Assembly (NCBI GenBank): GCA_046757025.1
Contig: JBHHXN010000003.1
Location: 35,248 to 99,247, forward strand
DNA: 64,000 nucleotides
Direction of reading: 5' to 3'
Origin: a bacterium
Lineage (GTDB): Bacteria > Zhuqueibacterota > Zhuqueibacteria > Oceanimicrobiales > Oceanimicrobiaceae
The position numbers were made by a program, and so were the translations under genes. The notes under the pieces are model-generated. The model made no database searches. It had not been told where the DNA came from and saw only the letters and a list, made by a program, of their open reading frames with translations. This document shows, piece after piece, positions 1 through 64,000 of this stretch. The first letter of the stretch is position 1; every line of letters begins with the position of its first letter.

Positions 1-669
1 ACCGTTATCGCGCAGGGTGTCCTCTCTGGTGGGCACCGGATACGACGGCGGGAAAAATTGATAAAGAACGTGTTGAATATCGTTTAGTCCCTCTGTGTCG
101 AAAACGGTGACGGATATTTGAAACTGGTAAGAGGAGTCCACATACACAATGGTGGGTAACTGTACCTGAACGATTTCGGGTGGCGTATTTTCCGTTCCCT
201 GCATCACGTTGATCATCTTCTGCAGCGTGTCGCTGTGGTTGCCGCTTTTGTCCACCGCGGTGGCTTGAACATTGAAAAAACCGGTATCATTTTGGGCAAA
301 ACTGCCGTCTATCTGTGCAACAAACACGCCGTCTCCCGGGATGATGTCGCCGTTTTTGCCGTCGTCCAGCAGACGGCCTTCGGCGGAAGGAGCCGCGCCC
401 TCCGCTTTACTGATGACGTAACTGACGATTTCGATGTCCGCGACCCCCTGCGGATCTTCCACTTTCACGGAAAGAAGATGTTTTCGAAGCGAGGCGTTGT
501 ACACGACTTCTGGCACCACAAAATCGACAATTTTGGGTTCGAACTCCGTTGGCGTCTGCAGCGGGTTATCCTCGCTGCAGTTCCAGAAAAAGAACAAGAC
601 GATCAGACTAAAAACGTAATATTTCTTGCGGATACTTTTTATGCCGGCAATAAAAAAACTCAAGCTCAT
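1..669 (-). CDS. Secreted lipoprotein with choice-of-anchor-X-like (L.DDG..GD...DG.F) domains; 3' end lies outside the window
   Basis: Not in the ORF track. Manually translated from ATG at 669: MSLSFFIAGIKSIRKKYYVFSLIVLFFFWNCSEDNPLQ...LLDDGKNGDIIPGDGVFVAQIDG...EDTLRDNG, open to position 1. Lipobox-like FWN-C; a second LRDNG motif begins at the window edge. Confidence 0.75.
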   Translation of the reverse strand, partial: MSLSFFIAGIKSIRKKYYVFSLIVLFFFWNCSEDNPLQTPTEFEPKIVDFVVPEVVYNASLRKHLLSVKVEDPQGVADIEIVSYVISKAEGAAPSAEGRLLDDGKNGDIIPGDGVFVAQIDGSFAQNDTGFFNVQATAVDKSGNHSDTLQKMINVMQGTENTPPEIVQVQLPTIVYVDSSYQFQISVTVFDTEGLNDIQHVLYQFFPPSYPVPTREDTLRDNG

Positions 670-835
670 GCGATATTTTAATTTAATATTTTGAATTCGT
701 TAATAAACAACCACTTTAAACGAAGAAATCTCGACAGAAGATTTGGAGGTAAAGATTTTTCGCCGTGGAGTGTATCCGGAGCCACGTTGCAGAATTCCTC
801 CCATCGACAACAATTGTGCGTAGCCTTCAAACACC

Positions 836-1492
836 TTATCTTACGGTTGAAAAAATTTCTTGCCACTTGTCTTTTAATTCAGCAACATTGTTAAAAAAAT
901 AATCTGCGCCCTTCAGGTGGTGTCGGCTCAAAGTCGTGGTCAGGGCCACGACTTTCATGCCGGCGCTGCAAGCGGCCTGAATCCCCAGCGGTGCGTTTTC
1001 CACCACCAGACAATTCGCGGGCTTTACCCGCAATTTCTGCGCGGCTTTTAAATAGGGTTCCGGGGCCGGTTTTCCGTTGCAAGTTTCATCCCCCGTAATG
1101 ATCACATCGAATAACGAAACCACGTTCGGACATAAAATCGCCCGAACATTTGCAAGGGTCGAACCCGTAACCAGTCCGAGTTGCAGTCCGTGCTCTTGCA
1201 ATCGTCGCAATAATTCTTCAGCGCCATTTTCAATTTTAGCGCGGGTAATTTCCCGATAACGATCTTGTTTTTCGGCAACGAAGCGATTTAATTCGGTTTC
1301 CGATATCGGCTTTTGCCGCTCATTGAATATTTTACCAGCCAAATCGATGGATTTGCTGCCTTCGGTTAAAAGGATGTCTTCCGGTTGGATTTCGATATCA
1401 AATTCGCGGTAAACGTCCTGCCAGGCTTGCACGTGAAAAGACATGCTGTCCACCAGCACGCCGTCGAAATCAAACAAGACTGCTTTTATCAA
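836..1492 (-). CDS. HAD-superfamily phosphatase (beta-phosphoglucomutase/CbbY-like)
   Basis: Motif I FDFDGVLVDS, motif II VTGS, motif III KPAPEPY, motif IV VVENAPLGI; TTG start with GAGGG RBS. Confidence 0.9.
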   Translation of the reverse strand: MIKAVLFDFDGVLVDSMSFHVQAWQDVYREFDIEIQPEDILLTEGSKSIDLAGKIFNERQKPISETELNRFVAEKQDRYREITRAKIENGAEELLRRLQEHGLQLGLVTGSTLANVRAILCPNVVSLFDVIITGDETCNGKPAPEPYLKAAQKLRVKPANCLVVENAPLGIQAACSAGMKVVALTTTLSRHHLKGADYFFNNVAELKDKWQEIFSTVR

Positions 1493-1520
1493 AGATAACC
1501 CTCTAAATTAGCAAAGGCAC

Positions 1521-1549
1521 AATATAGGATATTTCAAAAGCATTTTCAA
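1521..1549 (-). promoter_or_regulatory. sigma70-type promoter for the HAD gene
   Basis: Minus strand TTGAAA-17 nt-TATATT about 30 nt upstream of the start codon. Confidence 0.55.
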
Positions 1550-1885
1550 GGTTTATTTTGCTCAAATTACGCCATAATTCGTCGAACTAACCCGGTAGTC
1601 TGATTGATTCTGATGCGAGGAATTGAGACACTTCGGGTTTCGAGTTTGAAGTTTCAGGTTTAAAGATGCGGCAGATGTCATCAGCAAGAGAACTGTAGGC
1701 CATTTATGATTCTCAATTTTCCATGTCAACTCCAGAATCGGTGTTCCCTCACTAATTCAGCTCAGCGGTATCCCCAAAATAGTTCTGTTCCGCCTAAAAA
1801 CCTCTTGCCAGCGCCAGCCATTCGGCACTCTGACCGGGCCTGACCCACCGAACTCAGTGACCATCAGACCGGGATTCGTGGCGAC

Positions 1886-3262
1886 TCATGCGACTTCTTC
1901 CAGCACCGCGGTAAAGTGCCGCAAAAACGGCGCTTCGTGTACGATGCGCAGCCCTTTGATCTGCTCGCGGTTCTTAAAAATGTCGATGATGGACTCGGCC
2001 ACGTACTCCATGTGCATGGTGGTGTACACCCGCCGGGGAATGGCCAGCCGCACCAGCTCGAGCTGGGGGTATTTGACTTCCCCGGTTTTCGGGTCTTTGG
2101 CAGCGAACATCAGGCTGCCGATTTCCACCGCACGAATGCCGGCTTCCCGATACAATGCCACGGTCAAGGCCTGTGCCGGGAACTGCTCCTGCGGCATGTC
2201 GGGCAGGAATTCTTTGGCGTTGAGATAAACCGCATGCCCGCCCACCGGTTTGACGATGGGCACACCGGCCTGAGCCAATTTCTCTCCGAGATGTCGCACC
2301 TGACTGATGCGGTAATGCAGGTAGTCCTCATCCAGAACCTCCTCCAACCCACGGGCAATGGCTTCCAGATCCCGACCGGCCAGACCGCCATAGGTCGGGA
2401 AGCCCTCGATGAGGATTTCGAGATTTTTGAGCTGCTCAGCCCAGTCGTCGTTGTTGGTGCCCAAAAAACCGCCGATGTTCACCAGTCCGTCTTTTTTGGC
2501 GCTCATGGTGCAACCGTCGCTGTAAGAAAACAGCTCCTGGGCGATTTCTAAAATGGATTTATTCTCATAGCCCGGTTCCCTTTCTTTGATGAAGTAGCAG
2601 TTTTCAGCAAATCGGCAGGCGTCGAAAAACAGCGGGATTTTGTATTTATTCAGCAGCGCCCTGGTCTTGCGGATATTTTGCATGGACACCGGCTGACCGC
2701 CGCCAGAATTGTTGGTGATGGTGATGATCACCAGCGGTATGCGATCGGTGCCGTATTCCTGAATGGTTGCTTCCAATTTCTTCAAATCCATGTTGCCTTT
2801 GAATTCGAATTCGTTGCGCGGGTCCAGCCCTTCGTCGATAACCAGATCCAGGGCGGCGGCTTTATTGTACTCCACATTCGCCCGGGTGGTGTCAAAATGA
2901 ATATTGTTGGGAACAAGATCGCCCTCTTTTAAAATAACCGAGAAAAGCAGATTCTCGGCCACCCGGCCCTGGTGAGTGGGGATGATATGTTTGAATCCAA
3001 AAATCTCGCGCACCTTTTTTTCAAAATGATAAAAATTGCGGCTGCCGGCATAAGACTCGTCGCCCATCATCATACCGGCCCATTGATAGTCGCTCATGGC
3101 CGCAGTACCGCTGTCCGTCAGCAAATCCACGTAAATGCTTTCTGCTGGTAGATTAAAAACGTTTAAACCGCCCTGTTGCAGCAATTTGTCGCGCTCTTTG
3201 CGCGTGGTTCGCTTCACCTTTTCAACAACTTTAATCTTAAATGGCTCGGATGGGAATTGCAT
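1886..3262 (-). CDS. tnaA: Tryptophanase (PLP beta-eliminating lyase)
   Basis: DLLTDSGT, THQGR, FDTT, PLP-lysine motif SAKKDGLVNIGG. C-terminal LRHFTA (His, as in TnaA; tyrosine phenol-lyase has Phe) and AVEIG (no TPL-specific Arg). Confidence 0.9.
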   Translation of the reverse strand: MQFPSEPFKIKVVEKVKRTTRKERDKLLQQGGLNVFNLPAESIYVDLLTDSGTAAMSDYQWAGMMMGDESYAGSRNFYHFEKKVREIFGFKHIIPTHQGRVAENLLFSVILKEGDLVPNNIHFDTTRANVEYNKAAALDLVIDEGLDPRNEFEFKGNMDLKKLEATIQEYGTDRIPLVIITITNNSGGGQPVSMQNIRKTRALLNKYKIPLFFDACRFAENCYFIKEREPGYENKSILEIAQELFSYSDGCTMSAKKDGLVNIGGFLGTNNDDWAEQLKNLEILIEGFPTYGGLAGRDLEAIARGLEEVLDEDYLHYRISQVRHLGEKLAQAGVPIVKPVGGHAVYLNAKEFLPDMPQEQFPAQALTVALYREAGIRAVEIGSLMFAAKDPKTGEVKYPQLELVRLAIPRRVYTTMHMEYVAESIIDIFKNREQIKGLRIVHEAPFLRHFTAVLEEVA

Positions 3263-3331
3263 GTTGTTTCCTTTCTATTTAAATCGTATAAATTACAGCG
3301 TTATCCTGTTATTCAACAATCTTCTTATGTG

Positions 3332-3428
3332 GTCATTCTGAACGCGCCCACTCCGCGGCGGAGCGATGATTCTCATACCATAAAGCCTGAGTACGCCACC
3401 AGAATGATCCACTGTCAGAACGAATGAC
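3332..3428. repeat. GTCAT...ATGAC-bounded palindromic intergenic repeat (CGTC-type REP-like)
   Basis: GTCATTCTGAAC...CAGAATGA/GAATGAC ends and an internal CTCCG-CGG-CGGAG hairpin; same end motif as 22781, 28713 and 55153. Confidence 0.55.
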
Positions 3429-3536
3429 CAACTGAACGGCATCGAAGGCTATTTTTTCAAGGGGTCATTCATAATATAATTGGTTGGTTATCCGTACAAA
3501 TCTTATTTTATTCGTTTTTCTAAATCCAGTCTCGTT

Positions 3537-4535
3537 TCAATTACGACATTTCACCAATTCAAATTCCACCTGAATGCCGCCGGTTTCAATACCAGCCCAA
3601 TTCTGGATGGTCGGTTTATGATAGGCCGAAAGCGCTTGCAGCTCTGTTGAAGAAATCAAGTCCATTTGCCGCAAACATTCCAGCATCACGGCATCCGAGG
3701 CGCGTTTACTGCCGTCGGCAATTTTCAGCGCTATTCCAAACGGCTTCTCTCCGCGCACGGCCAAACAGCGAATTCCCTCGGCACCGACTTTGCTGATCAT
3801 TCGTCCATTCATAACCTGCATCAAAACGGTATCGAAGCGATCACTGCCCGCAATCATTTCGGGAAAAGTGGACATGGCGTCGAACACTTTTTTTGTCAGC
3901 GGCGTTTCTGTGCGCGCCAATTGAGCGTACATGCGGGCCATATTTCGCAGGGGCATAAAAAACACCGGCGCACTGCAGCCATCCACACCGATTCCGATGT
4001 CCCCGACAGCTAAATTGGAAAAAAGGGAAATTTGTTGGAGAATGCGTTTTTGCACCGGGTGTTCCGGATCTAAATACGAAGCCAATTCCCAGCCGTGAAA
4101 TTTTGCCAGCGCCAGCATGCCGGCATGTTTACCGGAACAGTTGTTATAAATCGGCGAAGGCTTCTTATTCTGCCTAAAATGCTCCAGGGAACTGAGCTGG
4201 TGCATCGGGGTGTGAAAGCCACAGCGCAGGTCGTTTTCGGTCAAGCCGCACTTTTTGAGAATACTCCCAACCGTCTCGATATGAAAATCTTCGCCGTTGT
4301 GTGAGGCCATGATCACGGCCAGCTCTCTGTCTGTCAGTCTAAAATGTTCGTACACGCCGTCTTGCAGCATGGGCATAATTTGGATGGGTTTGGCTGCCGA
4401 ACGAATGTATGATTCATGGTCGGCGTTACCCACGAATGCCGCCAAATTATCGCGGGCATCGATCACGGCCAGGTGGCCAGCGTGAACGCTTTCCTCTCTT
4501 TCGTTACGAATCACCCGCCCTACTATTTCAGTCAA
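3537..4535 (-). CDS. L-asparaginase II family (class 3, Rhizobium etli AnsA type)
   Basis: RSAAKP (Ser-Lys), NNCSGKHAG (Zn-binding NCSGKH) and DGCSAP motifs. Confidence 0.88.
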   Translation of the reverse strand: MTEIVGRVIRNEREESVHAGHLAVIDARDNLAAFVGNADHESYIRSAAKPIQIMPMLQDGVYEHFRLTDRELAVIMASHNGEDFHIETVGSILKKCGLTENDLRCGFHTPMHQLSSLEHFRQNKKPSPIYNNCSGKHAGMLALAKFHGWELASYLDPEHPVQKRILQQISLFSNLAVGDIGIGVDGCSAPVFFMPLRNMARMYAQLARTETPLTKKVFDAMSTFPEMIAGSDRFDTVLMQVMNGRMISKVGAEGIRCLAVRGEKPFGIALKIADGSKRASDAVMLECLRQMDLISSTELQALSAYHKPTIQNWAGIETGGIQVEFELVKCRN

Positions 4536-4661
4536 AAGGGTTCCCTCATTTTACTTTTTACGCCGATTTTGCATTTTGAAATTTTGAACTCCTTGAAAAT
4601 TTAAAAGATAATTCCATGAATGTTCCGATCTAATTGATACAGCATCAGTTTAACTTGTGCC

Positions 4662-4805
4662 TGAACGAAAACGACCCTATCTTCCCGAAGGCCTCCTGGC
4701 CGAAAGTGAATTCCTGCCGAGCTCGACGGGGTCTGTAGAGAGCTTTGTCAGGGACGCCTTCACGAAGAGGTTTTTTAAATCTCGCGTTTCTTGTGTTTTC
4801 GTTCA
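4662..4805. repeat. 144-bp intergenic element bounded by an 11-bp inverted repeat
   Basis: TGAACGAAAAC (4662-4672) and GTTTTCGTTCA (4795-4805) enclose a GC-rich core in an AT-rich spacer. Confidence 0.4.
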
Positions 4806-4831
4806 ATAGTTATTAATCCAAAATTAAGGTT

Positions 4832-5548
4832 TTATCTTCGAATCAAATCCAACATTTCTTTCACTGCTCGTTCTATCCCCACCATCACGGCTTTGGCCAC
4901 GATGGAATGACCGATGTTCAATTCTTCGATTTGCTCGATTTCCAGAATATCCTGCACATTCTGATAATTCAAACCGTGGCCGGCGCTCACCCCCAGACCG
5001 ATTTTGGCCGCAGCAATGGCCATGGAACGGATCTTTTCCAGCTCATCGGTAATGCTGCCCAGGTCTTCGACCGTGGCGTAGGTGCCCGTGTGCAGCTCCA
5101 CATAATCGGCACCGCAACGGGCAGCCGCTTTCACCTGACCGATGTCGGGGTCGATGAACAGCGAGGTGACGATGTTGTGACTGTGCAGTTGGTTGATCAC
5201 CTCTTCGATCCAATCGAGGTTGCCCAGCACATCCAAACCGCCTTCGGTGGTGATCTCTTCGCGTTTTTCCGGCACCAATGTCACCATGTCGGGTACGACT
5301 TCCGTGGCGATTTTCACCATTTCATCCACTGCCGCCATTTCCAAATTCAAGTGGGTTTTTACCAGTTCTTTCAGCAGAAACAAATCTTTATCTTTGATAT
5401 GCCGCCTATCTTCCCGCAGGTGGCAGACAATGCCGTCCACCCCCGCCATCTCCGCGATCACGGCCGCTGCCACCGGATCCGGCATGTCGCCTTTGCGCGC
5501 CTCTCTTAAGGTGGCAACATGATCGACATTTAATCCTAATCTTACCAT
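4832..5548 (-). CDS. pdxJ: Pyridoxine 5'-phosphate synthase
   Basis: LGLNVDHVATLR, HLREDRRHI, ELHTG, AGHGL, ELNIGHSI. Confidence 0.97.
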   Translation of the reverse strand: MVRLGLNVDHVATLREARKGDMPDPVAAAVIAEMAGVDGIVCHLREDRRHIKDKDLFLLKELVKTHLNLEMAAVDEMVKIATEVVPDMVTLVPEKREEITTEGGLDVLGNLDWIEEVINQLHSHNIVTSLFIDPDIGQVKAAARCGADYVELHTGTYATVEDLGSITDELEKIRSMAIAAAKIGLGVSAGHGLNYQNVQDILEIEQIEELNIGHSIVAKAVMVGIERAVKEMLDLIRR

Positions 5549-5559
5549 GCGTCTCCCTC

Positions 5560-6630
5560 CTATTTTACAGTCTTAGAAACAGTGACAAATTTATATCCTT
5601 TTTTCTTTAAAACAGCGAGCTCTTGTTTTAACACTTTTAACGTCAACGGCCTAGGATGCCCGATGCCGATGGCCTGGCCATTTTTTGTTGCGATTTCCGC
5701 CAAAGAATAAAGCTGCTGACGAATGTACGGTTCTTCGTCGATGTTATCCAGAAAGGTATCGTTGATGTTGCACGGGATTTTCATTTTCTGTGCCTGGTTA
5801 AACGCCCGGGTTTTGGAGTTGGTGCGGCTATCCAGAAAAAACAGTTCGGTTTTTTTAACTTCATCCATCAGTGCGGCAACGACCTTTTCATCCACCGTAG
5901 CCAGCGACCCCATGTGGTTGTTCATGCCGACGGCATGTGGAATCGCGGCAATGGCTTTTCGAACCCGGCTGCGAACTTCGGTGTCGTTCATACTGGTTAA
6001 TAGAATGTATTCGTCGAACTTGACTTTATTGGCTTGCGGTTCCATGGGTAAATGCAGCATGACCTCACGATGATTGCCAAAAGCGGATTCCGCGATCTTC
6101 CTGGAGTAGGATAAACCCGGCAAAATCGACAGGGTGACTTTGGGCTCTAAATTGATGAATTCTTTCACCGTTTTATTAAAGGAATAACCAAAATCGTCGA
6201 TGACGATGGCGATTTTACCGCCTATACGTTTCAAAGCATTATCCTGCACCAGGGTCAGTTTAAACAAGGCTTCGCCGTCCACGGCGACTTCGATGACCAT
6301 CTCGTCCCAGGTGGGATTGGTTTCGGCTTTCAGAAACTGGGCGCCGGAGTCGCGCAATTTGGCCACCAGATCAACATACGGCTCGAGCATATTTAAATCA
6401 ACCGGAATCCTGACGGTTTTGTGGTAGCTGTCGCCAGTAATCCATTCCACTCGAATGCCGTAATCGAATAAAATTTCATAAACACGAAATTTGAGACTTT
6501 CTTTTTGTGCATGATCATCGAAATTAAAATCACTTTCAGGCCACTGCAAAACTTTGATCGCGAAAAAAATGAGAGAGGTGATGAAAAGAGTCCAAAAAAA
6601 TCTAACTTTCCAGCGCGGCATCTTCGTCAT
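5560..6630 (-). CDS. Divergent polysaccharide deacetylase family protein (YibQ-like), N-terminal membrane anchor
   Basis: IVIDDFG, HLPMEP, NNHMGS, FLDSRT, DTFLDN, IGIGHP. Confidence 0.9.
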   Translation of the reverse strand: MTKMPRWKVRFFWTLFITSLIFFAIKVLQWPESDFNFDDHAQKESLKFRVYEILFDYGIRVEWITGDSYHKTVRIPVDLNMLEPYVDLVAKLRDSGAQFLKAETNPTWDEMVIEVAVDGEALFKLTLVQDNALKRIGGKIAIVIDDFGYSFNKTVKEFINLEPKVTLSILPGLSYSRKIAESAFGNHREVMLHLPMEPQANKVKFDEYILLTSMNDTEVRSRVRKAIAAIPHAVGMNNHMGSLATVDEKVVAALMDEVKKTELFFLDSRTNSKTRAFNQAQKMKIPCNINDTFLDNIDEEPYIRQQLYSLAEIATKNGQAIGIGHPRPLTLKVLKQELAVLKKKGYKFVTVSKTVK

Positions 6631-7238
6631 TAAAAAATTAGTGCTTTTAATTTACTCCAGGTCGCATCTACTCCATTAGTAAAGTCCTCCCACCGATAAA
6701 TCGCCCAGTCGCCTGTGTGATTCTTTTCCAGCCAAAATTTTGCCTGCCCTTTCACCAGCACCGGGATGCCTTCACCCTGGCGGGTGTGCAGCATAATCAA
6801 TTGATAATTCTGCGTGAATGTTGCGGTGGTGGCGCCCTCTTCCACGCGGGGTTCGTCAAATCGCAATTCATGCAAGGAATCAGCAGGCGTGGCTTGGAAA
6901 AGTAGCGTGATATATAGTCGCTCTTCGCTCAAGCTCCAATTCTGAAAAACCCCCGGATTGGCTGCTGCCACTCCTTGGTCCGGCACAAATTCAAATTTCT
7001 TTTCCGAACGCGTTGTATCCACAAAACTTCTCATATAATTTTCAGCATTTCTTTCCAGGATGGCAAAACGCATATTGTCAAAGACCATTTCCGGCGTGAT
7101 GGGCGGAATGTAATTGGACACGGTTTTCTGCGGCGGCTGGGGCTCGCGCGTAGTAAACGGATTGGCACATGCGAAAAACACCACCACCAGCCACCAAATC
7201 CCGTAAACGGCACATTTGTTTTTTAATTTTACTTGCAA
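6630..7238 (-). CDS. Hypothetical lipoprotein
   Basis: Hydrophobic stretch then FFAC-ANPFTTREPQPP; overlaps the next gene by 1 nt (coupled). Exact start uncertain. Confidence 0.7.
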   Translation of the reverse strand: MQVKLKNKCAVYGIWWLVVVFFACANPFTTREPQPPQKTVSNYIPPITPEMVFDNMRFAILERNAENYMRSFVDTTRSEKKFEFVPDQGVAAANPGVFQNWSLSEERLYITLLFQATPADSLHELRFDEPRVEEGATTATFTQNYQLIMLHTRQGEGIPVLVKGQAKFWLEKNHTGDWAIYRWEDFTNGVDATWSKLKALIF

Positions 7239-7261
7239 TAGACTGTTAAAAAACTTAAATT
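7233..7261 (+). promoter_or_regulatory. sigma70-type promoter for fxsA
   Basis: TTGCAA-17 nt-TAAATT, 28 nt upstream of the ATG. Confidence 0.5.
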
Positions 7262-7288
7262 AAAAACGGTCAAATATTTAGCCCTATT

Positions 7289-7699
7289 ATGCTGATTCGT
7301 TTACTTTTACTTTTTACCGTGGTACCGCTCCTGGAGCTGGCTTTGCTCATCGAGCTGGGCAAGGCCGTCGGGCTGTTCAACACCATTGCCATCGTTATCA
7401 CCACTGGCGTGGCAGGCGCTTACCTGGCGCGCTCCCAGGGCTTTGGACTGCTCAGTCGTATTCAAAAGGAGCTGGCACTGGGCCACATGCCCGCCGAAAG
7501 TTTGATCGATGGCGCCATGATTCTCGCGGGTGCCATATTATTGCTGACCCCCGGCCTGATCACCGATACTCTGGGACTGGCCCTGCTGCTGCCGTTTACG
7601 CGGGCGATCATAAAGATTTATCTAAAGAACTATTTCCAAAAAAAAATCCATCAGGGCGAAATTCAAGTCCACTATCGCGTCGATGATGATTCAGATTAA
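7289..7699 (+). CDS. fxsA: FxsA family membrane protein
   Basis: PLLELALLIELG...RSQG...LLLTPGLITD pattern typical of FxsA. Confidence 0.9.
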   Translation: MLIRLLLLFTVVPLLELALLIELGKAVGLFNTIAIVITTGVAGAYLARSQGFGLLSRIQKELALGHMPAESLIDGAMILAGAILLLTPGLITDTLGLALLLPFTRAIIKIYLKNYFQKKIHQGEIQVHYRVDDDSD

Positions 7700-7790
7700 G
7701 CTTAAATTGGCCCTTGAAAATATTGAAAATTTCTTTTTTATTCAAGGGTTATTTTCCACACAAAATTCCACTTCGGGCTCCTGGCTGAAT

Positions 7791-8504
7791 TCAATCATCA
7801 CAAATTTGAATCCGCAGTCGTTTGTTGATGCGCCCCTTACTCTCATGCCCCACGATTTCTATTCGACCCACCTCCTGCGTGTTGTTTAAGTGCGTTCCGC
7901 CATCCGCCTGCAAATCCAGACCAACGATTTCCACGGTGCGCACCATTTGGATACCTTCGGGTAACAGGTTGATTTTGGTACGAATCAAATCCGGAATTTT
8001 GAACGCCTCCGCCCGCGGCAATATTTTGACCTGCACTGGCCGAGCCGCCTGAACCTCTTGGTTGATCGCGGTTCCGACTTTTTCCGCAAAATCCGCGGAC
8101 ATGGATTCCAACTCAAAATCCATGCGTGCCCTGAGCGGTTCCATGTTGCCACCGGTGACCTGCGCTCCAAAATCCCGCCAGATCACCCCGCACAAAATAT
8201 GCAAGGCCGTATGTGTACGCATAAGCTGATACCGCCGCTGCCAATCGATGCGGCCGGTGACGTTTTCAGACACGCCCGGCATCGCGCCTTCCAAATAATG
8301 CAGCACCTTGTCCCCCATTTTTTTCACTTTTGTGACTAGAGCTTCTCTACCGTTCCAGAACAATTTACCTTCGTCCGCGGGCTGACCGCCACCACCGGGA
8401 TAAAAAACGGTTTTATCCAGAACCACCGCCCCCTCCTCCACCGCCAGTACGCGAGCCGACAGCTCTTTCAAATAGCTGTCGGTTTGATAAAGCAATTCTG
8501 TCAT
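7791..8504 (-). CDS. alaX: Free-standing alanyl-tRNA editing protein (AlaX-M type)
   Basis: FYPGGGGQPAD, MRTHTALH (HxxxH), PDLIRTK, QADGGTH. Confidence 0.9.
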   Translation of the reverse strand: MTELLYQTDSYLKELSARVLAVEEGAVVLDKTVFYPGGGGQPADEGKLFWNGREALVTKVKKMGDKVLHYLEGAMPGVSENVTGRIDWQRRYQLMRTHTALHILCGVIWRDFGAQVTGGNMEPLRARMDFELESMSADFAEKVGTAINQEVQAARPVQVKILPRAEAFKIPDLIRTKINLLPEGIQMVRTVEIVGLDLQADGGTHLNNTQEVGRIEIVGHESKGRINKRLRIQICDD

Positions 8505-8737
8505 GATTTGCCCTCCTTTTCAGTTAAATGATCAGACTGCAGGGGCTATAATTTGACCAACATCTGTAATCGCGATTGCGGATTTTGGATTTCCGTGAAT
8601 TCAATTTTCAAGAGCCCTGATCGCAATGGTTTGCATTTTACGGCAGGGTTAAATTAAGAAGAATGAAGCGCAAAAGCAAGCGTCCTGCGCCGGTGGGTTC
8701 ATTTTATCAGCATGCCAATCCCGAAGAAAAGGGGGGG

Positions 8738-9340
8738 TTAGTAAGGCGAGTACTTTTCACCCGCCCGGATCGCCACGTCCAGACGGTTTTCTTGCGGCGG
8801 TAAAGGACAGCTATATTCCGGTTTGCCATAAGCGCAGGAGGGATTGTACGCTAAATTAAAATTGATCTCGTACAAACCGGAAGCATTTTCTCTGAAATCG
8901 AGATAGCGGCCGCCGGGGTAAGTTTCATGGCCGCTGGTGGCGTCCAGAAAAGGCAAAAATAAGGAATTGCTAAACTTACCGTTCATGTCCACCACCTTGT
9001 AAACCTGCAGAATGCATTCTTCTCCATCCATCTCAAATTTAAAATACCCGTATTTTAACGCCTTCCGCTCAACGCCGGTGCTGGTCATCATTTTAAATGG
9101 GGTTTTGTTTTCGTACTGATTAAGCCTGGCATAAAAGCGATAATTCAAGTCGATGGGAAAATAACTGAGTCCCTGAAAATCGTCTTTGTGGGTTTCGGGA
9201 ATCGGCGAATTTACGGAAGTCTTAAAGGTGCGGTCTTTTTCAGCACGGTAGCGCTGAATATTCTCGATGATGCTGTTTTCGAAGACGTCCGAGTTGTTAC
9301 AACCGACTATTAAAAACAACGATAAGATAATCAATATCAT
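8738..9340 (-). CDS. DUF1684 family protein, probably a lipoprotein
   Basis: LIVGC lipobox; GLSYFP, PFLDATSGHETYPGGRYL, FNLAYNPSCAY, CPLPP.EN.L.V.I.AGE. Confidence 0.88.
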   Translation of the reverse strand: MILIILSLFLIVGCNNSDVFENSIIENIQRYRAEKDRTFKTSVNSPIPETHKDDFQGLSYFPIDLNYRFYARLNQYENKTPFKMMTSTGVERKALKYGYFKFEMDGEECILQVYKVVDMNGKFSNSLFLPFLDATSGHETYPGGRYLDFRENASGLYEINFNLAYNPSCAYGKPEYSCPLPPQENRLDVAIRAGEKYSPY

Positions 9341-9543
9341 GGTGCTATGTTCATATAATATTTTTGTGGATGAAGTATATTACCCTGTGAAACAATGAAA
9401 TTCAAAATTCTATTTCCCACAAGAGTCATTTTTTAGGCGCTTAGCGCCGTACTTCGACAATTTGTTATCGATACATTGAATCGTTAAAAATCGCATAGTG
9501 AACAAAATTGAGTATCCCAGAATGCGGAAAGCGGTAAGGTGTG

Positions 9544-9579
9544 TTTGCAGACGATAGACCTGCAAATTCCGAAATCCGC
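9544..9579. repeat. 36-bp dispersed hairpin repeat, copy 1 (copy 2 at 28975-29010)
   Basis: TTTGCAGACGATAGACCTGCAAATTCCGAAATCCGC; 32/36 identical to copy 2; TTTGCAG/CTGCAAA stem. Confidence 0.6.
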
Positions 9580-9732
9580 ATTCCCAATTCTTCAATGGAA
9601 CTGTTTCAGAAGTCCTTTTCCTTATACGGCGTCAGCCCTTTTATCGCAACCGCATCAGCGAAAATCCGTCGTAACTTTCTCGGCACTTTCAATCCTCTCT
9701 CCTCACTCCGCTATCCACCATCTTTTCATCTT

Positions 9733-10422
9733 CTACAAATAATTCGGCCGCTCCACATAATCGATGGGATCTTCCACACCGGCCCGCTGAAATCCCCGCA
9801 AGCGAAAACCGCAGCTATCACAGAGCCCGCATGCCGCATCTTCCCGCTGATAACAGGACCAGGTAAGCTCAAACGGCGCCGCCAGCTCCATGCCCTTTTG
9901 CACGATTTCATGTTTTTGTAAATGGATGATGGGCGTGACCAGCTCGATGCGGGTGTCCGGTTTGGTTCCGACTTCCATCACACGCTCAAAGGCATCGTAA
10001 AATTCCCGACGGCAATCGGGGTAGCCGGAGCTGTCTTCTTCAACAGCCCCTACAAAAATGCGGGTGGCGCCAATGACTTCGGCCCAACTGGTAGCGATGG
10101 CCAGAAAATTGGCGTTGCGAAACGGCACGTACGAGCTGGGAATTTCCGGGCTTTCCAGATCGGCTGAGGCCACTTCAAGCTGCTCGTCGGTCAAACTCGA
10201 GCCGCCGATCTGCGCCAGATGCTGCACATCCGCCACCATCGTGTGCTGCGCCTGATAAAAACGAACCAGGTCATGGAAAGCTTTCAGCTCTCTGGCCTGC
10301 GTTTTTTGACCGTAATTCAAATGCAAAAGCGCCAAGCGATTTTTTTGTGCGGCGATGGCCAGGGTCACGGCACTGTCCATGCCGCCACTGACAAGCACCA
10401 CAGCCAATTCTCCCGGCATCAC
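9733..10422 (-). CDS. queC: 7-cyano-7-deazaguanine synthase
   Basis: [39 protein letters not shown]; overlaps queF. Confidence 0.96.
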
Positions 10423-10769
10423 AACGCCTTCGGATAGTCAGCCTGCACCACCGACCGCATGCCGCCGCGCACGGAAAATTCACCCACGACCTCCATCTTT
10501 CTGGGCTGGCAGGCCGCCACTAAATCGTCCAGAATCTTGTTCACCACCGCTTCATAGAAGATACCTTCATTGCGATATTTCAGAAAATAGTATTTCAACG
10601 CCTTCAGCTCCAAACATTTGACATCGGGAACGTATTTTATGGTTATGACGCCAAAATCCGGCAAACCGGTCATGGGACAGACCGAAGTGAATTCGTTATT
10701 TACAATGGTAATGGTGTAATCGCGGTCGGGATATTTATTGTCAAACGTTTCTAATTTAGCCATTTTCAC
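10419..10769 (-). CDS. queF: NADPH-dependent preQ0 reductase (short type I)
   Basis: [35 protein letters not shown]. Confidence 0.93.
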
Positions 10770-10805
10770 CCTGCAATTTTTTTAAAAAATATTAATTGTT
10801 CCACC

Positions 10806-10850
10806 TGTCATCCCGCAATGGTAGGATGACAAAACAGGCTGAACTGATAA
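10806..10850. repeat. Short TGTCATCC...GGATGACA hairpin followed by a GGCTGAAC terminal motif
   Basis: 8-bp inverted repeat at 10806-10831; GGCTGAACTGATAA at 10837-10850 resembles the right TIR of the 28694 element. Confidence 0.5.
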
Positions 10851-10908
10851 AAAAAATAAACATGATAAGCTTAAAAATCAAGCCTTTTCATCAATTGGCT
10901 ATCTGACA

Positions 10909-12792
10909 CTACGGAACCGGGGCAGCGTATTCTGGAGTATTCAATTTCGGCAATTGACCACGCTCACTCAACAATCCCGCCACAAAATCTTTTACGCCAT
11001 CGACCACAGCTTTGGCCAGTTGTTGAACAAAATTGTCATTCAACAAAAGCATTTCGTCGTCAGGGTGCGTAACAAAAGCGCCTTCCACTAAAAAGGAAAT
11101 CAGGCTGGTTTGGCGCGTGACAAAATAAGTGGATACATTGCGGCCGAACGGTTTTAAGCCCAAATTCAGCAATCGATCATAGACGCTTTGCGCCACGTCC
11201 AGCGCATGTGTCATTGTGTAGTAGGTGCTCGTTCCCCTCGGCCGCAGGGGGTCGGTGGCCGGTCCGATGGAATTGTTGTGCAGTGAAATAAACAAATGTG
11301 CTTGCGATTGCACAGCCAGATTCATCCGATTCTGCAGGCTGAGTGTGGTATCGCTGGTGCGCGTTTTGATCACCCTGGCCCCTTCCTGTTTCAGCATCTC
11401 GGCCACATATTCAGCAAATTGCAAATTGAGGTCTTTTTCTAACAAGCCGGTGGGACTTACCGCGCCCTCAAAATGTCCGCCGTGTCCAGCATCCACCGCA
11501 ATGGTCAAGCCCTGGAGAAGCGCCGCATGATTGTTCGACAACTCGGGCGCCTGTCGAATACGCAACCAGAACTGTCGGCCGACATAACGCCCCTGGTATC
11601 CCCATTGCTGTTTTTGCTGAAATTCGATCCGCAGGACAGTTTGTTCGGAGCTTTTCCGACGCCAGAAAAGACGGCTGAAAGTAGGCGTCTCTGGGAGAGT
11701 GAAATCCCACTGTGGCGCCGGGTGCGCGCGGTAAAAGGTGATCTCCAAAGCGGATGGCTCGATGAATTGCGCTATTTTGAAGGGAACGCGTTCTGAAATG
11801 TTGATGCGAAGTTGTGTCCAATCGCCCTCATGCACGACGCCAACACTGCCGAGGGAAGCCATCGGTCGCAGGGTGCCTGGCGGTAGAATTTGCAAGCTGG
11901 CCGAAGCCATAAATCCGATCACATTTTCTGCGACCTTAACCTTGCTAACACCGTCCCGCAGGCCGACAATCTGCAGCTTGATGGCTGCAGGTAGTTCCAT
12001 CAGAATTTCACCGTCGGGTTGGCTTCTGACGACATTTAGGAAATCCTTGGTAATCCCCACAAATGGCACGTTCGCTGGAATGATATGAATTTTACCTCTG
12101 GATTTGAATTTTAATAGCCGTCCACCTTTACCTCGTAGTTTATATTCAATGCGCTTTGGTTTGAAATGATCCACAGAAGGCATGATCACCGAGCCCCGGT
12201 AAACGCCTTTCAAGCCACGGGCATCGGTGTTTTGCAATTCAACCATTTCCCGCTCTCTAACCATTTTAGAAATTGAAAAGCTTGCCCGACCACCCGGGCT
12301 GCCGAAAAATCCCACTTCCAACGCATCGCCAGCGGAAAGATAGACGTCGCTGGTGGGGAAGATTTGTTCATCATCGACGTTGGTTGGCACTTCTGGAAGT
12401 GAAACCCGTGGCAGCGTTCGAAAAACCCGCAGCGTATCTTTAACTTCGCCAAAGCGATCCCGGGCGGTGAACACCAGCAAATTGATGCCGGGCTGCAGGT
12501 CCACCATGCCAACAAATGCCCCCGTGCTGTACACGCGGGGATTTTGATTCTGTACTTCCACGGAAGCGCCGGGCAAAACCGAACCGGCAAATCTCACACG
12601 CTCAAAGTTCAGAGTATCGCCTTCAATGGGAAAGACCAGTCTTAAGCGCAAACGGTCCGGCACCGTTGCCCGATCCCCGTTTTGCGCCGGCAGCGGCCGA
12701 TTGAACCAGCCTGCCGCACAACAAATAATCAAAAGTGGGGTTATATTAAAGCGCATGGATTCGGCTCTTTTTAATTCAAGCGTTGTCTTCAA
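10909..12792 (-). CDS. N-acetylmuramoyl-L-alanine amidase (Amidase_3) with long N-terminal accessory domains
   Basis: C-terminal Zn-amidase motifs VDAGHGG, LLEKDLNL, ISLHNN, FLVEGAF; N-terminal signal peptide. Confidence 0.9.
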   Translation of the reverse strand: MKTTLELKRAESMRFNITPLLIICCAAGWFNRPLPAQNGDRATVPDRLRLRLVFPIEGDTLNFERVRFAGSVLPGASVEVQNQNPRVYSTGAFVGMVDLQPGINLLVFTARDRFGEVKDTLRVFRTLPRVSLPEVPTNVDDEQIFPTSDVYLSAGDALEVGFFGSPGGRASFSISKMVREREMVELQNTDARGLKGVYRGSVIMPSVDHFKPKRIEYKLRGKGGRLLKFKSRGKIHIIPANVPFVGITKDFLNVVRSQPDGEILMELPAAIKLQIVGLRDGVSKVKVAENVIGFMASASLQILPPGTLRPMASLGSVGVVHEGDWTQLRINISERVPFKIAQFIEPSALEITFYRAHPAPQWDFTLPETPTFSRLFWRRKSSEQTVLRIEFQQKQQWGYQGRYVGRQFWLRIRQAPELSNNHAALLQGLTIAVDAGHGGHFEGAVSPTGLLEKDLNLQFAEYVAEMLKQEGARVIKTRTSDTTLSLQNRMNLAVQSQAHLFISLHNNSIGPATDPLRPRGTSTYYTMTHALDVAQSVYDRLLNLGLKPFGRNVSTYFVTRQTSLISFLVEGAFVTHPDDEMLLLNDNFVQQLAKAVVDGVKDFVAGLLSERGQLPKLNTPEYAAPVP

Positions 12793-12844
12793 TTAAACTC
12801 AAACACATCCAGACGCGTATTTCACCGCAAAGATGGTGCGTTAA

Positions 12845-12897
12845 TAGATTCTTTGTTCTGGATTTCTCAGAGATTGTCTCTGACTATTTATTCATAA
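12845..12897. repeat. 53-bp dispersed repeat, copy 1 (copy 2 at 24328-24380)
   Basis: TAGATTCTTTGTTCTGGATTTCTCAGAGATTGTCTCTGACTATTTATTCATAA; 47/53 identical to copy 2; TCAGAGA/TCTCTGA hairpin. Confidence 0.75.
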
Positions 12898-12934
12898 CAG
12901 CTGCGGATTTGATTTTAAGTAACAGCCCTATTTT

Positions 12935-13053
12935 ACCCCTACGGGGTTCGCTCACCAAGCGAAGCGATGTTTTGCACGAAATCACCCCATAGGGGTGGCA
13001 TGTTTATAGTTCTGGGCCATCCCGAAAATCCAAAAACTCCCGACGGGTCGGGA
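12935..13053. repeat. Cluster of three short GC palindromes (GTAG-type REP/REPIN-like remnant)
   Basis: ACCCCTACGGGGT (12935-47), CACCCCATAGGGGTG followed by GCATGTTTATAG (12983-13009), TCCCGAC-GG-GTCGGGA (13038-53). Confidence 0.55.
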
Positions 13054-13174
13054 TTAAATATCATGAGAACGCATTTATGGAAAAAAAGGGCATTTATCAT
13101 TTTCAAATATTTTTGTCTAGAATTCCCTTTTTGATTAATCGGTTAAATATTTCAGCAGTTAACTCCTCAAAATC

Positions 13175-13210
13175 AAAAAAAATCCCCAGACACTTATGTC
13201 CAGGGATTTT
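13175..13210 (-). terminator. Intrinsic terminator
   Basis: Minus strand AAAATCCCTGGACA-TAAG-TGTCTGGGGATTTT followed by a T-tract. Confidence 0.7.
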
Positions 13211-13450
13211 CGAGGAGGAAGGTAGAAAAACAAGTATTTATTTTGTCTAATTTAATTTCTTTTCTATTCATATAACAATGGCTCGTCGCTTTTTCTTCCC
13301 TGTTTTTTATTTATGCTAAATAAAATATTCCTCTATTCTATTAAAGATTTTCCGTTTCGTTCCGATTAATATATCCAAAACCACCATAATAAATTGAAAG
13401 GAAATCTCTATTCCCGGTCAAGGATGACAAATTAAATTACACGGATGTTG

Positions 13451-13491
13451 AAAAAAAAGAAGCGACCTGAATTCAAGGTCGCTTTTTTTTT
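13451..13491. terminator. Bidirectional intrinsic terminator downstream of the HAD gene at 13647
   Basis: A-tract, AGCGACC-9 nt loop-GGTCGCT, T-tract. Confidence 0.8.
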
Positions 13492-13646
13492 GCCAATGTT
13501 TGACTTGTGTCTCTACCCGTAAGATCGGTTAGTTTATTGAATCCGTGCAAATACCGCTGACAGCTCTGCTCGATGACTCCTGGTGAATGCCAAGGAGTTA
13601 ATAGATTCATCGAAAGCTCATTCAACTATTCCCATCCCGAGCAATC

Positions 13647-14330
13647 TCAAGCATCGATTATCTGCAGAAATTTCCCGCTATCCGACAAATCATGAAATAG
13701 ATAATCCGGTTGCGAGGCCTGCAGGTGCTCGTAATTAAAAAGACCAGTGGCCACCGCAATGCTTCTGGCACCAAACGGTCGGGCGCAGGCCACGTCCAGG
13801 GGCGTGTCTCCGATGATGAAAACATCTTTAAAGTCGATTTCCTCACCGATTTGTGCGGTTAATCTTTGCACGGCAAACCGCGGCAGCTCCGAACGCAGCT
13901 CGGCGTCGTCTGCGTATGCACCGAGTGTAAAAAAGTGCTGGAGATTAAAATGCTCCAATTTGATCCGCGCCCCTTCGCGCCAATTGCCGGTGAGCAAGCC
14001 CAGCTTGATATCGGCACGCGCACTCAACAGATTGAGCAGCTCCGGGACCCCGAGCTCAATGCGCTTGTTCTTGTGGGGTTTTTTGATTTCGATTTGTAAA
14101 TTTGTGAAATAATGCTGCTTGAATTCCTGCTCAATTGTTTCCTGCCAGGACAACTGATGAAAACGCAACGCATCTTTAAAAATAGCCCGATCCGTGCGAC
14201 CGGCAAAATCGACTTTTTCAAGACCGTTGCTGCTGCCAAACAATTTCTCAAAAGCCAGTGTCATGGAGCGCCGGCCGGCGCCCGCGGTGTTGATGAGCGT
14301 TAAATCCACGTCAAAGAGAAGCAATTTCAT
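13647..14330 (-). CDS. HAD-family hydrolase (phosphoglycolate phosphatase-like)
   Basis: LFDVDLTL, FAGRTD, LLTGN, IIGDTPLDV. Confidence 0.88.
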   Translation of the reverse strand: MKLLLFDVDLTLINTAGAGRRSMTLAFEKLFGSSNGLEKVDFAGRTDRAIFKDALRFHQLSWQETIEQEFKQHYFTNLQIEIKKPHKNKRIELGVPELLNLLSARADIKLGLLTGNWREGARIKLEHFNLQHFFTLGAYADDAELRSELPRFAVQRLTAQIGEEIDFKDVFIIGDTPLDVACARPFGARSIAVATGLFNYEHLQASQPDYLFHDLSDSGKFLQIIDA

Positions 14331-14469
14331 GGAAGCATTTCCTTCAGGTAAATCAATTCGTTTAATAGAAGTTAAGCAATTTATTTAACAAAATCAAATT
14401 GCATTGCACAATCACAATATCTTGAAGTCTGGAATGAGTTTACAATCGCGTCGATTTATGCCTGAATCA

Positions 14470-15672
14470 TCAACAATGGCCGTTGGCCATTTTCACAGCC
14501 TGCGGTAGTTTTCTCAGGCGTGCCATGGCCAGACTACCCATGAACGGGCCCAAACTCAGCATGCCAAATGCCAGCGGCCACCCGCCCGCATTTTGAAAGA
14601 GCGGGACCAGCCGAATGGACAGCATGGTCAGCAAAAAACCGATGCTGGTTTGCAGTGTCAGCACCGTGCCCATGAACTGCGGTTCGCACAGCTCCGAGGC
14701 CGCTGCGGAAAATTGCGCCGAATCTGCCACCACCGTCACCCCCCACACCAAACAAACCGCCAGAATCAGCAGCGGATGGCCTGCGGGTAAAAATCCCACC
14801 AGCAAACAGCACAAACCACTCGTCGTCATGGCGGAGATGGTAGAGCGGCTGCGGCCGATTTTATCGGCCCAGAGGCCGTACATCACACAGCCGAGGGCGC
14901 CGGAAGCAATGACCATAAACGCCCAGAAGCCAGGCGACCACCGCGCCAGGAACGAATTCGAGACCTGCAATTCCAGCAAAAAAAGAGGAATCCAGGTCCA
15001 CATGGCGTAAAGCTCCCACATGTGCCCGAAATAGCCAAAGTACGCCAGCCGAAGGGGGCGGTCTTTAAACACAGTGAGAAAATATTGGAAATTGAACTTT
15101 TGAGCGGGCAGGTTGTACGGGCCATCTGCCACAAAGAGCAGCACGATAAAAGCCGCCGCTGCCGACAAGATCGAGCTCACCAGAATAGTGGACTGCCACC
15201 GATGCTGCAAAAACGATCCCACCAGATGCGGCAGGGCCGAACCGATGGTGAGCGCCGCGATGAGCGAGCCGATGGCCACGCCCCGACCCTGCTTAAACCA
15301 GCCGGCGATGATCTTCATGCCCGGCGGATACACCCCGGCCAGGAAAACACCGGTGAGAAAACGCAGCAACAGCGCCATCCAGAAAACGCCCGGCAGCCAG
15401 GCAAAAACCGCGTTCATCGCTGCCGATGCCAGTGCCGAGATAAAAAATAATCGCCGGGTATTGAAAACATCGGCTAAATTGGCCACCGCTATTACCAGCG
15501 TGCCGAAAACAAATCCCAATTGCACCGCCATCATCAGCCAGGCGATCTGACCATCGGTCAAACTCCATGCCAGTTTTAACACCGGACTCACTGCCGCTGC
15601 ACTAAACCACACTGTCATGGCCAGCAATTCAGCGCCGCTCAAAAGGAGTAACATTTTCCAGGCTCGAGACAC
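14470..15672 (-). CDS. Major facilitator superfamily transporter
   Basis: About 12 hydrophobic segments; LADVFNTRR and WADKIGRSR loop motifs; GVYPPGMK; GTG start with AAGGAG RBS. Confidence 0.9.
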   Translation of the reverse strand: MSRAWKMLLLLSGAELLAMTVWFSAAAVSPVLKLAWSLTDGQIAWLMMAVQLGFVFGTLVIAVANLADVFNTRRLFFISALASAAMNAVFAWLPGVFWMALLLRFLTGVFLAGVYPPGMKIIAGWFKQGRGVAIGSLIAALTIGSALPHLVGSFLQHRWQSTILVSSILSAAAAFIVLLFVADGPYNLPAQKFNFQYFLTVFKDRPLRLAYFGYFGHMWELYAMWTWIPLFLLELQVSNSFLARWSPGFWAFMVIASGALGCVMYGLWADKIGRSRSTISAMTTSGLCCLLVGFLPAGHPLLILAVCLVWGVTVVADSAQFSAAASELCEPQFMGTVLTLQTSIGFLLTMLSIRLVPLFQNAGGWPLAFGMLSLGPFMGSLAMARLRKLPQAVKMANGHC

Positions 15673-15693
15673 ACCAACTCCTTCTTAGTTAGT

Positions 15694-15763
15694 GGCTGAA
15701 CGGATACTCATCAAACGCCCTGTCATTACGAGTCCCGCGTTTTGTGCGAGACGAAGCAATCTC
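15694..15763. repeat. GGCTGAAC terminal motif plus half of a GTCATT..CGAAGCAATCTC (CGTC-type) repeat
   Basis: GGCTGAACGGATAC 15694-15707; TGTCATTACGAG 15721-32; ACGAAGCAATCTC 15751-63. Confidence 0.45.
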
Positions 15764-15980
15764 CTGCCGTGCCTAATAAGATGGAGATTGCATTCCCGAA
15801 AATCGGGACTCATAATGACATCATCCTCTTTGATTTCTTTCGTTTTCGCTCAAACATTACTTATTTGTTTAAAAACAAGACAACTGATTTTATCGCGCGA
15901 ACATTCCGACCTCCCACTTCCCCTTTTCTACAACGCTTGTGCGTAAAAATTGAGATCATCCCAGCTCGCGATCGGCAAAC

Positions 15981-16020
15981 AAAAAAAGCGCTCACTCGCA
16001 TCTCACCCGAGCGACCGCTT
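15981..16020 (-). terminator. Probable intrinsic terminator downstream of the STAS gene
   Basis: Minus strand AAGCG-GTCGCTCG...CGAGTGAG-CGCTT followed by a T-tract. Confidence 0.55.
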
Positions 16021-16087
16021 AAAACTCATTTTTAAATGCGAAAAATTAATCTTGCATCAGATCAAAAAAACCCTCACCCCAAACAGG

Positions 16088-16432
16088 TCAGAAGCCTTTC
16101 AATGCATCGGATTCGCTGTGGAAATGCTTCATGTATTTGGTCAATCCAACCATATCGAAAATTTTCTGGAAATGCTCGGTGAGACCCCAGGTGCGAATAG
16201 TCTGTCCTTTTTTTCGGCTTTGAGTCAGAATGCCGATAATGATGGCCATGCCTGCGCTGTTTATGTAGGAGACCTTTTCAAAATTTAATCCGATTTTAAT
16301 CATTCCGTCGGCGGTGAATTTTTCATAGGCGTCCTGGAGAACTTTTTCAGAAAAACTGGTTACTTCACCGCTGATATCGATTATGCCAATTTTTTTTATC
16401 ACCCGTGTTTCCACTTGCGTGGACTGCTGCAT
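16088..16432 (-). CDS. STAS-domain anti-sigma factor antagonist
   Basis: IIDISGEV, LNFEKVSYINSAG (phosphorylatable Ser), FQKIFDMVGL. Confidence 0.88.
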   Translation of the reverse strand: MQQSTQVETRVIKKIGIIDISGEVTSFSEKVLQDAYEKFTADGMIKIGLNFEKVSYINSAGMAIIIGILTQSRKKGQTIRTWGLTEHFQKIFDMVGLTKYMKHFHSESDALKGF

Positions 16433-16508
16433 AAAATCCTCCAGATATTTTTACTCGTTTGTTTTAATGCCTTTAAATAACAAAATTATATTCAATTAAT
16501 CAACTCAA

Positions 16509-17426
16509 TTATGCTTTGTTGGAAATAAATAATCCATTCAGCCAAACTGCCGCCATGCGAAAGATGGCGGTTAAAAAAAATAACCCACCAAAAAGTGCCT
16601 TCCAAACGCCCGCCATCTTCCCTTTTTTGTGTTTTTTAAAATAGTCGTAAAAGGAGCGGTGGGACGACCAGATCATTTTCAAACGATGCTGCTGAACACT
16701 CACTCCCTGATGATGAATGACTTTCGCGGCGGGCTCGAAAAGGATATCGATGCCTTGGGACTTTACCCGCAGACACCAGTCCACGTCGCTAAAAAATATG
16801 GGAAATTGTTCATCCCACAAACCCGTACTCTCTAAAACCTCCCGCCGAAACATCAAACAAGCCCCCTGCGGCTGGTCCACGCTTTTGGTTTGCCGGTGAT
16901 CAAAGTCTGCCATCTTCCAGCGATTGAAGACGTCGTTTTGCTGAAACAGATAACTCAAGCCGGCGATCTCGAACAACACATCACGGTAGCCGGGAAAGCG
17001 GCGGCAAGAGGGCTGCACCGTGCCGTCCGGGTTCACCAATTGGGGCGCCACCACGCCCACGTTCGGCTCTCTCTCTAAAGCGGATTTTAACGTGTGCAAA
17101 CAACTCGGTTGCACTTCTGTGTCAGGATTTAAAACGAGAATGAACCGGCCCGAACACTTTTTCAGTCCCTGATTCAGCGCACGAGTGAATCCTAGATTTT
17201 TTTCATTCAACTGGATGCTGCCCGAAAAATTCGGATTTTGTATTTGAAGCCAAATTTCCTGAATAATTTTTCGGGTGTGATCCTGAGAGTGGTTATCCAC
17301 CAGAAAAATTTCATGTTGGTATTCCGCAATTTCGCCAGCCAGAGCCAGCAAGCACGCGGTGATTTGTTTTTCATTGCAGTACGTAACGATAACCACCGAC
17401 AGCTCGACAGTACTTTCACTCGACAC
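16509..17426 (-). CDS. Glycosyltransferase family 2
   Basis: SVVIVTY, VDNHSQD, NLGF, LVLNPD, FSDVDWC. Confidence 0.9.
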   Translation of the reverse strand: MSSESTVELSVVIVTYCNEKQITACLLALAGEIAEYQHEIFLVDNHSQDHTRKIIQEIWLQIQNPNFSGSIQLNEKNLGFTRALNQGLKKCSGRFILVLNPDTEVQPSCLHTLKSALEREPNVGVVAPQLVNPDGTVQPSCRRFPGYRDVLFEIAGLSYLFQQNDVFNRWKMADFDHRQTKSVDQPQGACLMFRREVLESTGLWDEQFPIFFSDVDWCLRVKSQGIDILFEPAAKVIHHQGVSVQQHRLKMIWSSHRSFYDYFKKHKKGKMAGVWKALFGGLFFLTAIFRMAAVWLNGLFISNKA

Positions 17427-18486
17427 AAACCAGCTCCCGTGAAATGGGGGTTAAATTTTCCACGCCATGGGCGGTGACCACAAAATCGTCCTCCACACGT
17501 ACGCCACCAAGGTTGGGCAAATAGATGCCGGGCTCCAGAGCCAGAACCTGCCCAGCCTGCACGACATCCGTGCTGCGCTCGCCGATACGCGGTAACGCAT
17601 GCAGTTCCAGGCCCAGCCCATGTCCCAGAGAGTGTTGAAAGCCGTCTCCGAAACCCGCTTGTTCGATAAATTCTCGAGCCACGAAATCCAAATCTTTCCC
17701 AATCATTCCCGCATGCACGGCGTTTTGTGCTTCGAATAATGCTTCTGTCACAATCCGCGCCATTTCCGCCTGCGTGCTGGTGGGTTTCCCCAACACGCAG
17801 GTACGCGTGAAATCCGCTACGTAACCGTTCACCTGGGCGCCAAAATCCACGATGACCAATTCGCCTGCCTGCATTTTTTTGTCAGATGCCTGGGCATGTG
17901 GCATGGCCGATCGCGGGCCGCTGGCCACGATGGGTGCGAAGGGCTCCCTTTCGCAGCTACGTATTTTGGTTTTGTAGGAAATCTCAACCGCCAGCTCCAC
18001 CTCCCGCAATCCCGGCCGCAGCAATTCCACAACTTCGTGCCAGACGTCGCAAACAATTGAGGCCGCTTTTCGCAGGCTTTGTATTTCGCCAGCATCTTTC
18101 ACGCTGGCGATTCGTTCGACGATTCGTTCGGATGCGATGAATTTAATTTGGGGAAATAATTTGGTGAGATTGGTGTAATGTTTCACCGGCAAATGCTCAG
18201 CTTCAAATCCGAGCCGGAAGCCGGTCTTTGGTTGCAACGTGGCCGGCAATTCAGAAAACAAATCGCGCGCCGCAACGAGGATCTCGGCGTCCTGCACCTC
18301 TGTTTGCACTTGTCGGCGATAGCGGCGGTCGGTCACCAAAAAACAAAGGTCGGATGCAATCAAAGCGATAGCATTCGACCCCGTAAATCCAAACAAATAT
18401 CTGATATTGACCAAAGAAGTGATGAGAAAGGCATGAAGGTTGAAATGCTGCATGCGCTTTCTGACTTGCTCAATCCTTTGGCGCAT
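17416..18486 (-). CDS. Xaa-Pro peptidase (M24 family)
   Basis: VDFGA..NGYVADFTRT, HSLGHGLG..LHA, ALEPGIY, GVRVEDD. Confidence 0.92.
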   Translation of the reverse strand: MRQRIEQVRKRMQHFNLHAFLITSLVNIRYLFGFTGSNAIALIASDLCFLVTDRRYRRQVQTEVQDAEILVAARDLFSELPATLQPKTGFRLGFEAEHLPVKHYTNLTKLFPQIKFIASERIVERIASVKDAGEIQSLRKAASIVCDVWHEVVELLRPGLREVELAVEISYKTKIRSCEREPFAPIVASGPRSAMPHAQASDKKMQAGELVIVDFGAQVNGYVADFTRTCVLGKPTSTQAEMARIVTEALFEAQNAVHAGMIGKDLDFVAREFIEQAGFGDGFQHSLGHGLGLELHALPRIGERSTDVVQAGQVLALEPGIYLPNLGGVRVEDDFVVTAHGVENLTPISRELVCVE

Positions 18487-19690
18487 CCCGGGATTCTTCT
18501 AACTTTTTTTTCAGGATCTCGATTTTTTGACTGTACACCTGATTGTCTGGATGTTTTTTCACCAACAATTCAAAGACTCCGATGGCTTTCGCATATTGTC
18601 CTTGAGCGGCGTAAATTTCACCCAGCGTGGGGGTGACGATCTTTTCCCGCACCGGTTTTTGCGGAGGTTCGGGTTCGATCAAATCTTCGTCGGCTTTTTC
18701 TTCAACAGACGGCGGCCGAAACGTGAAGGCGTCTGCCCCCGAAGGCTCAGCCACAAAAGGCTTTTGAACTTCCGGCTCCTCAGGTTTAACTTCTCTCTGT
18801 GGTTCCTCAGAAAAAATATTGACAGCGGCGTCCTCCCGGGCAACCGGGGTTTCTGCTTCCGCAGCATTCTCCTGAAAGGGCTCCATTTCATCGAGATAGC
18901 TTTCGCGGTTTTGCTCCAGATCAGAAATAAACTCATCTAGCGACGACGCAGTTTCCTCGCCTTCCGGCGCGATTTCAAGCTCTTCTTTCACCACCTCGTC
19001 CCTGAAAATGTCATCCAGAATATCGGAAAATTCGTCGGCTTTGTCTTCGTCTATGTCCGGAGTTGGAGGCGCTGGCAAATCGATTTCAAAAGGTTCGGGC
19101 TCCATCTCCGCTTTGCTTTCTACTTCTTTTACATGAAGGTCCCTTCCCTCTTGCTCTTCTTGCGGTTCCACTTCCACTTCGGGTATGGCCGCCATGGGTT
19201 CGATAGCGTCGAAATCGATCTCGGCGGTGTCGGTGGAGGGCGCTACTCCGTGCGTTTCCTCTTCTTCGGTCGGGCTGCGCAGAAAGTGGTCACCCACGCG
19301 ACTGCGCGCCACTTCATCCAGCGGATCGATTTCGAGAATTTTTTTGTAGCTCATTTCACAGGTGTTTTCCCAACCGATTTCTTCCATCAAATCGCCGTAC
19401 AATTTGTGCGCGGAGAGATATTTGGGATCGAAACGCAGAACGCGCTTGAATTCCTGCTCCGCCTGGTCGAACAGTTTGTTGGCCAGATAGCATTTCCCCA
19501 GCACCAAGTGCCCGGTCACGTAGTAAGGGTGCTTTTTGATGCCCTCTTCACAAATTTGAATGGCCTGCTCAACCTTTTGTTTTTTTAAGTAGATATCGGC
19601 CAGGCGTGCAAATAATATAGAATCGGGATGCTTTTGCAAATGCTCCTCAAAAAATTGCATATCGTTGTCAATATCCTTTGACATGTTCAC
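18470..19690 (-). CDS. Tetratricopeptide-repeat protein with a long acidic linker
   Basis: N-terminal TPRs (FARLADIY...YVTGHLVLGKCY), acidic Pro-rich middle, C-terminal IVTPTLGEIYAAQGQ TPR. Confidence 0.8.
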   Translation of the reverse strand: MNMSKDIDNDMQFFEEHLQKHPDSILFARLADIYLKKQKVEQAIQICEEGIKKHPYYVTGHLVLGKCYLANKLFDQAEQEFKRVLRFDPKYLSAHKLYGDLMEEIGWENTCEMSYKKILEIDPLDEVARSRVGDHFLRSPTEEEETHGVAPSTDTAEIDFDAIEPMAAIPEVEVEPQEEQEGRDLHVKEVESKAEMEPEPFEIDLPAPPTPDIDEDKADEFSDILDDIFRDEVVKEELEIAPEGEETASSLDEFISDLEQNRESYLDEMEPFQENAAEAETPVAREDAAVNIFSEEPQREVKPEEPEVQKPFVAEPSGADAFTFRPPSVEEKADEDLIEPEPPQKPVREKIVTPTLGEIYAAQGQYAKAIGVFELLVKKHPDNQVYSQKIEILKKKLEESRDAPKD

Positions 19691-19717
19691 TCAATCCAAC
19701 TATGATTACAAAATGAT

Positions 19718-19897
19718 AGGCAGCACAGGACATTCGGTCCTTCACACAGCCTTCGTCTCTCTGCCCCATTTGAATTGCAAATCCCTTTTCCTTTCACTCT
19801 GAGGAATGGCCGCATGCTGAACTAAGGCCGAAAATGGATTCCATCGAAGGTTGCGTTACCGGAACCTGAATACTGTCTGAACCGCTCCTTTTTACGT
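19718..19897 (-). ncRNA. ssrS: Probable 6S RNA
   Basis: About 180-nt rod with a central bubble. 5' AGG-AGC..CAG-ACA pairs with 3' TGT-CTG..GCT-CCT; ATTC/GGTTC pairs with GGACC/GAAT; ACGCAACCTTCG (19845-56) pairs with CGAAGGCTGTGT (19744-55). Own promoter directly upstream; no ORF. Confidence 0.7.
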
Positions 19898-19903
19898 AGC
19901 GTA

Positions 19904-19932
19904 AATTTAAGAAAATTATACTCCAGACGCAA
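19904..19932 (-). promoter_or_regulatory. sigma70-type promoter of the putative 6S RNA
   Basis: TTGCGT-17 nt-TAAATT on the minus strand. Confidence 0.6.
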
Positions 19933-19941
19933 GAATTTTCT

Positions 19942-20475
19942 TTACCAGCCAGAAACGGTTTTATTTAAGATTTCGTTGGTGATTTTGGTCACGGCTTCGT
20001 TGATGCCGTTTTCCCGGCTCTGTGCTCCTTCGTCGGGGTTAAACGTACCCCACTGCGTAATCTCCTCCTCCCACAGAACTTTGCGTTTCACGAGGTCTTC
20101 ATACCGCACCCGTACGGTGATGAACACCTGGATGTCCTGAACTTTTTCATCGCTGGTAAACGCGCCGGCTCGGTCTACCACCTGCACCACCGTCCCTTCG
20201 ATGAGGGAATCCGCGTTACGTCGGTCGGTGATGCGCAGCGTATTATCTCGCGTAAATTCGTTAATCACTTCCTGGGTGAGTTTTTCTTTGATGCCGAATT
20301 CCGCGGTCTGGTCTTGAAAAACGGGGATGGCCACGGTTTTAATGTGCGTGGCGCCCGAGCTAGAAAAAGAATACGGCCCGCAGGCCGGGCTCACCCACAA
20401 AAATAAACACAACGCTAAACAAATACCGGCTTGCAGTTGAAATAATTCAGATCGAATTTTAGTAAGGTAAATCAT
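19942..20475 (-). CDS. lptE: LptE-family LPS-assembly lipoprotein
   Basis: Start reassigned to the ATG at 20475 (track ORF runs upstream into the neighbouring gene). Signal peptide ending SPA-C-GPYSF, then IKTVAIPVFQDQT...LTQEVINEF...ADSLIEG. Confidence 0.8.
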   Translation of the reverse strand: MIYLTKIRSELFQLQAGICLALCLFLWVSPACGPYSFSSSGATHIKTVAIPVFQDQTAEFGIKEKLTQEVINEFTRDNTLRITDRRNADSLIEGTVVQVVDRAGAFTSDEKVQDIQVFITVRVRYEDLVKRKVLWEEEITQWGTFNPDEGAQSRENGINEAVTKITNEILNKTVSGW

Positions 20476-21610
20476 ACTCTTTGATTTTTCGATAAAGGGT
20501 TCTTTCACTAATTCCAAGCGACTTTGCCGCCTTGCGCTTACTGCCGTTAAATTTTTCGAGCGCACGGTTGACCATAAATCGTTCCAGCTCTTCCAGGGTT
20601 TTGTTTTCAAAGGAAAAGTCGTCAGGGTTTGCGGGCTCCCCGATAATTTCTCCTGCACGCGGCGACACTTCTGAATACACGGGCAGCGATTTCGGTCGAT
20701 TTTCCCGAAACACCAGCTGATAGAGATCATCCCGTAATTTTGAAATTTCCGCTTTCAAATCGAGCAAGGCGTGGTAGATAAATTCACGTTCGACCTGCTC
20801 AGAGGTTCGGTGCGTCGGTACCGGCAAATTGCGGTCGGGCTGGAGAGCGGGTTTCAAATATTTTGAAAGTGCGTACTCATCAACCTGGTTGCCTTTTTCC
20901 AGGACGATGATGCTTTCAACAAAATTCTTCAACTCTCGGACGTTGCCCGGCCAGTTGTGATGTTCCATTATTCGTAAAGCTGACTCGCCGAAGCCTTGAA
21001 ATTCGATATGATTTTGTTTGCAGAAATCGTTTGCGAAAGTCTCGATGAACAAGCGAATATCCTCGCGCCGTTCGCGCAAAGGCGCCACCACGATGCCCAC
21101 CGCATTCAGACGATAAAACAAGTCTTCACGAAATTCGCCGTTGCGCACGGCCTTCTCGAGATTTTTGTTGGTAGCCGCAATGACACGCACATCCACTTTC
21201 TGGACGGTGCTGGCGCCCACCCGCATGAACTCCTGTCCCTCCAGCACGCGCAGCAATTTGACCTGGGTGCTCAACGGCATTTCCCCGATTTCGTCTAAAA
21301 AAATCGTGCCGGTGTCAGCCAGCTCAAAATAACCCTTGCGTGCGCCAACAGCCCCGGTGAACGCGCCTTTTTCATGACCGAACAGCTCCGATTCCAGAAT
21401 GCCCTCCGGAATGGCGCCGCAATTTACGATCACCAGCGGTCGGTCTTTTCGCCGGCTCTGAGCATGGATGGCTTTGGCCACCAGCTCTTTGCCGGTGCCG
21501 CTTTCGCCCATGATCAGTACCGAAATATCCGTGGGCGCCACCTGTTTGATGTTTTCCAGTACCTGGCGCGTTGCAGATGAATAGCCGATTATGCCATAAT
21601 TTTCATTCAT
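20459..21610 (-). CDS. sigma54-dependent enhancer-binding protein (AAA+ and Fis HTH) without an N-terminal sensory domain
   Basis: GESGTGKE, ESELFGHEKGAFTGA, FLDEIG, FREDLFYRL, WPGNVREL, C-terminal KAAKSLGISERTLYRKI. Confidence 0.95.
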   Translation of the reverse strand: MNENYGIIGYSSATRQVLENIKQVAPTDISVLIMGESGTGKELVAKAIHAQSRRKDRPLVIVNCGAIPEGILESELFGHEKGAFTGAVGARKGYFELADTGTIFLDEIGEMPLSTQVKLLRVLEGQEFMRVGASTVQKVDVRVIAATNKNLEKAVRNGEFREDLFYRLNAVGIVVAPLRERREDIRLFIETFANDFCKQNHIEFQGFGESALRIMEHHNWPGNVRELKNFVESIIVLEKGNQVDEYALSKYLKPALQPDRNLPVPTHRTSEQVEREFIYHALLDLKAEISKLRDDLYQLVFRENRPKSLPVYSEVSPRAGEIIGEPANPDDFSFENKTLEELERFMVNRALEKFNGSKRKAAKSLGISERTLYRKIKEYDLPY

Positions 21611-21667
21611 TGTAAATTAACACCAGCATAAATGACTCTGTTGATTAAGTCCATTTTTCAATCAATC

Positions 21668-21695
21668 TTCATGCTGAGCGGAGTCGAAGTATGAA
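21668..21695. repeat. Short TCATGCTGAGCG..GAAG.ATGA palindromic repeat fragment
   Basis: TTCATGCTGAGCGGAGTCGAAGTATGAA; shares TCATGCTGAGCG with the 28713 element. Confidence 0.5.
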
Positions 21696-21761
21696 TAAAA
21701 AACAACAGGTTACAGCCATTCCAACAGGTCATTCGTATTATAAATCAGGTTTCCGTTTAAC

Positions 21762-22682
21762 TTAATTTTCATTTCTAAAAAATTCCACCGTCTTTTGCAA
21801 ACCGGCGTTGAGATCGACTTCCGCTTTCCAGCCCAGCAGGTCTTCTGCTTTTTTACACAAAATGCAGCTTCGCAGCTGCTCGCCGGCTTTTTCGGGACCG
21901 TGAAACTCTTCTTTGCCAGCGTCGGTGAATCGATTCAACAGATGAAACAGCTCGTTCACATCCGTTTCCACGCTGGTTCCAACGTTGAACACGTCGCTGC
22001 GATCATGAGCCAACGCCATCACGTTGATCCTAACCAGATCGCCCACGTACACATAATCCCGGGTTTGTTTGCCGCTGCCGTTGATGGTGGGCTGTTCGCC
22101 GTTGAGCAAAAGCTTGCTGAAAATCGCCACCACGCCGGCCTCGCCATGGGGACTTTGCCGCGGGCCGTACACATTGGAATAACGAAATATCACGTGCGGT
22201 AAATTAAAAACTTCCTTGTAATAAAACAAATATTTTTCACAGGTCAGTTTGGTGATGCCGTAAGGCGAAATCGGCCAGGTGGGATGTGTTTCATCCGCGG
22301 GGAAATATTCCTGTTCGCCGTAAACCGCACCGCCGGTGGATGAAAAGATAAATTTGCTGATTTTGTGTTTCACACTGCTCTGCAGTAAATTGATGGTGCC
22401 GAGGACGTTCACCTGGGCGTCAAATGCCGGATCCGCCACGGAACGCCGCACATCCATTTGAGCGGCGTGGTGATTCACCACATCGAATTGATTTTGCGCA
22501 AACAAATCATCTACCTTCTCATCCCGAATATCCATCTTGTAAAATTTGGCCTTCGGGTTGATATTCTCCTCTTTTCCGCTCGACAGGTTGTCGATCACCA
22601 CCACTTCGTGACCCTGATCAACATACGCATCGACGATGTGTGAAGCGATAAAACCCGCTCCGCCGGTCACTAAAATTTTCAT
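21762..22682 (-). CDS. NAD-dependent epimerase/dehydratase (UDP-glucose 4-epimerase-like)
   Basis: GGAGFIASH, HHAAQMDVRRSV, SSTGGAVYG, SPYGITK (YxxxK), RYSNVYGPRQ. Confidence 0.92.
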   Translation of the reverse strand: MKILVTGGAGFIASHIVDAYVDQGHEVVVIDNLSSGKEENINPKAKFYKMDIRDEKVDDLFAQNQFDVVNHHAAQMDVRRSVADPAFDAQVNVLGTINLLQSSVKHKISKFIFSSTGGAVYGEQEYFPADETHPTWPISPYGITKLTCEKYLFYYKEVFNLPHVIFRYSNVYGPRQSPHGEAGVVAIFSKLLLNGEQPTINGSGKQTRDYVYVGDLVRINVMALAHDRSDVFNVGTSVETDVNELFHLLNRFTDAGKEEFHGPEKAGEQLRSCILCKKAEDLLGWKAEVDLNAGLQKTVEFFRNEN

Positions 22683-22765
22683 CTGGACATCCCTTTCATT
22701 TTCAGGTGAATAATTTCTGCGTTCATGCAGATTCTCTTTAATTTAACCAGTTACCTTTTTTCATT

Positions 22766-22900
22766 GTTATTATTCAGGCGTGTCACTCCTGCGAATGCAG
22801 GAGTCTCCTGATTCAACCTTCAAGTGAGGAGCTTCTTCAAGCAGATTCCGGCATTCCGCTATCGCTTCAGCCGGAATGACAGCGAAGGCTGAACAGTTAC
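22766..22900. repeat. MITE-like composite: degenerate left TIR, GTCA..ATGAC palindromic core, right TIR
   Basis: GTTATTATTCAGGC (22766-79), TGTCACTCCTGCGAATGCAGGAGTC...GCCGGAATGACA (22781-881), GGCTGAACAGTTAC (22887-900). Confidence 0.6.
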
Positions 22901-22970
22901 TTTTATTTTGGGTTCGTAACTTATGCCCTTGAACCGACCTTTCATCCGCAATTTGATTTATTCCAACTTT

Positions 22971-24251
22971 TTATCGACGCAAATGCAAAAAAGCTTTCGC
23001 GCCGATATCTTTGCGGTAGTAGGCGCGATCAAAAGTGATTTTTCCCACCGCCCAGTAAGCTTTTTCTCGCACTGCCCGCAGGTCTTTGTCCACGGCGGTC
23101 ACCCCAAGTACTCGTCCGCCGTTGGTCAAAATCCGCCCATTTTCTTCGCGCGTGCCGGCGTGGAAGATGGCAATTTCTTTGCCAAAATTTTTCTCCAGAC
23201 CGAAAATTTGTTTGCCTTTCTGGTAACCGCCCGGATAGCCGCCGGAGGCGATGACCACACACATGGCCCATTTGTTTTTGTACAGTTTAATGGTTCGGGG
23301 AATTTTTTCGCCGTGGGCCACCTGCCACATGAACTCCACCAGATCCCCTTTTACCAGCGGCAGCACCGCCTGGGTTTCCGGATCGCCAAAACGGCAATTG
23401 AACTCCACGACTTTCGGGCCTTCCGCAGTGATCATCAAACCCGCATACAAGACCCCGCGGTAAGGCCGGTTCTCCAACGCCATGGCCTGAATGGTCGGTG
23501 CCATGATTTCTGTGTGCACCCGCTCAAACATCTCAGCATTGATGACGGGAGCCGGCGCATACGCCCCCATGCCGCCGGTGTTGGGTCCTTCGTCGTTGTC
23601 GAAAATGGCTTTGTGATCCTGCGCAGTGGGCAAATAGGCCAGGTTTTCTCCGTCGCTGATGGCCAGAATAGAAGCTTCTTCCCCCATCATAAATTCTTCC
23701 ACGATCACTTTGTTTCCAGCCTCCCCAAACACCTTATGGATCATGATTTTTTGCAGAGCGGCCTGTGCCTGATCTTCTTCCTGGCAAATAAAGGTGCCTT
23801 TGCCAGCCGCCAGGCCATCGGCTTTGACCACCGTGGGATAGTCCACCTCCTTTAAATAACTCTGGGCTTCTTCATAATCATCAAAAACGATACAATCTGC
23901 GGTGGGGATTTTATACTTGTCGAGCAGGTATTTGGTGAACACTTTGCTGCCTTCAATCTCAGCGGCCTTTTTAGTGGGACCGAAAATGGGCAAACCCTGG
24001 GATTCAAACGTGTCCACGATGCCGTTCACCAGCGGATCTTCGGGACCCACCACGGTCAAATCGACGGCTTTTTTGCGAACGAAATTTAATAATTTTGCAA
24101 TCTCGGCCGGCGAAATGGCCACGCACTCAGCCAGCGATTTCATGCCCACGTTGCCAGGCGCACAATAAATTCTTTCAACCCGTGGACTTTGAGCGATTTT
24201 CCACACCAGCGCATGCTCACGTCCGCCGCTGCCAACCACCAGAATTTTCAT
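22971..24251 (-). CDS. purD: Phosphoribosylamine--glycine ligase
   Basis: MKILVVGSGGREHAL, VVGPE, AAEIEGSK, KADGLAAGKG, QDHK, GPNTGGMGAY, EFNCRFGDPE, TNGGRVL. Confidence 0.98.
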   Translation of the reverse strand: MKILVVGSGGREHALVWKIAQSPRVERIYCAPGNVGMKSLAECVAISPAEIAKLLNFVRKKAVDLTVVGPEDPLVNGIVDTFESQGLPIFGPTKKAAEIEGSKVFTKYLLDKYKIPTADCIVFDDYEEAQSYLKEVDYPTVVKADGLAAGKGTFICQEEDQAQAALQKIMIHKVFGEAGNKVIVEEFMMGEEASILAISDGENLAYLPTAQDHKAIFDNDEGPNTGGMGAYAPAPVINAEMFERVHTEIMAPTIQAMALENRPYRGVLYAGLMITAEGPKVVEFNCRFGDPETQAVLPLVKGDLVEFMWQVAHGEKIPRTIKLYKNKWAMCVVIASGGYPGGYQKGKQIFGLEKNFGKEIAIFHAGTREENGRILTNGGRVLGVTAVDKDLRAVREKAYWAVGKITFDRAYYRKDIGAKAFLHLRR

Positions 24252-24327
24252 AAACTTTTTACCCCTGGGATAATCTCTAAAATGTTACAGATCTTTTTAT
24301 TCCTTTTGCAATTCAACTGTTAGCCAT

Positions 24328-24380
24328 TAGATTCAATGTTCTGGATTTCTCAGAGATCGCCTCTGACTTTTTATTGATAA
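24328..24380. repeat. 53-bp dispersed repeat, copy 2
   Basis: TAGATTCAATGTTCTGGATTTCTCAGAGATCGCCTCTGACTTTTTATTGATAA; 47/53 identical to 12845-12897. Confidence 0.75.
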
Positions 24381-24650
24381 TTGAACATATTGAGGCGTGT
24401 TTATAACTGATTTTAAAATGAGTCCCAGTTAAGATATTCATATATTTCAAATATTTTTGGTTAGCTTTTGGCTTGGGGTTCGTTATTAATCATCTTTTGC
24501 TCTTTGGTCGACTCAACTAAACTCACGTACGGTGTGCAACCAATTAAAATACGAACCAACAGCCAACAGCGAAAAGCCAAGAGCCGAATATTTTTTCGAA
24601 TCAAAATTTTCGACGGTCCTTTTTTTATACCCACACTAAACTTCTCTGCC

Positions 24651-26672
24651 TCATCCCATACTCCAGGCGAATTTCTTTTTACCCAGCAAGCTGTCGATCT
24701 CGTCTCGCAGCTCTGCGGCGCGCTCGAACTCCAATTTGCGAGCGGCATCCAGCATCTCTTTTTCCAGACTGTCCAGCAGCTCCTCTTTTTCCAGCGGAGA
24801 CATTTTTTTCCAGCGCTGTATGTCGGTGGCGGGCTTGGCTTCCTTGCCCCATTTACTGGCTTTCACGTCCGCCACCCGGGTGGAGCTCATCACCTGCTCA
24901 TACGATTTGTAAATGGACTTCGGGGTGATGCCCTGCTCCTGATTGTAATTGGCTTGAATTTCCCGACGGCGGTTGGTTTCGGCGATGGTGCGTTTCATAG
25001 AATCGGTGATGGAATCCGCATAAAAAATGACTTTGCCTGAAATATTGCGCGCGGCCCGTCCGGCAATCTGCATCAACGAGCGTTCGGAACGCAGGAATCC
25101 CTCTTTGTCTGCGTCCAGCACCGCCACCAGTGAGACCTCCGGCAAATCCAGCCCTTCCCGCAGTAGATTCACCCCCACCAGCACATCAAATTCCGCCAGC
25201 CGCAAAGCCCGTAAGATTTCCACCCGGTTCAAAGCGTCGATTTCAGAGTGCAGATAACGCACCCGAATGTCCATGCCCACCAGATAGTCTGTGAGATCTT
25301 CGGCCATGCGTTTGGTCAAAGTGGTCACCAGCACCCGCTCCTCCCGCACCACGCGCGCCCGGATCTCGGCGATCAAATCATCGATTTGATGTTTCACCGG
25401 TTTGACTTCGATTTCGGGGTCCATTAAACCGGTGGGACGAATGATCTGCTCTACCACCACGCCCTGGCATCTTTTCAACTCGAACTCTGCTGGTGTGGCA
25501 GAAACGTAGATCATTTGGTTCATCATGGATTCGAACTCGTCAAATGTCAGCGGCCGGTTATCCAGAGCCGACGGCAGGCGAAAACCGTTTTCTACCAGGG
25601 TTTCTTTGCGCGAGCGGTCGCCGTGATACATGCCGTTGATCTGCGGAATGGTGGCGTGCGATTCATCGATGATGGTCAGGAAACCCGACGGGAAATAATC
25701 TATGAGTGTATAAGGCCGCTGACCCGGCGCCCGACCCGAGAGATGACGCGAGTAATTTTCAATGCCGGAGCAGTAACCCAACTCCGCCAGCATCTCCAGA
25801 TCGTATTTCGTGCGCATTTCCAACCGCTGCGCTTCGAGCAGCTTGTTTTGCGACCGAAACCACTGCAGCCGTTCTTCTAACTCCGCTCGAATGGTTTTCA
25901 TAGCTTCCTGCACTTTGTGATACGGGGTGACGAAATGCTTGGCAGGGTAAATGGCCACCATATTTTGATTGGATATTATCTCGCCGGTCAAGGTATTGAT
26001 CACGCTGATCTGTTCGATTTCATCGCCAAAGAGCTCGATGCGCACGGCTTCTTCCTCATACGCCGGAAAAATTTCCACCACGTCGCCGCGCACTCGAAAG
26101 GTGCCGCGTACAAACTCATAATCGTTGCGCGTGTAATGGCTGTCCACCAGCTGCATTAGAATGCGGTCTCGTTCAATCCGTTGACCGCGCTCCAGAATGA
26201 GCAATTCGTGTTTGTAATCTTCGGGATCGCCCAATCCGTAAATGCAGGAGACAGACGCCACGATGATCACATCCGAGCGCGACAGCAGCGAGCTGGTGGC
26301 TTTCAGCCGCAAACGATCGATTTCATCGTTGATAGAGGTGTCTTTTTCGATATAGGTGTCGGTGGCCGGCACATAAGCTTCCGGCTGGTAATAATCATAA
26401 TAACTGATGAAATACTCCACGGCATTTTTGGGGAAATAACTTTTAAATTCCCCGTACAACTGCGCTGCCAGCGTTTTGTTGTGCGAAATGATCAACGTGG
26501 GTTTGCCTACGTTGGCGATGACATTGGCGACGGTGAACGTTTTGCCGCTGCCGGTCACCCCCAGCAACGTTTGATGCCGGTCGCCACGCAGCAGGCCGTT
26601 AGTGATCTCTGCGATGGCGCGGGGTTGGTCGCCCGTGGGTTTGTAGTCAGAGATTAATTGAAATGACGCCAT
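24651..26672 (-). CDS. uvrB: Excinuclease ABC subunit B
   Basis: [62 protein letters not shown]-terminal UVR domain ([11 protein letters not shown]). Confidence 0.99.
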
Positions 26673-26743
26673 GTCTTTTTATTTAAATCAGGATGTAGCG
26701 GTTTTTTAAATCATTTTAAATTAGGCTATTATCGAACGGTTAA

Positions 26744-26772
26744 AATATACACAGGTCGCGCCAAAATGTCAA
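26744..26772 (-). promoter_or_regulatory. sigma70 promoter for uvrB
   Basis: TTGACA-17 nt-TATATT on the minus strand. Confidence 0.7.
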
Positions 26773-26792
26773 GGCGAATTACTAAAAAGACC

Positions 26793-26821
26793 TTGCATAT
26801 TAAGCAAATTCGCGTTATATT
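26793..26821 (+). promoter_or_regulatory. Divergent sigma70 promoter for the PPIase gene
   Basis: TTGCAT-17 nt-TATATT, followed by a GAAGGAG RBS. Confidence 0.65.
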
Positions 26822-26864
26822 TTGTGCGTTTTGTTTCATAATTATTTGAAGGAGATTTTACAAC

Positions 26865-28673
26865 ATGGCTTTGATGAATAATATGCGTGAATACACCAAA
26901 ACGGTTTTGATTATCCTGGTGCTGGCGTTTGTCGGGACGATTATCTTCGACTGGGGTATGGACATCTCAGGATTAAAAACCAAACAAGGCGTCATCGGTA
27001 AAGTAAACGGCGTGGAAATTTCAGCACGTCAATACGATGAGGCCTTCGCACGGGAGCTGGAAAATTACCGCAATCGCACCGGCTCGGATCCGCCGGAAGA
27101 ATTGCTCGACAACCTGAGAGAACAGGTGTGGGAATCGCTGGTGCGAGACATTTTGATTCAGGAAGCCATCGCCAAAAACGATATCGGCGCCAGCGACCAG
27201 GAAATTCTCTTCAAAATTTACAACGACCCGCCCGATTTCTTAAAGAATCAGGAAAGTTTTCAGAACGAGCAAAAACAGTTTGACATGGCCCTCTATCAGT
27301 CGGCCCTCAACAACCCCAGTTACGCCACTCAATGGAAACCCATTGAAGATTATCTGCGGCTGACTTTGCCATACGAAAAGTTTCAACACCGATTGCGCGC
27401 CAGTGTCCGAGTTACGGAAAACGAAGTAAAATATGATTACATCAAACAAAATCTGAAAGCCAAAGTGAAATACGTGCTGGTGGATATGAAGCGATTTGAA
27501 TCTCAGGAAATCGAAATCACCGATGACATGATCAAAGATTATTACAACAACCACAAGGATGATTATCAAGAAAATGAAAAGAGGAAAATCCAGTACGTTA
27601 CCTTTTCCACTAAAGCCACAGCCAAAGACAGCTCCGATCTGTGGAACCGGGCAAACGATTTGATTCAGCGCCTCCGCATGGGTTCCGATTTTGCCGACCT
27701 GGCAGAAATCTATTCGGAAGATCCCGGCAGTAAGGACAAAGGCGGCGATTTGGGCTTTTTTGGTAAGGGCATGATGGTGAAACCGTTTGAAGAAGCGGCT
27801 TTCGCGGCCAATATCGGAGAAATCGTGGGGCCGGTTCAGTCCAACTTTGGTTTGCACGTGATCAAAGTCGAAGACAAACGAATCGAAAAAGGCCAGGAAG
27901 AGGTGAAAGCCCGGCACATTTTATTGAAATTCGAAGCATCCCAGGAAACCCTGAACCGCGCCCGGGAAGACGCCAATTATTTTGCCGAGGAGATCAAAAA
28001 ACGGCCGTTTGAAGAAGTGGCAGCCGAGCTCGAAAAAGACGTGCAAACCAGTGAGTTCTTCGAACAAGGCAACGGGTACATTCCAGGACTAGGTTCCAAC
28101 AAACGAGCCAGCTATTTTATTTTTACAAAAGGAGTGGGAACCACGGGTAACGTAGATGAATATTACGACGGTTACTTCGTTTTTCGCATCGCCGATATTC
28201 AGAAAGAACGCATTCAACCTCTTGACGAAGTGCGTGATTCTATAAAAGACATCCTAGTCGCCGAAAATCAAAAATCTCTGGCACTGGAACTGGCGCAAAA
28301 TATTTATGAAAAAACCCAAAACGGACAGTCCCTTGAAGAGGCTGCAGTACAGGATAGTCTGGAAGTCAAAGAAACGCCGCCCTTTAACAAAAGCGGTTTT
28401 GTGCAGAGCATTGGACGTGAACCCAAATTTATCGGTGCCGCGTTTGCGCTGAAAGAAGTGGGCGAGATCTCCCAACCAGTGGAAGCCACCATCGGCTATT
28501 ACATTCTTCAACTCGTGGAAAAAGATCCATTTGACCCAAAACAGTTTGAAGCCAAGAAAGAGCTCTTAACACAGCAGCTGTTGCAACGGAAGCAGAATCA
28601 AGCTTTCGCCGACTGGTACAAAAATGCCAAAGCGAAAGCGGATATTCAAGACGACAGATTTAAATATTATTAG
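26865..28673 (+). CDS. ppiD: PpiD/SurA-family membrane-anchored parvulin peptidyl-prolyl isomerase
   Basis: N-terminal anchor (MALMNNMREYTKTVLIILVLAF), SurA-N region, rotamase motif FADLAEIYSEDPGSKDKGGDLGFF..GMMVKPFEEAAF, ARHILL. Confidence 0.88.
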   Translation: MALMNNMREYTKTVLIILVLAFVGTIIFDWGMDISGLKTKQGVIGKVNGVEISARQYDEAFARELENYRNRTGSDPPEELLDNLREQVWESLVRDILIQEAIAKNDIGASDQEILFKIYNDPPDFLKNQESFQNEQKQFDMALYQSALNNPSYATQWKPIEDYLRLTLPYEKFQHRLRASVRVTENEVKYDYIKQNLKAKVKYVLVDMKRFESQEIEITDDMIKDYYNNHKDDYQENEKRKIQYVTFSTKATAKDSSDLWNRANDLIQRLRMGSDFADLAEIYSEDPGSKDKGGDLGFFGKGMMVKPFEEAAFAANIGEIVGPVQSNFGLHVIKVEDKRIEKGQEEVKARHILLKFEASQETLNRAREDANYFAEEIKKRPFEEVAAELEKDVQTSEFFEQGNGYIPGLGSNKRASYFIFTKGVGTTGNVDEYYDGYFVFRIADIQKERIQPLDEVRDSIKDILVAENQKSLALELAQNIYEKTQNGQSLEEAAVQDSLEVKETPPFNKSGFVQSIGREPKFIGAAFALKEVGEISQPVEATIGYYILQLVEKDPFDPKQFEAKKELLTQQLLQRKQNQAFADWYKNAKAKADIQDDRFKYY

Positions 28674-28693
28674 GCGCCTACCTTGACAATATT

Positions 28694-28879
28694 GTAACTC
28701 TTCAGCCTAAACCGTCATGCTGAGCGCAAGCTTCCAAATGCTGAACATCGCACCGCGGAACTACCTGCGTGAAGCCTCTTGGGAACCGGTTAAGAGATTC
28801 TTCGCACATCCGCACCAGTGGAGATGAGCAAAGAATCCGGAGTTTGTGCTCAGGATGACAACCCCGGCTGAAAAGTTAC
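28694..28879. mobile_element. 186-bp MITE-like element with 14-bp terminal inverted repeats
   Basis: GTAACTCTTCAGCC (28694-707) and GGCTGAAAAGTTAC (28866-79) differ by 1 mismatch. They enclose CGTCATGCTGAGCG...GAGATTCTTCG...CTCAGGATGAC. No transposase. Confidence 0.65.
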
Positions 28880-28974
28880 ACAATTTTTTGTCGACATGCT
28901 GAAGCGTCAGAAATGGCAAGTCGAAATCGATTTGAGTATGTTAGATTGCGGAATTCGGAATGCATAGGAGTGTA

Positions 28975-29010
28975 TTTGCAGACCATTGACCTGTAAATTC
29001 CGAAATCTGC
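28975..29010. repeat. 36-bp dispersed hairpin repeat, copy 2
   Basis: TTTGCAGACCATTGACCTGTAAATTCCGAAATCTGC; 32/36 identical to 9544-9579. Confidence 0.6.
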
Positions 29011-29270
29011 CAGCCCCATTCCGCAATCGGAGTGTTGCGGGTCCCCTTTTCGCTCTACAGGGTCAGCCCCCTTTTTGCAGCCGCATCTGCGCAATGGCGT
29101 TGAATTTAAGTGGTGCAATCCTGAAAATCAAACCCCGATTTTCCTCAGGGCAAATCGGGGTTTTGGTAGTTTTAAAACCAGCCCAAACGGACGCTGTTAG
29201 AAAAAAAATTAGCGGAAGAAGGAGCTTGCTCGTTTTGATGGGGGGGGTATTCAGGGAAGTACCGCTTGCT

Positions 29271-30425
29271 TCAATCGGCCTTATTGTTTGCCAGGGGAAT
29301 GAAAACCAAAAACTCCGAACCCCGACCCTTTTCACTCAACAGTTTGATGCCGCCGCCCATGGAATTGACGATAGCCCTCACCGAAGGCAGCCCCAATCCT
29401 AACCCGCCGCCCATAAATCGGTTTTTACTGGTGCTGTGGTATTTGCTGTCCTGCACCTCGTAAAACTTTTCAAACACTTTGCCCTGTTCTGACTTCTCAA
29501 TGCCGATGCCAGTGTCTTTGACGCTGATGACGCAATACGTATCATCACTTTTTGTGGATACCTGCACGGTGCCATTGTCAGGAGTAAATTTTATGGCATT
29601 TTGAATCAATTCTCTCACGACGCCTTTTATTTGTGTCACGTCCGCAACGATATTGAGTGGGGATTTATGCTTAACAAAGGTCAGGGATTGATGTCTTTGT
29701 TTTGCGATTATTTGGTATTCAGTCACTATTTTTTCCAGCAGAGTATTTACTTCAATTTTTTCTTTGGCGAATTCCACTTTTCGATTTTCGACGTTAACCA
29801 GGTTGTGCATATTGGTGACAATTTCTTCCAGGTCATCGATGGCGTCCAGGATGACATTCAAACATTGCTTTTTTTCTTCTTCGGAAAGTTTGTAGAAATG
29901 CTCATCTTCTAATATTCCCAGGTAGCCCCGCAAGTGACTCACCGGCGTCCGTAATTCGTGACTGGTGATGGCGATGAATTTGTCCTTCATCTGTTCTAAA
30001 TCCAGCAATTTTTGGTTAGCCAATTTGAGGGCTCTGTTTTCTTCATCCAAATGAATTTTTTCAAAACATCTCTCAGCCACGTGTCGAATTTGATCCGGTT
30101 TGATGGGTTTTAAGATGAAATCGTACGCACCTTTTTTCATGGCGGCGATGGCGCTCTGAATCGTGGCGTACGCAGTCATGATCACCACTTCTGTGTGCGG
30201 GTAATCTCTTTTGATGGCTTCCAGCAGCTCCACCCCGTACATGATAGGCATTTTCAAATCTGTGAAAACCAACTCATAGGTCTTTCCCCGCATACGTTCC
30301 AGCGCTTCAATGCCGTTGGCAGCGAGGTCCACCTCATAGCCTTTTTTGTTCAAACTGCGGTAGCAAATATTTCGGATAATTTCCTCATCATCCACAATCA
30401 ACACATTTTGCGAAACCTGTTCCAT
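29271..30425 (-). CDS. Hybrid receiver-histidine kinase (REC-HisKA-HATPase), cytoplasmic
   Basis: VLIVDDE...FTDLKMP receiver; TSHELRTP H-box; LIQNAIKFT, KDTGIGI, GGLGLGL. Confidence 0.93.
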   Translation of the reverse strand: MEQVSQNVLIVDDEEIIRNICYRSLNKKGYEVDLAANGIEALERMRGKTYELVFTDLKMPIMYGVELLEAIKRDYPHTEVVIMTAYATIQSAIAAMKKGAYDFILKPIKPDQIRHVAERCFEKIHLDEENRALKLANQKLLDLEQMKDKFIAITSHELRTPVSHLRGYLGILEDEHFYKLSEEEKKQCLNVILDAIDDLEEIVTNMHNLVNVENRKVEFAKEKIEVNTLLEKIVTEYQIIAKQRHQSLTFVKHKSPLNIVADVTQIKGVVRELIQNAIKFTPDNGTVQVSTKSDDTYCVISVKDTGIGIEKSEQGKVFEKFYEVQDSKYHSTSKNRFMGGGLGLGLPSVRAIVNSMGGGIKLLSEKGRGSEFLVFIPLANNKAD

Positions 30426-30427
30426 AG

Positions 30428-30736
30428 CTATTTTTCTCTTTCTGTACCCGCGATACTGAGACTTTCGGATTTTTTACAATTTTCAATGTGGATAATATTT
30501 TGAAACTCGAAAACTAAATCTTCCAACCGACGCGCCTGTTTCTCAATTTGAACGACATCTCGGTAAATGGGGTGATCCTGATCGATCTCCTCTTTGATGA
30601 GCGCGCAATAGCCGGCAATTCCCGTGAGCGGCTGATTCATTTCGTGGCCGATCATTTCGGCTAATTCCAACACGGACTGCAATTTTTTGTGTTGTATGAT
30701 CTCATCTTCAAACTCTTTCGTGCGGTTCTTGTTCAT
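30428..30736 (-). CDS. Stand-alone HisKA/DHp-domain protein with no ATPase domain
   Basis: KKLQSVLELAEMIGHEMNQPLTGIAGY H-box; 102 aa; stop codon 2 nt before the start of the REC-HK. Confidence 0.75.
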   Translation of the reverse strand: MNKNRTKEFEDEIIQHKKLQSVLELAEMIGHEMNQPLTGIAGYCALIKEEIDQDHPIYRDVVQIEKQARRLEDLVFEFQNIIHIENCKKSESLSIAGTEREK

Positions 30737-31128
30737 ATTCTCAGCAATTTTCGGGATGACTTTTTAATCGATTAATTTGAACAATCCATGCTTTCTCTCC
30801 ACACTTAACCGCGTCGCAAAAACCTTCTTATCCATTTCGGGGAAGAATCGTTTCAAACGTCGTTCAAAATGACAAACAAATTTTGGAGAAACCCAGATAT
30901 TAGTTTGTGATACGTTCATTTGAAATTATCGGCAATATGCGATCTATTCTGTAACAATCGTGCAGGACTCCGGAAGATAGCAGGCAGGTATTTTGAATTC
31001 CACACCGACGGTATTTATTACCTTCAACTTAATTAAAATCTGTGGAATAGCTTATTGGATTGGTATATATTTAAAAAAAAAATATTTAATGTCAAGTATT
31101 TTATGCTTAATCGCAACATATTTCGTTT

Positions 31129-31839
31129 TTATAACGAAATTGTTTTATATTCTTCATATAATGACATGACATGTGGAATAAAATTCGTGGTTTCTGCCAG
31201 CAAGATGCCATCGGCTTTGTCGTTGGATAACCAGACCGCCGCTCGTTTCTCGCCGCCGCTAAAAGCCGCTAGCCCGCCTTCCAGCTCGTAGTTATTGATG
31301 AGCGCCGAAAGTCGCCGGCAGCCGATACGAATGTTGTAAATCGGATTGAACAAGATTTCCTGTGTAGAAGTCCAGGTGATGTTTTCATAGTATGCAACCC
31401 ACAAGCCGGTGGTCGGCATTATCTGCATCAAACCCATGGCTCCGGACTCCGAAACAACTTCCGGATCCCAAGAGCCGCCGCTGGCCTGGGTAATGGTGGC
31501 ACTGATCAGGTCGATATCCAAATTCGTATATTTCACGCTCATGTTGTAAATTTCTTCGGCAATTTCATATTTCATGCTGGATGGCATTTCGGTATTGTAT
31601 TTTTCAATGATGCTCATGACTTTTTGTATGTTGTATTGCCGGATACTATCGACATTCATGGCAGCCCGTATTTCCTGAAGGGTCTTTTCCAAATCCATCA
31701 ATTTGGGATTTTTTTGCACCGGATTCACCCAGAAGATTTTGTAATAAAGGGTCACCATGCCGATGACGACAGCCACGACTATCAGCCCTCTTGCAATCAT
31801 GGAGCCCACAGGGAGCAGCTTGTCAATGCTTTTGGACAT
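31129..31839 (-). CDS. Membrane-anchored SLT (lytic transglycosylase) domain protein with degenerate catalytic motifs
   Basis: GAMGLMQIMPTT and NPIYNIRIG retained; motif I reads ITQAS (no Glu) and motif III reads LAAFSGG (normally AYNxG). Confidence 0.82.
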   Translation of the reverse strand: MSKSIDKLLPVGSMIARGLIVVAVVIGMVTLYYKIFWVNPVQKNPKLMDLEKTLQEIRAAMNVDSIRQYNIQKVMSIIEKYNTEMPSSMKYEIAEEIYNMSVKYTNLDIDLISATITQASGGSWDPEVVSESGAMGLMQIMPTTGLWVAYYENITWTSTQEILFNPIYNIRIGCRRLSALINNYELEGGLAAFSGGEKRAAVWLSNDKADGILLAETTNFIPHVMSLYEEYKTISL

Positions 31840-32167
31840 CGAACGCCTCCTTTCGATGAGTAGTTTGGACCATCGGATTTCTTTTCACTACATCCAGAGA
31901 ATCATGCCCCTATTTTCGGTTACTGAATAAAAGATATTTAACCCGAATAATTCCTAATGCAGCTTATAGCTGCAAACTAATTCTAATTTCCACGCAGAGC
32001 CAACAGGCTTGCAAAGAAAAGAACAAATATTTTTACAACCATTGCCTCCTTGTGTGAGCTTTTATTTACACCCAAAACCAGCGATTAGCTTTTCGCTTTT
32101 GGCCATTGGTAGTTAATTTTTGCTAATTACGTTGAGACTCTCATTTTACCCGTTAGGCCGGTCTGCG

Positions 32168-32194
32168 CCTGCCTGTGCCGGCACGGCAGACAGG
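32168..32194. repeat. 27-bp GC-rich palindrome
   Basis: CCTGCCTGTGCCGGCACGGCAGACAGG in an AT-rich spacer. Confidence 0.5.
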
Positions 32195-32489
32195 TGCACG
32201 CATAGGCCGGGTGCGTTACAAAAACCATTTTAGCTACTGGTGTTTTATTTGATAACAGCCAATAGCGAATCGCTCAATTTAAGTTAAAATTATTTTGCCC
32301 CTAATCATTTTTCCTTTTTGGTTACGGCTCCGCCGGATTAGGAATAATGCAGGTTAATTGATTCTTGATTAAAGTTCAGGATAAAATTGCAGCAGGTGCA
32401 AATCGCTTCCGGCCAAAGCCTTGATGGTTTTTTACAAAGACTTCCTGCCTCGATTTCATTCGGTCATTCCTGCGAACATCAGGGCACAT

Positions 32490-33101
32490 TTAAATATTAT
32501 TGGTCTTGAGCACGGTTCGAATTTCTTCGATGGATTTTTTCACCACCACATTTAAACTCTCGCTGATGGCCTGAACTACCCCCACGGGCGCCTTGGAGGC
32601 GGCCGGAGTTTTTTCGGTAATGGTTTTTTCCCAAACGATTTCATTGTTTGCGGAATTGTGCAATTGAAACTCCAGCGTCACGATGCCAAACCAGGCCTGG
32701 CTTTCATCCCACTCTTCAAAGGCCAGGATCCGACCTTTTAAAATATAGTCAATTTTAAAAGTCGAGGGCAAATTGACCACTCTTTTAAAAACACCAGACG
32801 CCCGATAATGTTTATGAACGGTTTCGGCGACGATTTTCTTTGGCGGCGCCACCCACCTTCTGTAATGATAAAATTGCACTTCGTATGGCGAATATCGATA
32901 AACAATCTTATCGTTTTCGAATAAATGGTCCGCGGTGAATGGAGCGATTCCCAGGGTGATGGGAATGATATCGTTATTGTGCGGATTGGGCGCTTCCATT
33001 TCGTAATCCACACGATAAAAATAGGTTGGCGGAACCCCGCCGCAGTGACAAAAAACCAGAAAAGAGGAGGTAATCAAAAGGGTTGCGATTAATCTATTCA
33101 T
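32490..33101 (-). CDS. ABC-type transport auxiliary lipoprotein (PqiC-like)
   Basis: FCHC lipobox, PTYFYRVDY, IVYR..PYEVQFYHYRRWVAPP, YILKGRILAFEE; last gene of the mla-like operon. Confidence 0.82.
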   Translation of the reverse strand: MNRLIATLLITSSFLVFCHCGGVPPTYFYRVDYEMEAPNPHNNDIIPITLGIAPFTADHLFENDKIVYRYSPYEVQFYHYRRWVAPPKKIVAETVHKHYRASGVFKRVVNLPSTFKIDYILKGRILAFEEWDESQAWFGIVTLEFQLHNSANNEIVWEKTITEKTPAASKAPVGVVQAISESLNVVVKKSIEEIRTVLKTNNI

Positions 33102-33132
33102 CCAATAAATTCCTTTTTGGTGTTAAATTGCG

Positions 33133-34035
33133 TTAAGGGATCTTTCTTTCTGGCGGAGCAGCTTTTCGAACCAATAGCCAGGGTCGTTCTTTCACTATTC
33201 TGGTAAACTCTTCCAGGTTTTGGGAAGCATATTGAAAATTTTCCATTATTTCCACGATATTTGTGCTGTTATCGGTCATCATGTTTTCCAGCAGCGACAA
33301 GGTCTGCCGCATTTCTGCGATCAGCAGGGTGGTTTCTTTGGTGGTGCTATCCAAATGAGAGATGGTCTCACTGAAATTTTCTTTGTTGTGTGCAAGTAAC
33401 TCCTCCACCTCCTTGCTCATGGCAGCCAAATTGGCCGTTAAATTTTCCAAATTGCGCATGACGTTGACAAAACGGCTCTGGCCGTTGGTGATCATACTAT
33501 CCACACCGGCCAGCACAGAGTTCAAATGTGCGCGGTTTTCATCGTTGAAAATCGAAACCACGCGCTCCATAAACTCCTGCAGTTGCTCATTCAGCTCGCC
33601 AAACGGCTCGGCCATTTGTGTAAAACTGAGCACTTCCTTGCTTTCCAGCACGCTACCCTGCGGCAGCAGATCGGCATCAAGCGAACCAGCAGATATCTCG
33701 ATGTGCTGATCGGCCATGATACCGACGGAGGTGACATACGCTTTCGAATCCACCCGCACCGGTGTTTTCTGGTTAATTTTAATTTTAACAGTGATGGCGC
33801 TTTGAATTTGGTCCGGTAGCTTAATTTCAGAGACAACACCGACGTCCATGCCGCCGTATTTCACCAGCGAACCTTTGGAAATGCCGCCAACATAGCGTAA
33901 ATAAGTGGTGTATTCTTTGGTTTCTTCTCCCACATCGATTCCAAATATCACCACCAAAAAAACGATAAAGATGGTCAGGCTGATAAAAATCATCAACCCC
34001 GCTTTAATTTCATTTGGCTTAAAATTCATACCCAA
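33133..34035 (-). CDS. mlaD: MCE/MlaD family protein with a long C-terminal helical region
   Basis: EIKAGL anchor, GISKGSLVKYGGMDVGVV MCE motif, SVGIMADQHIEI, C-terminal RPWLLVR. Confidence 0.88.
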   Translation of the reverse strand: MGMNFKPNEIKAGLMIFISLTIFIVFLVVIFGIDVGEETKEYTTYLRYVGGISKGSLVKYGGMDVGVVSEIKLPDQIQSAITVKIKINQKTPVRVDSKAYVTSVGIMADQHIEISAGSLDADLLPQGSVLESKEVLSFTQMAEPFGELNEQLQEFMERVVSIFNDENRAHLNSVLAGVDSMITNGQSRFVNVMRNLENLTANLAAMSKEVEELLAHNKENFSETISHLDSTTKETTLLIAEMRQTLSLLENMMTDNSTNIVEIMENFQYASQNLEEFTRIVKERPWLLVRKAAPPERKIP

Positions 34036-34046
34036 CTCCTTACGTA

Positions 34047-34838
34047 CTAAGTGCTGCCGGTGAGGGTGTTCAGGAATTTCTCCCGATCGATCTCGTCGTC
34101 GTCCGGCACCCGGTTAAAAAACTGCTGCGTCACCGGACTAGGGTTGTTTTTTAGCTCCTCGGTGGTTCCTACAGCAAGGATTTTTCCCTCGTGCATCATC
34201 GCGACGCGGTCGGCAATGATTTCCACCGAAGCCAGCTCATGCGTCACGACCACGATGGTCATTTTAAAGGCGCGCTTGAGCCTGAGGATCAACTGGTCGA
34301 TGCCAGCCGCCACCACCGGATCCAATCCGGCCGAAGGTTCATCGCAGAACAGGATTTCCGGATCCATGGCCAGCGACCGTGCCAGACCAGCGCGTTTTTT
34401 CATGCCGCCTGAAAGCTGGGAGGGTTTAAAATTTTCAAATCCGGAAAGCCCCACCAGATCTAACTTCATATTCGTCATGATTTTAATGGTACTCTCTTCG
34501 AGCTGCGTGTGCTCGCGCAAGGCCAGAGCGACATTGTCGCCCACGGTCATGGAATTGAACAGGGCTGCCGATTGAAACAGCATCCCGACTTTTTTCAAGA
34601 GCTCCACTTTTTCGGACTCCGTCATGGTGGTGATGTCATGACCTTTAATCAGAATCTGCCCTCGGGTGGGCACAGATAAACCGATGATATGCCGCAGTAA
34701 GGTACTTTTTCCGCAGCCGGACTTGCCCAAAATCGCGATGGATTCACCTTTGTTAATGTCCAGATTGATGCCATCCAGAATCGTGCGGTTGCCGTAGGTA
34801 ACGACCAAATCTCTTATTTGGATGATGGGCTCTTCCAT
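34047..34838 (-). CDS. mlaF: ABC ATPase, MlaF/Mkl family
   Basis: GKSGCGKS, LFQSAALF, LSGGMKKRAGLAR, FCDEPSAGLDP, VVTHE. Confidence 0.93.
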   Translation of the reverse strand: MEEPIIQIRDLVVTYGNRTILDGINLDINKGESIAILGKSGCGKSTLLRHIIGLSVPTRGQILIKGHDITTMTESEKVELLKKVGMLFQSAALFNSMTVGDNVALALREHTQLEESTIKIMTNMKLDLVGLSGFENFKPSQLSGGMKKRAGLARSLAMDPEILFCDEPSAGLDPVVAAGIDQLILRLKRAFKMTIVVVTHELASVEIIADRVAMMHEGKILAVGTTEELKNNPSPVTQQFFNRVPDDDEIDREKFLNTLTGST

Positions 34839-34844
34839 GCGCGC

Positions 34845-35648
34845 TTAAAAGGCAGAATAAAATAATCCCGTAAAAAAAACATCCGCGGCAATGATTAAAA
34901 ATATCGAAGTGACTACGGATTTGGTGGTGGATTTACCCACCCCTTCTGCGCCGCCTTCCACGTTGAAACCTTCATAACTGCCAATATTGGCGATGATCAA
35001 CGCAAAAAAAACGCTTTTAATCAACCCGCTGAACAGGTCTTTAAAAACCAGCGCGGAAATGGTTTGGTTGATGTAACGAACGCTGGTGATATCCAGTGTC
35101 GATATGGAAATCACGTATCCACCAACGATTCCGATGAAATCAGCCAGGATGGTTAAACAGGGCAGCATGATCAACATGGCAAGGGTGCGCGGAACCACCA
35201 GGAATTTTATCGGATTAAATCCCATAGTTTTGAGTGCATCGATTTCTTCGGACACTTTCATGGTGCCGATTTCGGCGGTAATAGCCGAGCCATTCCTTCC
35301 CGTGACGACAATGGCGGTTAGCAGCGGCGACAGCTCGCGGGTGATGGATACCGCCACTAAATTGGCCACGTAGATGGTGGCGCCAAACTGCTGCAGCTGG
35401 TACGCCGACTGCATGGCGATGATCAAACCCACAAAAAACGCGATAAGCCCGACAATGGGGATGGATTCATAACCTATCTTGACCATTTGCTCAAAGGTGC
35501 TTTTCCAGCCTATCGTTTGACCTTTGATGGGCGCCATGAAAGTCCAATAAAATGTGCGGTAAGCCAGCACGGCTATCCGGTTTAAATGACCCAAAAAATT
35601 GAAAGCTGTGCGGCCGATGATGCCAAACAATTTTATTACAAAAGTCAT
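34845..35648 (-). CDS. mlaE: ABC permease, MlaE family
   Basis: RELSPLLTAIVVTGRNGSAITAEIGTMKVSEEIDAL, GAEGVGKSTT. Confidence 0.93.
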   Translation of the reverse strand: MTFVIKLFGIIGRTAFNFLGHLNRIAVLAYRTFYWTFMAPIKGQTIGWKSTFEQMVKIGYESIPIVGLIAFFVGLIIAMQSAYQLQQFGATIYVANLVAVSITRELSPLLTAIVVTGRNGSAITAEIGTMKVSEEIDALKTMGFNPIKFLVVPRTLAMLIMLPCLTILADFIGIVGGYVISISTLDITSVRYINQTISALVFKDLFSGLIKSVFFALIIANIGSYEGFNVEGGAEGVGKSTTKSVVTSIFLIIAADVFFTGLFYSAF

Positions 35649-35649
35649 G

Positions 35650-35985
35650 TTAATCTAAGGCGGTTTTGGCTTCTTCGATGGAAGGAAAGATGTCAAACAC
35701 TTTGTCTAATCTACTCAATTCAAAAACGTCTTTTACGGCGTCGCGTAAATTTGCTAATCTCAATTTGCCCCCGTACTTTTTCACCTGTTGTAACGCTTCA
35801 ACTAAAGTGGCTATTCCGGAGCTGTCCATGTATTTCACGTTCTTTAAATCAACCAATATTGCTTTATGTCCGGCTTTTGTCAATTCAAGAAGTTCTGTCC
35901 TCAGGCCGGGTGAAGTGTATAAATCGACATCACCATCCACCTCGACCACCTTTAACAAATTATCCGTTAAAACTCTAACTTCCAT
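35650..35985 (-). CDS. STAS-domain protein (RsbV/SpoIIAA-like; occupies the MlaB position)
   Basis: VDGDVDLYTSPGLR, VDLKNVKYMDSSG, VFELSRL; coupled to both neighbours. Confidence 0.9.
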   Translation of the reverse strand: MEVRVLTDNLLKVVEVDGDVDLYTSPGLRTELLELTKAGHKAILVDLKNVKYMDSSGIATLVEALQQVKKYGGKLRLANLRDAVKDVFELSRLDKVFDIFPSIEEAKTALD

Positions 35986-36404
35986 CAGCTCTCCTTCTTT
36001 CCGGGTAAATATTTTGTCAAGGTTAACTCGTTGCCTTCTTTCAGTGTCGTGTTGTAATAAACTCGATCCATGGTACTTTTTATCAAATGAACTCCCAATC
36101 CGCCGGGTCTAATGTCATCTAAATCCCGTGACTTAATTTTCTTGGGGTCGGCTTTTTCACCAAAATCACGCAGCACGATTTCCAGTCGGTCATGGAGCAG
36201 GCGAAAAATAATCACGATGGGTTTATTCGGTGCGCCGTTGTAAGCGTGTTTAATGATATTCGAAGCCGCTTCATCCACCGCCAGGATCACGGCATTTCGC
36301 TCTTCCTGCGTAAATTCACATATATCGCACAAATGCGACACACCGCATCGTACGACTTTCAGTAACTGAGGGTTGCTCGGAATTTTGATTTCAATTTCAT
36401 CCAC
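35985..36404 (-). CDS. RsbW/SpoIIAB-like anti-sigma factor Ser kinase (HATPase_c_2)
   Basis: LAVDEAASNIIKHAY, LRDFG, RPGGLGVHLIKSTMD; GTG start with GGAG RBS; TGATG overlap with the STAS gene. Confidence 0.9.
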   Translation of the reverse strand: MDEIEIKIPSNPQLLKVVRCGVSHLCDICEFTQEERNAVILAVDEAASNIIKHAYNGAPNKPIVIIFRLLHDRLEIVLRDFGEKADPKKIKSRDLDDIRPGGLGVHLIKSTMDRVYYNTTLKEGNELTLTKYLPGKKES

Positions 36405-36599
36405 AGATGCTTCTCCGCTTGCTCAATATGGCTTTTAATAAAAAATGTCTCATTCGTTTCTGTTTGACCCCCATCGCAACGCTTGTCTCGCCGCTGATTT
36501 TCCTCCGATCAATTTATGGTAGAATCTGTATAGTCCCGCACCTGCTGGTTGCGAAAAAGCGGTCATTTCAGGCTTCAGGTTCAAACGGTTCAAAAAAGA

Positions 36600-37937
36600 T
36601 CACCGCCACCTAAAGGCAACAATGGTCAAATCGTCGGATTGTTCGGCGTCGTTGACAAATCGCTGCACGTCATTTAACAGATTGGCAACCAAAGCTTCGA
36701 CAGTCGAGTGCTCTTTCAACAACGTATTTAAAGTACGTTTTAACGTGTAGAAGTCTTTCGATTTATTTTTAGCTTCAATGATGCCATCGGTTATTAAAAT
36801 GATAAATTCGCTTTGCTTCAATTGAAGCGATTTCTCCGTAACGCTAAATGAGTCTATAATTCCCAGAGGCACGGTTTTACCATCTCGTATGAGATGACAT
36901 TCGCCTTTCTCTGGATTCACCTTGATAAACGGAATGTGCCCGGCATTGGCATAGGTGAACCTGCCGGTGGCGGTGTTCAACAGCCCATACTGAAAGGTGA
37001 CAAACATCCCTCGACGACTGCGATCCACCAAAATTTTATTTAAAGCCTTTAGGACCTGGGATGGATATTTATATATTTGCGAATAAATTCGAAAATCACT
37101 GACAAACCGCGCCATGTAAAGCGCCGCGGGAATCCCTTTCCCGGTGACATCGCCGACGGCCACACCCACGGTATCGTCATCGATTTTGACGACATCAAAA
37201 AAATCGCCGCCGATGGAAGTGGCTGGCAAACTTTTGGCCGCAATGGAAATCGTCCCTTCCGGGAAACTGGGAAAAGACTCGGGCATGAAACTCTGCTGGA
37301 TAAATTTGGCCGCCTCCAGTTGCTGCTCCAGCTTTTGCGCTTCCAGCTTCATTTTGTACATACGGGCATTTTCGATGGCCATGGCGACCTGGCGACAAAA
37401 AGTCGAAAACAACTCCAGATCCTCGTTGTTAAAGGCTTCCCCGTCTCTTCGGTTGATCACCTCAGCCACACCGATGGTTTTATTTTTCACTATCAACGGC
37501 GCGGCCAGGATGGAGCGGGTTTTGAAGCCGGTGTCGCTGTCAACCGTCGGGTTAAAGCGCGGATCGGTAAGCACATCCGGCACTATCTGCGGTTCACCAT
37601 GTTGCGCCACCCAACCGGCGATGCCCTCGCCCAATTTCAACTGCATGTTTTTTTTAACTTGCTCGCCGACGGAACCAAGGGCGACCGCGCATTCGAGAAT
37701 ATTCTTCTCTTCGTTTAATAACATCACCGAGCTGGCTTCCGCTTTCATCACAGCCTGGGCTTTTTCCATTACCAGCTCGATAAGCTCATCCAATTCCAGT
37801 GCAGAATTGATGATGATGCTCACTTCGATTAAACTTGAAAGATCCTTGACTTTGCTGCGCAGTTGATGCAATTCTTGCGTCACATTTTTCATGTTTAATC
37901 TATCGGCATTGATGCTTTCTTGTTTAATTTTAACCAT
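36600..37937 (-). CDS. GAF + SpoIIE/RsbU-type PP2C phosphatase
   Basis: GAF region (GEGIAGWVA, SILAAPL), IGGDFFD, VGDVTGKG, ANAGH, ITDGIIEA, DDLTIV. Start probably 37937 or 37892 rather than the track's 38099. Confidence 0.92.
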   Translation of the reverse strand: MVKIKQESINADRLNMKNVTQELHQLRSKVKDLSSLIEVSIIINSALELDELIELVMEKAQAVMKAEASSVMLLNEEKNILECAVALGSVGEQVKKNMQLKLGEGIAGWVAQHGEPQIVPDVLTDPRFNPTVDSDTGFKTRSILAAPLIVKNKTIGVAEVINRRDGEAFNNEDLELFSTFCRQVAMAIENARMYKMKLEAQKLEQQLEAAKFIQQSFMPESFPSFPEGTISIAAKSLPATSIGGDFFDVVKIDDDTVGVAVGDVTGKGIPAALYMARFVSDFRIYSQIYKYPSQVLKALNKILVDRSRRGMFVTFQYGLLNTATGRFTYANAGHIPFIKVNPEKGECHLIRDGKTVPLGIIDSFSVTEKSLQLKQSEFIILITDGIIEAKNKSKDFYTLKRTLNTLLKEHSTVEALVANLLNDVQRFVNDAEQSDDLTIVAFRWR

Positions 37938-38318
37938 GCTAAAGTGTTGATTTTCAATTCCTGTATGTGAGCACAATTCAAAAAGATATAATAATCCCCT
38001 TTCAAATGCAAGAAAAAAAAGACCGGCCAGTCTGACGGGGGGAGCAAAAGGTTCGTACTTTTCAACTCTCAGCACGTCCCGGCCATCGAAATGCTCCACA
38101 GACCGTAGAGATTTTACACAATAAGAGGCCGGAGGAAATGCAAATTCATTTGGATCGGGTAAATTATCCCCGGTTATTGGGCGGTTTTTTTGTCCAAATT
38201 CCGAACAGTTGCATCAAAAAGAAACATTATTAAACTTGATTTTTAAAAATACGCAAGAACCACATAACGTTTGTAATTGCAATAATATAAGTTACACCGA
38301 TTCTAATAGTTTTTTAAT

Positions 38319-38333
38319 GGCATATTAATTGCC
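38319..38333 (+). promoter_or_regulatory. Candidate sigma54 (-24/-12) promoter of the kinase/pilus locus
   Basis: GGGCATATTAATTGC matches (T)GGCAYR-N4-TTGC with exact GG-N10-GC spacing, about 70 nt upstream of the first ATG. Confidence 0.5.
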
Positions 38334-38400
38334 TTTCACCTCTTAACCCAGTGTCTACACTTTAAATGAACAACAACGCATCATGAGGAAAACATCTTAG

Positions 38401-40953
38401 ATGAATTTGGTGAACAAAGTTATTTTAGACGGCAAGTACAAAATCGTTCGAGAAATCAAACAGGGTGGCTTCGGAATTGTATATTACGGCATCGATAACA
38501 ATCTCAACAAACCGGTGGCGATAAAAGAAATCGCCCCCACCTTGCTGGAAGATCCCAAATATCTGGATATGTTCCAGGATGAAGCGCTTAACATCGCCAA
38601 GCTGAGCCACAATAACATCATTCACATTTATGAGTTCAGTAAGACTGCGGATGGCCGCTTGCTCATCATCATGGAATACATCGACGGCCGGGACCTGGAA
38701 AAAATTTTGCGGATTCTCAAAAAATCCAACCAGAGATTGCCTGTGCATTTTGCCGTTTACATCATCGCGGAAATCTGCATGGCCCTGGACTATGCGCACC
38801 ACCGCCGGGATGCGTTCACCAACAAGCCGCTGAATTTAGTTCACCAGGACATCTCGCCTTCCAATATCATGATTTCGCGTTTTGGCAGCGTCAAGCTCAT
38901 CGATTTTGGCATTGCCTCGGTTAAAAGGCATCAAACCAAAGAGAAAAAAGATAACAAATTGCGCGGCAAAATCCCTTACATGTCTCCGGAGCAATTGATT
39001 ATGGGAAATCAGCCGGACCACCGTTCCGATCTTTTTTCACTGGGGCTGGTGCTTTTCGAAACGTTGACGGGAGAACGTCTTTTCAATGCTCAGGAAGAAG
39101 TCATCGCCGCCGGTAAAAATCCCAAATGGTTCAAAAAAGCCATAAAAGGGAAAAGACTGCCTTCGAACCTCGAAAAAATCTTATCGAAAGCGTTAGAGAT
39201 CGACATGACCCGGCGCTACCAGAACGCCAATCATATGTACATCGACTTGCTGCAGTATCTCATTTCCTGTAACGAGACCGGAGAATTGATGGACAGTCTC
39301 GCGGACTACATCAACGCGAATTTCTACAATGGCGCTCAGGATTTGCCGCACACACCGCATTTGAACAGCACCAGTGAACAAATCAGTCCGTACGGGCCGC
39401 CCTATCCGCCCACGCCTGCGGTTTCCAACCACTGGCTGCCGCAACAAAATGAGCAAAGGGAGCCGGTCAGCCCGCCTCAAGCTGCAGACCAGTTCCTCTC
39501 GGAGAAATACCGATTTACCAGCGACAGCCGGTTTGCGTCCACAGAAATCGCCGATCCGGACGATGAAGAACTGAAAACCGTCATCGACGTCATCCGCATT
39601 TCTGCGCGAAATCATAAAAAACGATTTTTGCAAGTCACCATGGCATTGTTGTTTGCCGTGTTGACTTTTGGAGCGTTGGACACCATTTACGGCTGGACCA
39701 AAGCGGGAATCTGGGTGTACGACTGGTTGTTTCCGCCAGCCATCGAGATCACCACCATTCCACCGAACGCAGAAATCTTCATCGATGATGAAAAAGTGGA
39801 GGGCGCCACGCCAGCAGCCATCGACAAAATTACGCCGGGCGTGCACAAACTCGAGCTGCGCGTGGCCGGCTACAAACCCATTGTGAAATCTTTATTTGTG
39901 CCCCGAGAAGGCGGCGTGAAAATTCAAGGGGAAAACGGCCAGGCAAATAAAAGACGCTATTTGTTCAACTTCAACACCGAAATCGAGATAAATTCCCAAC
40001 CCGCCGAAGCCGTGGTGTACTTAAACGGGATTCGTTATAATCAAAAAACGCCGTGCAAATTTACCTGGGAAGTGGGCAATCCGCTCTCCATCGAACTGGA
40101 GCGCAAAGGCTTCAACAAACTCACCGGCTACAGCTTGAACACGGAAGAAGGTTTTGATGTCGTTGAAGACCGCAGATTCTGGGATATGAAGGTATTTAAT
40201 AATGAATATAAGGGATATGCCATAACGGGAATTTTCAACAAAGAAATTTATTTTGAATCGGTACCGGCGGGTGTTGAAATTTTCGACACCATCTCTAATA
40301 AATCATTAGGGGTTACGGGCAATAAAATTGTGCTGAAATCGGGAACCTACGAAATTGAATTCAGAAAAAGCCATTTTATTCCTAAAAAAATGCAATTAGA
40401 GGTGGATGAAAAAATCAACGAAAAAGTGACGGCTGTGCTCTCACGCAAGGTGAGATTTTCTGCGGTCAGCAAAGATGATCCGGCCAAAAAAGACCTCGCA
40501 GCCCAACTGGTCAGTCTCAAACGCGGCCTCAATAACTCCTTGCGAAACCGCCGGGTCACGCCATTTGAAATGACTTTGCCGGCCTACACTTACACCGCGG
40601 TGTTTCAAAAAGCCGGCTACAGCGAAGTACAAGTGACGGTGCGGCCCGAGATGCAGTCGGTGCGCGTAGAAATGGAACTCATCAAAACCATTGTCGAAAT
40701 GGAAGTTTTAGACGCGCTCTCGGCTCAACCTCTCGGAGATGCAGAAATTTATTACCGTCGTGCTGCCGAAACGTCGTCGTCGGACTTGTTTTTTGATCAG
40801 ACCGCTGAAACAGGCGATGCGCTGGGCTATCTTACGCCCGGCAATTACATTTTTACCATCAAGAAAATAGGTTACGTACCGTTGACAAAATCCGTAAAAA
40901 TCAATTCGGCGGAAAGCCAAATCATTCTATTTAAACTGTTTCTTTCTAACTAA
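38401..40953 (+). CDS. Transmembrane Hanks-type Ser/Thr kinase with periplasmic PEGA-like domains (paralog 1)
   Basis: QGGFGIVY, VAIKE, HQDISPSN, IDFGIA, YMSPEQ, DLFSLG; TM around aa 412-435; PEGA-like repeats (TIPPNAEIFID...GATP...GVHKLELRVAGY). Confidence 0.92.
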   Translation: MNLVNKVILDGKYKIVREIKQGGFGIVYYGIDNNLNKPVAIKEIAPTLLEDPKYLDMFQDEALNIAKLSHNNIIHIYEFSKTADGRLLIIMEYIDGRDLEKILRILKKSNQRLPVHFAVYIIAEICMALDYAHHRRDAFTNKPLNLVHQDISPSNIMISRFGSVKLIDFGIASVKRHQTKEKKDNKLRGKIPYMSPEQLIMGNQPDHRSDLFSLGLVLFETLTGERLFNAQEEVIAAGKNPKWFKKAIKGKRLPSNLEKILSKALEIDMTRRYQNANHMYIDLLQYLISCNETGELMDSLADYINANFYNGAQDLPHTPHLNSTSEQISPYGPPYPPTPAVSNHWLPQQNEQREPVSPPQAADQFLSEKYRFTSDSRFASTEIADPDDEELKTVIDVIRISARNHKKRFLQVTMALLFAVLTFGALDTIYGWTKAGIWVYDWLFPPAIEITTIPPNAEIFIDDEKVEGATPAAIDKITPGVHKLELRVAGYKPIVKSLFVPREGGVKIQGENGQANKRRYLFNFNTEIEINSQPAEAVVYLNGIRYNQKTPCKFTWEVGNPLSIELERKGFNKLTGYSLNTEEGFDVVEDRRFWDMKVFNNEYKGYAITGIFNKEIYFESVPAGVEIFDTISNKSLGVTGNKIVLKSGTYEIEFRKSHFIPKKMQLEVDEKINEKVTAVLSRKVRFSAVSKDDPAKKDLAAQLVSLKRGLNNSLRNRRVTPFEMTLPAYTYTAVFQKAGYSEVQVTVRPEMQSVRVEMELIKTIVEMEVLDALSAQPLGDAEIYYRRAAETSSSDLFFDQTAETGDALGYLTPGNYIFTIKKIGYVPLTKSVKINSAESQIILFKLFLSN

Positions 40954-40964
40954 TTTTATGTCGT

Positions 40965-43643
40965 ATGCCAAAACTGCTCATCAAAAAAAATAACGCCCTC
41001 ATAAAAAAAATATCGGTTCCAACAGATATTTTGGCGTTTACCGTGGGCTCGGAACAGGGCAACGACATCATCATCCAGGATGAAAGTATTTCCTACTTTC
41101 ATTTGCAGTTTGAAAAACAGGACGATGATTACTTTGTCCGTGATTTGCAGAGCCAATGGGGGACTTTTGTGAACGGCAGAAAGATTTCGAATCGCACGAT
41201 ATTGATTGACCAGGATGAAATTGGCATTGGTACTCATAACATTACTTTTTTAAACGCAAAAGCAGAAACAGAAAAAGCGCTGGTTGCGGAAAATCATGAG
41301 TCGGGTCAATTTGCCGGAGAAACCAAGCTCGAAGAACGCATTGCCGGCATTCCTACCCTGAACAGACTGAACTCATGGATCCACAGCGAAGAGTTCAAGA
41401 TGGAGAAGCAGGGTGATTTTTACATCGACCAAAACAACGGCGACGAATTCACAGAAAGCCTCAGCGAAACCGATGAAATTTTACAGTCAACGCAGCCGGA
41501 TCCCTCATTTAATCTCCTCAACCACAACCCAAACGGACCAAATCACGAGCCAAATGAATTTGTCGATGTGCGTGATAATGGCCCAAAGGAGAGCCCGCCG
41601 CCTCAGCTCGATTTCTCACCAGAGCCAAAATTTGAAGCGCCGCCTCTCAAGACTCCGACGCTGGAATTCGAAGACGATTTCAAGGTTAAATTAGAGGAGC
41701 CCATTCAAAAAGCCCGCGCCGTGAATAATTATTTTCTACTGGGCATTTATGGTTATTACACGGGAAGAGTCTTCCGGCTCAAGCATCCGGAAACCAAAAT
41801 CGGCCGTGACCGCAAACTCAACGATATCGTCATTAAGAAAAATTCCAAAGGTAAAATCGATCAGAGCGTGTCGCGCCGCCAGGCTACCATCTTGTCAAAG
41901 GATAATAGATTTTACATTACGGATAAAAGAAGCAAAAGTCGAACGGCCGTCAACCAGCAAAAGCTCGATTTTAACGATGAGATTGAAATCAATCCGGGAG
42001 ATGAAATTGAAATTATCAGCGACCGTAAAAGTCATATTTTGCGTTTGGTGCAAAAAGAGGAATGGGATTTTTCTTTTCCGAAAAAGGCCGGCTCCTGGCA
42101 TCTCCGACACCGAGTCAAAATTCTCAATTTTTATTCCTTACTATTGCTGCTGATTGCTGGGTTTTTTGTGGCTAAATCCATGAACACACTGAACAAAATC
42201 CTCTCAAAGCCGGATCCGTTCTCGGTTTCGGAATCGCTCTGGTACACTGGCGAAATCGATTTAGCCGTGAAGCCGTCATCGACAGCGCAACTTCAAAACT
42301 ACCTGGCCATTGCGGATTTTAACGGCGACCGGACGCTCGATCTCGTTTATATTGATGAAAACGAGCATTTGATTTGCATCAATGGCAAATCGAAACAACC
42401 GTTGTGGCAAATCTCGGAATTTAAAACGTTTTCAGACTATTCTATCACCATCGAGGACTTGAATAACAACCATCTGCCGGACATCATCGTGGTCTCGAAA
42501 GACTTTCGCATCCGCGCCATCGATGGCAACTGGGGCATCGAAATTTGGAAAAGCCGCATTCTGGCAGGTCCGTTAACCGGGCCGCCGGTGGTGGGCGATT
42601 TTAACGGCGACGGTTTCAAGGACCTGGCCGTGGCTTCCACGGAGAACCTGGTGTACATCGGCTTTTCAGGATTAAAAAATTCACACTGGATTCAAATTCC
42701 AGTGGAAGCGCAAATTCGCTCCATCCTGACAGCCAGCGATATCACCGGCGATGGATTCCGGAACTTGGTGCTTGGAACGGAGTCCGGCAAAATTTTGGTC
42801 ATCGACGGTGTCAAGCAAACGGTTTCTGAGGAAATCAATATCAACGAAGAGCTGAATAAAGCCAGTGGCAGCTACTTTCAGGACAACCAGATCCGCTATC
42901 CCATAGCTACCGGTGATTTGAACGGCGATACGGTGAACGACCTGCTCATTTGCACACTGCAAGGCAACCTCATTGCTATCGACGGCCTGACCCTGGAAAG
43001 GATGTGGTACGACCTCGCCAGCGACAAAGTGAAATTTGAGCATCCCACTTTTCCCAGCATCGTCATGGGAGATTTGGACGGGGACCATTTACCGGACGTG
43101 GTTTCCCTGACTCCGGATGGCAGATTACGTGCGATAAAAGGCGTGGGTGAGCGCAAAGACCGTAAAATGTTACTCTGGGAAATTCCGGCCATTGAAACCG
43201 AATATTTTGTGGGACAGCCCGTGCTGGCCGATTTCAACAAAAATGGCACCGTGGACGTGGTGGCGGTCAACAACCTGGGGGGATTGTTTATTTTCGAAGG
43301 CGTCACTGGCGATATTCTCTGGAAAAAAAAACAGAGCGAACATGCGATCATAGGCTCACCGCTCATCGGAGATTTGGATACGGATAGTCATCTGGATATC
43401 CTCACATTGCGAGCCAATGGCGATTTTGTAAAATATACCACAAACAGCTTAACCCTGGATGGCTCCGTATTCTGGGGCCAGATGTTCGGAAACGGTCGCC
43501 ATAACAGCCGATCATTTTACAAGGTGTATCATACGTCACAGCACTATGTGATTATCTGTTTATCTTTGATGGTCGTCGCTACCGTAATGGGCTTACAAAT
43601 TTTCTTTAGAAAAAAGAGAAAAAAGTTAAGTCAAATCCAGTAA
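40965..43643 (+). CDS. FHA-FHA-TM-FG-GAP(VCBS) beta-propeller-TM membrane protein (paralog 1)
   Basis: FHA1 (ISYFH, DLQSQWGTFVNG), FHA2 (KIGRD, SVSRRQ), TM, many DFNGDG/DLNGD/DLDGD loops, C-terminal TM followed by RKKRKK. Confidence 0.88.
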   Translation: MPKLLIKKNNALIKKISVPTDILAFTVGSEQGNDIIIQDESISYFHLQFEKQDDDYFVRDLQSQWGTFVNGRKISNRTILIDQDEIGIGTHNITFLNAKAETEKALVAENHESGQFAGETKLEERIAGIPTLNRLNSWIHSEEFKMEKQGDFYIDQNNGDEFTESLSETDEILQSTQPDPSFNLLNHNPNGPNHEPNEFVDVRDNGPKESPPPQLDFSPEPKFEAPPLKTPTLEFEDDFKVKLEEPIQKARAVNNYFLLGIYGYYTGRVFRLKHPETKIGRDRKLNDIVIKKNSKGKIDQSVSRRQATILSKDNRFYITDKRSKSRTAVNQQKLDFNDEIEINPGDEIEIISDRKSHILRLVQKEEWDFSFPKKAGSWHLRHRVKILNFYSLLLLLIAGFFVAKSMNTLNKILSKPDPFSVSESLWYTGEIDLAVKPSSTAQLQNYLAIADFNGDRTLDLVYIDENEHLICINGKSKQPLWQISEFKTFSDYSITIEDLNNNHLPDIIVVSKDFRIRAIDGNWGIEIWKSRILAGPLTGPPVVGDFNGDGFKDLAVASTENLVYIGFSGLKNSHWIQIPVEAQIRSILTASDITGDGFRNLVLGTESGKILVIDGVKQTVSEEININEELNKASGSYFQDNQIRYPIATGDLNGDTVNDLLICTLQGNLIAIDGLTLERMWYDLASDKVKFEHPTFPSIVMGDLDGDHLPDVVSLTPDGRLRAIKGVGERKDRKMLLWEIPAIETEYFVGQPVLADFNKNGTVDVVAVNNLGGLFIFEGVTGDILWKKKQSEHAIIGSPLIGDLDTDSHLDILTLRANGDFVKYTTNSLTLDGSVFWGQMFGNGRHNSRSFYKVYHTSQHYVIICLSLMVVATVMGLQIFFRKKRKKLSQIQ

Positions 43644-43690
43644 ACTTATTCAGCCATCAAATTACTTGTTTTTGTAAGCGGCTTCATTTT

Positions 43691-45052
43691 ATGCAAGAGG
43701 GTAAAATACAAATTAACACATCTGCTTACAGCGATGTTGGCACAGTTCGTAAGACCAACGAAGACAGTTATTTCATTTCAAAAGATGAAAGCCTGATCAT
43801 TGTTTGCGATGGTATGGGCGGCGCGGTGGCAGGCGGTTTGGCCAGTAAAATTGCGGTGGAAACCATCAAAGACATCTTTTACGGTTTGGAAGTGGAATAT
43901 GTCGGAAAGTTATTTCACGACATCGACAAACGCTTTTCCAGCAAAAGCCGTCTGTTGATCGCGGCCGTGCGTCTGGCAAACAGAAGACTGTTCAACATGG
44001 CCATGAAATTTCCAAAACTGCGGGGCATGGGAACCACGGTCGTGGCGCTGACCATCGACCACAGCGTGGCGACGATGGTGCATGTGGGGGACAGCCGGAT
44101 TCTCCGCTACAGCGGCGGTCAGGTTTTCCAGCTGACAGAAGATCATTCCTGGCTGAATGAGCTTATTGAAGACAACGAGATCAACGAGGAGCAGATCGAG
44201 ACTTTTTCACAAAAAAACGTCATCACGCGCGCATTAGGCACCGCGCCCACCGTGAAAATCGACATTCACAGCGAAAAATACAAAAAAGATGACATTTACA
44301 TTTTGTGCACCGACGGTCTGCACAACTCCGTGAAAAGTCAGGACATCAAAAAGTGTTTACAAAAAAATAGCGATTCGCTGCATACGGTGACGAAAAAACT
44401 CATCGAAAAAGCCAAAGTACGGGACGGCTCCGACAACATTACCACCGCGGTGGTACGGGTTAATCAGAACAGCAACAATTCGGATGCCGCATGTGTTTCA
44501 GCTACCATTCCCAATGAGGACGAAAAAATAGAAACCAGGGAAGATAAATTCATCCAGGAACGATATGGAGATTCTAAACAGAATGTGACCCACAAACCCC
44601 ATTTGACCATGAATTTTCAACAAAAATTGAGAATGGCCGGTATCATACTGGTCATCGCCTTATTCAGTTTTTTACTGGGCGTCAAATTGAACGCGTCGAA
44701 ACCCATTCCCGCATCGACACGGATGCCGGCCATTGAAAGCACCCTCAATAGCCAAAGCGGCCATAGCGGGAGCTCAAATATTCCGGCCACTGGCAAACAG
44801 CGCACGCAGCCCGGCGCGGTAATTAAACGCAGCGCCCTGACAAAAAATGCGGTGTTAGCCATCGTGTTTTTCAACAGCACACAGGATTTTGTCGATGCCC
44901 GCATGGATGAGCGCAGTCTGGTGCTGGATAAATTGTATCCGTACCAAGACGGGGGTAATTACAACAATTTCTCGATCTTTGTGATCGATTCAACCAACAA
45001 CGTAATTTACAAAACCTCCGGCTTTCAACTGCCGGATTTATTTGCAATGTAA
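43691..45052 (+). CDS. Stp1/PstP-like PP2C Ser/Thr phosphatase with TM and extracytoplasmic tail
   Basis: SDVGTVRKTNED, VCDGMGG, GMGTT, HVGDSR, QLTEDHS, NVITRALG, LCTDGL, GSDNIT; TM GIILVIALFSFLLGV. Confidence 0.93.
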   Translation: MQEGKIQINTSAYSDVGTVRKTNEDSYFISKDESLIIVCDGMGGAVAGGLASKIAVETIKDIFYGLEVEYVGKLFHDIDKRFSSKSRLLIAAVRLANRRLFNMAMKFPKLRGMGTTVVALTIDHSVATMVHVGDSRILRYSGGQVFQLTEDHSWLNELIEDNEINEEQIETFSQKNVITRALGTAPTVKIDIHSEKYKKDDIYILCTDGLHNSVKSQDIKKCLQKNSDSLHTVTKKLIEKAKVRDGSDNITTAVVRVNQNSNNSDAACVSATIPNEDEKIETREDKFIQERYGDSKQNVTHKPHLTMNFQQKLRMAGIILVIALFSFLLGVKLNASKPIPASTRMPAIESTLNSQSGHSGSSNIPATGKQRTQPGAVIKRSALTKNAVLAIVFFNSTQDFVDARMDERSLVLDKLYPYQDGGNYNNFSIFVIDSTNNVIYKTSGFQLPDLFAM

Positions 45053-45445
45053 ATGTTTCTATTTATTGCACCCATTGCGTTAATGGCCGTTTTTCTGGCC
45101 GTGGGCCTGGTCTGGTTTACGCCAGAATGGCGAGCGAATTATTTTTTGTGGAGAGGCAACACCCGCAAAGCGCGAAAAATTTATGAATACCTGCTGATCC
45201 AGAATCCGGAAAAAGTACATTTGTACCGCAAGCTCGGGCAAATTTATATTATGGAAAAGCGGCACGATCGCAAAGCCATCAGAGTATTTGAAGTGATCGT
45301 CAAACTTAAAATACCGTTTGAGTGGCTGGACGACATTTTACCTTTAGTGGCAAAATATTATATCATCGAAGGCCGGAAAGATTCCGAAGCCATCAAACTG
45401 ATCGAAAGAGTGGTTGACCAGGAACTCGAAAAATTGACCAGATAA
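45053..45445 (+). CDS. Small membrane-anchored TPR-like protein
   Basis: N-terminal TM; helical repeats LGQIYIMEKRHDRKAI and VAKYYIIEGRKDSEAI; starts immediately after the PP2C stop. Confidence 0.7.
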   Translation: MFLFIAPIALMAVFLAVGLVWFTPEWRANYFLWRGNTRKARKIYEYLLIQNPEKVHLYRKLGQIYIMEKRHDRKAIRVFEVIVKLKIPFEWLDDILPLVAKYYIIEGRKDSEAIKLIERVVDQELEKLTR

Positions 45446-45459
45446 CAGAACGATTCAAC

Positions 45460-47946
45460 ATGTTGACATTAGAAGCCAAACGACACAAAGAACTCATCAT
45501 CATGATCATGGCTCTTGGAGAAGCCTATCTTGAAAAAGGGCTGTATGAGGACGCCGAAAAAAGATTTCAGCAGCTGATCGATTTCAAAGTGGCCAACAGA
45601 CGCATTTATACCAGTTTGAGCAAAGCTTACATCGGACTGAAAAAATCCGACAGAAAGGCCATTGAAATTTACCAAAAAGCCATCCGCTACGACTCCAGCA
45701 ACGCGGAAATTTACGATGTTCTGGCCGCGCAATTTCTGAAAGACGGACGCACAGATCCGGAAGCCGTCACGATTTTCGAAAGCACTCTGAATTTTAATTC
45801 GGCGCACTTCCATGCGATTGTGGAGCATCTGGCGAGCATTTATTTCAGACAGGCAGAATACGAAAAATGCAAATCCGTAACCGAAATGCTTTTGTCCAAA
45901 TCGGGTTTTAGACCAAAGCCCTTTTCATTTTTTATAAACAGCTGCTGGAAAACCGGTAATTTGAACGACGCCATTCTCCAGCTCAAAAAGCTCATAGACG
46001 TATCTGAAAATAATACCATGTTGTTGAAAAACCTTTGCATCACTTATTTAGAAAAAATGTTCAACGCAGAAGTCACGCAGCAGGAGGTCCGTTTCAGCCA
46101 CATCGATCGCCAGCTGGTAAACGACTATTTGGACAAAAATATTCATTTTGGAAAATTGCAGGATCTCAGTCTGTATCTGGATTTAAAGCGTTTTCTATCG
46201 GACACCGATTACTGGAGCCTGCCGCAACCGGCAGAAATGGAAGACGTCGAAAGCGATTACGTTTATCACGACAAAGAGCAAGAGTCGGCTTATGCTAAAG
46301 CCAAATCAGGCAAAAAAATCGCGTTCAATCTTAAACAGGAAATATTCGACAAGCTGAGCGCCTTTGAATCGCTCACGGGCCAAACCCTGGTGGAGCATTC
46401 CAATCTGACTTATGAAGATTTCAAAAAAGAAGGCGCCGCCATATTTACGGATGCCAAACGGGAAATAAATCCACTAAAAATTCCCGAACAGACCGAAATT
46501 CTCTTGACCATCGCCCTGGCCAACTACGAGCATTTGAGCACGCACTACGGAGAAGAAAACCTGCAGCAAATCCGTAAAAAATTCAACGTCATTTTAGCCG
46601 ATATTCTGGAAGCGTTTAAAATATACCACATCTTTGGTGCGTCGAACGGATTTATCATTTTTACCGATGACGTAGTTTCCGCAGCTTCCATCGCCGTGAA
46701 AGTGCTGAACAAATTAAATCGTCACAATTTCATCAGCGAAGCCAAAGACGAAATTCATCTCACCATCGGGATTCACCATGCCCGAGAGGGGTTTGCGGAT
46801 AACAACGTGTACACCATCAAAGATCTTTCCACCGGCCTGAAAATCGCCATCGTGAACGACCGCGACCTGACGGCGGAGGATCGGGATATTTACGGTAAAA
46901 TCTTTCAAAGAACCGATCGCATTTTTTTGAGCGGCAAAGCTTACCGTGAAATTAAAAGCGCCAACCGTTTCAAAGTCAACACCGTGGGGCAGTTCAAGCT
47001 CAAATATTTAAAAGAGAATTTGATATTGCACGAAATCGCCTGGAGGAATCCCATCGATGATTTGCGATTTGGCTACATCAAAAAATTGGGTCGGTTTGAC
47101 CTGCTGGCGGAGCTGGGCAGCAAGGGCGCCGTGAAGATTTTCAAGGCCAAAGATTCCACGCTGCAGCGGTTCGTCATTTTGAAAGTCATTCAGTCGGAAG
47201 TGTTCAATTCGCTGCCGCCGGACAACCCGCAAAAAATGCAGTTTTATCAGACCGCGCGCTCGTTGGGACAAATGAGCCACCCAAACATCGCCAACATTTA
47301 CGAAGTCAATGAAGACCAGAGACTGACTTACATCGCCAGGGAGTTTGTGGAGGGAGTCCCCATCGATGAAATTTTTAAAAACGGCAATCCATTCAATCCG
47401 GAACGCCTGATAAAAATCATCTACCAGATTTGCAAAGGGCTGCAATATTGTCATCGCTCCGGCTTTTATCACCTGAACCTCAATCCGCACAATTTATTCA
47501 TCGCGTTGAACGACGAAATCAAAATCATGGATTTTTTGATTCCGGCCACGCTGTTGTACGGATACGACAATTTGAAGGAGCACAATCCGCAAATCTATTA
47601 CATGTCGCCGGAACAAATTCACGGCAACCGGGGGGATGCGCGCAGCGATATTTTCTCGCTGGGGGTAATTTTGTATCAGACGGTCACTCAGATGCATCCT
47701 TTTGCCGGTAAAAATATGCAGGATACCATTCACGCTATTTTGAATTCCAAACCCCAGGCGCCCATGGAATTAAATCCGCGTGTGCCGAAATTTTGTGAGG
47801 CGTTTATTCTCAAGTGCCTTGCCAAGAGTCCGGACCGAAGATTTCAATCGGTGGAACAAATGGTGGATTTGCTAAAAAAGACTTTTGAAGGTAGTTTATT
47901 TTCGAACTTCAGTTATCAAATTGCGCAATCGCGAGATTCATATTGA
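45460..47946 (+). CDS. TPR + degenerate class III nucleotide-cyclase-like domain + Ser/Thr pseudokinase
   Basis: N-terminal TPRs; cyclase-like fold (HLTIGIHH, IFLSGKAYREI, VGQFKLK) without the metal-binding Asps; kinase fold with ILKVI, HPNI, YMSPEQ, SDIFSLG but HLNLNPHN and DFL. Confidence 0.8.
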   Translation: MLTLEAKRHKELIIMIMALGEAYLEKGLYEDAEKRFQQLIDFKVANRRIYTSLSKAYIGLKKSDRKAIEIYQKAIRYDSSNAEIYDVLAAQFLKDGRTDPEAVTIFESTLNFNSAHFHAIVEHLASIYFRQAEYEKCKSVTEMLLSKSGFRPKPFSFFINSCWKTGNLNDAILQLKKLIDVSENNTMLLKNLCITYLEKMFNAEVTQQEVRFSHIDRQLVNDYLDKNIHFGKLQDLSLYLDLKRFLSDTDYWSLPQPAEMEDVESDYVYHDKEQESAYAKAKSGKKIAFNLKQEIFDKLSAFESLTGQTLVEHSNLTYEDFKKEGAAIFTDAKREINPLKIPEQTEILLTIALANYEHLSTHYGEENLQQIRKKFNVILADILEAFKIYHIFGASNGFIIFTDDVVSAASIAVKVLNKLNRHNFISEAKDEIHLTIGIHHAREGFADNNVYTIKDLSTGLKIAIVNDRDLTAEDRDIYGKIFQRTDRIFLSGKAYREIKSANRFKVNTVGQFKLKYLKENLILHEIAWRNPIDDLRFGYIKKLGRFDLLAELGSKGAVKIFKAKDSTLQRFVILKVIQSEVFNSLPPDNPQKMQFYQTARSLGQMSHPNIANIYEVNEDQRLTYIAREFVEGVPIDEIFKNGNPFNPERLIKIIYQICKGLQYCHRSGFYHLNLNPHNLFIALNDEIKIMDFLIPATLLYGYDNLKEHNPQIYYMSPEQIHGNRGDARSDIFSLGVILYQTVTQMHPFAGKNMQDTIHAILNSKPQAPMELNPRVPKFCEAFILKCLAKSPDRRFQSVEQMVDLLKKTFEGSLFSNFSYQIAQSRDSY

Positions 47947-48089
47947 TAAACGGTGATTATGATAAAAATTATTAACAAAACAAGATATCCGGCCACCACC
48001 GGACCGGCAAGGAGGTGATCGAGTAATTCCGGGGGCAATTAACCAACATCTCATGAATAACAGAAACCGAAAACGAAGGAGATTCAACT

Positions 48090-48503
48090 ATGGGACAACA
48101 ACAACTCTTACTAATCGTACTGAGCGCTATCATTGTGGGGATAGCCATCGTCGTTGGTATTAATTTGGTTACTACCAGCGCCGGGCAGGCCAACTTTGAC
48201 GCGGTGATGCAAGACCTGATAACCCTTGGAGAAAGAGCCAGAGAATGGTACCGCAAACCAGCCTTATCCGGTGGCGGCGGCAACTCTTTCGCTGCTCTGA
48301 CCAACGATGCGGCCATGAACAGCCTGTTAGGATGGCCGTCAAGCAATGAAAACGGCACCTATTCCGTGCAAACGGCCGGAAGTGCGACTTCCGTGACGTT
48401 CCAAGGAATAGGTGTGGAAGATTTGGACGCCAATGGCACTTTATTAAACATCAGCGTTACGGCCTATCGAGATAGCCTGGTAACCACTATCAACGACCGA
48501 TAA
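48090..48503 (+). CDS. Probable major type IV pilin-like protein lacking a prepilin leader
   Basis: MGQQQLLLIVLSAIIVGIAIVVGINL hydrophobic helix, 137 aa, strong AAGGAGA RBS, directly upstream of pilC/pilB/pilT; no G-FxxxE motif and no Cys. Confidence 0.7.
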   Translation: MGQQQLLLIVLSAIIVGIAIVVGINLVTTSAGQANFDAVMQDLITLGERAREWYRKPALSGGGGNSFAALTNDAAMNSLLGWPSSNENGTYSVQTAGSATSVTFQGIGVEDLDANGTLLNISVTAYRDSLVTTINDR

Positions 48504-48510
48504 GGATTCA

Positions 48511-48546
48511 TTCAAGGCGGGTGCCATGCAAACCACCCGCCTTGAA
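48511..48546 (+). promoter_or_regulatory. 13-bp stem-loop between the pilin gene and pilC (mRNA stabiliser or attenuator)
   Basis: TTCAAGGCGGGTG-10 nt-CACCCGCCTTGAA; no following T-tract on either strand. Confidence 0.6.
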
Positions 48547-48572
48547 AAATGAACTTTCTCAAGAAAAAGATT

Positions 48573-49916
48573 ATGCCTGAATATCGATACACCGGCGTGA
48601 GCATCACCGGCAAACCCATCCAGGGGGTGGTGTTTAGCCCGGATAGCAACACCATCAAAAGCAAATTAAATGATCTGGTCAAGGCCAAAGGCGTTCGCAT
48701 CAAGACCATCGAGAAAAAGTGTGTCTATATTTATAAAATTCAAAAGGGGGTTGAAAAGCCCATTTACGGCGAACAAAAAGCCTTCACTGGCGAAGAGCTG
48801 CGAAATGCCCTGATCAAAATGGGCTACAAAGTCCATTATGTTCGCAAAAAGTGGTTCGATGTCAAATTAAAAGTGCCCTACAAAGATCTGGTGCTGTTCA
48901 TTCGGATTTGTGCGGATTTGCTGAAAGAGAAATTTCCTTACGACGAAATTTTAACGCTGGTCAGCAACGACACCGAAAACAGAAGACTGCGGGAAACCAT
49001 CCGCGACATCCAAAAAGATTTGAAAGCCGGCAACGAGGGGCAGGTGGTTTACAGCAAACACGTGGATGTTTTGGGTAAATTCACTTCGCACATGCTGGCG
49101 GTGGCCTCCACCAGCGGGAATATGGCCGTTATCTATGAGAACACCGCCAAATTCCTGGAAAGAGAAGCGGAATTCAAAAACAAATTGCGGACGGTTCTGG
49201 TCATGCCGGTGGTGGTAACCATTGCCATGATACTGGCGATGGCTTTTTATGTCATGTATATTTTTCCCAAAATGACCGGCTTGCTGACGAAATATAAAAT
49301 CGACATTCCACCCATGACCCGGATGACCATGGATCTCAGCAATTTTTTGTCGGATCACTATCTCCTACTCATACTGGCGACGGTAACGCCGGTTTTACTC
49401 GTTCTTTATTGGCTGCGTACGGATAAAGGACGGTATTGGTTCGACAGCACCATTATTCGCATGCCGGTCATCGGTTCGTTGCTGCACAAATCCAGCATCG
49501 AGATTTTTGCCAGAGTGTTCTCGGCTCTGTACAGTACTTCTGGTGAAAACATCACGGCCATTCGCATCGCGGCGGAATCGTGCAGAAATAAGTTCATCGA
49601 AAAACAGATTACCGGTCTGGTGATCCCGCGCATGTTGAAAGAGGGCAAGAGTTTTGTGGAGTGTTTAAGCCGGGCAAATTGCTTTACGCTCACGGCCATC
49701 AGTCGGTTTAAGTCGGGCGAGGAATCCGGCACCTTGCGCGAAAGCGCCATTCAATTAGCGAATTACTATGAAAATGAAACGTCACATAAAATGCAAAGAC
49801 TGGTGGACTTGATAAATATCATTGTCTCGGTGTTAATTACCCTGATGATCATTGCCTTAACCCTGGTATCTTCAGAGATTGGATTCGTCAGTCCTCCTTC
49901 ACCTTTAACAAGATAA
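48573..49916 (+). CDS. pilC: Type IV pilus/T2SS platform protein, PilC/GspF family
   Basis: MPEYRYTG..ITGKPIQG, two T2SSF domains (SGNM...YENTAKFLERE; GEESGTL), three TM segments. Alternative start at 48549. Confidence 0.9.
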   Translation: MPEYRYTGVSITGKPIQGVVFSPDSNTIKSKLNDLVKAKGVRIKTIEKKCVYIYKIQKGVEKPIYGEQKAFTGEELRNALIKMGYKVHYVRKKWFDVKLKVPYKDLVLFIRICADLLKEKFPYDEILTLVSNDTENRRLRETIRDIQKDLKAGNEGQVVYSKHVDVLGKFTSHMLAVASTSGNMAVIYENTAKFLEREAEFKNKLRTVLVMPVVVTIAMILAMAFYVMYIFPKMTGLLTKYKIDIPPMTRMTMDLSNFLSDHYLLLILATVTPVLLVLYWLRTDKGRYWFDSTIIRMPVIGSLLHKSSIEIFARVFSALYSTSGENITAIRIAAESCRNKFIEKQITGLVIPRMLKEGKSFVECLSRANCFTLTAISRFKSGEESGTLRESAIQLANYYENETSHKMQRLVDLINIIVSVLITLMIIALTLVSSEIGFVSPPSPLTR

Positions 49917-49926
49917 AAAGACGACT

Positions 49927-51750
49927 ATGGCAGACAAAGGATCGATAACAGCAGAAATCAACATCCAGGCCCCCATACGCGGCCTCGGGCGGTTGTCCGA
50001 AGCGCTCATAAACCGCGGCATCATAACCGAAGATATGATTCAACGAGCGGTAGATATTCAGAGCCGGGAACCGCGCTCAACCAAGCGTAAATTGCTGGAT
50101 ATTTTGATAGCGGATCTGAACGTGGAGCGCCATTCCGTCTATATCGAAATGGCGCGTCTGTACGGATTTCAGGTCATCGATTTGTCCGAGGGTAAAATCG
50201 ATCGCGAACGCATTGAATTCATCAAGGAAATCATCTACGGCATGCCGGAAGAGATCTCCAATGAATTGCTGCACAACAAAATTTTGCCGTTTAAATGGCA
50301 TGAATATAAACGCAATGTGCTGATCATGGTCACCGGCGACCCCACCAACCCGCGCATTCACGATCTGGCGAAAAAGTTAGACATCGCCGACATTGATATC
50401 GCTTACGGTAAAATTGAACGAATCGAAGAGCTCATTCACGAAATTTTTTATTCCAACAACGAGTTTCTGCAGAAAATTTTCGATGAAGCTCAGGAAATCG
50501 AGGTTTTCGAAGACGACTCCCGCCAGATCGATGAAGAGGCGCTGGACGCCGAAATCAACAAAAGCCGCCTGACCAACTTGATCGAGGGCATGCTGGTGGA
50601 AGCGGTCAGAAAGGGCGCCAGCGATATTCACATCATCCCCAAAGAGAGCAACGTTACCGAATTCTATTTCCGGGTGGATGGCAAGCTGCAGCCCTGGTTC
50701 GCGCAAACCGAGATCAAACCCGAAGCGGTGGTGGCGGTGATCAAAGACCGCGCCGTCAACATCGACCGCTTCGACCGTGCCATCGCACAGGACGGATTTA
50801 TCCAGCGCAAAATCGACGGGTTTTACATTCGATTCCGGGTATCGGTCATCCCCATTGTCGGCGCGGAATTCGATCGCCGATTTGAGAGCGTGGTGATCCG
50901 AATTCTGGACGACCGCAAAGTGATCACCGACCTGGACAAAATCGGCTTACAACATCAAGCGCTGGCGGATTTTAAAAAAGCCATCGAGCAACCGCAAGGC
51001 ATGGTGATTCTTACCGGCCCCACTGGCAGCGGCAAAAGCACCACCCTGGTAGCCGCGCTCAGCCATGTAATGGATGCCAGCAAAAATGTTTTAACGGTGG
51101 AAGAACCGGTGGAATATCTGATCAGCGGAGCGCGCCAAGTCAAGCTCAATCCCAAGCTAAACTTTGACAACGCCTTGCGCTCCATTTTGCGGCACGATCC
51201 CGACATCGTCATGGTGGGGGAAATCCGCGATCTGAAGTCGGCTGAAATCGCCATCTCCCTGGCCAACACCGGGCATTTGACTTTTTCGACCCTGCATACC
51301 AACGACGCGGTGAGCGCAGTGGCGCGACTATACATGTTAGGCGTGGAGCCGTTCCTCATTGCCAACGCCATCAACCTGGTGATGGCGCAGCGTCTGGTTC
51401 GTCGGTTGTGTGAAGAATGCAAACGTATCAATGAAAACCCCAACGCCGAAATGCTGCTGCGTTTGGGATTTACCAAAGCCGAAATCGCTGAAACCACCTT
51501 TTACGATGCCGTAGGCTGCAACAATTGCTTTGACGGTTACAAAGGCCGCATCGCCATCAGCGAAGCGTTGCTGTTCAACAAAGAAATTCGAGCCGAGATC
51601 CTGCGCGCCAAAGATGAAATCGATGACGAGATGCTTAGAAACATCGGTCAGGAAAACGGCATGGTACCGCTAAGAGATTCCGGCAAAGAACGCATCAAGA
51701 AAGGCGTCACCACTTTAAAGGAAATCATCGGTACCACCACGGAACAATAG
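49927..51750 (+). CDS. pilB: Assembly ATPase, PilB/GspE family
   Basis: ASDIHI, GPTGSGKST, TVEEPVE, LRHDPDIVMVGEIRD, TGHLTFSTLHTN, CEEC..CNNC Zn motif, GYKGRIAI. Confidence 0.93.
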   Translation: MADKGSITAEINIQAPIRGLGRLSEALINRGIITEDMIQRAVDIQSREPRSTKRKLLDILIADLNVERHSVYIEMARLYGFQVIDLSEGKIDRERIEFIKEIIYGMPEEISNELLHNKILPFKWHEYKRNVLIMVTGDPTNPRIHDLAKKLDIADIDIAYGKIERIEELIHEIFYSNNEFLQKIFDEAQEIEVFEDDSRQIDEEALDAEINKSRLTNLIEGMLVEAVRKGASDIHIIPKESNVTEFYFRVDGKLQPWFAQTEIKPEAVVAVIKDRAVNIDRFDRAIAQDGFIQRKIDGFYIRFRVSVIPIVGAEFDRRFESVVIRILDDRKVITDLDKIGLQHQALADFKKAIEQPQGMVILTGPTGSGKSTTLVAALSHVMDASKNVLTVEEPVEYLISGARQVKLNPKLNFDNALRSILRHDPDIVMVGEIRDLKSAEIAISLANTGHLTFSTLHTNDAVSAVARLYMLGVEPFLIANAINLVMAQRLVRRLCEECKRINENPNAEMLLRLGFTKAEIAETTFYDAVGCNNCFDGYKGRIAISEALLFNKEIRAEILRAKDEIDDEMLRNIGQENGMVPLRDSGKERIKKGVTTLKEIIGTTTEQ

Positions 51751-51794
51751 TGCAATGAATTTCCAGCATAATTATTTTAGCAGATTTGAATGAA

Positions 51795-53027
51795 ATGAAT
51801 TTTCAATCTTCGAAACAAATCGTAGAAAAAGTTGCCAAAGCCATCAAGGCGCACCTGATTGGCGAACAGCGCTGGCAGTTTATCAGCAACCTGCTGGAGG
51901 ATCAATCCGAAGAAATCAAAATCCTTTTAAAGCAGCACTTCGATACGTTTTTATCTCGCATGAAAGAATTGGACGCTTCGGACATCGATCTCGGTGGACC
52001 GGGCTGCACGCAAAAAATCTGGTTTCGTGTTCACGGAAATAAATCGCCGGACAGCGCGCTGGGTCAGTACACCATCGACGAAACCGATCTTTTGATTTTG
52101 AACATATTAACCGAAAGCGAGCGCAAGCAGCTTTTCAGTCAGCGCAATCTGGACTTCTCTTATCGGGTGCTGGATTCCGAAAAGAATTACTGGACGCGCT
52201 TTCGAGCCAACGTTTATTTTGATCTCACGCATCTGGCGGTGAACATGCGGCGCATCAACGACGAAGTCATCCCGTTTACCAAACTGGGTTTCCATGAAGA
52301 TGTGGCCAAAACTCTGAGCTTAAAATATCAGAAATCGGGCCTGATTCTGGTTACCGGCATCACCGGCTCGGGCAAGAGCACCACTCTGGATTCCATCATT
52401 GACGCCAACAACCGCACCATGGAATCGCACATCGTCATCATAGCCGATCCCATCGAGTACGTGCATTCTCCCATCAAATCCATCGTCAAGCACCGGGAAA
52501 TTGGCCGCGACGTGCATTCGTTTAAAGAAGGCACCATTCAGGCCTTGCGCCAGGATCCCGATATCATCATGATTGGGGAAATGCGGGATGCCGAGACCAT
52601 CATGACGGTTTTGGAAGTGGTGGACAGTGGTCACAAGGTGTTTTCTACATTACACACCTCGTCTGCGGTGGAAAGCATCGATCGCATTTTGGGAGAAATC
52701 CCTTCAAATGAGCAGCACCGCATTCGAACACGCTTGGCCGATGTCATAAGCTGTGTGATATCTCAGAAACTCATTCCCAGCCAGGAAGGTGAACGGGTGC
52801 TGGCCAAAGAAGTCATGACCGCCACCCCCGCCATTAAAGCCGCTATTCGAAATGACAACACGGGCGAGATATATCAGATCATCCACCAATCCGGCGAAAT
52901 TGGCATGAACACCATGGAACAGGACCTGGCCAGATTGTATTCGGAAAACGTGATTTCCTATTTTGAAGCTTATATAAATGCCAACAACAAGAAAAGATTA
53001 GAAGAACTGATTAAATTGAATTATTGA
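51795..53027 (+). CDS. pilT: Retraction ATPase, PilT/PilU family, with an N-terminal extension
   Basis: ASDIDL, RFRANVY, GITGSGKST, DPIEY, LRQDPDIIMIGEMRD, SGHKVFSTLHT, AIKAAIR; no Zn motif. Confidence 0.88.
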   Translation: MNFQSSKQIVEKVAKAIKAHLIGEQRWQFISNLLEDQSEEIKILLKQHFDTFLSRMKELDASDIDLGGPGCTQKIWFRVHGNKSPDSALGQYTIDETDLLILNILTESERKQLFSQRNLDFSYRVLDSEKNYWTRFRANVYFDLTHLAVNMRRINDEVIPFTKLGFHEDVAKTLSLKYQKSGLILVTGITGSGKSTTLDSIIDANNRTMESHIVIIADPIEYVHSPIKSIVKHREIGRDVHSFKEGTIQALRQDPDIIMIGEMRDAETIMTVLEVVDSGHKVFSTLHTSSAVESIDRILGEIPSNEQHRIRTRLADVISCVISQKLIPSQEGERVLAKEVMTATPAIKAAIRNDNTGEIYQIIHQSGEIGMNTMEQDLARLYSENVISYFEAYINANNKKRLEELIKLNY

Positions 53028-53040
53028 GTTACGGATTAGA

Positions 53041-55125
53041 ATGAAACCTAAACATGCGATTGGAATTACCATCAATGGAAACGAAGTCAGAGCCGCTTTC
53101 TTATCCCTGGTCAAAGGCAAAGCCTGCATCGAAGCCCTGGAATCCACCAAATTAGATTCGCCCATAGAAAATGCCGAGGAATCGGAAAAAAAATCAGGCT
53201 CACTAAATGATCTGGAAAAAGCGTTTGATATCAACGACCCCGCTCTAAAACTGGATGACGACAACCATGAGGAATCGTCGGAAACCGTCATCAAAAACAA
53301 CAACGTCAGTCTGGTTTATTCCCTGGTGGATCGGTTTCAACACCTCAAAACCAATGTGGCGGTAAACACTCCGGTCCTGACGGTCAAGTACGATCTACTG
53401 GATGCCGAAGCCTTGCCTAATAATAAAAACCGCAAAAAATCCTTCAAGCAAAAGATCGACCTCTGGCACGATGACGAGGACAGCACGCGCAAAATCAATT
53501 ACATCAACGTCGCTGACAACAAAGTTCTGCAAATCGACTACGAGCATCATCCCCCAATCATCGATATTATCGAAGAGGTGAACCAATTCCGAGCCGACAA
53601 CATGAATCTGGTGCTGATGGACACCAATGAATTGGCGCTGGTGGATCTGGTAAAGGAGATTTACAAATTTAAGAAAGATGAAATCACCGCCATCATCTAC
53701 GTGGAGCAGGATTTTTCCAGAGTCATTTTTTTGAAAGGCCGGGAAGTTTCCTACATCACACCCATCATCCACAAAGGCAGCATGTCCAGAGATGTGCTGG
53801 AGGTGATTTATAGTCGCATCATTTTTGCGCAGGATCAGCACTTTATTCCGGAGCTCAACAAAATACTGGTGGCGGGTCACTCATCCCGCCTAAAGGCGAA
53901 ATATTATTTTCGACAAAAATTCCCCAACGCCATTACGGGGTATCTGAATTCCAAGAAGATCAAATCCAACCTGAGATTTAAGGATCGCGGGCTGTTGTTT
54001 TCGCGCTACTCCATCCCCATTGCCCTGGCCTGGAAAGCTTTGCAGAAAAATGTTATTTCGTCGAAAGCACACAATCTTCTGCCAGAATACATTATAGAGC
54101 GCCAGCGCATGCCCAAACTGGCTGCACACGGTTATTTATTGCTGCTTTTGCTGGCGGTTACAGCGTTTTCTTTTTCCTATCTGCTGGTCAAGAAAAACAT
54201 GCAGCTAACCAATATTCAACGCAAAATAACCCTGCAAAAAACCCAGGTAGAAAACAACAAAGCGCTGACCGACCGGGTTAAAACTTTCGACAGTAAAATC
54301 ATCGATTTGGAAAAGAAGATCGTTTTGGTGGACAGCGTGAGTAAAGGATACGATGAAACCATCCGGTTCCTGCAAGCGCTCAACAAAAGCTTGCGGGAAA
54401 CCGGCGATATTTGGGTGACCGAATTAAACAAAAAAAATAAATCGGTGCACATCAGCGGCTTTGCCCGGCGGCGGCAGAGAATACCCATTCTTGCAAATAA
54501 AATTGGCAACGCCAACCTGAACAAAGTAACACGAGCGGAGCTTTACGACAAAAAGGTCTTCAAATTTCAACTGGAAAAAACCCTTGACAGCAACGATCAG
54601 GCAAAAGACCTGAGTATTTTTTCAAAACTTGCCAGCAACATCGGTAAAGCCCCAAAAAGAGGGGAAAACAGTCAGAATGGCGCCAGCCACATCCCTACCA
54701 ACAAGGAAAACCCGCAACGAAACTCAACATTCCAGAAAGAGGAGGGTCTGGTCATCGTCGATAAAGCCGCCCATTCGCAAGCGGAGGAAAAGGCTTCATC
54801 CCAAAACCAGATGGCCTGGAAAAACGCCACAAATGGCGTCGCCGGAAAGCAAGCTGAGAATACCCGGTATTTATTTGGACTACAGATAGGCGATTTCGAT
54901 TCAAAACAACACGCCATCGACGAATCTCAGCGATATATTCAAAAAGGCTATCCCGTGGTGATTTCATCCCGACGAACAGGGAGCGGCAACACAGTCGCTT
55001 TCACCCTGATAATCGGTGCGTATGAAAGTCCTAAAGAAGCTAAAAAATTGTCCAACTTGTTCAACAGCCAATTGGGAATCGAAAATAAAATTGTGAAATA
55101 CAAAAATTCGAAAACAAAAACTTAA
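53041..55125 (+). CDS. PilM-like + TM + PilN-like + SPOR fusion
   Basis: AIGITING..VRAA start (PilM actin-like), ILVAG, NLLP PilN N-terminal motif before the TM, DIWVTELN...VHISGFA (PilN), C-terminal LQIGDF...LIIGAYES..EAKKL (SPOR). Confidence 0.78.
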   Translation: MKPKHAIGITINGNEVRAAFLSLVKGKACIEALESTKLDSPIENAEESEKKSGSLNDLEKAFDINDPALKLDDDNHEESSETVIKNNNVSLVYSLVDRFQHLKTNVAVNTPVLTVKYDLLDAEALPNNKNRKKSFKQKIDLWHDDEDSTRKINYINVADNKVLQIDYEHHPPIIDIIEEVNQFRADNMNLVLMDTNELALVDLVKEIYKFKKDEITAIIYVEQDFSRVIFLKGREVSYITPIIHKGSMSRDVLEVIYSRIIFAQDQHFIPELNKILVAGHSSRLKAKYYFRQKFPNAITGYLNSKKIKSNLRFKDRGLLFSRYSIPIALAWKALQKNVISSKAHNLLPEYIIERQRMPKLAAHGYLLLLLLAVTAFSFSYLLVKKNMQLTNIQRKITLQKTQVENNKALTDRVKTFDSKIIDLEKKIVLVDSVSKGYDETIRFLQALNKSLRETGDIWVTELNKKNKSVHISGFARRRQRIPILANKIGNANLNKVTRAELYDKKVFKFQLEKTLDSNDQAKDLSIFSKLASNIGKAPKRGENSQNGASHIPTNKENPQRNSTFQKEEGLVIVDKAAHSQAEEKASSQNQMAWKNATNGVAGKQAENTRYLFGLQIGDFDSKQHAIDESQRYIQKGYPVVISSRRTGSGNTVAFTLIIGAYESPKEAKKLSNLFNSQLGIENKIVKYKNSKTKT

Positions 55126-55152
55126 TACGACAACGACATTTCCTGCATGCAG

Positions 55153-55252
55153 GTCATTCTGAATCCGATTTAACGGGTGTAGAAGCTGATAATTGACTAC
55201 AAATTCATTTTCATGGATTGAGATTCTTCATCGTCTCACTCCTCAGAATGAC
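55153..55252. repeat. 100-bp GTCATTCTGA...TCAGAATGAC palindromic repeat inside the pilus operon
   Basis: Perfect 10-bp terminal IR plus an internal GAGATTCTTC, as in the 28713 element. Confidence 0.65.
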
Positions 55253-55306
55253 AAAGTGCCGGGTAGCGATAATTTCATCATCAAATAAACCAAAACAGGG
55301 ATATCG

Positions 55307-56203
55307 GTGTTTGCAAAAAGAAACAGTGTTACGCTGGGCATTTTATGGGTGCTGCTTTTAATTATCGGGGGGTTCTGGTATTTCAAAGACGCCGGCAAAC
55401 TGGTGAAAGCCATAGAAAAAGAGCGAAAATACGCCAAGCTGCTCAAAATGTCTCAGAATGAAATCAAACGGCTCACGGATGTGGAAAACATTCACCAAGA
55501 GCTCAACAGCAAATGGACGCAGGCGCCCAAAATCATCATTTCCGCAGACGAGCCGTCTTTTACTTTATCGTATATCAACTGGATCATGACCTCCAACAAT
55601 CTGGTGATCGATTTTGATTTTGTGTTAAACGGCAAATCGGAAAGCGACAATTACACCAAATTCATTTATACTTTAAATGGGGAAGCCAGCTACAACAATA
55701 TTTATAAATTGATCTGGTTTCTGACCTACGAACCCATTTTGTATAAAATCAACTCGCTGACTCTGAAACAAAGTGATTCCAGTGCCGAGCTGCTCAAATT
55801 CAGCATCCAACTGCAAGGCTACACGGTGGACAGCGAATCTGAGTTCGATGAAGAGTTAACCGATTTAAGCCCCAGGAATGCGTATAAATTTTTGGCGCAA
55901 AAAAACATCTTTAAACCGCTGGTGTCCAAACCGGCGCCCAAGAAAGTTGTGCAGAATAAACCGCAACTACCCAAAAAATTACCCGGCCAAATCGATGTGG
56001 AAAAAGCTTCCTTAAAAGTGGTTACCAACAATTCGATTTTTATCTCCGAGGGTAACAGCGAATTAAAACAGTTAAAAGTGGGCGATGCGGTTTATTTGGG
56101 CACACTCGTACGCATCGACCAGAATTCCAATACCGCTGAATTTCTCATCAGCAAGTTTGGCAAAAGTAAACGGATTGTTCTGACCATTGACGAACGCAAA
56201 TAA
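55307..56203 (+). CDS. PilO-like + PilP-like fusion
   Basis: TM, coiled coil, NGEASYNNIYKLIWFL..EPILYKINSL (PilO pattern), NIFKPL, Pro-rich linker, LKVGDAVYLGTLVRI beta domain (PilP/GspC-like). Confidence 0.68.
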   Translation: MFAKRNSVTLGILWVLLLIIGGFWYFKDAGKLVKAIEKERKYAKLLKMSQNEIKRLTDVENIHQELNSKWTQAPKIIISADEPSFTLSYINWIMTSNNLVIDFDFVLNGKSESDNYTKFIYTLNGEASYNNIYKLIWFLTYEPILYKINSLTLKQSDSSAELLKFSIQLQGYTVDSESEFDEELTDLSPRNAYKFLAQKNIFKPLVSKPAPKKVVQNKPQLPKKLPGQIDVEKASLKVVTNNSIFISEGNSELKQLKVGDAVYLGTLVRIDQNSNTAEFLISKFGKSKRIVLTIDERK

Positions 56204-56217
56204 TTTTGGACGTACAA

Positions 56218-57426
56218 ATGAATAAATTTCTCACTGCAATCGATATTCTTTTCATACTCTTGCTCATGATGGCGCTGACCGAGGATAAAAGTTGGGCACA
56301 AGAATCCGTGCCACGGCAAATCTCACCACAGGAATTTGTGACCTTCGATAAAAGTCTGCCCATGAAAACCGCTCTCAGCATTTTAAGCCAGTTCAGTTCG
56401 CGCTACGATGGCAAAATTATCATCGATCCCCTGGGCCACAACATGCCCATCGGGGTGATGGTCAACAACATGTACTGGAAACGCGCTTTAGAATATATTC
56501 TGCGTTCCAATTTATTAAAATACAACGAGAAAGAAAGATATTTTGAAGTGATGCCGTTGACGCAAACCGAGGAGACTGAAGAGGGCGATAAGATTACCAC
56601 CAACACCAAAGAAATTGAAATTAACGCCCTGTTTTTTGAAGCGGATTATTCCGCCTTGCGTGAGGCTGGCATTGACTGGTCGGTGCTCCATAACGGCAAA
56701 GTAGCCGTCAGCGGTAATTTTGGCTCCGAGGTCACCAAAGATCTGTTCCGGGCGCAGTATCGCAACAGTTTTCGCCAGTGGGATGTGTTCACGCTGCTGC
56801 GCACCTTTGAAACCATGGACAAAGGCGAAGTCATCGCCAATCCTCAGATCAAGGTGATGGACCGGCAGGAGGGCAAAATCAAAGTAGGTACCAACTTCTT
56901 TCTAACCACGCGGGATTTTGCCGGCAACACGCGTTTTACCGAATACGAATCCGGTATTATTTTGACGGTCACGCCCACCGTCATGGGCACCCGAGATTCG
57001 ACCTATATCCACCTGGAGTTGAAAACCGAGCGCAGCGCGGTGGCACCCGATCCCGTGGCCGTGACCAAAGCCATCACCGAAAGCAACACCCAGGTATTGC
57101 TGGTGAATGGCGAAGAAACGGTGATCGCGGGGCTTTTTTCCAATGAGGTGAAAAATACCCGCAGAGGCATCCCGATTTTGAAAGATCTGCCTCCCTGGTT
57201 TTTTGGATTGCGCTATCTCTTCGGATACACTTCCAAAGAAGTCAAGAAAAAGGAACTGATCATCATTTTACAAGCCACGGTGCTGCCCACTGTGGAAGAA
57301 CGGTTGAGTATGCGTCTGGGCCAAAAAAATTACATCGAACAAAAAAGACTGGAATTCAAAAGGCGTTTGCAAAAATTGAAAAGCAGCAAAAGCTCCAACG
57401 GCGCATACTATCGAAGAAAAAAATAA
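56218..57426 (+). CDS. pilQ: Short outer-membrane secretin (PilQ/GspD family)
   Basis: Signal peptide, N0-like VNNMYWKRALEYIL, EIEINA..FE..GIDW, GEVIANPQI, ESGIILTVTP, NGEETVIAGL, GIPILKDLP, ELIIILQA. Track start is 56206. Confidence 0.88.
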   Translation: MNKFLTAIDILFILLLMMALTEDKSWAQESVPRQISPQEFVTFDKSLPMKTALSILSQFSSRYDGKIIIDPLGHNMPIGVMVNNMYWKRALEYILRSNLLKYNEKERYFEVMPLTQTEETEEGDKITTNTKEIEINALFFEADYSALREAGIDWSVLHNGKVAVSGNFGSEVTKDLFRAQYRNSFRQWDVFTLLRTFETMDKGEVIANPQIKVMDRQEGKIKVGTNFFLTTRDFAGNTRFTEYESGIILTVTPTVMGTRDSTYIHLELKTERSAVAPDPVAVTKAITESNTQVLLVNGEETVIAGLFSNEVKNTRRGIPILKDLPPWFFGLRYLFGYTSKEVKKKELIIILQATVLPTVEERLSMRLGQKNYIEQKRLEFKRRLQKLKSSKSSNGAYYRRKK

Positions 57427-57444
57427 AAACGATACGAAATCAAA

Positions 57445-57936
57445 ATGGGACAACGAGAACTTTTACTGACCATCGGCGCCATCGTGATTTTCGCCTTGAC
57501 GACTTTGTCGGTGAATCGCCGAAACCTCAGCAATACCGACGCCATTTTACAACGGCAGGCGGAGTTTCTCGCCGTCGGCGTGGCGCAGCGCTTTATCGAA
57601 GAAGCCAAAGTCAAAGCCTTTGATGAGAATACCATAAACGGGAATCCCATCAGTATGCCCAGCGGCTTCACAGGCAGTCCCTTGGGACCAGGCGAAGGGG
57701 AAAGTTATCCTAACTTTGATGACGTGGATGATTTCAACGGACTCACGACTACGGTACCTACGAATATGGGACCCATGTCTGTAAATGTTGAGGTGCAATA
57801 CGTGCATGAAACCAAGCTGGATTCCGTGGTTTCAACCAAAACTTTTAATAAGAAAATGACCGTAACAGTAGATTGCAGCTATTTAAACAAGCCGGTTGCG
57901 TTAACCTATATTTTTGCGTTTCTGAAAAATCCTTAG
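57445..57936 (+). CDS. Minor pilin-like protein (PilV-like position)
   Basis: MGQRELLLTIGAIVIFALTTL hydrophobic N-terminus; FDDVDDFNG; beta-rich C-terminus. Confidence 0.65.
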   Translation: MGQRELLLTIGAIVIFALTTLSVNRRNLSNTDAILQRQAEFLAVGVAQRFIEEAKVKAFDENTINGNPISMPSGFTGSPLGPGEGESYPNFDDVDDFNGLTTTVPTNMGPMSVNVEVQYVHETKLDSVVSTKTFNKKMTVTVDCSYLNKPVALTYIFAFLKNP

Positions 57937-57951
57937 TGCAGGTTGATAAAT

Positions 57952-58524
57952 ATGGATTCCACACTGACATTACTCGGCAGCATCGTCATCGGCGGACTTT
58001 TTATGTTGGGCCTGATGACGTTTTATGGCGGCGTTATCGACAATTCCTATGTTAAAACCCTGGAATTGTTGACACAGGAAACCAGTGCATCGTTTTTGGA
58101 GATCATCGAACACGATTTTAGAAGAATCGGCAGCGCAGTGCAAATACCTGCCAATGCCATCCTCGACACCTCCGAAATTACGTTTTTGGGAGATATCGAC
58201 GAAAATGGTTCAGCCGACACCGTGCGCTACTACACCAGCACTACCTCGCTGGTTGGCTCCACGCCCAATAGTAATGACGTTATCTTATATCGGGTTGTCA
58301 ACGGCGTAAATACCCTTGACGCGGTGGCCGGCGTTACCGAATTTGACGTAGCCTTTTTAGATGAAACCGGACACCGAACCACCGACCTGGCTATGGTGCG
58401 GACTCTCGAAGTTTCGCTAATGGTTGAGAGCATTATGGATTATAACGGTAAATATTCACGAGCATTCTGGAAAAAACGTTTTACTCCGCGCAGTCTCAAT
58501 CGCATTACCAGAACGGATTATTAA
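57952..58524 (+). CDS. Minor pilin-like protein (PilW-like position)
   Basis: MDSTLTLLGSIVIGGLFMLGL helix, IEHDFRRIG, GDIDENG..DTVRYY, LYRVVNG, typical of PilW/GspJ-like bodies. Confidence 0.62.
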   Translation: MDSTLTLLGSIVIGGLFMLGLMTFYGGVIDNSYVKTLELLTQETSASFLEIIEHDFRRIGSAVQIPANAILDTSEITFLGDIDENGSADTVRYYTSTTSLVGSTPNSNDVILYRVVNGVNTLDAVAGVTEFDVAFLDETGHRTTDLAMVRTLEVSLMVESIMDYNGKYSRAFWKKRFTPRSLNRITRTDY

Positions 58525-58539
58525 ATCGATAAAAAGAAA

Positions 58540-59739
58540 ATGGGCAAAGCATTACTCATCATTGTCACGGGTTTTACCACCATCGTTAGCGGAGTGCTGT
58601 TTCACATTACATCCAATCAACAGCTTTCCGCTGCTAAGTTATCCTCGCTCTACAATCAGTGGCTTATTCAAAACAGCAAGGAAAGCGCCAGCAACGCCGC
58701 CACTTCGCGACTGTATCAAAATCTCAATTATCGAGTGGATTCGCTCTATTATAATGTAGGCGGCGTGGATTGTGTTGTAAAAATTACCGACATTGCGGTG
58801 GACTCGGTCAGAGAAGCCAAAAAAATCCTGGTGCGAACGGTGGTCAACTATGCCGACCAGTCCGATACGACCTTCGCCATCTACCAACAGCCGGCCTATT
58901 CTTATTATTATTTCTTTTCAAAGGACTGGCCGCTGCACATCGTTTATGCCACCGGCGACACCATCATGAATCGTATTCATTCCAATGAACGATTCCAGAT
59001 CACCGGCACGCCGGTATTCATGGACAAAGTCACCTGTAAGATGGGAAATTACAGCGACCTGGGCGGCGCCGATCCGAAATTTTTAAACAGCGCTGAATTT
59101 GGCGCGACAGCTATCGCACTGCCAAATTTAACGGCGTTAAAAGATACCGCCCTCGCCGGCGGCGTGACCTATCCCGATGAATTGTGGCTGACTTTCAATG
59201 CCGATGGCAGTTACAAATGCTCCACCAACGTCATCACCGAAATACGAAATTTAGCCGACGTGGGATTTAACGGCACCATCATGACCACCAACAAAAAAAA
59301 TCTCCATGTTAAGGGAGTGGTGAACGGACAGGTCACCATTATCAGCGACGAGCATCTCTATATCGAGGATGACCTGGTTTACAACAGCGATCCCAGGATC
59401 GTGGCCAATTCCACCGACTTTGTGGGTCTGATTTGTGATAAAAATATTATCGTCGCGGATAATGCTGAAACCAGCGCGGGCGTGGAAATACACGCGGCCA
59501 TTTTAGCAAAAGAATTGGTGACGGTTGAGAATTACAACATAGGCGCTCCCCGTGGAACGCTGACCATTTTAGGATCCATCGTGCAGAAAAGCAGTTTGCC
59601 GTTCGGCACGTATGACGGCTTTGGGACGCTTTTGACCGGTTATAACCTGGTTCACGTTTACGACCGCCGTCTTTTCGATCGCACTCCCCCCTATTTTCCG
59701 CGCTACGACCGGATTGAGCTGGTTTACCGTATGGATTAG
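58540..59739 (+). CDS. Minor pilin-like protein (PilX/GspK-like, DUF4900-like C-terminal region)
   Basis: MG-KALLIIV helix; GQVTIISD, FVGLICDKNI, IHAAILA, LTILGSIVQ, YDRRL...PPYFP. Confidence 0.65.
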   Translation: MGKALLIIVTGFTTIVSGVLFHITSNQQLSAAKLSSLYNQWLIQNSKESASNAATSRLYQNLNYRVDSLYYNVGGVDCVVKITDIAVDSVREAKKILVRTVVNYADQSDTTFAIYQQPAYSYYYFFSKDWPLHIVYATGDTIMNRIHSNERFQITGTPVFMDKVTCKMGNYSDLGGADPKFLNSAEFGATAIALPNLTALKDTALAGGVTYPDELWLTFNADGSYKCSTNVITEIRNLADVGFNGTIMTTNKKNLHVKGVVNGQVTIISDEHLYIEDDLVYNSDPRIVANSTDFVGLICDKNIIVADNAETSAGVEIHAAILAKELVTVENYNIGAPRGTLTILGSIVQKSSLPFGTYDGFGTLLTGYNLVHVYDRRLFDRTPPYFPRYDRIELVYRMD

Positions 59740-59832
59740 AGAGAAACGTGCGTGCATGACACCATTTCATAAATCCTGAATTTTAATGGAAGCTATTCAA
59801 GTTATTTGAATCGAATTTAATCAAGCAATAAT

Positions 59833-62379
59833 ATGGAATCCTTGAAAGTATTAAACAATCGATACCAGCTCCTTTCTGTAATAAAGAAAGGCGGCTTTGG
59901 CATCATTTACAAAGGGTACGACAGCGTCCTGGGCAAGGATATCGTGGTAAAAGAGATCAAGCCCGAGCTGTTAGAGGATTCAAAATATGTCGAACAGTTT
60001 CAGAATGAAGCCCGGCATGTGGCGAAAATGAATCATCAAAACATCGTGCACATTTTCGATTTGGTGGAAACCGGCGACAAACAATTCTACATCGTGATGG
60101 AATTCATCAAAGGGCTGGATTTGCACGCTTTGCTGAAAGAATGCCACTTACAGGGCAAGCGCCTTCCCCAGCATTTGGCGGTGCACATCGTAGCCGAAGT
60201 GTGCAAGGCGCTGGATTATGCGCACAACTGCATCATCACCGAAAACAACGAACCGTGCAAGCTGGTGCATCAGGACATCTCTCCCAGCAACATCATGATT
60301 TCTGTAACCGGCGTGATCAAATTGATCGACTTTGGCATTGCTGGCGTGCAGAAAAAATCTCTGCGAGAAAAAAATTACGTGGCTTTGCAGGGCAAGCTGC
60401 CCTACATGTCGCCGGAACACGTGAGCGAGCACGCGGTTCTGGACGCCCGCTCAGACATTTTTTCGCTGGGATTGATTCTGTATGAGATTCTGGAAGGCAA
60501 ACGGTTTTTTGGTAAAGAAGAAGACCAGAAAATTATCGAGCTCCTTCGCAATGGCAAGCTTAAACTCAAAGCCTTGAAACACACGCCCAAACCCCTGGAA
60601 AAAGTCCTGAACAAAGCCCTGGAAAAATCCCTGGAGCATCGCTATCAAAACGCCAATCAGTTTTACATCGACCTGGTCACCTACCAGGTGCTGAATAACG
60701 ACAGCGCCAACATCGACAAAGAAGTGGGCGATTTTGTTTCGAGCCTTACCAATCAACCGGCCTTGGACACAGATGATTTGCTGACGCTGCCGGAAACCGA
60801 TATTTTGTTCAAAGATATTCTCAACGAGGTGGGAGAAAAGACGACTTTGCCGGGCCTGCAGCCGCGTTCCGAAGAGAGGCGCCCGACTCCGGACCAGCAT
60901 GCCGGAGACGAATCCAATTCCCCCACTTCACCAACGGCCCCGCTGGAGTTTTCAGGGATGCAGGAAGATGAATATTTCACCCAGCTCGAAGACGAGGTGA
61001 AAACCATCATCGATGTGGTGCGCCTGTCCACCCGCGGTTACAAAAAACAAATCCAACAGGGTTCGCTCGCTTTTGCCAGCCTGCTGATTTTGTTTTTTCT
61101 GCTGGACCTGGTTTTTCGGTGGACGGCCGTGGGCGCTATCGTTTATGATTATTTCTTCCCCCCCGCCATCAAAATCGCTTCGGTGCCGGCGGGTGCAACC
61201 GCCTACCTGAACAACGAAAAACTGCCCAATTTAACGCCGCTGGCCATCGATGAAATCGAACCGAACAACTACGAGCTGCGCCTTTCAGTGGAAGGGTATC
61301 GGCCCATTTTAAAATCCATTTATGTGCCCAGCAAAGGGGAAATTCAGATACCCGGCGAAGTCAGCCGCGGCGGCAATCAGCCGTTCGTTTTCCGATTCCA
61401 GACCACGCTGAAAATCGACTCGGAGCCGCCGGACGCCGAAGTGTACATCAACGGCATCCAATACGGTCAAAACACCCCCTGCTCCGTAACCTGGGAAGTA
61501 GGCGAACCGTGCCAGATCGAGCTCCGAAAAGCCGGCTTCAACACCCTGACGGGTTTCCGGTTGGATACGGAAAACATGGTTGAAGAAATCGACGATCACC
61601 GATTATGGCGCTTCGAAATTTTAGACCAACCGTTTATCGGTTACAAAATCAAAGGGCTGTTTGGTAAATTTTTTACTTTCACTTCGGACCCAACTGGAGC
61701 GGATATCTATTTAAATACAAATCCCAATCCCGTTGGAAACACCCAGAGTCATAATCAGATTTTTTTAACAGCGGCGGCACATAAAATTACCTTCAAAAAA
61801 AAGGGCTACAATTCCAAATCGCTGACGCTCGACGTCAAGGAGGCGCAAACCCAGGAATTCATCGTCAGTTTGACGCGCCCGGTGCGGTTTCAAGCTTACG
61901 ATGCCACCAACGGTAAAAATCAGGATCTGCAGGCGATGCTGACCAAATTAGTCCGAAACGGCAAAACCGTGTTGAGAAATAAACGCACGCCGGCGAAATT
62001 CAACCTGCGGAATGAATCCTACCACGCTTATTTCAGCAAAAAGGGCTACAAAGACGTGCAGGTTAAAATATCACCGAAAGATAAATTGGTAGTGGCTAAA
62101 ATGGAGCCACAGGCCGGACAAATTTCCGTGGTGGTGATCGACGCCCTCTCCGGCGAACCATTGAGTAACGTCGAAATTCATTACAAATCGCTGGACGAGC
62201 CGGGTGCGGAAGAAAAATTGCTGAACATCACCGATCACGAAGGCGCCTGTACCAGCATCCTGGCGCCGGGGCTGTACTTGTTTACTACCAGTAAAAACCG
62301 CTACGCCTATCAGGAAAAATCGGTGATGATTCAATCGAGTGCAATGAATTTAGTGGAATTTAATTTAAACAAACATTAA
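59833..62379 (+). CDS. Transmembrane Ser/Thr kinase with PEGA-like domains (paralog 2)
   Basis: KGGFGIIY, IVVKE, HQDISPSN, IDFGIA, YMSPEH; same TM and PEGA layout as 38401-40953. Confidence 0.92.
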   Translation: MESLKVLNNRYQLLSVIKKGGFGIIYKGYDSVLGKDIVVKEIKPELLEDSKYVEQFQNEARHVAKMNHQNIVHIFDLVETGDKQFYIVMEFIKGLDLHALLKECHLQGKRLPQHLAVHIVAEVCKALDYAHNCIITENNEPCKLVHQDISPSNIMISVTGVIKLIDFGIAGVQKKSLREKNYVALQGKLPYMSPEHVSEHAVLDARSDIFSLGLILYEILEGKRFFGKEEDQKIIELLRNGKLKLKALKHTPKPLEKVLNKALEKSLEHRYQNANQFYIDLVTYQVLNNDSANIDKEVGDFVSSLTNQPALDTDDLLTLPETDILFKDILNEVGEKTTLPGLQPRSEERRPTPDQHAGDESNSPTSPTAPLEFSGMQEDEYFTQLEDEVKTIIDVVRLSTRGYKKQIQQGSLAFASLLILFFLLDLVFRWTAVGAIVYDYFFPPAIKIASVPAGATAYLNNEKLPNLTPLAIDEIEPNNYELRLSVEGYRPILKSIYVPSKGEIQIPGEVSRGGNQPFVFRFQTTLKIDSEPPDAEVYINGIQYGQNTPCSVTWEVGEPCQIELRKAGFNTLTGFRLDTENMVEEIDDHRLWRFEILDQPFIGYKIKGLFGKFFTFTSDPTGADIYLNTNPNPVGNTQSHNQIFLTAAAHKITFKKKGYNSKSLTLDVKEAQTQEFIVSLTRPVRFQAYDATNGKNQDLQAMLTKLVRNGKTVLRNKRTPAKFNLRNESYHAYFSKKGYKDVQVKISPKDKLVVAKMEPQAGQISVVVIDALSGEPLSNVEIHYKSLDEPGAEEKLLNITDHEGACTSILAPGLYLFTTSKNRYAYQEKSVMIQSSAMNLVEFNLNKH

Positions 62380-62394
62380 TCAGAGGAAAAGGCC

Positions 62395-64000
62395 ATGCCA
62401 AAACTTATCCTCAAAAGTGGATCGGCGGTGTTAAAAGAATTTGAATTGGACACCGCAAAAACAGACTTTACGCTGGGCGCGGATAAAGAGAACGATTTTA
62501 TCATTTCCAATCAAAAGATTTCGACCCGGCATTTTCGAATTGAAAAAGTCAACCACAACTACTACATAGAAGATTTGCAAAGCACCCATGGCACCGTGTT
62601 GAACGGGCGGCCGCTATTGAACCGCGAACAAATCGTGCACGGCGACGAAATCGCTATCGGACAGCTCAATCTCTATTTTGAAAACATCACCAACACCCTG
62701 CAGATCGAACCGTTTGAGGACGAAGACATCGAAGTTATCGACGACGATTTTTTTGAAAAAAATCTAAACCTGGATCGCTCCAGCGAAACCGCTGAGAACA
62801 ACGTCCACGAATCCGTCAAAGCAGAAACCGAGCATTCATCGGGCACGCCCACTGCCACGGAATACTACCAGATAAAAGAGCCCGCTACCGAAACGACCAC
62901 GCTGCCAGTGGCCACCGAAACTCTGGTGGACGAGCAAAAACAAAATGGCGCATCCTTTTATCTGATGGCCATCTACGGGCCGTACATGGGTAAAAAGTAT
63001 CCGTTAAAATTTGGGGACACCAAAATCGGACGGGACGAAACCTTGAACGACATCGTCATCCGCCTGAACGAGCACGGCACGCTGGACCCCAGCATTTCTC
63101 GGCGGCATGCTACGGTGTCTTTCAACCACGGGCGGTTTTTCATCACAGACAAGAGAAGCAAAACCCGCACCTACGTAAACCAGATTAAACTCGACGCCAC
63201 GGATGAGGTGCCGGTTGACGAAGGCGATGAGATCGAAATCGTCAGCGATCAGAAAAGCACGATATTAAGGTTAGTTTCCGAAGACAATCTGGACAGTTCC
63301 CCGCCGAAAAAAGCCGGGGTCTGGTGGATCCGCAACCGTTTTCGCATGGCCACGATCCTCGCGATTTTCTTTGGCATCATTGCATTCGGCGCATTTGGAA
63401 TTTCCTGCGCCAAGCGCATGGCTCTCAACCAGAAACCCAACAAACTCAAATTTATTGAGGAACGCTGGTTTTCCAGCAATTCAGCGGATCGCGAAAACGA
63501 CCACCCACAGACCGCAGCCACCCGGCAGGCCAAAATCGCCGTGTCCGATTTGAATGGCGACCAAAAAGTCGATGTGGTCTTTGCCGACGCGGCCGGTCGA
63601 TTGCAGGCCCTGGACGGCGTCACCAAAAAATCGCTCTGGCTGATGGAAAATTTTCAGGTGCACCCGAACATTCCCATTGTGCTGGCCGACTTTAACGCCA
63701 ACGGCCTGGCCGATGTGCTGGCGGTTGGCGTGGACTCCCGGATGCGGTCTTTGGACGGCAAAAGCGGCGCCGAAATCTGGCTGAGTCCCTTGCTAGGCGA
63801 AAGCATCACCGGCGCGCCGCTGGTGGACGACTTCGACGGCGACGGTTTGAACGACGTGCTGATTTGCACACACGCAGGCCAGATTCACATCGGCCACGGA
63901 TTCATCAACCAGATTAGATGGCAAACCATCCATTCCGGTTACGCGCTAAAGGCTGCCCCTTCCAGCGTGGATTTAAACGACGACGGCATGGCGGATATTT
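62395..64000 (+). CDS. FHA-FHA-TM-FG-GAP membrane protein (paralog 2); runs off the window end
   Basis: Not in the ORF track. Manually translated from ATG at 62395 (GAGGA RBS): MPKLILKSG...ISTRH...DLQSTHGTVLNG...KIGRDETLND...SISRRHA...PKKAGVWW, TM, then DLNGD/DFNANG/DFDGDG/DLNDDG loops. Confidence 0.88.
   Translation, partial: MPKLILKSGSAVLKEFELDTAKTDFTLGADKENDFIISNQKISTRHFRIEKVNHNYYIEDLQSTHGTVLNGRPLLNREQIVHGDEIAIGQLNLYFENITNTLQIEPFEDEDIEVIDDDFFEKNLNLDRSSETAENNVHESVKAETEHSSGTPTATEYYQIKEPATETTTLPVATETLVDEQKQNGASFYLMAIYGPYMGKKYPLKFGDTKIGRDETLNDIVIRLNEHGTLDPSISRRHATVSFNHGRFFITDKRSKTRTYVNQIKLDATDEVPVDEGDEIEIVSDQKSTILRLVSEDNLDSSPPKKAGVWWIRNRFRMATILAIFFGIIAFGAFGISCAKRMALNQKPNKLKFIEERWFSSNSADRENDHPQTAATRQAKIAVSDLNGDQKVDVVFADAAGRLQALDGVTKKSLWLMENFQVHPNIPIVLADFNANGLADVLAVGVDSRMRSLDGKSGAEIWLSPLLGESITGAPLVDDFDGDGLNDVLICTHAGQIHIGHGFINQIRWQTIHSGYALKAAPSSVDLNDDGMADI

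Follow-up and report, generated by a model that had tools for sequence, protein, structure and literature searches.

The window analysed here is a stretch of 64,000 nt (GCA_046757025.1, contig JBHHXN010000003.1, positions 35,248-99,247 of the forward strand) from a bacterium of the GTDB lineage Bacteria; Zhuqueibacterota; Zhuqueibacteria; Oceanimicrobiales; Oceanimicrobiaceae, whose assembled genome is 94.8% complete. The operon under study occupies window positions 32490..37937 and consists of seven minus-strand genes, encoding a GAF-PP2C phosphatase, an RsbW-like kinase, a STAS protein, MlaE, MlaF, MlaD and an ABC_trans_aux protein. All seven scored above the curated Pfam cut-offs, in accordance with the gene identities given by an earlier reading of the letters alone (the sequence-only reading), which called the last gene PqiC-like and noted the D-S-S-G of the STAS protein.

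The phosphatase (36600..37937, minus strand as for all features below) is a serine phosphatase of the SpoIIE type of 445 aa, with Pfam matches to GAF at 2.7e-21 and to SpoIIE at 5e-46. An alternative GTG frame extends to 38099, and the homologue alignments begin at the ATG at 37937. An interval of 195 nt, with a terminator-like hairpin that the sequence-only reading did not mention, separates this gene from that of the RsbW/SpoIIAB-like GHKL serine kinase (35985..36404; 139 aa, GTG start; Pfam HATPase_c_2 3.8e-24). The single-domain STAS protein follows (35650..35985; 111 aa; Pfam STAS 2.7e-24), with the codons for D54-S55-S56-G57 at 35815..35826 and S55 as the presumed phospho-acceptor. The TGA that ends the kinase gene has one base in common with the STAS ATG, and the mlaE ATG begins 1 nt after the STAS stop; both the 1-nt overlap and the 1-nt gap had been reported before and are borne out.

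The remaining genes encode an MlaE permease (34845..35648; 267 aa; Pfam MlaE 6.6e-85, and 265 bits on NCBIfam TIGR00056, above its cut-off), an MlaF ATPase (34047..34838; 263 aa; Pfam ABC_tran 2.3e-34), an MlaD-type MCE protein (33133..34035; 300 aa; Pfam MlaD 4.9e-14) and the PqiC-like ABC_trans_aux protein (32490..33101; 203 aa; Pfam ABC_trans_aux 3.5e-12). With MlaE, MlaF and an MCE-domain protein all encoded (Pfam, TIGR00056), this is an ABC transporter of the MCE/Mla type. The true start of the MlaD-type protein is probably the ATG at 34029. Inspection of its sequence shows a membrane helix at the N-terminus and a long C-terminal part that is helical, with coiled-coil-like Pfam matches at residues 190-275, while the ABC_trans_aux protein has a hydrophobic N-terminus with Cys residues. 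The Pfam scan found neither MlaC nor MlaA in the operon; genome-wide there were zero MlaA matches, and MlaC-like domains were present on one contig only (C4). The long MlaD and the ABC_trans_aux protein suggest a periplasmic route unlike that of E. coli-type Mla.

The motif of this operon matched at least 596 species-level genomes, and we examined the best 80 of at least 596 matching loci, counting only loci with room for the gene in question; the following figures refer to this set. The kinase gene was found upstream of the STAS gene in 77/77 loci, mlaE downstream of it in 72/74, and mlaF was present in 67/67. A phosphatase homologue lay upstream in 59 of the 65 loci in which 2 kb or more was available, the phosphatase not being beside the operon in the other 6/65, and an ABC_trans_aux homologue was found in 47/61. 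The median gap was -1 nt at the kinase-STAS junction and 5.5 nt at the STAS-mlaE junction. The kinase-STAS pair stood without mlaE in 2/74 loci (L051 and L080). A transposase is found near L080. By record titles these loci come from at least eight phyla, with the names KSB1, Calditrichota, Gemmatimonadales, Methylomirabilota/NC10, Nitrospirota, Nitrospinota, Thermodesulfobacteriota/Desulfarculia, Glassbacteria and Acidobacteriota.

In a sample of 41 genomes from the host's own phylum, 17 genomes had a STAS orthologue (at least 128 bits). All 17 orthologues were directly upstream of an MlaE match, which was the best MlaE match of the genome in 16/17, and the next-best STAS matches reached at most 97 bits and did not adjoin MlaE. 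As the arrangement recurs at related loci across many phyla, it is far beyond chance. The linkage, for which the sequence-only reading had called for a synteny survey, is kept.

Other MCE operons of the same phylum have a STAS domain fused N-terminally to MlaE, as seen by Pfam in 3/3 scanned and by alignment in 7/7; in these loci (L086-L092) the operon order is MlaD-aux-MlaE-MlaF. Like the operon in the window, the fusions place STAS immediately N-terminal to or upstream of MlaE and keep a D-[ST]-[AS]-G motif. Unlike it, their STAS is covalently attached and only 14-20% identical to the window STAS, and their MlaF is without a C-terminal tail. No kinase or phosphatase was detected near a fusion among 12 scanned ORFs. 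A literature search turned up no description of STAS-MlaE fusions.

Both enzymes of the module have intact catalytic motifs. The kinase profile matched B. subtilis RsbW (6m36_A) at 1.4e-27 among solved structures, and D44, E45, N49, D80, G82 and G101-G104 do not vary across 41 sequences, with the N, G1 and G2 boxes intact. The RsbW equivalog models of NCBIfam gave 86 and 79 bits, under their cut-offs of 145 and 155, and the kinase is therefore a relative of RsbW rather than RsbW itself. In the phosphatase the metal-binding aspartates D245, D263, D384, D435 and D436 are invariant in an alignment of 60 sequences, and we presume this protein to be the sensor, or input, of the module.

The nearest solved relatives of the STAS protein in the profile search were TM1442, RsbV and SpoIIAA (1e-21 to 1e-14, with RsbV at 8e-18), and it scored 89 bits on the NCBIfam model ant_ant_sig against a cut-off of 53. 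The same profile reached MlaB of P. aeruginosa at 4e-4 and that of E. coli at 0.21, and there were no MlaB models among the NCBIfam matches at 1e-5. On these E-values and matches we rejected MlaB-family membership by sequence and assign the protein to the RsbV/SpoIIAA type. The sequence-only reading had proposed that the STAS acts as a phospho-switchable MlaB. Of the grounds it named for refutation, those open to computation (linkage, STAS with MlaF, and a sigma factor elsewhere, the latter two given below) all favoured this interpretation, with the caveat on family membership just stated.

D54, S55, S56 and G57 are invariant in 41/41 orthologues. It should be noted that D-S-S-G alone is no argument for phosphorylation, since E. 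coli MlaB and the fused STAS domains, which have no kinase, likewise retain Ser or Thr at the position of S55. One could thus regard the STAS protein as a constitutive structural subunit resembling MlaB, with the neighbouring kinase and phosphatase directed chiefly at different STAS proteins or targets in the cell. E. coli MlaB and the fused domains do function without a dedicated kinase, and many other STAS proteins exist in the genome (21 STAS matches and 24 HATPase_c_2 matches in total). We nevertheless consider this very improbable, as the kinase gene overlaps or adjoins the STAS gene at almost every locus (a gap of at most 10 nt in 71/79 loci from the best 80 of at least 596), the catalytic boxes of the kinase are invariant across phyla along with D-S-S-G, and the about six other kinase-STAS pairs of the genome each already have their own adjacent partners.

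A partner-switching module would be expected to have a cognate sigma factor, and none was found in either the flanks or the genome. The 13 flanking ORFs scanned contain no sigma factor gene, in agreement with the sequence-only reading, which had found none adjacent and had named a sigma factor encoded elsewhere as grounds against its proposal. In the genome no sigma factor of the SigB/F/G family scored above cut-off; the best score was 116 bits against a cut-off of 234, from an RpoD/RpoS-like protein, and the two best sigma matches are both RpoD/RpoS-like and lie on other contigs. These results bear on a canonical module, in which the kinase would sequester a sigma factor or transcription regulator encoded elsewhere, the STAS protein would only antagonise the kinase and the transporter genes would merely be a co-transcribed regulon. 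Such wiring fits with RsbW and RsbV, whose output is SigB, being the closest B. subtilis proteins to this kinase and STAS, and with how common modules of this kind are in the genome. We hold it to be quite unlikely, in view of the sigma searches and of zero loci with a sigma gene between module and mlaE, given the tight spacing. The STAS-mlaE junction is also a few nt across phyla, and a canonical module would leave unexplained the STAS-MlaE fusions, the MlaF tail and the predicted STAS-MlaF interface.

To MlaF, then, as the probable partner of the STAS protein. Models of the MlaF + STAS complex gave ipSAE values of 0.82, 0.81 and 0.81, where the best of three controls gave 0.01; partner pLDDT was at least 89 and contact agreement between runs at least 97%. 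The mark used for such models is attained by 116/157 solved complexes and by 2/215 mismatched pairs. The modelled interface joins MlaF residues 107-128, 158-159 and 190-191 to STAS residues 21-29, 54-63 and 86-92. S55 and S56 are at its centre, among the lowest-error contacts, facing MlaF 117, 121, 124 and 159. The stretch of MlaF residues 107-128, which includes LREHT, is encoded at 34455..34520. The predicted docking follows the MlaB mode, namely on the MlaF helical subdomain, through helices alpha1-alpha3 and with the Thr52 equivalent central, and a similar complex has already been solved. A complex prediction had been asked for by the sequence-only reading, and its outcome favours the proposed contact, although the score may reflect resemblance to solved complexes because MlaF-MlaB structures exist.

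S55 pairs with Thr52 of E. coli MlaB in the alignment (hhalign, probability 81%, 43 columns). Kolich 2020 (PMC7367683) places Thr52 centrally in the MlaF-MlaB interface and reports weaker binding with the phosphomimetic T52E. The interface residues R29, A59, T60 and E63 are kept in 41/41 orthologues, and each of them is carried at its position by at most 1/12 of the STAS paralogues of the same genome. A conserved STAS face is equally expected from kinase binding alone.

MlaF itself is 43% identical to E. coli MlaF, and its best NCBIfam match is the MlaF model, at 222 bits, under the equivalog cut-off of 441. The MlaF proteins accompanied by a free STAS (those of the window and of E. coli) have in common LREHT and a C-terminal tail of 17-23 residues; LREHT is absent from STAS-less and STAS-fused MlaF paralogues, and neither the STAS-less MlaF paralogue of this genome nor six fused-type MlaFs have the C-terminal "handshake" tail. 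In the window this extension comprises residues 247-263 (34050..34100; alignment with E. coli MlaF), where F255 and L259 fall opposite Tyr261 and Leu265 of E. coli MlaF; among 41 sequences, L259 is kept in at least 90%. Kolich 2020 (PMC7367683) gives Tyr261 and Leu265 as the hydrophobic tail residues docking at the MlaF-STAS groove.

From four lines, the complex model, the S55/Thr52 correspondence, the MlaF tail and the STAS-MlaE fusions, we predict that the STAS protein sits on MlaF as MlaB does; the sequence-only reading had anticipated neither of the last two. The transporter might instead be touched by the kinase, which would hold MlaF (or MlaE) in the manner of an anti-sigma factor until unphosphorylated STAS captured the kinase and freed the transporter. 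This retains the canonical partner-switching wiring and agrees with the kinase being as tightly linked to the operon as STAS is (77/77 loci from the best 80 of at least 596). It seems unlikely, since the model puts STAS itself on MlaF where MlaB would bind, direct contact between STAS and transporter is indicated by both the MlaF tail and the fusions, and the fused paralogues operate without a kinase.

What was computed (domain assignments, catalytic motifs that are intact, a conserved order of genes, the predicted interface and the comparative features of MlaF) leads us to suggest, with moderate confidence, a partner-switching module that has an MCE lipid transporter as its output; what we infer is phosphorylation at S55, the change in binding that would result, the direction (on or off) in which transport is regulated, a GAF signal and a lipid substrate. 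The operon would then encode an MCE-type ABC lipid transporter, built from MlaE, MlaF, MlaD and an auxiliary protein resembling a lipoprotein, whose STAS subunit, in the cytoplasm, serves as substrate for a dedicated RsbW-like kinase and GAF-PP2C phosphatase. Unphosphorylated STAS would dock on the MlaF helical subdomain, like E. coli MlaB, and, with the C-terminal tail of the adjacent MlaF clamping it there, would support an assembled, active ATPase. The kinase would bind the same STAS face and phosphorylate S55, the phosphate in the middle of the interface would release STAS from MlaF, and the phosphatase would reverse the phosphorylation upon sensing of the GAF ligand. It would follow from this cycle that STAS switches between MlaF and the kinase, with lipid transport and not transcription as output.

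Further, we see about an even chance that this describes a widespread family of MCE lipid transporters (from at least eight phyla, with the motif in at least 596 species-level genomes), gated post-translationally by an RsbV-like STAS protein that toggles between MlaF and an RsbW-like kinase, a GAF-sensing phosphatase being in control. If true, it would be the first partner-switching module to control an ABC transporter directly, and a natural instance of the phosphoregulation that has been proposed, and never found, for MlaB. Our literature searches turned up no earlier description of a partner-switching module with an MCE lipid transporter as output.

Among known systems the transporter half is closest to E. 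coli MlaFEDB, which Thong et al. are said to have described in 2016 with MlaB as its STAS subunit. Both are MlaE/MlaF/MlaD ABC transporters with a free-standing, operon-encoded STAS protein, predicted here to lie on the MlaF helical subdomain with S55 at the position of MlaB Thr52, and both MlaFs have a C-terminal tail with matching hydrophobic residues. The window STAS differs in being of the RsbV/SpoIIAA class and encoded upstream of mlaE, whereas E. coli mlaB is last in its operon. Further, the window operon adds the dedicated kinase and phosphatase, is without MlaC and MlaA, and carries a long MlaD together with an ABC_trans_aux protein. Kolich et al. 2020 (eLife, PMC7367683) give no known kinase for E. 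coli MlaB and treat phosphoregulation as a hypothesis only, in line with the remark of the sequence-only reading that MlaB has no known dedicated kinase/phosphatase pair.

The regulatory half resembles the Bacillus modules RsbU-RsbV-RsbW-SigB and SpoIIE-SpoIIAA-SpoIIAB-SigF, which have a PP2C phosphatase, a GHKL serine kinase and a STAS protein with D-S-[ST]-G, all with catalytic motifs that are intact in the window, and which supply the best matches of the window proteins among solved structures. Unlike them, the window has no sigma partner (adjacent, or above cut-off in the genome), the input domain of its phosphatase is GAF, and its proposed output runs from STAS to an ABC ATPase. Partner-switching-like systems with a STAS effector and outputs other than sigma factors are Bordetella BtrU/W/V and Pseudomonas HsbR/HsbA. 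Others are SypE-SypA of Vibrio fischeri, where the mechanism of SypA is described as unknown (PMC10120452, PMC4517449), and the Hep-layer module of Anabaena (bioRxiv 10.64898/2026.04.08.717354). In all of these, as proposed for the window, the phosphorylation state of a single-domain STAS protein controls a non-transcriptional, envelope-related process, but in the window the likely direct target, MlaF, can be identified from gene order, fusions and structural precedent.

The operon lies on the minus strand at 32490-37937 of the window, and all seven genes named in the sequence-only reading were found there by Pfam with matches exceeding the curated cut-offs. In order these encode a GAF-SpoIIE (GAF-PP2C) phosphatase (36600-37937; GAF 2.7e-21, SpoIIE 5e-46), an RsbW-like HATPase_c_2 kinase (35985-36404; 3.8e-24), a STAS protein (35650-35985; 2.7e-24) carrying the D-S-S-G motif as Y-M-D54-S55-S56-G57, MlaE (34845-35648; 6.6e-85), MlaF (34047-34838; ABC_tran 2.3e-34), an MlaD-type MCE protein with a helical C-terminal half (33133-34035; 4.9e-14) and an ABC_trans_aux protein (32490-33101; 3.5e-12). 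The translational coupling also holds, as the stop codon of the kinase gene overlaps the start codon of STAS by one base and a single base lies between the end of STAS and the start codon of mlaE, and a Pfam scan of the flanking ORFs confirmed that no sigma factor gene lies next to the operon. At the phosphatase stop we detected a terminator-like hairpin with a T-run (36599-36624, minus strand), and a gap of 195 nt precedes the kinase; it is possible that the phosphatase gene is transcribed, or attenuated, independently of the kinase-STAS-mla genes. The whole scan for such signals was at chance level (promoter-like sites: 11 found, 10.2 expected; terminator-like sites: 14 found, 8.5 expected) and is uninformative except for this hairpin.

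Upstream of the operon, and divergent from it, are genes for a PEGA-containing Ser/Thr protein kinase (38401-40953, plus strand) and an FHA / FG-GAP beta-propeller protein (40965-43643, plus strand). Downstream lie SLT transglycosylase and histidine-kinase genes, the SLT lytic transglycosylase at 31129-31839 (minus strand), followed by a HisKA-only ORF of 102 aa (30428-30736, minus strand) that stops 2 nt short of the gene for a REC-HisKA-HATPase hybrid kinase (29271-30425, minus strand); the 102-aa ORF could be what is left of a histidine kinase, or part of a split one. Envelope genes nearby, besides that of the SLT transglycosylase, encode an LptE-domain protein (19942-20730, minus strand) and a SurA-like PPIase of 602 aa (26865-28673, plus strand). 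An orphan single-domain STAS gene (16088-16432, minus strand; Pfam 1.8e-11), located just 3' of a GT2 glycosyltransferase gene and with no kinase beside it, is among the 21 STAS matches in the genome of the window.

A large protein collection contained 229 relatives of the operon's STAS protein at E <=0.001, almost all with a length of 110-127 aa and an identity of 50-79%, and the few that are named carry the labels KSB1, Caldithrix or plain "bacterium". With two motifs from the alignment of these relatives we scanned one genome per species; at least 596 loci were confirmed, of which we retained the best 80. Their titles name KSB1, Calditrichota, Gemmatimonadales, Methylomirabilota/NC10, Nitrospirota, Nitrospinota, Thermodesulfobacteriota/Desulfarculia, Glassbacteria, Acidobacteriota (Sulfotelmatobacter) and Latescibacterota, a few of the labels being implausible. 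The seven window proteins were run by tblastn against these best 80 of at least 596 loci, and only loci with room for the gene were counted. The kinase is directly upstream of STAS in 77/77 loci (room of at least 0.5 kb), the phosphatase upstream in 59/65 (at least 2 kb) and mlaE downstream on the same strand in 72/74 (at least 1 kb), while mlaF was found in 67/67, mlaD in 64/67 and the auxiliary gene in 47/61. The median gap among the same 80 is -1 nt between kinase and STAS and 5.5 nt between STAS and mlaE. The two exceptions for mlaE are locus L051, with unrelated genes downstream, and locus L080, where a transposase gene follows STAS after about 2.3 kb; both are treated as lost or rearranged linkage, or a paralogue. 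The phosphatase is missing in loci L014, L027, L047, L051, L054 and L061, where the upstream neighbour is unrelated, e.g. polA. The divergent neighbour in L014 is the same PEGA-type Ser/Thr kinase as in the window. Extra DNA of 0.6-3.9 kb separates STAS from mlaE or mlaE from mlaF in loci L042 (8100-11967), L050 (7306-8672), L072 (7306-8174 and 8965-9966), L036, L035 and L055.

We also used a second, unbiased sample of 41 genomes drawn evenly from the phylum of the window. MlaE is present in all 41, and in 17 a STAS protein scores 128 bits or more with the orthologue profile. The STAS gene is directly upstream of an MlaE match in 17/17, and this MlaE is the top-scoring one of the genome in 16/17; the exception is genome G029, which has a gap of about 1.4 kb between the two. 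Among the top 150 matches listed, the best STAS of the other 24 genomes reached at most 97 bits, and none adjoins an MlaE match. The linkage on which the sequence-only reading depends is hence conserved, and because of the counts from both the 80 loci and the 41 genomes we regard module and transporter as inherited as one unit.

In profile searches the STAS protein matched TM1442 (1.3e-21), B. subtilis RsbV (8e-18) and SpoIIAA (1e-14), and weakly MlaB from P. aeruginosa (4e-4) and E. coli (0.21). NCBIfam assigns it to the anti-sigma-factor-antagonist superfamily, with no match to MlaB. We rejected a plain MlaB orthologue, as the protein is of the RsbV/SpoIIAA sequence class and falls outside the MlaB family in both comparisons. 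The kinase matched RsbW (1.4e-27) and SpoIIAB (3e-14), and its N box (E45, N49), G1 box (D80, G82) and G2 box (G101-G104) do not vary among 41 sequences; D245, D263, D384, D435 and D436 of the phosphatase are likewise invariant in 60. Because of these invariant catalytic motifs, all three partner-switching parts, the enzymes and their substrate, are intact and under selection.

The sequence class of the STAS protein and the kinase (RsbV/SpoIIAA and RsbW) is what a canonical anti-sigma module would have, with its sigma factor encoded far away, but the genome (94.8% complete) holds no SigB/F/G-family sigma at the cut-off. The top score was 116 bits against a cut-off of 234, and the two best sigma matches are RpoD/RpoS-like and on other contigs. 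Such a module would also leave unexplained the complex model, the S55/Thr52 correspondence, the MlaF tail, the fusions and the group-specific residues described below, and we consider it quite unlikely.

Five independent lines of evidence say that the STAS protein belongs to the transporter. A complex of MlaF and STAS was modelled with a 41-row alignment from the same loci for each chain. The predicted binding, with ipSAE of 0.82, 0.81 and 0.81 against 0.00, 0.01 and 0.00 in three controls, agrees with the proposed contact as a likeness rather than a proof, because MlaF-MlaB complexes have already been solved and the model may draw on memory of those structures. Partner pLDDT was at least 89, contacts agreed by at least 97% between runs, and the mark applied is reached by 116/157 solved complexes and 2/215 mismatched pairs. 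The predicted interface sets the helical subdomain of MlaF (107-128, with 158-159 and 190-191) against STAS residues 21-29, 54-63 and 86-92, with the contacts made by S55 and S56 belonging to those of lowest error. That the kinase is instead the arm touching the transporter seems unlikely to us, beside a predicted interface formed by the STAS protein.

The predicted geometry is that described for E. coli MlaF-MlaB in the available text of Kolich et al. 2020 (PMC7367683), and S55, the presumed phospho-acceptor, aligns on E. coli MlaB Thr52 (profile alignment, probability 81%). According to the same text, Thr52 is at the centre of the interface, the substitution T52E weakens MlaF binding, and a C-terminal extension of E. 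coli MlaF docks Tyr261, Leu265 and Leu266 in the MlaF-MlaB groove. A C-terminal tail of similar length is present in the window MlaF and in orthologues from other phyla; here F255 corresponds in the alignment to Tyr261 and L259, conserved in at least 90%, to Leu265. The sequence LREHT in the predicted contact stretch is common to these tailed MlaFs and E. coli MlaF. On the STAS side R29, A59, T60 and E63 occur in 41/41 orthologues, and at any of these positions in at most 1 of 12 other STAS proteins of the genome. Co-variation of STAS positions 22-23 with MlaF, inspected by eye in the Nitrospirota subgroup, gave no clear signal.

The genome has a second MlaE-MlaF-MlaD locus (G000:C16:37000-49000; locus L081, 3806-6294) with no STAS, kinase or phosphatase. 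Its MlaF, of 250 aa and 44% identical to that of the window, has LYNHT for LREHT and is without the tail. This locus adjoins a LexA gene and a gene for a GBBH-like small protein. Further, in other MCE operons, carried by phylum relatives without the module, MlaE has an N-terminally fused STAS domain, as in loci L086 (2104-3234, minus strand), L087 (2970-4091, plus strand) and L088 (1379-2476, minus strand), and also L089-L092 (MlaE of 365-378 aa). Pfam confirmed the fusion in 3/3, and 7/7 fetched sequences align. The operon order is MlaD-aux-(STAS-MlaE)-MlaF, and the MlaFs have no C-terminal tail. As the fusion sits exactly where the free STAS gene abuts mlaE, it is classical evidence for a physical partnership of STAS and transporter. 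We found no description of STAS-MlaE fusions in our literature search.

Our computed evidence comprises only domain identities, conserved catalytic motifs, gene order, the model interface and comparative MlaF features. The STAS protein is most likely an MlaB-like regulatory subunit of the transporter, of RsbV type and retaining its kinase and phosphatase. Unphosphorylated STAS would bind MlaF; E. coli MlaB is needed for the association of MlaF with MlaED and for ATPase activity (Kolich et al. 2020, PMC7367683, available text). The kinase would then phosphorylate S55 within the interface and STAS would leave MlaF, until the GAF-PP2C phosphatase restored the unphosphorylated form on GAF ligand. 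The same STAS face is occupied by the kinase in structures solved for SpoIIAA-SpoIIAB and RsbV-RsbW, and therefore MlaF and kinase binding should exclude each other. By this analogy STAS should be the switching element of a true partner switch. The phosphorylation itself, its effect on binding, activation versus inhibition, the signal and the substrate are what we infer.

Several findings speak against this scheme: by sequence the STAS protein falls outside the MlaB family, Ser/Thr at the acceptor position is also seen in kinase-less STAS domains, the predicted complex may echo solved structures, and the phosphatase is not adjacent in 6/65 loci (best 80 of at least 596 inspected). The D-S-S-G motif alone was rejected as a mark of phosphoregulation, since kinase-less fused STAS domains and MlaB also keep Ser/Thr. 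One could imagine a constitutive STAS subunit with the kinase acting elsewhere, but with the kinase-STAS gene overlap near-universal in the best 80 of at least 596 loci, and the catalytic and acceptor motifs invariant, we hold this to be very unlikely.

The regulation of lipid traffic to the outer membrane is poorly understood. In the available text of Kolich et al. 2020 (PMC7367683), the regulation of "active" MlaB is an open question and Thr52 phosphorylation an intriguing, unsupported possibility; this paper was also the sole literature match for MlaE, STAS, "serine kinase" and phosphatase together. Our literature searches gave no link between a partner-switching kinase/phosphatase and Mla/MCE, MlaB being absent from the partner-switching papers among the matches listed, and partner-switching, RsbW and SpoIIE from the Mla papers; the supplementary datasets of Grasekamp 2023 may list STAS-mla synteny for some of these phyla. 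The operon family provides the piece missing in E. coli, a dedicated kinase and phosphatase joined to the STAS and transporter genes in many phyla, which puts the phosphoregulation hypothesis within reach of a direct test using four or five purified proteins. If true, partner switching would reach beyond the control of transcription and act directly on a membrane transporter, and among the many "orphan" modules of this kind outside Firmicutes one would gain a defined target. Our results suggest that lipid transport in the envelope of KSB1, Calditrichota, Nitrospirota, Nitrospinota, NC10 and other phyla responds to a GAF-read intracellular signal.

Non-sigma outputs of partner switching are already known, e.g. 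SypE-SypA (PMC10120452 and PMC4517449, available text), and MlaB is known as well; within the reach of our literature searches, what is new is their combination, its spread over many phyla and a direct target that can be identified. MlaC and MlaA are absent from the operon, MlaC-like domains are found only on contig C4 of this genome, and the genome has no MlaA match. According to the available text of Grasekamp et al. 2023, MlaA, MlaB and MlaC are sparsely distributed and the long MlaD is the common form. The operon combines a long MlaD and an ABC_trans_aux protein with no MlaC or MlaA, and this suggests a route that spans the periplasm or is assisted by a lipoprotein, unlike the shuttle of E. 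coli.

Follow-up and report, generated by a model that had tools for sequence, protein, structure and literature searches.

The locus described here, from an uncultured hydrothermal-vent bacterium, is composed of two separable modules which evolve separately, one for a pilus and the other for signalling. Judging from its sequence, the signalling module is likely to be a phospho-switch for the pilus, and the most likely mechanism, to which we give about an even chance of being the right one, is that the two separately evolving modules were joined and that the cassette gates pilus extension or retraction by phosphorylation.

Seventeen open reading frames, all co-directional on the plus strand, run from 38401 to approximately 64875, beyond the end of the window (the whole 64,000-nucleotide stretch analysed), which truncates g17; the end was taken from locus L001, where g17 encodes 826 aa and the next gene lies on the minus strand. 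Intergenic gaps are mostly under 50 nt, the exceptions being g5-g6 (143 nt), g10-g11 (181 nt) and g15-g16 (93 nt). The tightly spaced, co-directional array of the initial annotation is present with all 17 frames in place, and each of its domain calls was confirmed or made plausible by family, profile and fold searches, excluding the "P" half of a gene called pilOP. The runs containing the locus sequence are DNA only.

The pilus machine and its pilin-like proteins

The pilus module is a type IVa-like cluster, spread over candidate phyla of the FCB group (Fibrobacterota-Chlorobiota-Bacteroidota), and comprises PilB, PilT, PilC, a PilM-PilN-SPOR fusion, a PilO-like protein, a short secretin, and one major and three minor pilin-like proteins:

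48090..48503, + strand: g6, major pilin-like protein, leaderless (MGQQQLLL...), no Pfam or NCBIfam match
48549..49916, + strand: g7, PilC/GspF platform protein (T2SSF 105.8 bits, 2 stretches)
49927..51750, + strand: g8, PilB-type extension ATPase (T2SSE 343 bits)
51786..53027, + strand: g9, PilT-type retraction ATPase (TIGR01420 324.1 bits, above the 319.1 cut-off; PilT/PilU family)
53041..55125, + strand: g10, PilM-PilN fusion with C-terminal SPOR domain (Foldseek, profile and SPOR matches)
55307..56203, + strand: g11, PilO-like protein with extra C-terminal domain (via orthologues)
56206..57426, + strand: g12, short secretin of ~400 aa (Secretin 98.3 bits, residues 202-360)
57445..57936, + strand: g13, minor pilin-like protein, leaderless (MGQRELLL; hhalign to g6 family, E 2.7e-4)
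57943..58524, + strand: g14, minor pilin-like protein with N-terminal hydrophobic helix (hhalign to g13, E 4.9e-4)
58540..59739, + strand: g15, large minor pilin-like protein, leaderless (MGKALLIIV; hhalign to g13 family)

The most unusual feature of this machine, missed in the initial annotation, is that all the pilin-like proteins begin at Met1, with no leader peptide. The g6 family has 4350 database relatives, and M1-L8 are invariant across 37 aligned members; the AlphaFold (AF2) model of g6 (pLDDT 90) consists of a 53-residue N-terminal helix (3-55) and four strands, for which Foldseek returned no significant match. In g13, M1, G2, E5 and L8 do not vary among 18 orthologues, the Glu being at position 5 counting from Met1, while the true start of g14 is probably the ATG at 57952, as called in L001. 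Although g15 has no PDB or Pfam relative, its first 63 residues align with the g13 family (hhalign E 5.8e-6). The g6-type N-terminal module is thus common to g13, g14 and g15, in agreement with the claim of one pilin and three minor-pilin-like genes.

The calls of pilC, pilB, pilT and secretin genes were borne out by family matches, and that of a pilMN-SPOR gene by the similarity of g10 to P. aeruginosa PilM in fold (Foldseek, 5eou, E 3e-13), to M. xanthus PilN by profile (3jc8, E 5.7e-9; the family-search match to PilN is weak) and to SPOR (22.2 bits, cut-off 21). The PilO half of the claimed pilOP stands through the orthologues of g11, 5 of 19 of which match Pfam PilO (best E 1.8e-8); g11 itself has no PDB sequence relative. 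The match of g9 to TIGR01420 begins at residue 53, after an N-terminal extension of ~50 aa, and T2SSE is also matched. Furthermore, residues 22-45 of g8 hold one MshEN-like motif, so that control by c-di-GMP may also operate.

The machine resembles the type IVa pilus of Pseudomonas aeruginosa, Myxococcus xanthus and Thermus thermophilus in its PilB/PilT ATPases, PilC, PilM (fold), PilN (sequence), PilO-like protein and secretin, as well as in having, besides a major pilin-like protein, several minor ones, with a hydrophobic N-terminal helix of ~53 residues and a beta-sheet head. It differs from it in that the pilins carry neither a class III leader peptide nor an N-methylation motif, no prepilin peptidase was found in or near the pil cluster, PilM and PilN form a single fusion protein that bears a SPOR domain, the short secretin falls far under the PilQ model, and PilB and PilC remain under every equivalog cut-off.

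Some of these scores would also suit a non-retractile machine, devoted to T2SS-like secretion or DNA uptake with pseudopili, in which the FHA-propeller proteins would form structural rings like YscD of the T3SS. In fact, the top model of g8, TIGR02538 (428 bits), falls short of its 675 cut-off with GspE close behind (401 bits), g7 reaches 137-167 bits with the GspF and PilC models, under the equivalog cut-offs and with GspF on top, and the short secretin is far under the cut-offs of PilQ, GspD and MshL alike. Nevertheless, a PilT-family ATPase above the curated cut-off is found in the operon of every lineage, and the alignment proteins are of the PilM/N/O type, not GspL/M, so that, also considering the FHA evidence given below, a machine of this kind seems very improbable.

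The signalling cassette and the second kinase-FHA pair

The signalling module is a five-gene membrane cassette (g1-g5), and a second kinase-FHA pair (g16-g17) lies 3' of the pilus genes:

38401..40953, + strand: g1 (K1), membrane Ser/Thr kinase with periplasmic PEGA and CarboxypepD_reg-like domains (Pkinase 135.6, PEGA 72.4 bits)
40965..43643, + strand: g2 (F1), FHA1, linker, FHA2, TM, FG-GAP beta-propeller, C-terminal TM (FHA 104 bits in 2 stretches, FG-GAP_3 72 bits)
43691..45052, + strand: g3, PP2C phosphatase with TM helix and extracytoplasmic tail (PP2C_2 45.5, PP2C 32.3 bits)
45053..45445, + strand: g4, small membrane-anchored TPR protein (weak TPR matches)
45460..47946, + strand: g5, cytoplasmic TPR, degenerate cyclase-like domain and pseudokinase (Pkinase 132.6 bits)
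59833..62379, + strand: g16 (K2), second kinase-PEGA protein, paralogue of g1 (Pkinase 146.6, PEGA 93.3 bits, 3 PEGA)
62395..64000 (window end; gene to ~64875), + strand: g17 (F2), second FHAx2-TM-FG-GAP protein (FHA 111.8 bits)

Throughout the 60 members of the kinase family, the VAIK Lys, the HQD Asp, the Asn and the DFG motif are invariant, although the catalytic loop, HQD(I/V)SPxN, is atypical, in that other residues stand in place of the usual Arg and Lys. T393, in a K-T-V-I-D (TxxD) context, is likewise found in 60/60 kinases and is the only invariant Thr within residues 275-420, a scanned region that lies C-terminal to the kinase domain. The PP2C motifs of g3 (DGMGG, TDGL, DN), read in translation, are intact, and the position of g4 is kept across orthologous loci. 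As for g5, claimed to be a TPR-pseudocyclase-pseudokinase, the pseudokinase is upheld by degenerate motifs in 12/12 orthologues (H-x-N for HRD, with Asp changed to Asn, and DF(L/R/Q) for DFG, with Gly lost) and the TPR part also holds, whereas the cyclase part comes down to a weak match of the middle domain to the class III cyclase Ma1120 (E 0.008), in which the metal-binding Asp positions are changed.

The FHA domains also pass the Yop-YscD_cpl threshold, and the members of the YscD-type model are structural, which favours the structural rings of the T2SS-like reading. Against it, FHA2 of g2 retains the phospho-Thr-binding residues (GR/SRR(H/Q)/S..R..N), FHA1 being without the Arg, and some of the cassettes that contain the FHA-propeller protein have no machine beside them.

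The claim of paralogous modules at both ends agrees with the identities of g16 to g1 (39% over the full length, T391 being the invariant Thr of g16) and of g17 to g2 (33-41%). In the FHA tree, all the 3'-side proteins make up one clade, whose members with resolved context all follow pil genes; the 3' pair belongs to a paralogue lineage that was seen only beside pil genes.

Association of the two modules across lineages

Only the clade of the window unites both modules. The 5' cassette is present in 9/9 loci of near-clade GTDB species with the 5' flank covered, and the 3' pair in 9/11 (it is lacking in L012 and L015). More pil-linked cassettes were found in metagenomes (L047, L052, L057, L058, L089, L091, L093, L094, L095 and L100), and the adjacency persists despite protein divergence to ~35-50% identity. 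The cassette also stands alone at no fewer than 12 related loci (L046, L059, L063, L065, L066, L071, L072, L078, L085, L096, L099 and L106), with no pil genes for at least 2.5 kb downstream and next to unrelated genes such as those for DAHP synthase, CBM9/DUF5916, ETF and AMP-binding enzymes; therefore, it is not pilus-specific in origin. Conversely, the KSB1 clade with 33% identity and three further phyla (Latescibacterota, Neomarinimicrobiota and Cloacimonadota) have a pil core with no kinase/FHA genes within 10 kb. The initial annotation had named the lack of such linkage in related genomes as evidence against its proposal; linkage holds in the near clade, and its lack is what the distant KSB1 genomes and the three phyla present.

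In sister lineages, the position of the cassette is held by PilS/PilR-type sigma-54 regulators. Loci L120-L122 carry, in the same pilin-PilC-PilB cluster, a PilR-like sigma-54 activator immediately 5' of the pilin (in L122 with one small REC-only gene between them) and response regulators within the cluster, L121 having a PilS-like kinase in addition. Moreover, the Cloacimonadota pilins are preceded by sigma-54 promoters, which those of the window's clade lack; unlike the type IVa pilus, this clade shows no PilSR/sigma-54 control.

The stand-alone cassettes with their unrelated neighbours and the pil clusters devoid of a cassette could also mean that the cassette performs general envelope signalling (cell-wall or outer-membrane homeostasis), its adjacency to pil genes reflecting shared expression or a historical rearrangement. 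The envelope-themed upstream neighbourhood (Mla, SLT and a GAF-SpoIIE/RsbW/STAS module) fits this explanation, as do the ectodomains on all three membrane components, similar to those of actinobacterial PknB/PstP/FhaA. The actinobacterial fhaA-fhaB-pstP-rodA-pbpA-pknA-pknB cluster, which controls cell-wall growth and division, resembles the locus in grouping, in a conserved arrangement, FHA proteins with a Hanks kinase that spans the membrane and bears a sensor ectodomain and with a membrane-bound PP2C whose tail is extracellular, but its kinases carry PASTA instead of PEGA, and it has no propeller-FHA fusion, pseudokinase scaffold or pilus role. Nevertheless, the adjacency retained at such divergence, the restriction of the duplicated K2-F2 lineage to pil neighbourhoods and the replacement of PilSR-type regulators at the same position make general envelope signalling somewhat unlikely.

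The same synteny would fit a reversed flow, in which the pilus senses contact with a surface or the load of retraction, which the kinase, FHA protein and PP2C relay to other targets, as in Pil-Chp of Pseudomonas. Domain searches found no DNA-binding or obvious output domain encoded in the cassette, and the periplasmic propeller and PEGA domains could touch parts of the pilus or of the alignment complex; however, such contact finds no support in the present analysis and stand-alone cassettes work with no neighbouring pilus, so that a reversed flow is considered improbable.

Proposed phospho-control of the pilus and its precedents

For the gating proposal, the observations are the genes present and their domains, the conservation of catalytic residues, the synteny and the exchange of regulators; the target and all the biochemical steps are inferred from them. 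The ectodomains would respond to a cue at the envelope or surface; the kinase would phosphorylate its own invariant juxtamembrane Thr, (K/R)-T-(V/I)-I-D, onto which FHA2 of the partner protein would dock; the PP2C would reset the phosphorylation state; and the TPR-pseudokinase scaffold might relay this state to PilB, PilT or PilM-N, as the motor or platform of the pilus, the outcome being post-translational gating of extension or retraction. A clade-specific Thr scan, which was uninformative, identified no phospho-acceptor on a pilus protein.

Counted in favour of the switch are the linkage synteny, the regulatory swap, the competent kinase, FHA2 and PP2C motifs, T393 and the tight co-directional genes; counted against it are the stand-alone cassettes, the kinase-free pil clusters, L012 and L015, the atypical catalytic loop, the YscD-type FHA match and the MshEN-like motif. 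The switch put forward in the initial annotation is therefore partly supported, by the clade-conserved linkage, the 3' lineage and the change of regulator, since this linkage is not universal and the cassette exists independently.

In the literature searched, no published description of a kinase-flanked leaderless pilus system was found, in line with the earlier statement that this is not a described system. Phospho-control or FHA domains are already linked to such machines in the T6SS PpkA/PppA/Fha pathway, in Kil of Myxococcus and, among archaea, in the Arn network, which makes the idea less unprecedented than stated. The Arn network of Sulfolobus (ArnA with FHA, ArnB with vWA, the kinases ArnC/ArnD and PP2A/PTP phosphatases) acts mainly on archaellum gene expression; it also ties Ser/Thr kinases, an FHA protein and phosphatases to a type IV filament relative, but its components are soluble and otherwise organised, with no architectural homology to the membrane proteins of the locus. 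In the T6SS of Pseudomonas aeruginosa, the PpkA/PppA/Fha1 threonine phosphorylation pathway gates assembly post-translationally, and here too an envelope nanomachine has as neighbours an FHA protein, a PP2C and a Hanks-type membrane kinase that has a periplasmic domain. Unlike that pathway, the locus holds no T6SS genes, its FHA protein is membrane-bound with a periplasmic propeller, a TPR-cyclase-like-pseudokinase and a duplicated kinase-FHA pair are added, and the cassette also exists alone.

The Kil system of Myxococcus xanthus (Seef et al. 2021, PMC8460266) is a Tad-like prey-killing apparatus of the type IV filament family, with FHA-rich clusters, an unusually short secretin and a phospho-signalling trigger proposed by its authors, who also cite the T6SS threonine phosphorylation pathway. 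The locus shares with Kil a type IV filament machine, FHA-domain proteins and a short secretin, whereas Kil is of the Tad type, with Flp pilins and a single CpaF-like ATPase fused to FHA, and the locus has separate PilB and PilT, PilM/N/O, no ATPase-FHA fusion, and explicit kinase and PP2C genes.

A further element precedes the pilin gene:

47985..48040, + strand: GC-rich conserved element lacking a start codon, with GGAGGTG as a perfect SD-like core

The SD-like element is located 79 nt 5' of the pilin ATG. The GC-rich element has no match in Rfam and an ambiguous predicted structure, and its GGAGGTG core is invariant in 11/11 orthologous intergenic regions.

Gene content and pilus machinery

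The interval 38401-64000 is filled by 17 co-directional open reading frames on the plus strand (g1 to g17), whose order, as proposed in the initial annotation, was borne out by Pfam and NCBIfam scans. The gaps between genes are mostly shorter than 50 nt, the larger ones being g5-g6 (143 nt), g10-g11 (181 nt) and g15-g16 (93 nt). In L001, a public contig with the same sequence as the 3' part of the window, g17 encodes a protein of 826 aa with its stop about 875 nt past the window end and, since a minus-strand gene comes next in that contig, the end of the cluster was set after g17.

Domain content of the cluster from Pfam and NCBIfam scans (all genes on the plus strand)
g1: kinase with PEGA
g2: two FHA domains, TM and FG-GAP propeller
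g3: PP2C
g4: small TPR protein
g5: TPR and kinase-like domain
g6, 48090-48503: small protein without family match (major pilin-like)
g7: PilC
g8: PilB-like ATPase
g9: PilT
g10: weak PilN match and SPOR
g11: no family match
g12: secretin
g13, 57445-57936: no family match (minor pilin-like)
g14, 57952-58524: no family match (minor pilin-like)
g15, 58540-59739: no family match (minor pilin-like)
g16: kinase with PEGA
g17: two FHA domains and FG-GAP

The two kinases, g1 and g16, share 39% identity over their full length, and the FHA-propeller proteins, g2 and g17, share 33-41%. The public runs containing the sequence hold DNA only, from a hydrothermal-vent metagenome. Scanning 38-58 kb for promoters and terminators gave counts no higher than the shuffled expectation and was uninformative, while an Rfam search of the window returned zero matches. 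Upstream of g1 lies a divergent operon on the minus strand (32490-38099), in which a GAF-SpoIIE phosphatase, an RsbW-like kinase and a STAS protein make up a partner-switching module; the same operon continues with MlaE, an ABC ATPase, MlaD and an auxiliary lipoprotein, with an SLT transglycosylase beyond.

As regards the motors, g9 passes the curated cut-off of the PilT/PilU family (TIGR01420, 324.1 against 319.1 bits). The g8 ATPase clearly matches Pfam T2SSE and has TIGR02538 (PilB) as its top match, at 428 bits for a cut-off of 675.65, GspE scoring 401 bits. Residues 22-45 of this PilB (49990-50061) form one 24-residue MshEN-type motif, RLSEALINRGIITEDMIQRAVDIQ, which hints at c-di-GMP binding; a strict pattern search finds it in the PilB of the window and in 9 of the 15 orthologues from the window's own clade (the near clade), and not in distant clades, and its NCBIfam match reaches E 0.003 only. 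In PilT, residues 1-52 (51786-51944) extend the N-terminus by about 50 residues ahead of the region covered by the family model, and PilT lengths of 403-437 aa suggest that this extension is common to all clades.

The g10 protein was assigned as a PilM-PilN-SPOR fusion because its predicted structure matches PilM, its family profile matches M. xanthus PilN (E 5.7e-9) and its SPOR domain lies just above the Pfam cut-off. The AlphaFold model, built from a 21-sequence alignment, has a mean pLDDT of 72.6, rising to about 90 over much of residues 190-330, and it comes closest in structure to the PilM proteins of P. aeruginosa (E 3e-13), M. xanthus and Thermus. The initial annotation had named g11 PilOP, of which the PilO part is upheld: Pfam PilO is matched by 5 of the 19 g11 orthologues (best E 1.8e-8), the g11 of the window itself giving no match. 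The PilM-PilN-PilO alignment subcomplex of T4aP is thereby represented by g10 and g11, with PilM and PilN fused. Finally, g12 scores 98.3 bits with Pfam Secretin and 82.8 bits with the PilQ subfamily model, for which the cut-off is 284.35, its length being only 406 aa.

N-termini of the pilin-like proteins

None of the four pilin-like proteins (g6, g13, g14 and g15) matched Pfam or NCBIfam, prepilin N-terminal models included, and each reading frame opens at the earliest start codon available downstream of a stop. The g6 protein begins MGQQQLLLIVLSAIIVG, with no in-frame start codon further upstream among the open reading frames. In L002-L044 and L120-L122, too, the pilin-like proteins begin at Met1 without a leader. 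The residues M1-G2-Q3-Q4-Q5-L6-L7-L8 (MGQQQLLL) are invariant across 37 aligned g6 members, and this type of start extends from KSB1 as far as Cloacimonadota, whose version is MGTQQILLIVLSVIIVG. The minor pilin-like proteins start with MG(Q/H)RELLL (g13; M1, G2, E5 and L8 invariant in 18 orthologues), MDSxLxLIGSIVIGG (g14) and MG(K/R)ALLIIV (g15), and their N-terminal modules are linked with one another and with that of g6 by profile-profile comparison (g6-g13, E 2.7e-4; g13-g15, E 5.8e-6; g14-g13, E 4.9e-4). In classical pilins the conserved Glu5 is numbered on the mature, already cleaved protein; counted from Met1, Glu5 is invariant in g13 and is Gln in g6. The AlphaFold model of g6 (pLDDT 90) shows a helix over residues 3-55, then a second, short helix and a sheet of four strands, an arrangement which by inspection would correspond to the pilin layout. 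A Foldseek search of this model against the PDB gave no significant match, the best pilus match having E 0.9, and neither did PDB profile searches with g6, g11, g13, g14 and g15.

T4aP is the nearest known machine, from which the pilins of the window depart in that none of the four carries a class III signal peptide (a leader ending in Gly) with a cleavage/methylation motif. Moreover, Peptidase_A24, the family of the PilD prepilin peptidase, was found neither among the proteins of the window nor, by its signature motif, within 1.68 Mb of related loci. Two readings remain: that the pilins are unprocessed, Met1 occupying the +1 position, or that they are cut after a two-residue 'MG' leader. Both would be non-canonical, and no published description of such leaderless pilins was found in the literature searched. 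The family calls into question the rule by which a type IV pilin requires both a class III signal peptide and cleavage by a prepilin peptidase, and the leaderless pilins may outweigh the kinases in importance. The g6 family counts 4350 database members at E <= 0.001, 0 of them with a Pfam domain; its members, unannotated and numbering thousands, are spread over KSB1, Cloacimonadota and related candidate phyla. As the standard pilin models miss this family, piliation in these abundant sediment and digester phyla is probably under-called.

The signalling proteins

The Gly-loop, the VAIK Lys, the catalytic Asp, the Asn and the DFG motif are invariant across 60 kinases of the g1/g16 family, and g1 and g16 are predicted on these residues to be active Hanks-type kinases. 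The catalytic loop of the family reads HQD(I/V)SPxN instead of HRDLKPxN (38842-38865 in g1, 60265-60288 in g16), and the kinase is therefore of the non-RD type, without the usual loop Lys. When residues 275-420, C-terminal to the kinase domain, were scanned for juxtamembrane Thr, a sole invariant one was found just before the membrane helix, in the context (K/R)-T-(V/I)-I-D-(V/I)-x-R in 60 of 60 sequences:

T393 of g1, 39577-39579, plus strand
T391 of g16, 61003-61005, plus strand

TxxD is a classical FHA-binding context, which suggests T393/T391 as a specific, testable candidate for an FHA docking site. On the side of the FHA-propeller proteins, the second FHA domain has G280, R281, S303, R304, R305, S323, R326 and N330 invariant in 18 sequences; it retains Gly-Arg, Ser-Arg-Arg-His/Gln and Ser..Arg..Asn, and is thus a putative phospho-Thr-binding domain. 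The first FHA domain lacks the Arg after G28. The metal-binding motifs of PP2C are present in g3. A comparison of PilB, PilC, PilT, PilMN, g11 and the secretin for conserved Thr limited to kinase-linked clades gave a few columns and no convincing phospho-site.

The kinase-like domain of g5 has H-x-N for HRD and DF(L/R/Q/V) for DFG in 12 of 12 orthologues, the VAIK Lys being kept; judged from its sequence it is a conserved pseudokinase, as had been proposed, with the HRD Asp replaced by Asn and the DFG Gly lost. The label 'pseudocyclase', given at the same time to the middle domain of this protein, fared less well. Its profile, about 200 residues long, aligns over some 95 residues with the class III cyclase Ma1120 at E 0.008, the next match being a GGDEF protein at E 0.58, and at the two metal-binding Asp positions of class III cyclases it has E/A/T and N. 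At the level of the fold the resemblance is weak, and the label can be considered plausible but weakly supported, the catalytic Asp residues being missing.

Linkage of signalling and pilus genes

A PilMN-anchored search of 185,579 species-representative genomes yielded 43 loci, which were annotated by phmmer with the proteins of the window; among these representatives there was no cultured carrier. The pil core, in the order pilin-PilC-PilB-(g13-g14-g15)-PilT-PilMN-g11-secretin, is conserved in metagenome-assembled genomes labelled KSB1, Calditrichaceae or Caldithrix and in Zhuqueibacter, Latescibacterota, Neomarinimicrobiota and Cloacimonadota. Conserved synteny with kinase-FHA genes holds for the near clade only (PilMN at least 47% identical), where the five-gene signalling cassette (g1-g5) is present in 9 of the 9 loci with the flank covered and the 3' pair (g16-g17) in 9 of 11, L012 and L015 having housekeeping genes in that place; it fails in the 25 more distant loci, none of which has kinase, FHA or PP2C genes within 10 kb of the pil core. 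The link between pilus and signalling is neither ancestral nor obligatory.

A second search, anchored on the FHA-propeller protein, recovered the arrangement of the window in L047, L052 and L095 as well, the cassette of L047 being flanked by the same neighbours as those of the minus-strand operon at 32490-38099. In at least 12 loci the cassette stands alone, in the order kinase-PEGA, FHA-propeller, PP2C, (TPR), TPR-pseudokinase, with unrelated neighbours and at least 2.5 kb of downstream sequence free of pil genes. The cassette is a conserved module in its own right, occurring by itself with varied neighbours in L045, L046, L059, L063, L065, L071, L072, L078, L085, L096, L099 and L106, and appears undescribed. 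These loci lend weight to a rival explanation, according to which the cassette serves general envelope signalling and its adjacency to pil genes is incidental. A neighbour-joining tree of 66 FHA-propeller proteins (no bootstrap) bears on the other side: every 3'-side protein falls in one clade, whose members with resolved context all follow pil genes, and the pil-linked proteins of the 5' side group in a single clade amid the stand-alone cassettes. Chance neighbourhood was ruled out as the main reading, the lineage of the 3' pair being found exclusively beside pil genes. A secretion-type machine with structural FHA proteins is a further rival; a structural role for the FHA-propeller proteins in the pilus machine was ruled out, since the same protein occurs in cassettes without a machine nearby.

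The slot taken by the cassette is a regulatory one elsewhere. Three loci sharing the leaderless pilin (L120, L121 and L122) have a PilR-like sigma-54 activator (REC, Sigma54_activat and HTH) just 5' of the pilin, and all three clusters include additional response regulators. L121 has a PilS-like kinase inside the cluster; in L122 a HisKA/HATPase_c histidine kinase lies just 5' of the activator, with a small REC-only gene between activator and pilin.

Regulator coordinates in the three loci
L120: 8258-9667
L121: 7853-9226 and 15985-16887
L122: 6589-9043

In Cloacimonadota, the pilin genes are preceded, at a distance of 71-86 nt, by TGGCAC-N5-TTGC promoters (sigma-54 sites in L036, L037 and L040), and near-consensus sigma-54 sites are found in L120 and L121. 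The clade of the window has neither a PilR-like activator nor a sigma-54 promoter at the pilin, and the kinase cassette occupies that slot. Sister lineages keeping PilSR at the same position make the regulatory swap directly testable. The g5-g6 spacer of the window holds a conserved GC-rich element (47985-48040) with an invariant Shine-Dalgarno-like core, GGAGGTG, and no start codon after it; the element recurs at the same position in L002, L006, L007, L011, L012, L014, L015, L017, L052 and L095, 79-224 nt upstream of the pilin ATG. Its MAFFT alignment was not structure-consistent and single-sequence folds disagreed; it could be a 5'-UTR element, e.g. a Shine-Dalgarno-like mRNA stabiliser.

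Because the linkage is deeply conserved in the clade, the 3' pair is dedicated to pil loci and the cassette sits in the regulator slot, the best reading is that phospho-signalling and the pilus are functionally linked, and we would give it an even chance of being correct. The phosphorylation switch of the initial annotation is thus favoured by linkage at the level of the clade and by a kinase-FHA pair confined to pil loci, and weakened by the missing linkage in distant loci. The direction of signalling, its target and its effect on extension or retraction are all points that we infer. Another rival has the pilus itself acting as the sensor. Should the coupling prove real, eukaryote-like Ser/Thr phosphorylation would gate a type IVa-like pilus of a bacterium, in place of two-component, Chp or c-di-GMP control. 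More tentatively, and with the balance tipped against it, the pil cluster of the FCB group might be a distinct type IV filament branch with peptidase-independent leaderless pilins (Met1, or Gly2 after Met removal, standing in for the processed N-terminus), in which one KSB1/Calditrichota-affiliated clade swapped PilS/PilR for a transmembrane kinase-FHA-PP2C-pseudokinase switch acting directly on the motor.

Searches of the literature on kinase/FHA proteins with type IV pili, on KSB1/Calditrichota and FCB pili and on PEGA/FHA/PP2C cassettes found no description of this type of locus, in agreement with the earlier opinion that it is not a described system; we class it as a variant of a known pilus machine and a known phospho-switch. 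Its signalling logic resembles that of the archaeal Arn network and of the actinobacterial PknB/PstP/FhaA cluster. It also resembles the Kil Tad-like system of M. xanthus, which is FHA-rich, has a short secretin and for which a phospho-cascade has been proposed by its authors (PMC8460266). Kinase, PP2C and FHA proteins are likewise shared with PpkA/PppA/Fha of the T6SS; the window has no T6SS component and is not a member of that class, although it may work alike.

The surroundings of the 3' pair vary. In some loci it directly follows the secretin or the minor pilins, and in L057 (7627-11774), L091 (7624-10943), L093 (12498-16618) and L100 (11920-16175) TPR and TPR-pseudokinase genes of its own come after it, without PP2C, in contrast to the genome of the window, where L001 places a minus-strand gene after the pair.

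What the first reader, a model, noticed from the sequence alone, without database searches (positions are those of the whole stretch)
45460..47946. Double pseudo-enzyme: TPR - degenerate cyclase - pseudokinase
Seen: the kinase domain keeps the VAIK-equivalent (ILK), HPNI and YMSPEQ. The catalytic loop reads HLNLNPHN (47470-93; HRD Asp replaced by Asn), DFG is DFL (47530) and the G-loop is GSKGAVK. The middle domain (about 46490-47040) follows the class III AC/GC pattern, but the two metal-binding Asp positions read TIALAN and GASNG. Known: the HRD Asp and the two cyclase Asps are required for catalysis. Inference: a catalytically dead scaffold or nucleotide sensor placed directly before the pilin gene, possibly linking cyclic-nucleotide or ATP binding to the phospho-switch.
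Basis: partly seen in the sequence, partly recalled or inferred. Interest (0 to 1): 0.7.

Follow-up and report, generated by a model that had tools for sequence, protein, structure and literature searches.

The report
Tandem pseudo-cyclase pseudokinase scaffold protein
A conserved 828-residue protein of KSB1/Calditrichota bacteria joins a TPR solenoid to a cyclase-like and a kinase-like domain that have both lost their catalytic residues; it always sits in a kinase-FHA-phosphatase operon beside type IV pilus genes, so it is probably a non-catalytic adaptor, not an enzyme.

Summary
ORF 45460-47946 (+) encodes TPR solenoid (res 10-247), a disordered linker, a class III cyclase homology domain (CHD, 341-530) and a Hanks-type kinase domain (545-812). 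The CHD assignment, which Pfam misses, is now tested. An AlphaFold model (pLDDT 84) matches only class III adenylyl/guanylyl cyclases in the PDB (best Ma1120, TM 0.87), and a family profile finds true cyclases in 1.84 billion proteins.

All six canonical cyclase residues are replaced (A352, N396, F392, V450, S457, K461). The kinase lacks the HRD Asp (N673), the alphaC Glu, the DFG Gly and the G-loop glycines, but keeps K575, N678 and D691.

In 35 orthologs (44-65% identity) no sequence has Asp at the HRD position (N in 33), and N396 is present in 33. The inactivation is therefore ancient and fixed, not decay.

Gene order is the same in all 11 long loci: STK-PEGA, 2xFHA membrane protein, PP2C, small TM-TPR, this gene, pilin-like gene, PilC, PilB.

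Best reading: a non-catalytic, probably dimeric, membrane-tethered adaptor in a Thr-phosphorylation switch that controls a type IV pilus-like machine. Nucleotide binding is possible but untested. I found no published description. I rate it a new variant of known kinds, moderately interesting.

The parts
45460..47946 (+). Whole gene: TPR - pseudo-cyclase (CHD) - pseudokinase, 828 aa
   Evidence: ORF. 35 full-length orthologs at 44-65% identity. Full-length AF2 model: pLDDT 84.8, pTM 0.68.
45487..46200 (+). TPR / alpha-solenoid, res 10-247 (13 helices)
   Evidence: Pfam TPR_11, TPR_2, TPR_8 and TPR_19 reach their gathering scores. Helices H10-247 in the model have pLDDT about 90.
46222..46317 (+). 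Disordered, poorly conserved linker, res 255-286
   Evidence: pLDDT <50. Mean pairwise identity 22%, against 49-57% for the domains.
46330..46479 (+). Conserved pre-CHD segment, res 291-340. Contains the invariant L-T317-Y-E-D320-F motif (nt 46405-46422), a candidate pThr / FHA-docking site or a helix cap
   Evidence: T317 and D320 are invariant in 35/35 orthologs. The segment has moderate pLDDT between two disordered stretches. The motif is absent from the extended family.
46480..47049 (+). Degenerate class III cyclase homology domain, res 341-530. Substitutions at canonical positions: metal Asp1 -> A352 (nt 46513); substrate Lys -> F392; metal Asp2 -> N396 (nt 46645); RIGIH Arg -> T435; transition-state Asn -> S457; transition-state Arg -> K461
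   Evidence: AF2 model: pLDDT 83.9, pTM 0.81. Foldseek PDB top 50 are all class III cyclases, best 5d0h_B at E 4.9e-9, TMt 0.87. Profile against PDB: best hit Ma1120. Profile against 1.84e9 proteins: 174 hits, and 33 of 75 scanned distant hits carry Pfam Guanylate_cyc. Column-by-column comparison with 63 canonical CHDs.
47050..47091 (+). Short conserved CHD-kinase junction, res 531-544 (W-R-N-P-I-D-D-L-x-F-G-x-I-K-K-L-G-R-F)
   Evidence: Joint most conserved stretch with the C-terminal tail: 68% pairwise identity. Also kept in the extended family. Forms helix 531-537 in the model.
47092..47895 (+). Pseudokinase domain, res 545-812. Kept: K575 (nt 47182), N678, D691 (nt 47530), SPE. Lost: G-loop glycines, alphaC Glu (T598), HRD Asp (N673, nt 47476), catalytic-loop Lys (N675, in this genome only), DFG Gly (L693)
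   Evidence: Pfam Pkinase E 2e-38. PknB alignment. Foldseek best hit PknB, TMt 0.87. Residue counts over 35 orthologs.
47896..47943 (+). Conserved C-terminal tail, res 813-828 (LFSNFSYQIAQSRDSY), predicted unstructured
   Evidence: 65-70% identity across orthologs but pLDDT <50. Specific to the narrow family.
38401..40953 (+). Neighbour: membrane Ser/Thr kinase with PEGA and CarboxypepD_reg domains (STK1). Catalytic residues present (HQD, DFG, VAIK Lys, alphaC Glu)
   Evidence: Pfam. Motif alignment. Syntenic in 11/11 long loci.
40965..43643 (+). Neighbour: FHA-FHA-TM-FG-GAP beta-propeller membrane protein
   Evidence: Pfam FHA E 5e-30 with two stretches, plus FG-GAP. Syntenic.
43691..45052 (+). 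Neighbour: PP2C (Stp1-type) Ser/Thr phosphatase
   Evidence: NCBIfam Stp1_PP2C_phos scores 234.5 bits, above its 230-bit cutoff. Syntenic.
45053..45445 (+). Neighbour: small TM-anchored TPR protein (130 aa). Fused to the pseudokinase protein in two orthologs
   Evidence: Weak TPR hits. P0013 (964 aa) and P0019 (969 aa) carry it as an N-terminal extension at 52-57% identity. Syntenic.
48090..48503 (+). Neighbour: pilin-like protein (137 aa). N-terminus MGQQQLLLIVLSxIIVG is invariant
   Evidence: Alignment of 3 orthologs. No Pfam or NCBIfam hit. Found downstream in 10 of 11 long loci.
48549..53027 (+). Neighbours: PilC/GspF-like platform (48549-49916), PilB/GspE-like ATPase (49927-51750), PilT-like ATPase (51786-53027)
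   Evidence: Pfam T2SSF and T2SSE; NCBIfam PilB/GspE/PilC below cutoff. Syntenic.
56206..57426 (+). Neighbour: secretin
   Evidence: Pfam Secretin E 5e-28. Present in L003 and L004.
59833..64000 (+). Second, paralogous STK-PEGA (59833-62379) and second FHA-FHA-TM-FG-GAP gene (from 62395, runs off the window end)
   Evidence: Pfam. Translation. The FHA protein is 826 aa in L041.

Best explanation
SHOWN
- The gene encodes a cytoplasmic three-module protein: a TPR solenoid, a class III cyclase homology domain (CHD) and a PknB-like kinase domain.
- Both enzyme-like domains lack the residues their families need for catalysis.
- These losses are fixed across a family confined to KSB1/Calditrichota.
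- The gene is always the last gene of a tightly packed set: STK-PEGA, 2xFHA membrane protein, PP2C, small TM-TPR. A pilin-like gene, PilC, PilB, a PilT-like ATPase and a secretin follow immediately.

INFERRED MECHANISM
- The protein is a non-catalytic adaptor in a threonine-phosphorylation switch that gates a type IV pilus-like machine.
- The dead CHD serves as a dimerisation module, because class III CHDs are obligate head-to-tail dimers. The short, highly conserved junction holds two pseudokinase domains in a fixed geometry.
- The pseudokinase keeps K575, N678 and D691, so it may still hold ATP-Mg without turnover. It docks onto the membrane STK(s) as an allosteric partner and/or substrate.
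- The phospho-sites created are read by the two-FHA membrane protein. One candidate site is the invariant T317-x-x-D320 motif next to the disordered linker. PP2C erases the marks.
- The TPR solenoid, tethered to the membrane through the small TM-TPR partner, binds machine components such as PilB or PilC.
For: Architecture and fold.

Homology of the middle domain to real cyclases:
- Profile against PDB: top 7 hits are all class III cyclases.
- 174 hits in 1.84e9 proteins. Of 75 distant hits scanned, 33 carry Pfam Guanylate_cyc.

Dead CHD. Columns where 63 canonical relatives have D (46/52), K (53/63), D (57/63), R (57/63), N (36/60) and R (47/58) read A, F, N, T, S and K here.

Dead kinase and fixed substitutions over 35 orthologs:
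- HRD Asp position: N 33, Q 1, K 1, D 0.
- alphaC Glu position: never E.
- DFG Gly position: never G.
- K575, N678 and D691 are each 35/35.
- CHD N396 is 33/35 and K461 is 35/35.

Purifying selection. The CHD (49%) and pseudokinase (57%) are as conserved as, or more conserved than, the TPR (50%), and far more than the linker (22%).

An intact comparator exists. P0131, a kinase-CHD fusion found by the same profile, has every canonical residue in both domains.

Synteny. The order STK, FHA, PP2C, small TPR, this gene, pilin-like, PilC, PilB is the same in 11/11 loci with enough flank. Intergenic gaps are 0-47 nt from 38401 to 47946.

Membrane tether. The small TM-TPR protein is fused to the N-terminus in P0013 and P0019.

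Precedent. The M. tuberculosis MviN pseudokinase is phosphorylated by PknB and then recruits the FHA protein FhaA (PMC12599244).
Against: - No biochemical data exist. Activity, nucleotide binding, dimerisation and partners are all untested.
- No RNA data exist for this organism.
- Conservation of K575, N678, D691 and N673 would also fit a residual or atypical catalytic activity.
- The T317-x-x-D320 motif lies at the N-cap of a predicted helix and may be only a capping box.
- The two fusion proteins could be gene-calling read-throughs.
- The pilus-type cluster is divergent: the PilB and PilC scores fall below NCBIfam cutoffs and no PilM/N/O was recognised. Its output could therefore be secretion or DNA uptake rather than a pilus.
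- More distant family members are not always next to pilus genes.
Confidence: 0.6

Rival explanations
1. Ligand-gated sensor. One or both dead active sites still bind a nucleotide (ATP/GTP, or a cyclic nucleotide in the CHD pocket) without turnover. Occupancy switches the conformation of the adaptor and couples energy or second-messenger status to the phospho-switch. This refines the scaffold model rather than excluding it.
For: - The substitutions at the two key acidic residues are isosteric Asp->Asn and are themselves conserved (N673 33/35, N396 33/35). The ATP/Mg ligands K575, N678 and D691 and the phosphate-facing K461 and K515 (K/R) are invariant or nearly so.
- Positions that matter only for catalysis or dynamics (alphaC Glu, DFG Gly, G-loop, CHD site 1) are free to vary.
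- From general knowledge: HER3 (HRN) and the kinase-homology domains of receptor guanylyl cyclases bind ATP non-catalytically.
Against: - The glycine-rich loop and the K-E salt bridge, which normally position ATP, are gone.
- The CHD has lost both base-specifying residues and the RIGIH Arg.
- No binding data exist, and the pocket geometry could not be inspected with the tools available.
Confidence: 0.3
2. Atypical but active kinase. The domain still phosphorylates a dedicated substrate slowly or by a non-canonical mechanism (HER3-like residual activity, or another residue acting as base).
For: The VAIK Lys, catalytic-loop Asn, DFG Asp, SPE motif and (in 34/35 orthologs) the catalytic-loop Lys are retained. 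The domain is the best conserved large module. The overall fold is PknB-like.
Against: No ortholog has the catalytic Asp (0/35). The G-loop, alphaC Glu and DFG Gly are all lost together. The window's own copy has also lost the catalytic-loop Lys (N675). Two apparently competent STKs are encoded in the same cluster.
Confidence: 0.1
3. The middle domain is a working, or GGDEF-type, nucleotide cyclase.
For: One weak NCBIfam hit to the diguanylate cyclase DgcS at res 347-455, E 0.008. Glu occupies metal site 1 in 29/35 orthologs.
Against: Foldseek and the profile searches return class III cyclases only, not GGDEF. All six canonical class III catalytic residues are replaced. There is no GGDEF/GGEEF motif.
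Confidence: 0.03
4. A recently decayed enzyme gene or pseudogene without function.
For: The window's copy is slightly more degenerate than its orthologs: A352 instead of E, F392 instead of W, N675 instead of K.
Against: The 828-codon ORF is intact. There are 35 full-length orthologs down to 44% identity with the same substitutions and many invariant residues. Synteny is strict. The HxN catalytic loop is shared even with a more distant TPR-CHD-kinase family.
Confidence: 0.01

Closest known systems
M. tuberculosis MviN/MurJ (Rv3910) pseudokinase - PknB - FhaA module (ActPs3 family)
   Same: A bacterial Hanks-type pseudokinase domain works with an active STK and an FHA-domain protein. Phosphorylation of the pseudokinase protein creates an FHA docking site (PMC12599244). 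This is the model I propose here.
   Different: - MviN's pseudokinase lacks the VAIK Lys, HRD Asp and DFG Asp and has no activation loop (10.1101/2025.01.12.632604). The present family keeps the Lys and the DFG Asp.
- The fusion partners differ: a lipid II flippase there, TPR plus a dead cyclase here.
- The regulated process differs: cell wall there, a type IV pilus-like machine here.
Receptor guanylyl cyclases (e.g. GC-A/NPR1): kinase-homology domain + class III cyclase domain
   Same: This is the only well-known architecture that places a pseudokinase next to a class III cyclase domain on one chain. GC-A structures are among the fold and profile hits of the middle domain. The cyclase domain dimerises, and the pseudokinase binds ATP as an allosteric ligand (general knowledge).
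   Different: The domain order is reversed: CHD then kinase here, joined by a 14-residue junction instead of a coiled coil. The cyclase here is also dead. The protein is bacterial and cytoplasmic, and has an N-terminal TPR instead of a receptor ectodomain.
Bacterial kinase-cyclase fusions with intact sites (e.g. P0131; NCBIfam TIGR03903 TOMM kinase/cyclase fusion)
   Same: A Hanks kinase and a class III CHD sit on one polypeptide. P0131 is found by the same CHD profile. TIGR03903 gives a partial hit at E 4.5e-14.
   Different: The order is kinase then CHD. All canonical residues are present in both domains of P0131. The TIGR03903 score of 51 bits is far below its 706-bit cutoff.
Type VI secretion threonine phosphorylation pathway (PpkA - PppA - Fha1, Pseudomonas aeruginosa)
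   Same: A membrane Hanks kinase, a PP2C phosphatase and an FHA protein are encoded inside the gene cluster of an envelope-spanning machine and gate its assembly (general knowledge). The same three parts are adjacent here.
   Different: The machine is a type IV pilus / T2SS-like system, not a T6SS. The FHA protein is a two-FHA membrane protein with an FG-GAP propeller. An extra pseudo-cyclase/pseudokinase adaptor and a second STK-FHA pair are present.
HER3/ErbB3 pseudokinase
   Same: The catalytic-loop Asp is replaced by Asn and the alphaC Glu is lost, while the VAIK Lys and DFG Asp are kept. HER3 binds ATP and acts as an allosteric activator of a partner kinase (general knowledge).
   Different: HER3 is a eukaryotic receptor tyrosine kinase. 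It keeps its glycine-rich loop and the DFG Gly. It is not a close relative: the best homolog and structural match here is PknB.
Seven described bacterial pseudokinase families (ActPs1-3, GLW, CP1, DYD, DLHK)
   Same: These are conserved bacterial Hanks-type domains with degraded catalytic motifs and unknown functions.
   Different: According to the atlas, VAIK-Lys substitution occurs in all seven families, and TPR, where present in bacterial STKs, lies C-terminal to the kinase. Neither paper mentions a cyclase domain. The present family keeps the Lys, has N-terminal TPR plus CHD, and comes from KSB1/Calditrichota MAGs. No direct sequence comparison with their representatives was made.
Archaellum regulatory network of Sulfolobus (ArnA FHA, ArnB vWA, ArnC/ArnD kinases, PP2A)
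   Same: Hanks-type kinases, a phosphatase and an FHA protein control a type IV filament machine (PMC5300886, listed).
   Different: That network is archaeal, regulates transcription, is not encoded as one operon with the machine, and has no pseudokinase or cyclase-like component.

Membership tests
Hanks-type protein kinase superfamily (Pfam PF00069) | Significant match to the kinase-domain profile, and kinase fold | tested here: met
   Pkinase scores 132.6 bits against a 31.7-bit cutoff, res 550-800. Foldseek best hit PknB, TMt 0.87, 29% identity.
Catalytically competent Hanks-type kinase | HRD catalytic Asp | tested here: not met
   N673 in the window. Across 35 orthologs: N 33, Q 1, K 1, D 0.
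Catalytically competent Hanks-type kinase | VAIK Lys paired with the alphaC Glu | tested here: not met
   K575 is invariant, but the Glu position is T598 and is never Glu in the 35 orthologs.
Catalytically competent Hanks-type kinase | DFG motif (metal-binding Asp and Gly) and GxGxxG loop | tested here: not met
   D691 is invariant, but Gly is replaced (L693; never G in orthologs). The G-loop reads GSKGAV, with the second and third Gly positions never G.
Class III nucleotidyl cyclase (cyclase homology domain, Pfam PF00211) | CHD fold and detectable homology | tested here: met
   There is no Pfam hit for the single sequence. The AF2 model matches only class III cyclases, with E down to 4.9e-9 and TMt 0.87. 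The family profile hits Ma1120 and GC-A in the PDB and proteins carrying PF00211.
Class III nucleotidyl cyclase (active enzyme) | Two metal-binding Asp | tested here: not met
   A352 (E 29, A 3, others 3; D 0 of 35) and N396 (N 33, D 1, S 1).
Class III nucleotidyl cyclase (active enzyme) | Substrate-specifying pair and transition-state Asn and Arg | tested here: not met
   Lys -> F392 (W in 30/35). The D/E column is V450. Asn -> S457. Arg -> K461, which is invariant Lys. The RIGIH Arg -> T435.
Class III nucleotidyl cyclase | Head-to-tail dimer | not testable with these tools
   Only monomer predictions are available. Needs multimer modelling or SEC-MALS.
Described bacterial pseudokinase families (ActPs1-3, GLW, CP1, DYD, DLHK) | Family-specific motif degradation (VAIK-Lys substitutions occur in all seven) and their domain architectures | tested here: inconclusive
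   Compared only with the published descriptions. The motif pattern (Lys and DFG Asp kept, HRD Asp lost) and the TPR-CHD N-terminal architecture fit none of them. No sequence comparison with their representatives was possible.
Machine-associated threonine phosphorylation pathway (STK + PP2C + FHA) | Kinase, PP2C phosphatase and FHA protein encoded together with the machine genes | tested here: met
   Pfam and NCBIfam assignments. Identical order in 11/11 long loci.
Machine-associated threonine phosphorylation pathway (STK + PP2C + FHA) | Phospho-Thr dependent FHA binding that controls assembly | not testable with these tools
   Needs phosphoproteomics and binding assays.
Type IV pilus / type IV filament system | Prepilin with class III signal, PilB-type ATPase, PilC platform, secretin | tested here: inconclusive
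   T2SSE, T2SSF and Secretin Pfam hits. PilB, GspE and PilC NCBIfam scores are below cutoff. The pilin-like protein has no family hit and an atypical N-terminus, MG|QQQLLLIVL, without Glu5. No prepilin peptidase or PilMNO was identified in the window.

The most novel reading that the evidence does not exclude
The protein is a dual 'frozen active-site' sensor. Both dead pockets, each carrying a conserved Asp->Asn replacement, still bind nucleotides: ATP-Mg in the pseudokinase, and a purine nucleotide or cyclic nucleotide at the CHD dimer interface. Their occupancy decides whether the dimeric adaptor activates the membrane STKs and exposes its pThr-x-x-D site to the two-FHA membrane protein. In this reading the energy or second-messenger state directly licenses assembly of a type IV pilus-like machine in KSB1/Calditrichota. 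This would be a bacterial counterpart of receptor guanylyl cyclase logic, but with no catalysis left in either domain.
Probability: 0.2. Interest if true: 0.75.

Novelty: new variant of a known kind. Interest (0 to 1): 0.55.

Why it matters
Bacterial pseudokinases are almost unexplored experimentally, and only seven families have been catalogued. None of those carries a cyclase-like domain or keeps this motif pattern.

This is a clean, conserved case in which two different enzyme folds on one chain have both been turned into non-catalytic modules. It sits in a genomic context (STK, two-FHA protein, PP2C, pilus genes) that names its likely partners and output.

It gives a tractable system for three questions:
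- What does a dead cyclase domain do: dimerise, or bind a ligand?
- How do Hanks-type phospho-signalling and FHA readers control type IV filament machines in bacteria? This link is so far documented mainly for the T6SS and the archaeal archaellum.
- How do pseudoenzymes evolve stepwise? The HxN loop is shared with a wider TPR-CHD-kinase family that still keeps the alphaC Glu, the DFG motif and the second cyclase Asp.

It also shows that current annotation ('protein kinase') is misleading for this family.

Tried and rejected
- GGDEF reading of the middle domain (weak DgcS hit): rejected, because the fold and profile searches give only class III cyclases.
- Single-sequence Pfam and NCBIfam scans do not detect the CHD. 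A family profile and a structure model were needed.
- PHROGs scan of the pilin-like and unknown cluster proteins: no hits.
- Sigma-70 promoter and intrinsic terminator scan of 38000-49000: no more sites than in shuffles, so uninformative for operon boundaries.
- Transcription evidence: only four DNA metagenome runs (hydrothermal vent) hold the sequence and no RNA runs do.
- Literature: searches for bacterial pseudokinase + cyclase, for KSB1 + pili + kinase, and for FHA + type IV pilus + PP2C found no description of this family. One query failed on syntax.
- Extending the window beyond 64000 to look for a second pseudokinase paralog after the second STK-FHA pair: the only contig found ends just after the FHA gene, so this stays unresolved.
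- dN/dS was not computed. The closest DNA ortholog is only 65% identical at the protein level, so synonymous sites would be saturated. Per-domain amino-acid conservation was used instead.
- Recent decay or pseudogene: rejected.


Full report
**1. Observation**

ORF 45460-47946 (+) is real: 828 aa with an ATG start.
- GSKGAVK, res 553-559.
- ILK with K575, nt 47182.
- HPNI, res 607-610.
- HLNLNPHN, res 671-678, nt 47470-47493.
- DFL from nt 47530.
- YMSPEQ, res 714-719.
- TIALAN, res 350-355.
- GASNG, res 393-397.

Pfam finds a protein-kinase domain at 550-800 (E 2e-38) and N-terminal TPR repeats. It finds no cyclase domain, even at E<0.1. NCBIfam adds only a weak GGDEF-type hit at res 347-455, E 0.008. 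The kinase and TPR parts were therefore confirmed at once. The 'degenerate cyclase' was still an untested reading.

**2. The kinase domain**

The closest solved relative is M. tuberculosis PknB (E 7e-37). The modelled domain superposes on PknB with TM 0.87. The residue-level alignment gives these states:

| Canonical element | State here |
|---|---|
| G-loop GFGGMS | GSKGAV |
| VAIK Lys | kept (K575) |
| alphaC Glu | Thr598 |
| HRD | HLN (N673) |
| catalytic-loop Lys | N675 |
| catalytic-loop Asn | kept (N678) |
| DFG | DFL (D691 kept) |
| SPE | kept |

By the usual definition, loss of the catalytic Asp, this is a pseudokinase. It keeps the three residues that contact ATP-Mg.

**3. The middle domain**

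I collected 35 full-length orthologs at 44-65% identity. Bit scores fall sharply from 578 to 152 between these and generic TPR-kinases. I aligned residues 285-545 of 33 of them (A2).

- AlphaFold2 on this alignment gives a confident model: pLDDT 83.9, pTM 0.81. Its beta-alpha-beta-beta-alpha-beta core plus C-terminal alpha-beta-beta is the topology of cyclase homology domains.
- Foldseek against the PDB returns class III adenylyl/guanylyl cyclases in all top 50 places. The best is Ma1120 (5d0h_B, E 4.9e-9, target TM 0.87). Rv1900c, CyaB, soluble GC, GC-A and others follow.
- The family profile independently picks Ma1120 and GC-A as its top PDB hits, with marginal E values of 0.025-0.2.
- Against 1.84 billion representative proteins the profile finds 174 proteins at E<=1e-3. 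Of 75 distant hits scanned, 33 carry Pfam Guanylate_cyc.

The middle domain is therefore a class III CHD, not a GGDEF domain.

**4. Catalytic residues of the CHD**

I aligned 63 canonical CHDs found by the profile to the family model.

| Canonical residue (frequency in relatives) | This protein | Orthologs |
|---|---|---|
| metal Asp1 (D in 46/52) | A352 | E 29 of 35, never D |
| substrate Lys (K in 53/63) | F392 | W 30 |
| metal Asp2 (D in 57/63) | N396 | N 33 |
| RIGIH Arg (R in 57/63) | T435 | S 17, A 10, T 6 |
| transition-state Asn (N in 36/60) | S457 | S 21, C 9 |
| transition-state Arg (R in 47/58) | K461 | K 35 of 35 |

All six residues that define an active class III cyclase are replaced. 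A kinase-CHD fusion found in the same search (P0131) has every canonical residue in both domains. This shows what an intact relative looks like.

**5. Is it decay?**

No. Across the 35 orthologs:
- The HRD Asp position is N 33, Q 1, K 1, and never D.
- The alphaC position is never Glu, and the DFG Gly position is never Gly.
- K575, H671, N678, D691, P717 and E718 are invariant.

Mean pairwise identity by region:

| Region | Identity |
|---|---|
| pseudokinase | 57% |
| CHD | 49% |
| TPR | 50% |
| CHD-kinase junction | 68% |
| C-terminal tail | 65% |
| disordered linker | 22% |

A more distant set of TPR-CHD-kinase proteins (750-840 aa) already has the HxN catalytic loop (HGN, HKN, HRN). It often retains the alphaC Glu, the DFG motif and the second cyclase Asp.

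The losses therefore accumulated stepwise and long ago. The two Asp->Asn replacements are themselves under constraint. The window's own copy departs from its family at three positions: A352, F392 and N675.

**6. Whole protein**

The full-length model has pLDDT 84.8. It shows:
- a 13-helix solenoid, res 10-247;
- a disordered linker, res 255-286;
- a short conserved segment containing the invariant L-T317-Y-E-D320-F motif;
- the CHD, strands from 347 to 526;
- a helix at 531-537;
- the kinase domain;
- a conserved but unstructured tail, res 813-828.

No TM segment is present. However, the preceding 130-aa gene (45053-45445) encodes a TM helix plus TPR-like repeats. That gene is fused to the N-terminus of two orthologs, P0013 and P0019, at 52-57% identity. 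This suggests the two proteins form one membrane-tethered unit.

**7. Context**

The gene closes a tightly packed series with gaps of 0-47 nt:
- STK with PEGA and CarboxypepD_reg domains, 38401-40953;
- FHA-FHA-TM-FG-GAP protein, 40965-43643;
- Stp1-type PP2C, 43691-45052;
- small TM-TPR, 45053-45445.

After a 143-nt gap come the following:
- a pilin-like gene, 48090-48503;
- PilC-like, PilB-like and PilT-like genes;
- a SPOR protein and unknown genes;
- a secretin, 56206-57426;
- a second STK-PEGA, 59833-62379;
- a second FHA-FHA membrane protein, from 62395.

Both STKs keep the catalytic Asp (HQD), the DFG motif, the Lys and the Glu.

The order STK, FHA, PP2C, small TPR, this gene, pilin-like, PilC, PilB is identical in all 11 genome loci with enough flank. 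These are KSB1, Calditrichaceae, Caldithrix and unclassified MAGs. The window's organism occurs in hydrothermal-vent metagenomes, and no RNA runs are available.

**8. Mechanism**

Shown: the architecture, the dead sites, the purifying selection and the synteny.

Inferred: the protein is a non-catalytic adaptor of a threonine-phosphorylation switch that controls the adjacent type IV pilus-like machine.
- The CHD most plausibly provides dimerisation, because class III CHDs are obligate dimers.
- The rigid junction fixes two pseudokinase domains relative to each other.
- The pseudokinase may still hold ATP-Mg. It partners with, or is phosphorylated by, the membrane STKs.
- The FHA protein reads the marks and the PP2C erases them.
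- The TPR arm, tethered by the TM-TPR protein, engages machine components.

The MviN-PknB-FhaA module of M. tuberculosis is the precedent for a phosphorylated pseudokinase that recruits an FHA protein (PMC12599244).

I give this composite model 0.6. The structural claim alone (double pseudoenzyme) deserves about 0.9.

Rivals:
- A nucleotide-gated sensor, compatible with the scaffold model: 0.3.
- A weakly active atypical kinase: 0.1.
- A working cyclase: 0.03.
- Decay: 0.01.

**9. Comparison and novelty**

The closest known systems are:
- receptor guanylyl cyclases, which have a pseudokinase plus a cyclase in reversed order with an active cyclase;
- the MviN/FhaA module;
- the T6SS PpkA/PppA/Fha1 pathway;
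- HER3-type HRN pseudokinases.

The published atlas and review of bacterial STKs describe seven pseudokinase families. According to them, VAIK-Lys substitutions occur in all seven, and TPR lies only C-terminal to the kinase. Neither paper mentions a cyclase domain. Further literature searches found no description of this family. NCBI names its members simply 'protein kinase'.

I therefore rate it a new variant of known kinds: a conserved tandem pseudo-cyclase/pseudokinase adaptor tied to a pilus-type locus. It is moderately interesting, chiefly as a defined system for studying bacterial pseudoenzymes and phospho-control of type IV filament machines.

Noticed in passing
window 59833-64000: A second STK-PEGA kinase is followed by a second FHA-FHA-TM-FG-GAP gene, which starts at 62395 and runs off the window (826 aa in L041). 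The pilus-type cluster is therefore flanked by two paralogous kinase-FHA pairs.
   Followed up: partly
L039 3535-12394 (GCA_046758765.1): A distant family member, P0168 (797 aa; HKN loop, DAG, alphaC Glu kept, CHD Asp2 kept), follows STK-PEGA, a 2xFHA protein and a 324-aa TPR protein. Upstream genes of 164, 397, 190 and 376 aa resemble the window's 57445-59739 genes. It may represent a 'second module' paralog that would lie beyond the window's end.
   Followed up: partly
window 45053-45445; proteins P0013, P0019: The small TM-anchored TPR protein is fused to the N-terminus of the pseudokinase protein in two orthologs (964 and 969 aa). This is either a real fusion or a gene-calling read-through, and it was not checked at the DNA level.
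   Followed up: partly
window 48090-48503: The pilin-like protein has an invariant N-terminus, MGQQQLLLIVLSxIIVG. It lacks the usual G|FTLIE prepilin motif and Glu5, and has no Pfam, NCBIfam or PHROGs hit. A GGAG-type ribosome-binding site precedes the ATG.
   Followed up: partly
window 38401-40953 and 59833-62379: Both flanking kinases are non-RD (HQD). Their catalytic loop reads D-I-S-P-S-N, with Ser in place of the usual Lys. They also have a 9-residue insert before the catalytic loop relative to PknB.
   Followed up: no
window 46405-46422 and 47896-47943: Two conserved linear motifs lie outside the folded domains. L-T317-Y-E-D320-F has T and D invariant in 35/35 orthologs and a pTxxD-like spacing. 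The second is the C-terminal tail LFSNF(S/N)YQIAQSRDSY. Both are specific to the narrow family.
   Followed up: partly
window 36600-38099 (-): A GAF-SpoIIE (PP2C-type) phosphatase is encoded divergently upstream. In L003 and L004 it is followed by an HATPase_c_2 anti-sigma-type kinase, a STAS protein and MlaE, which together form a partner-switching module conserved next to the cluster.
   Followed up: no
window 53041-55125, 55307-56203, 57445-59739: Five conserved cluster genes have no family assignment, apart from a C-terminal SPOR domain in the 694-aa protein. They sit where PilM/N/O/P-type alignment proteins would be expected.
   Followed up: no
L007, L011 (record titles): Two orthologous loci come from MAGs labelled 'uncultured Cytophagia bacterium'. 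The other labelled ones are KSB1, Calditrichaceae or Caldithrix, so the label is probably a taxonomic misassignment.
   Followed up: no
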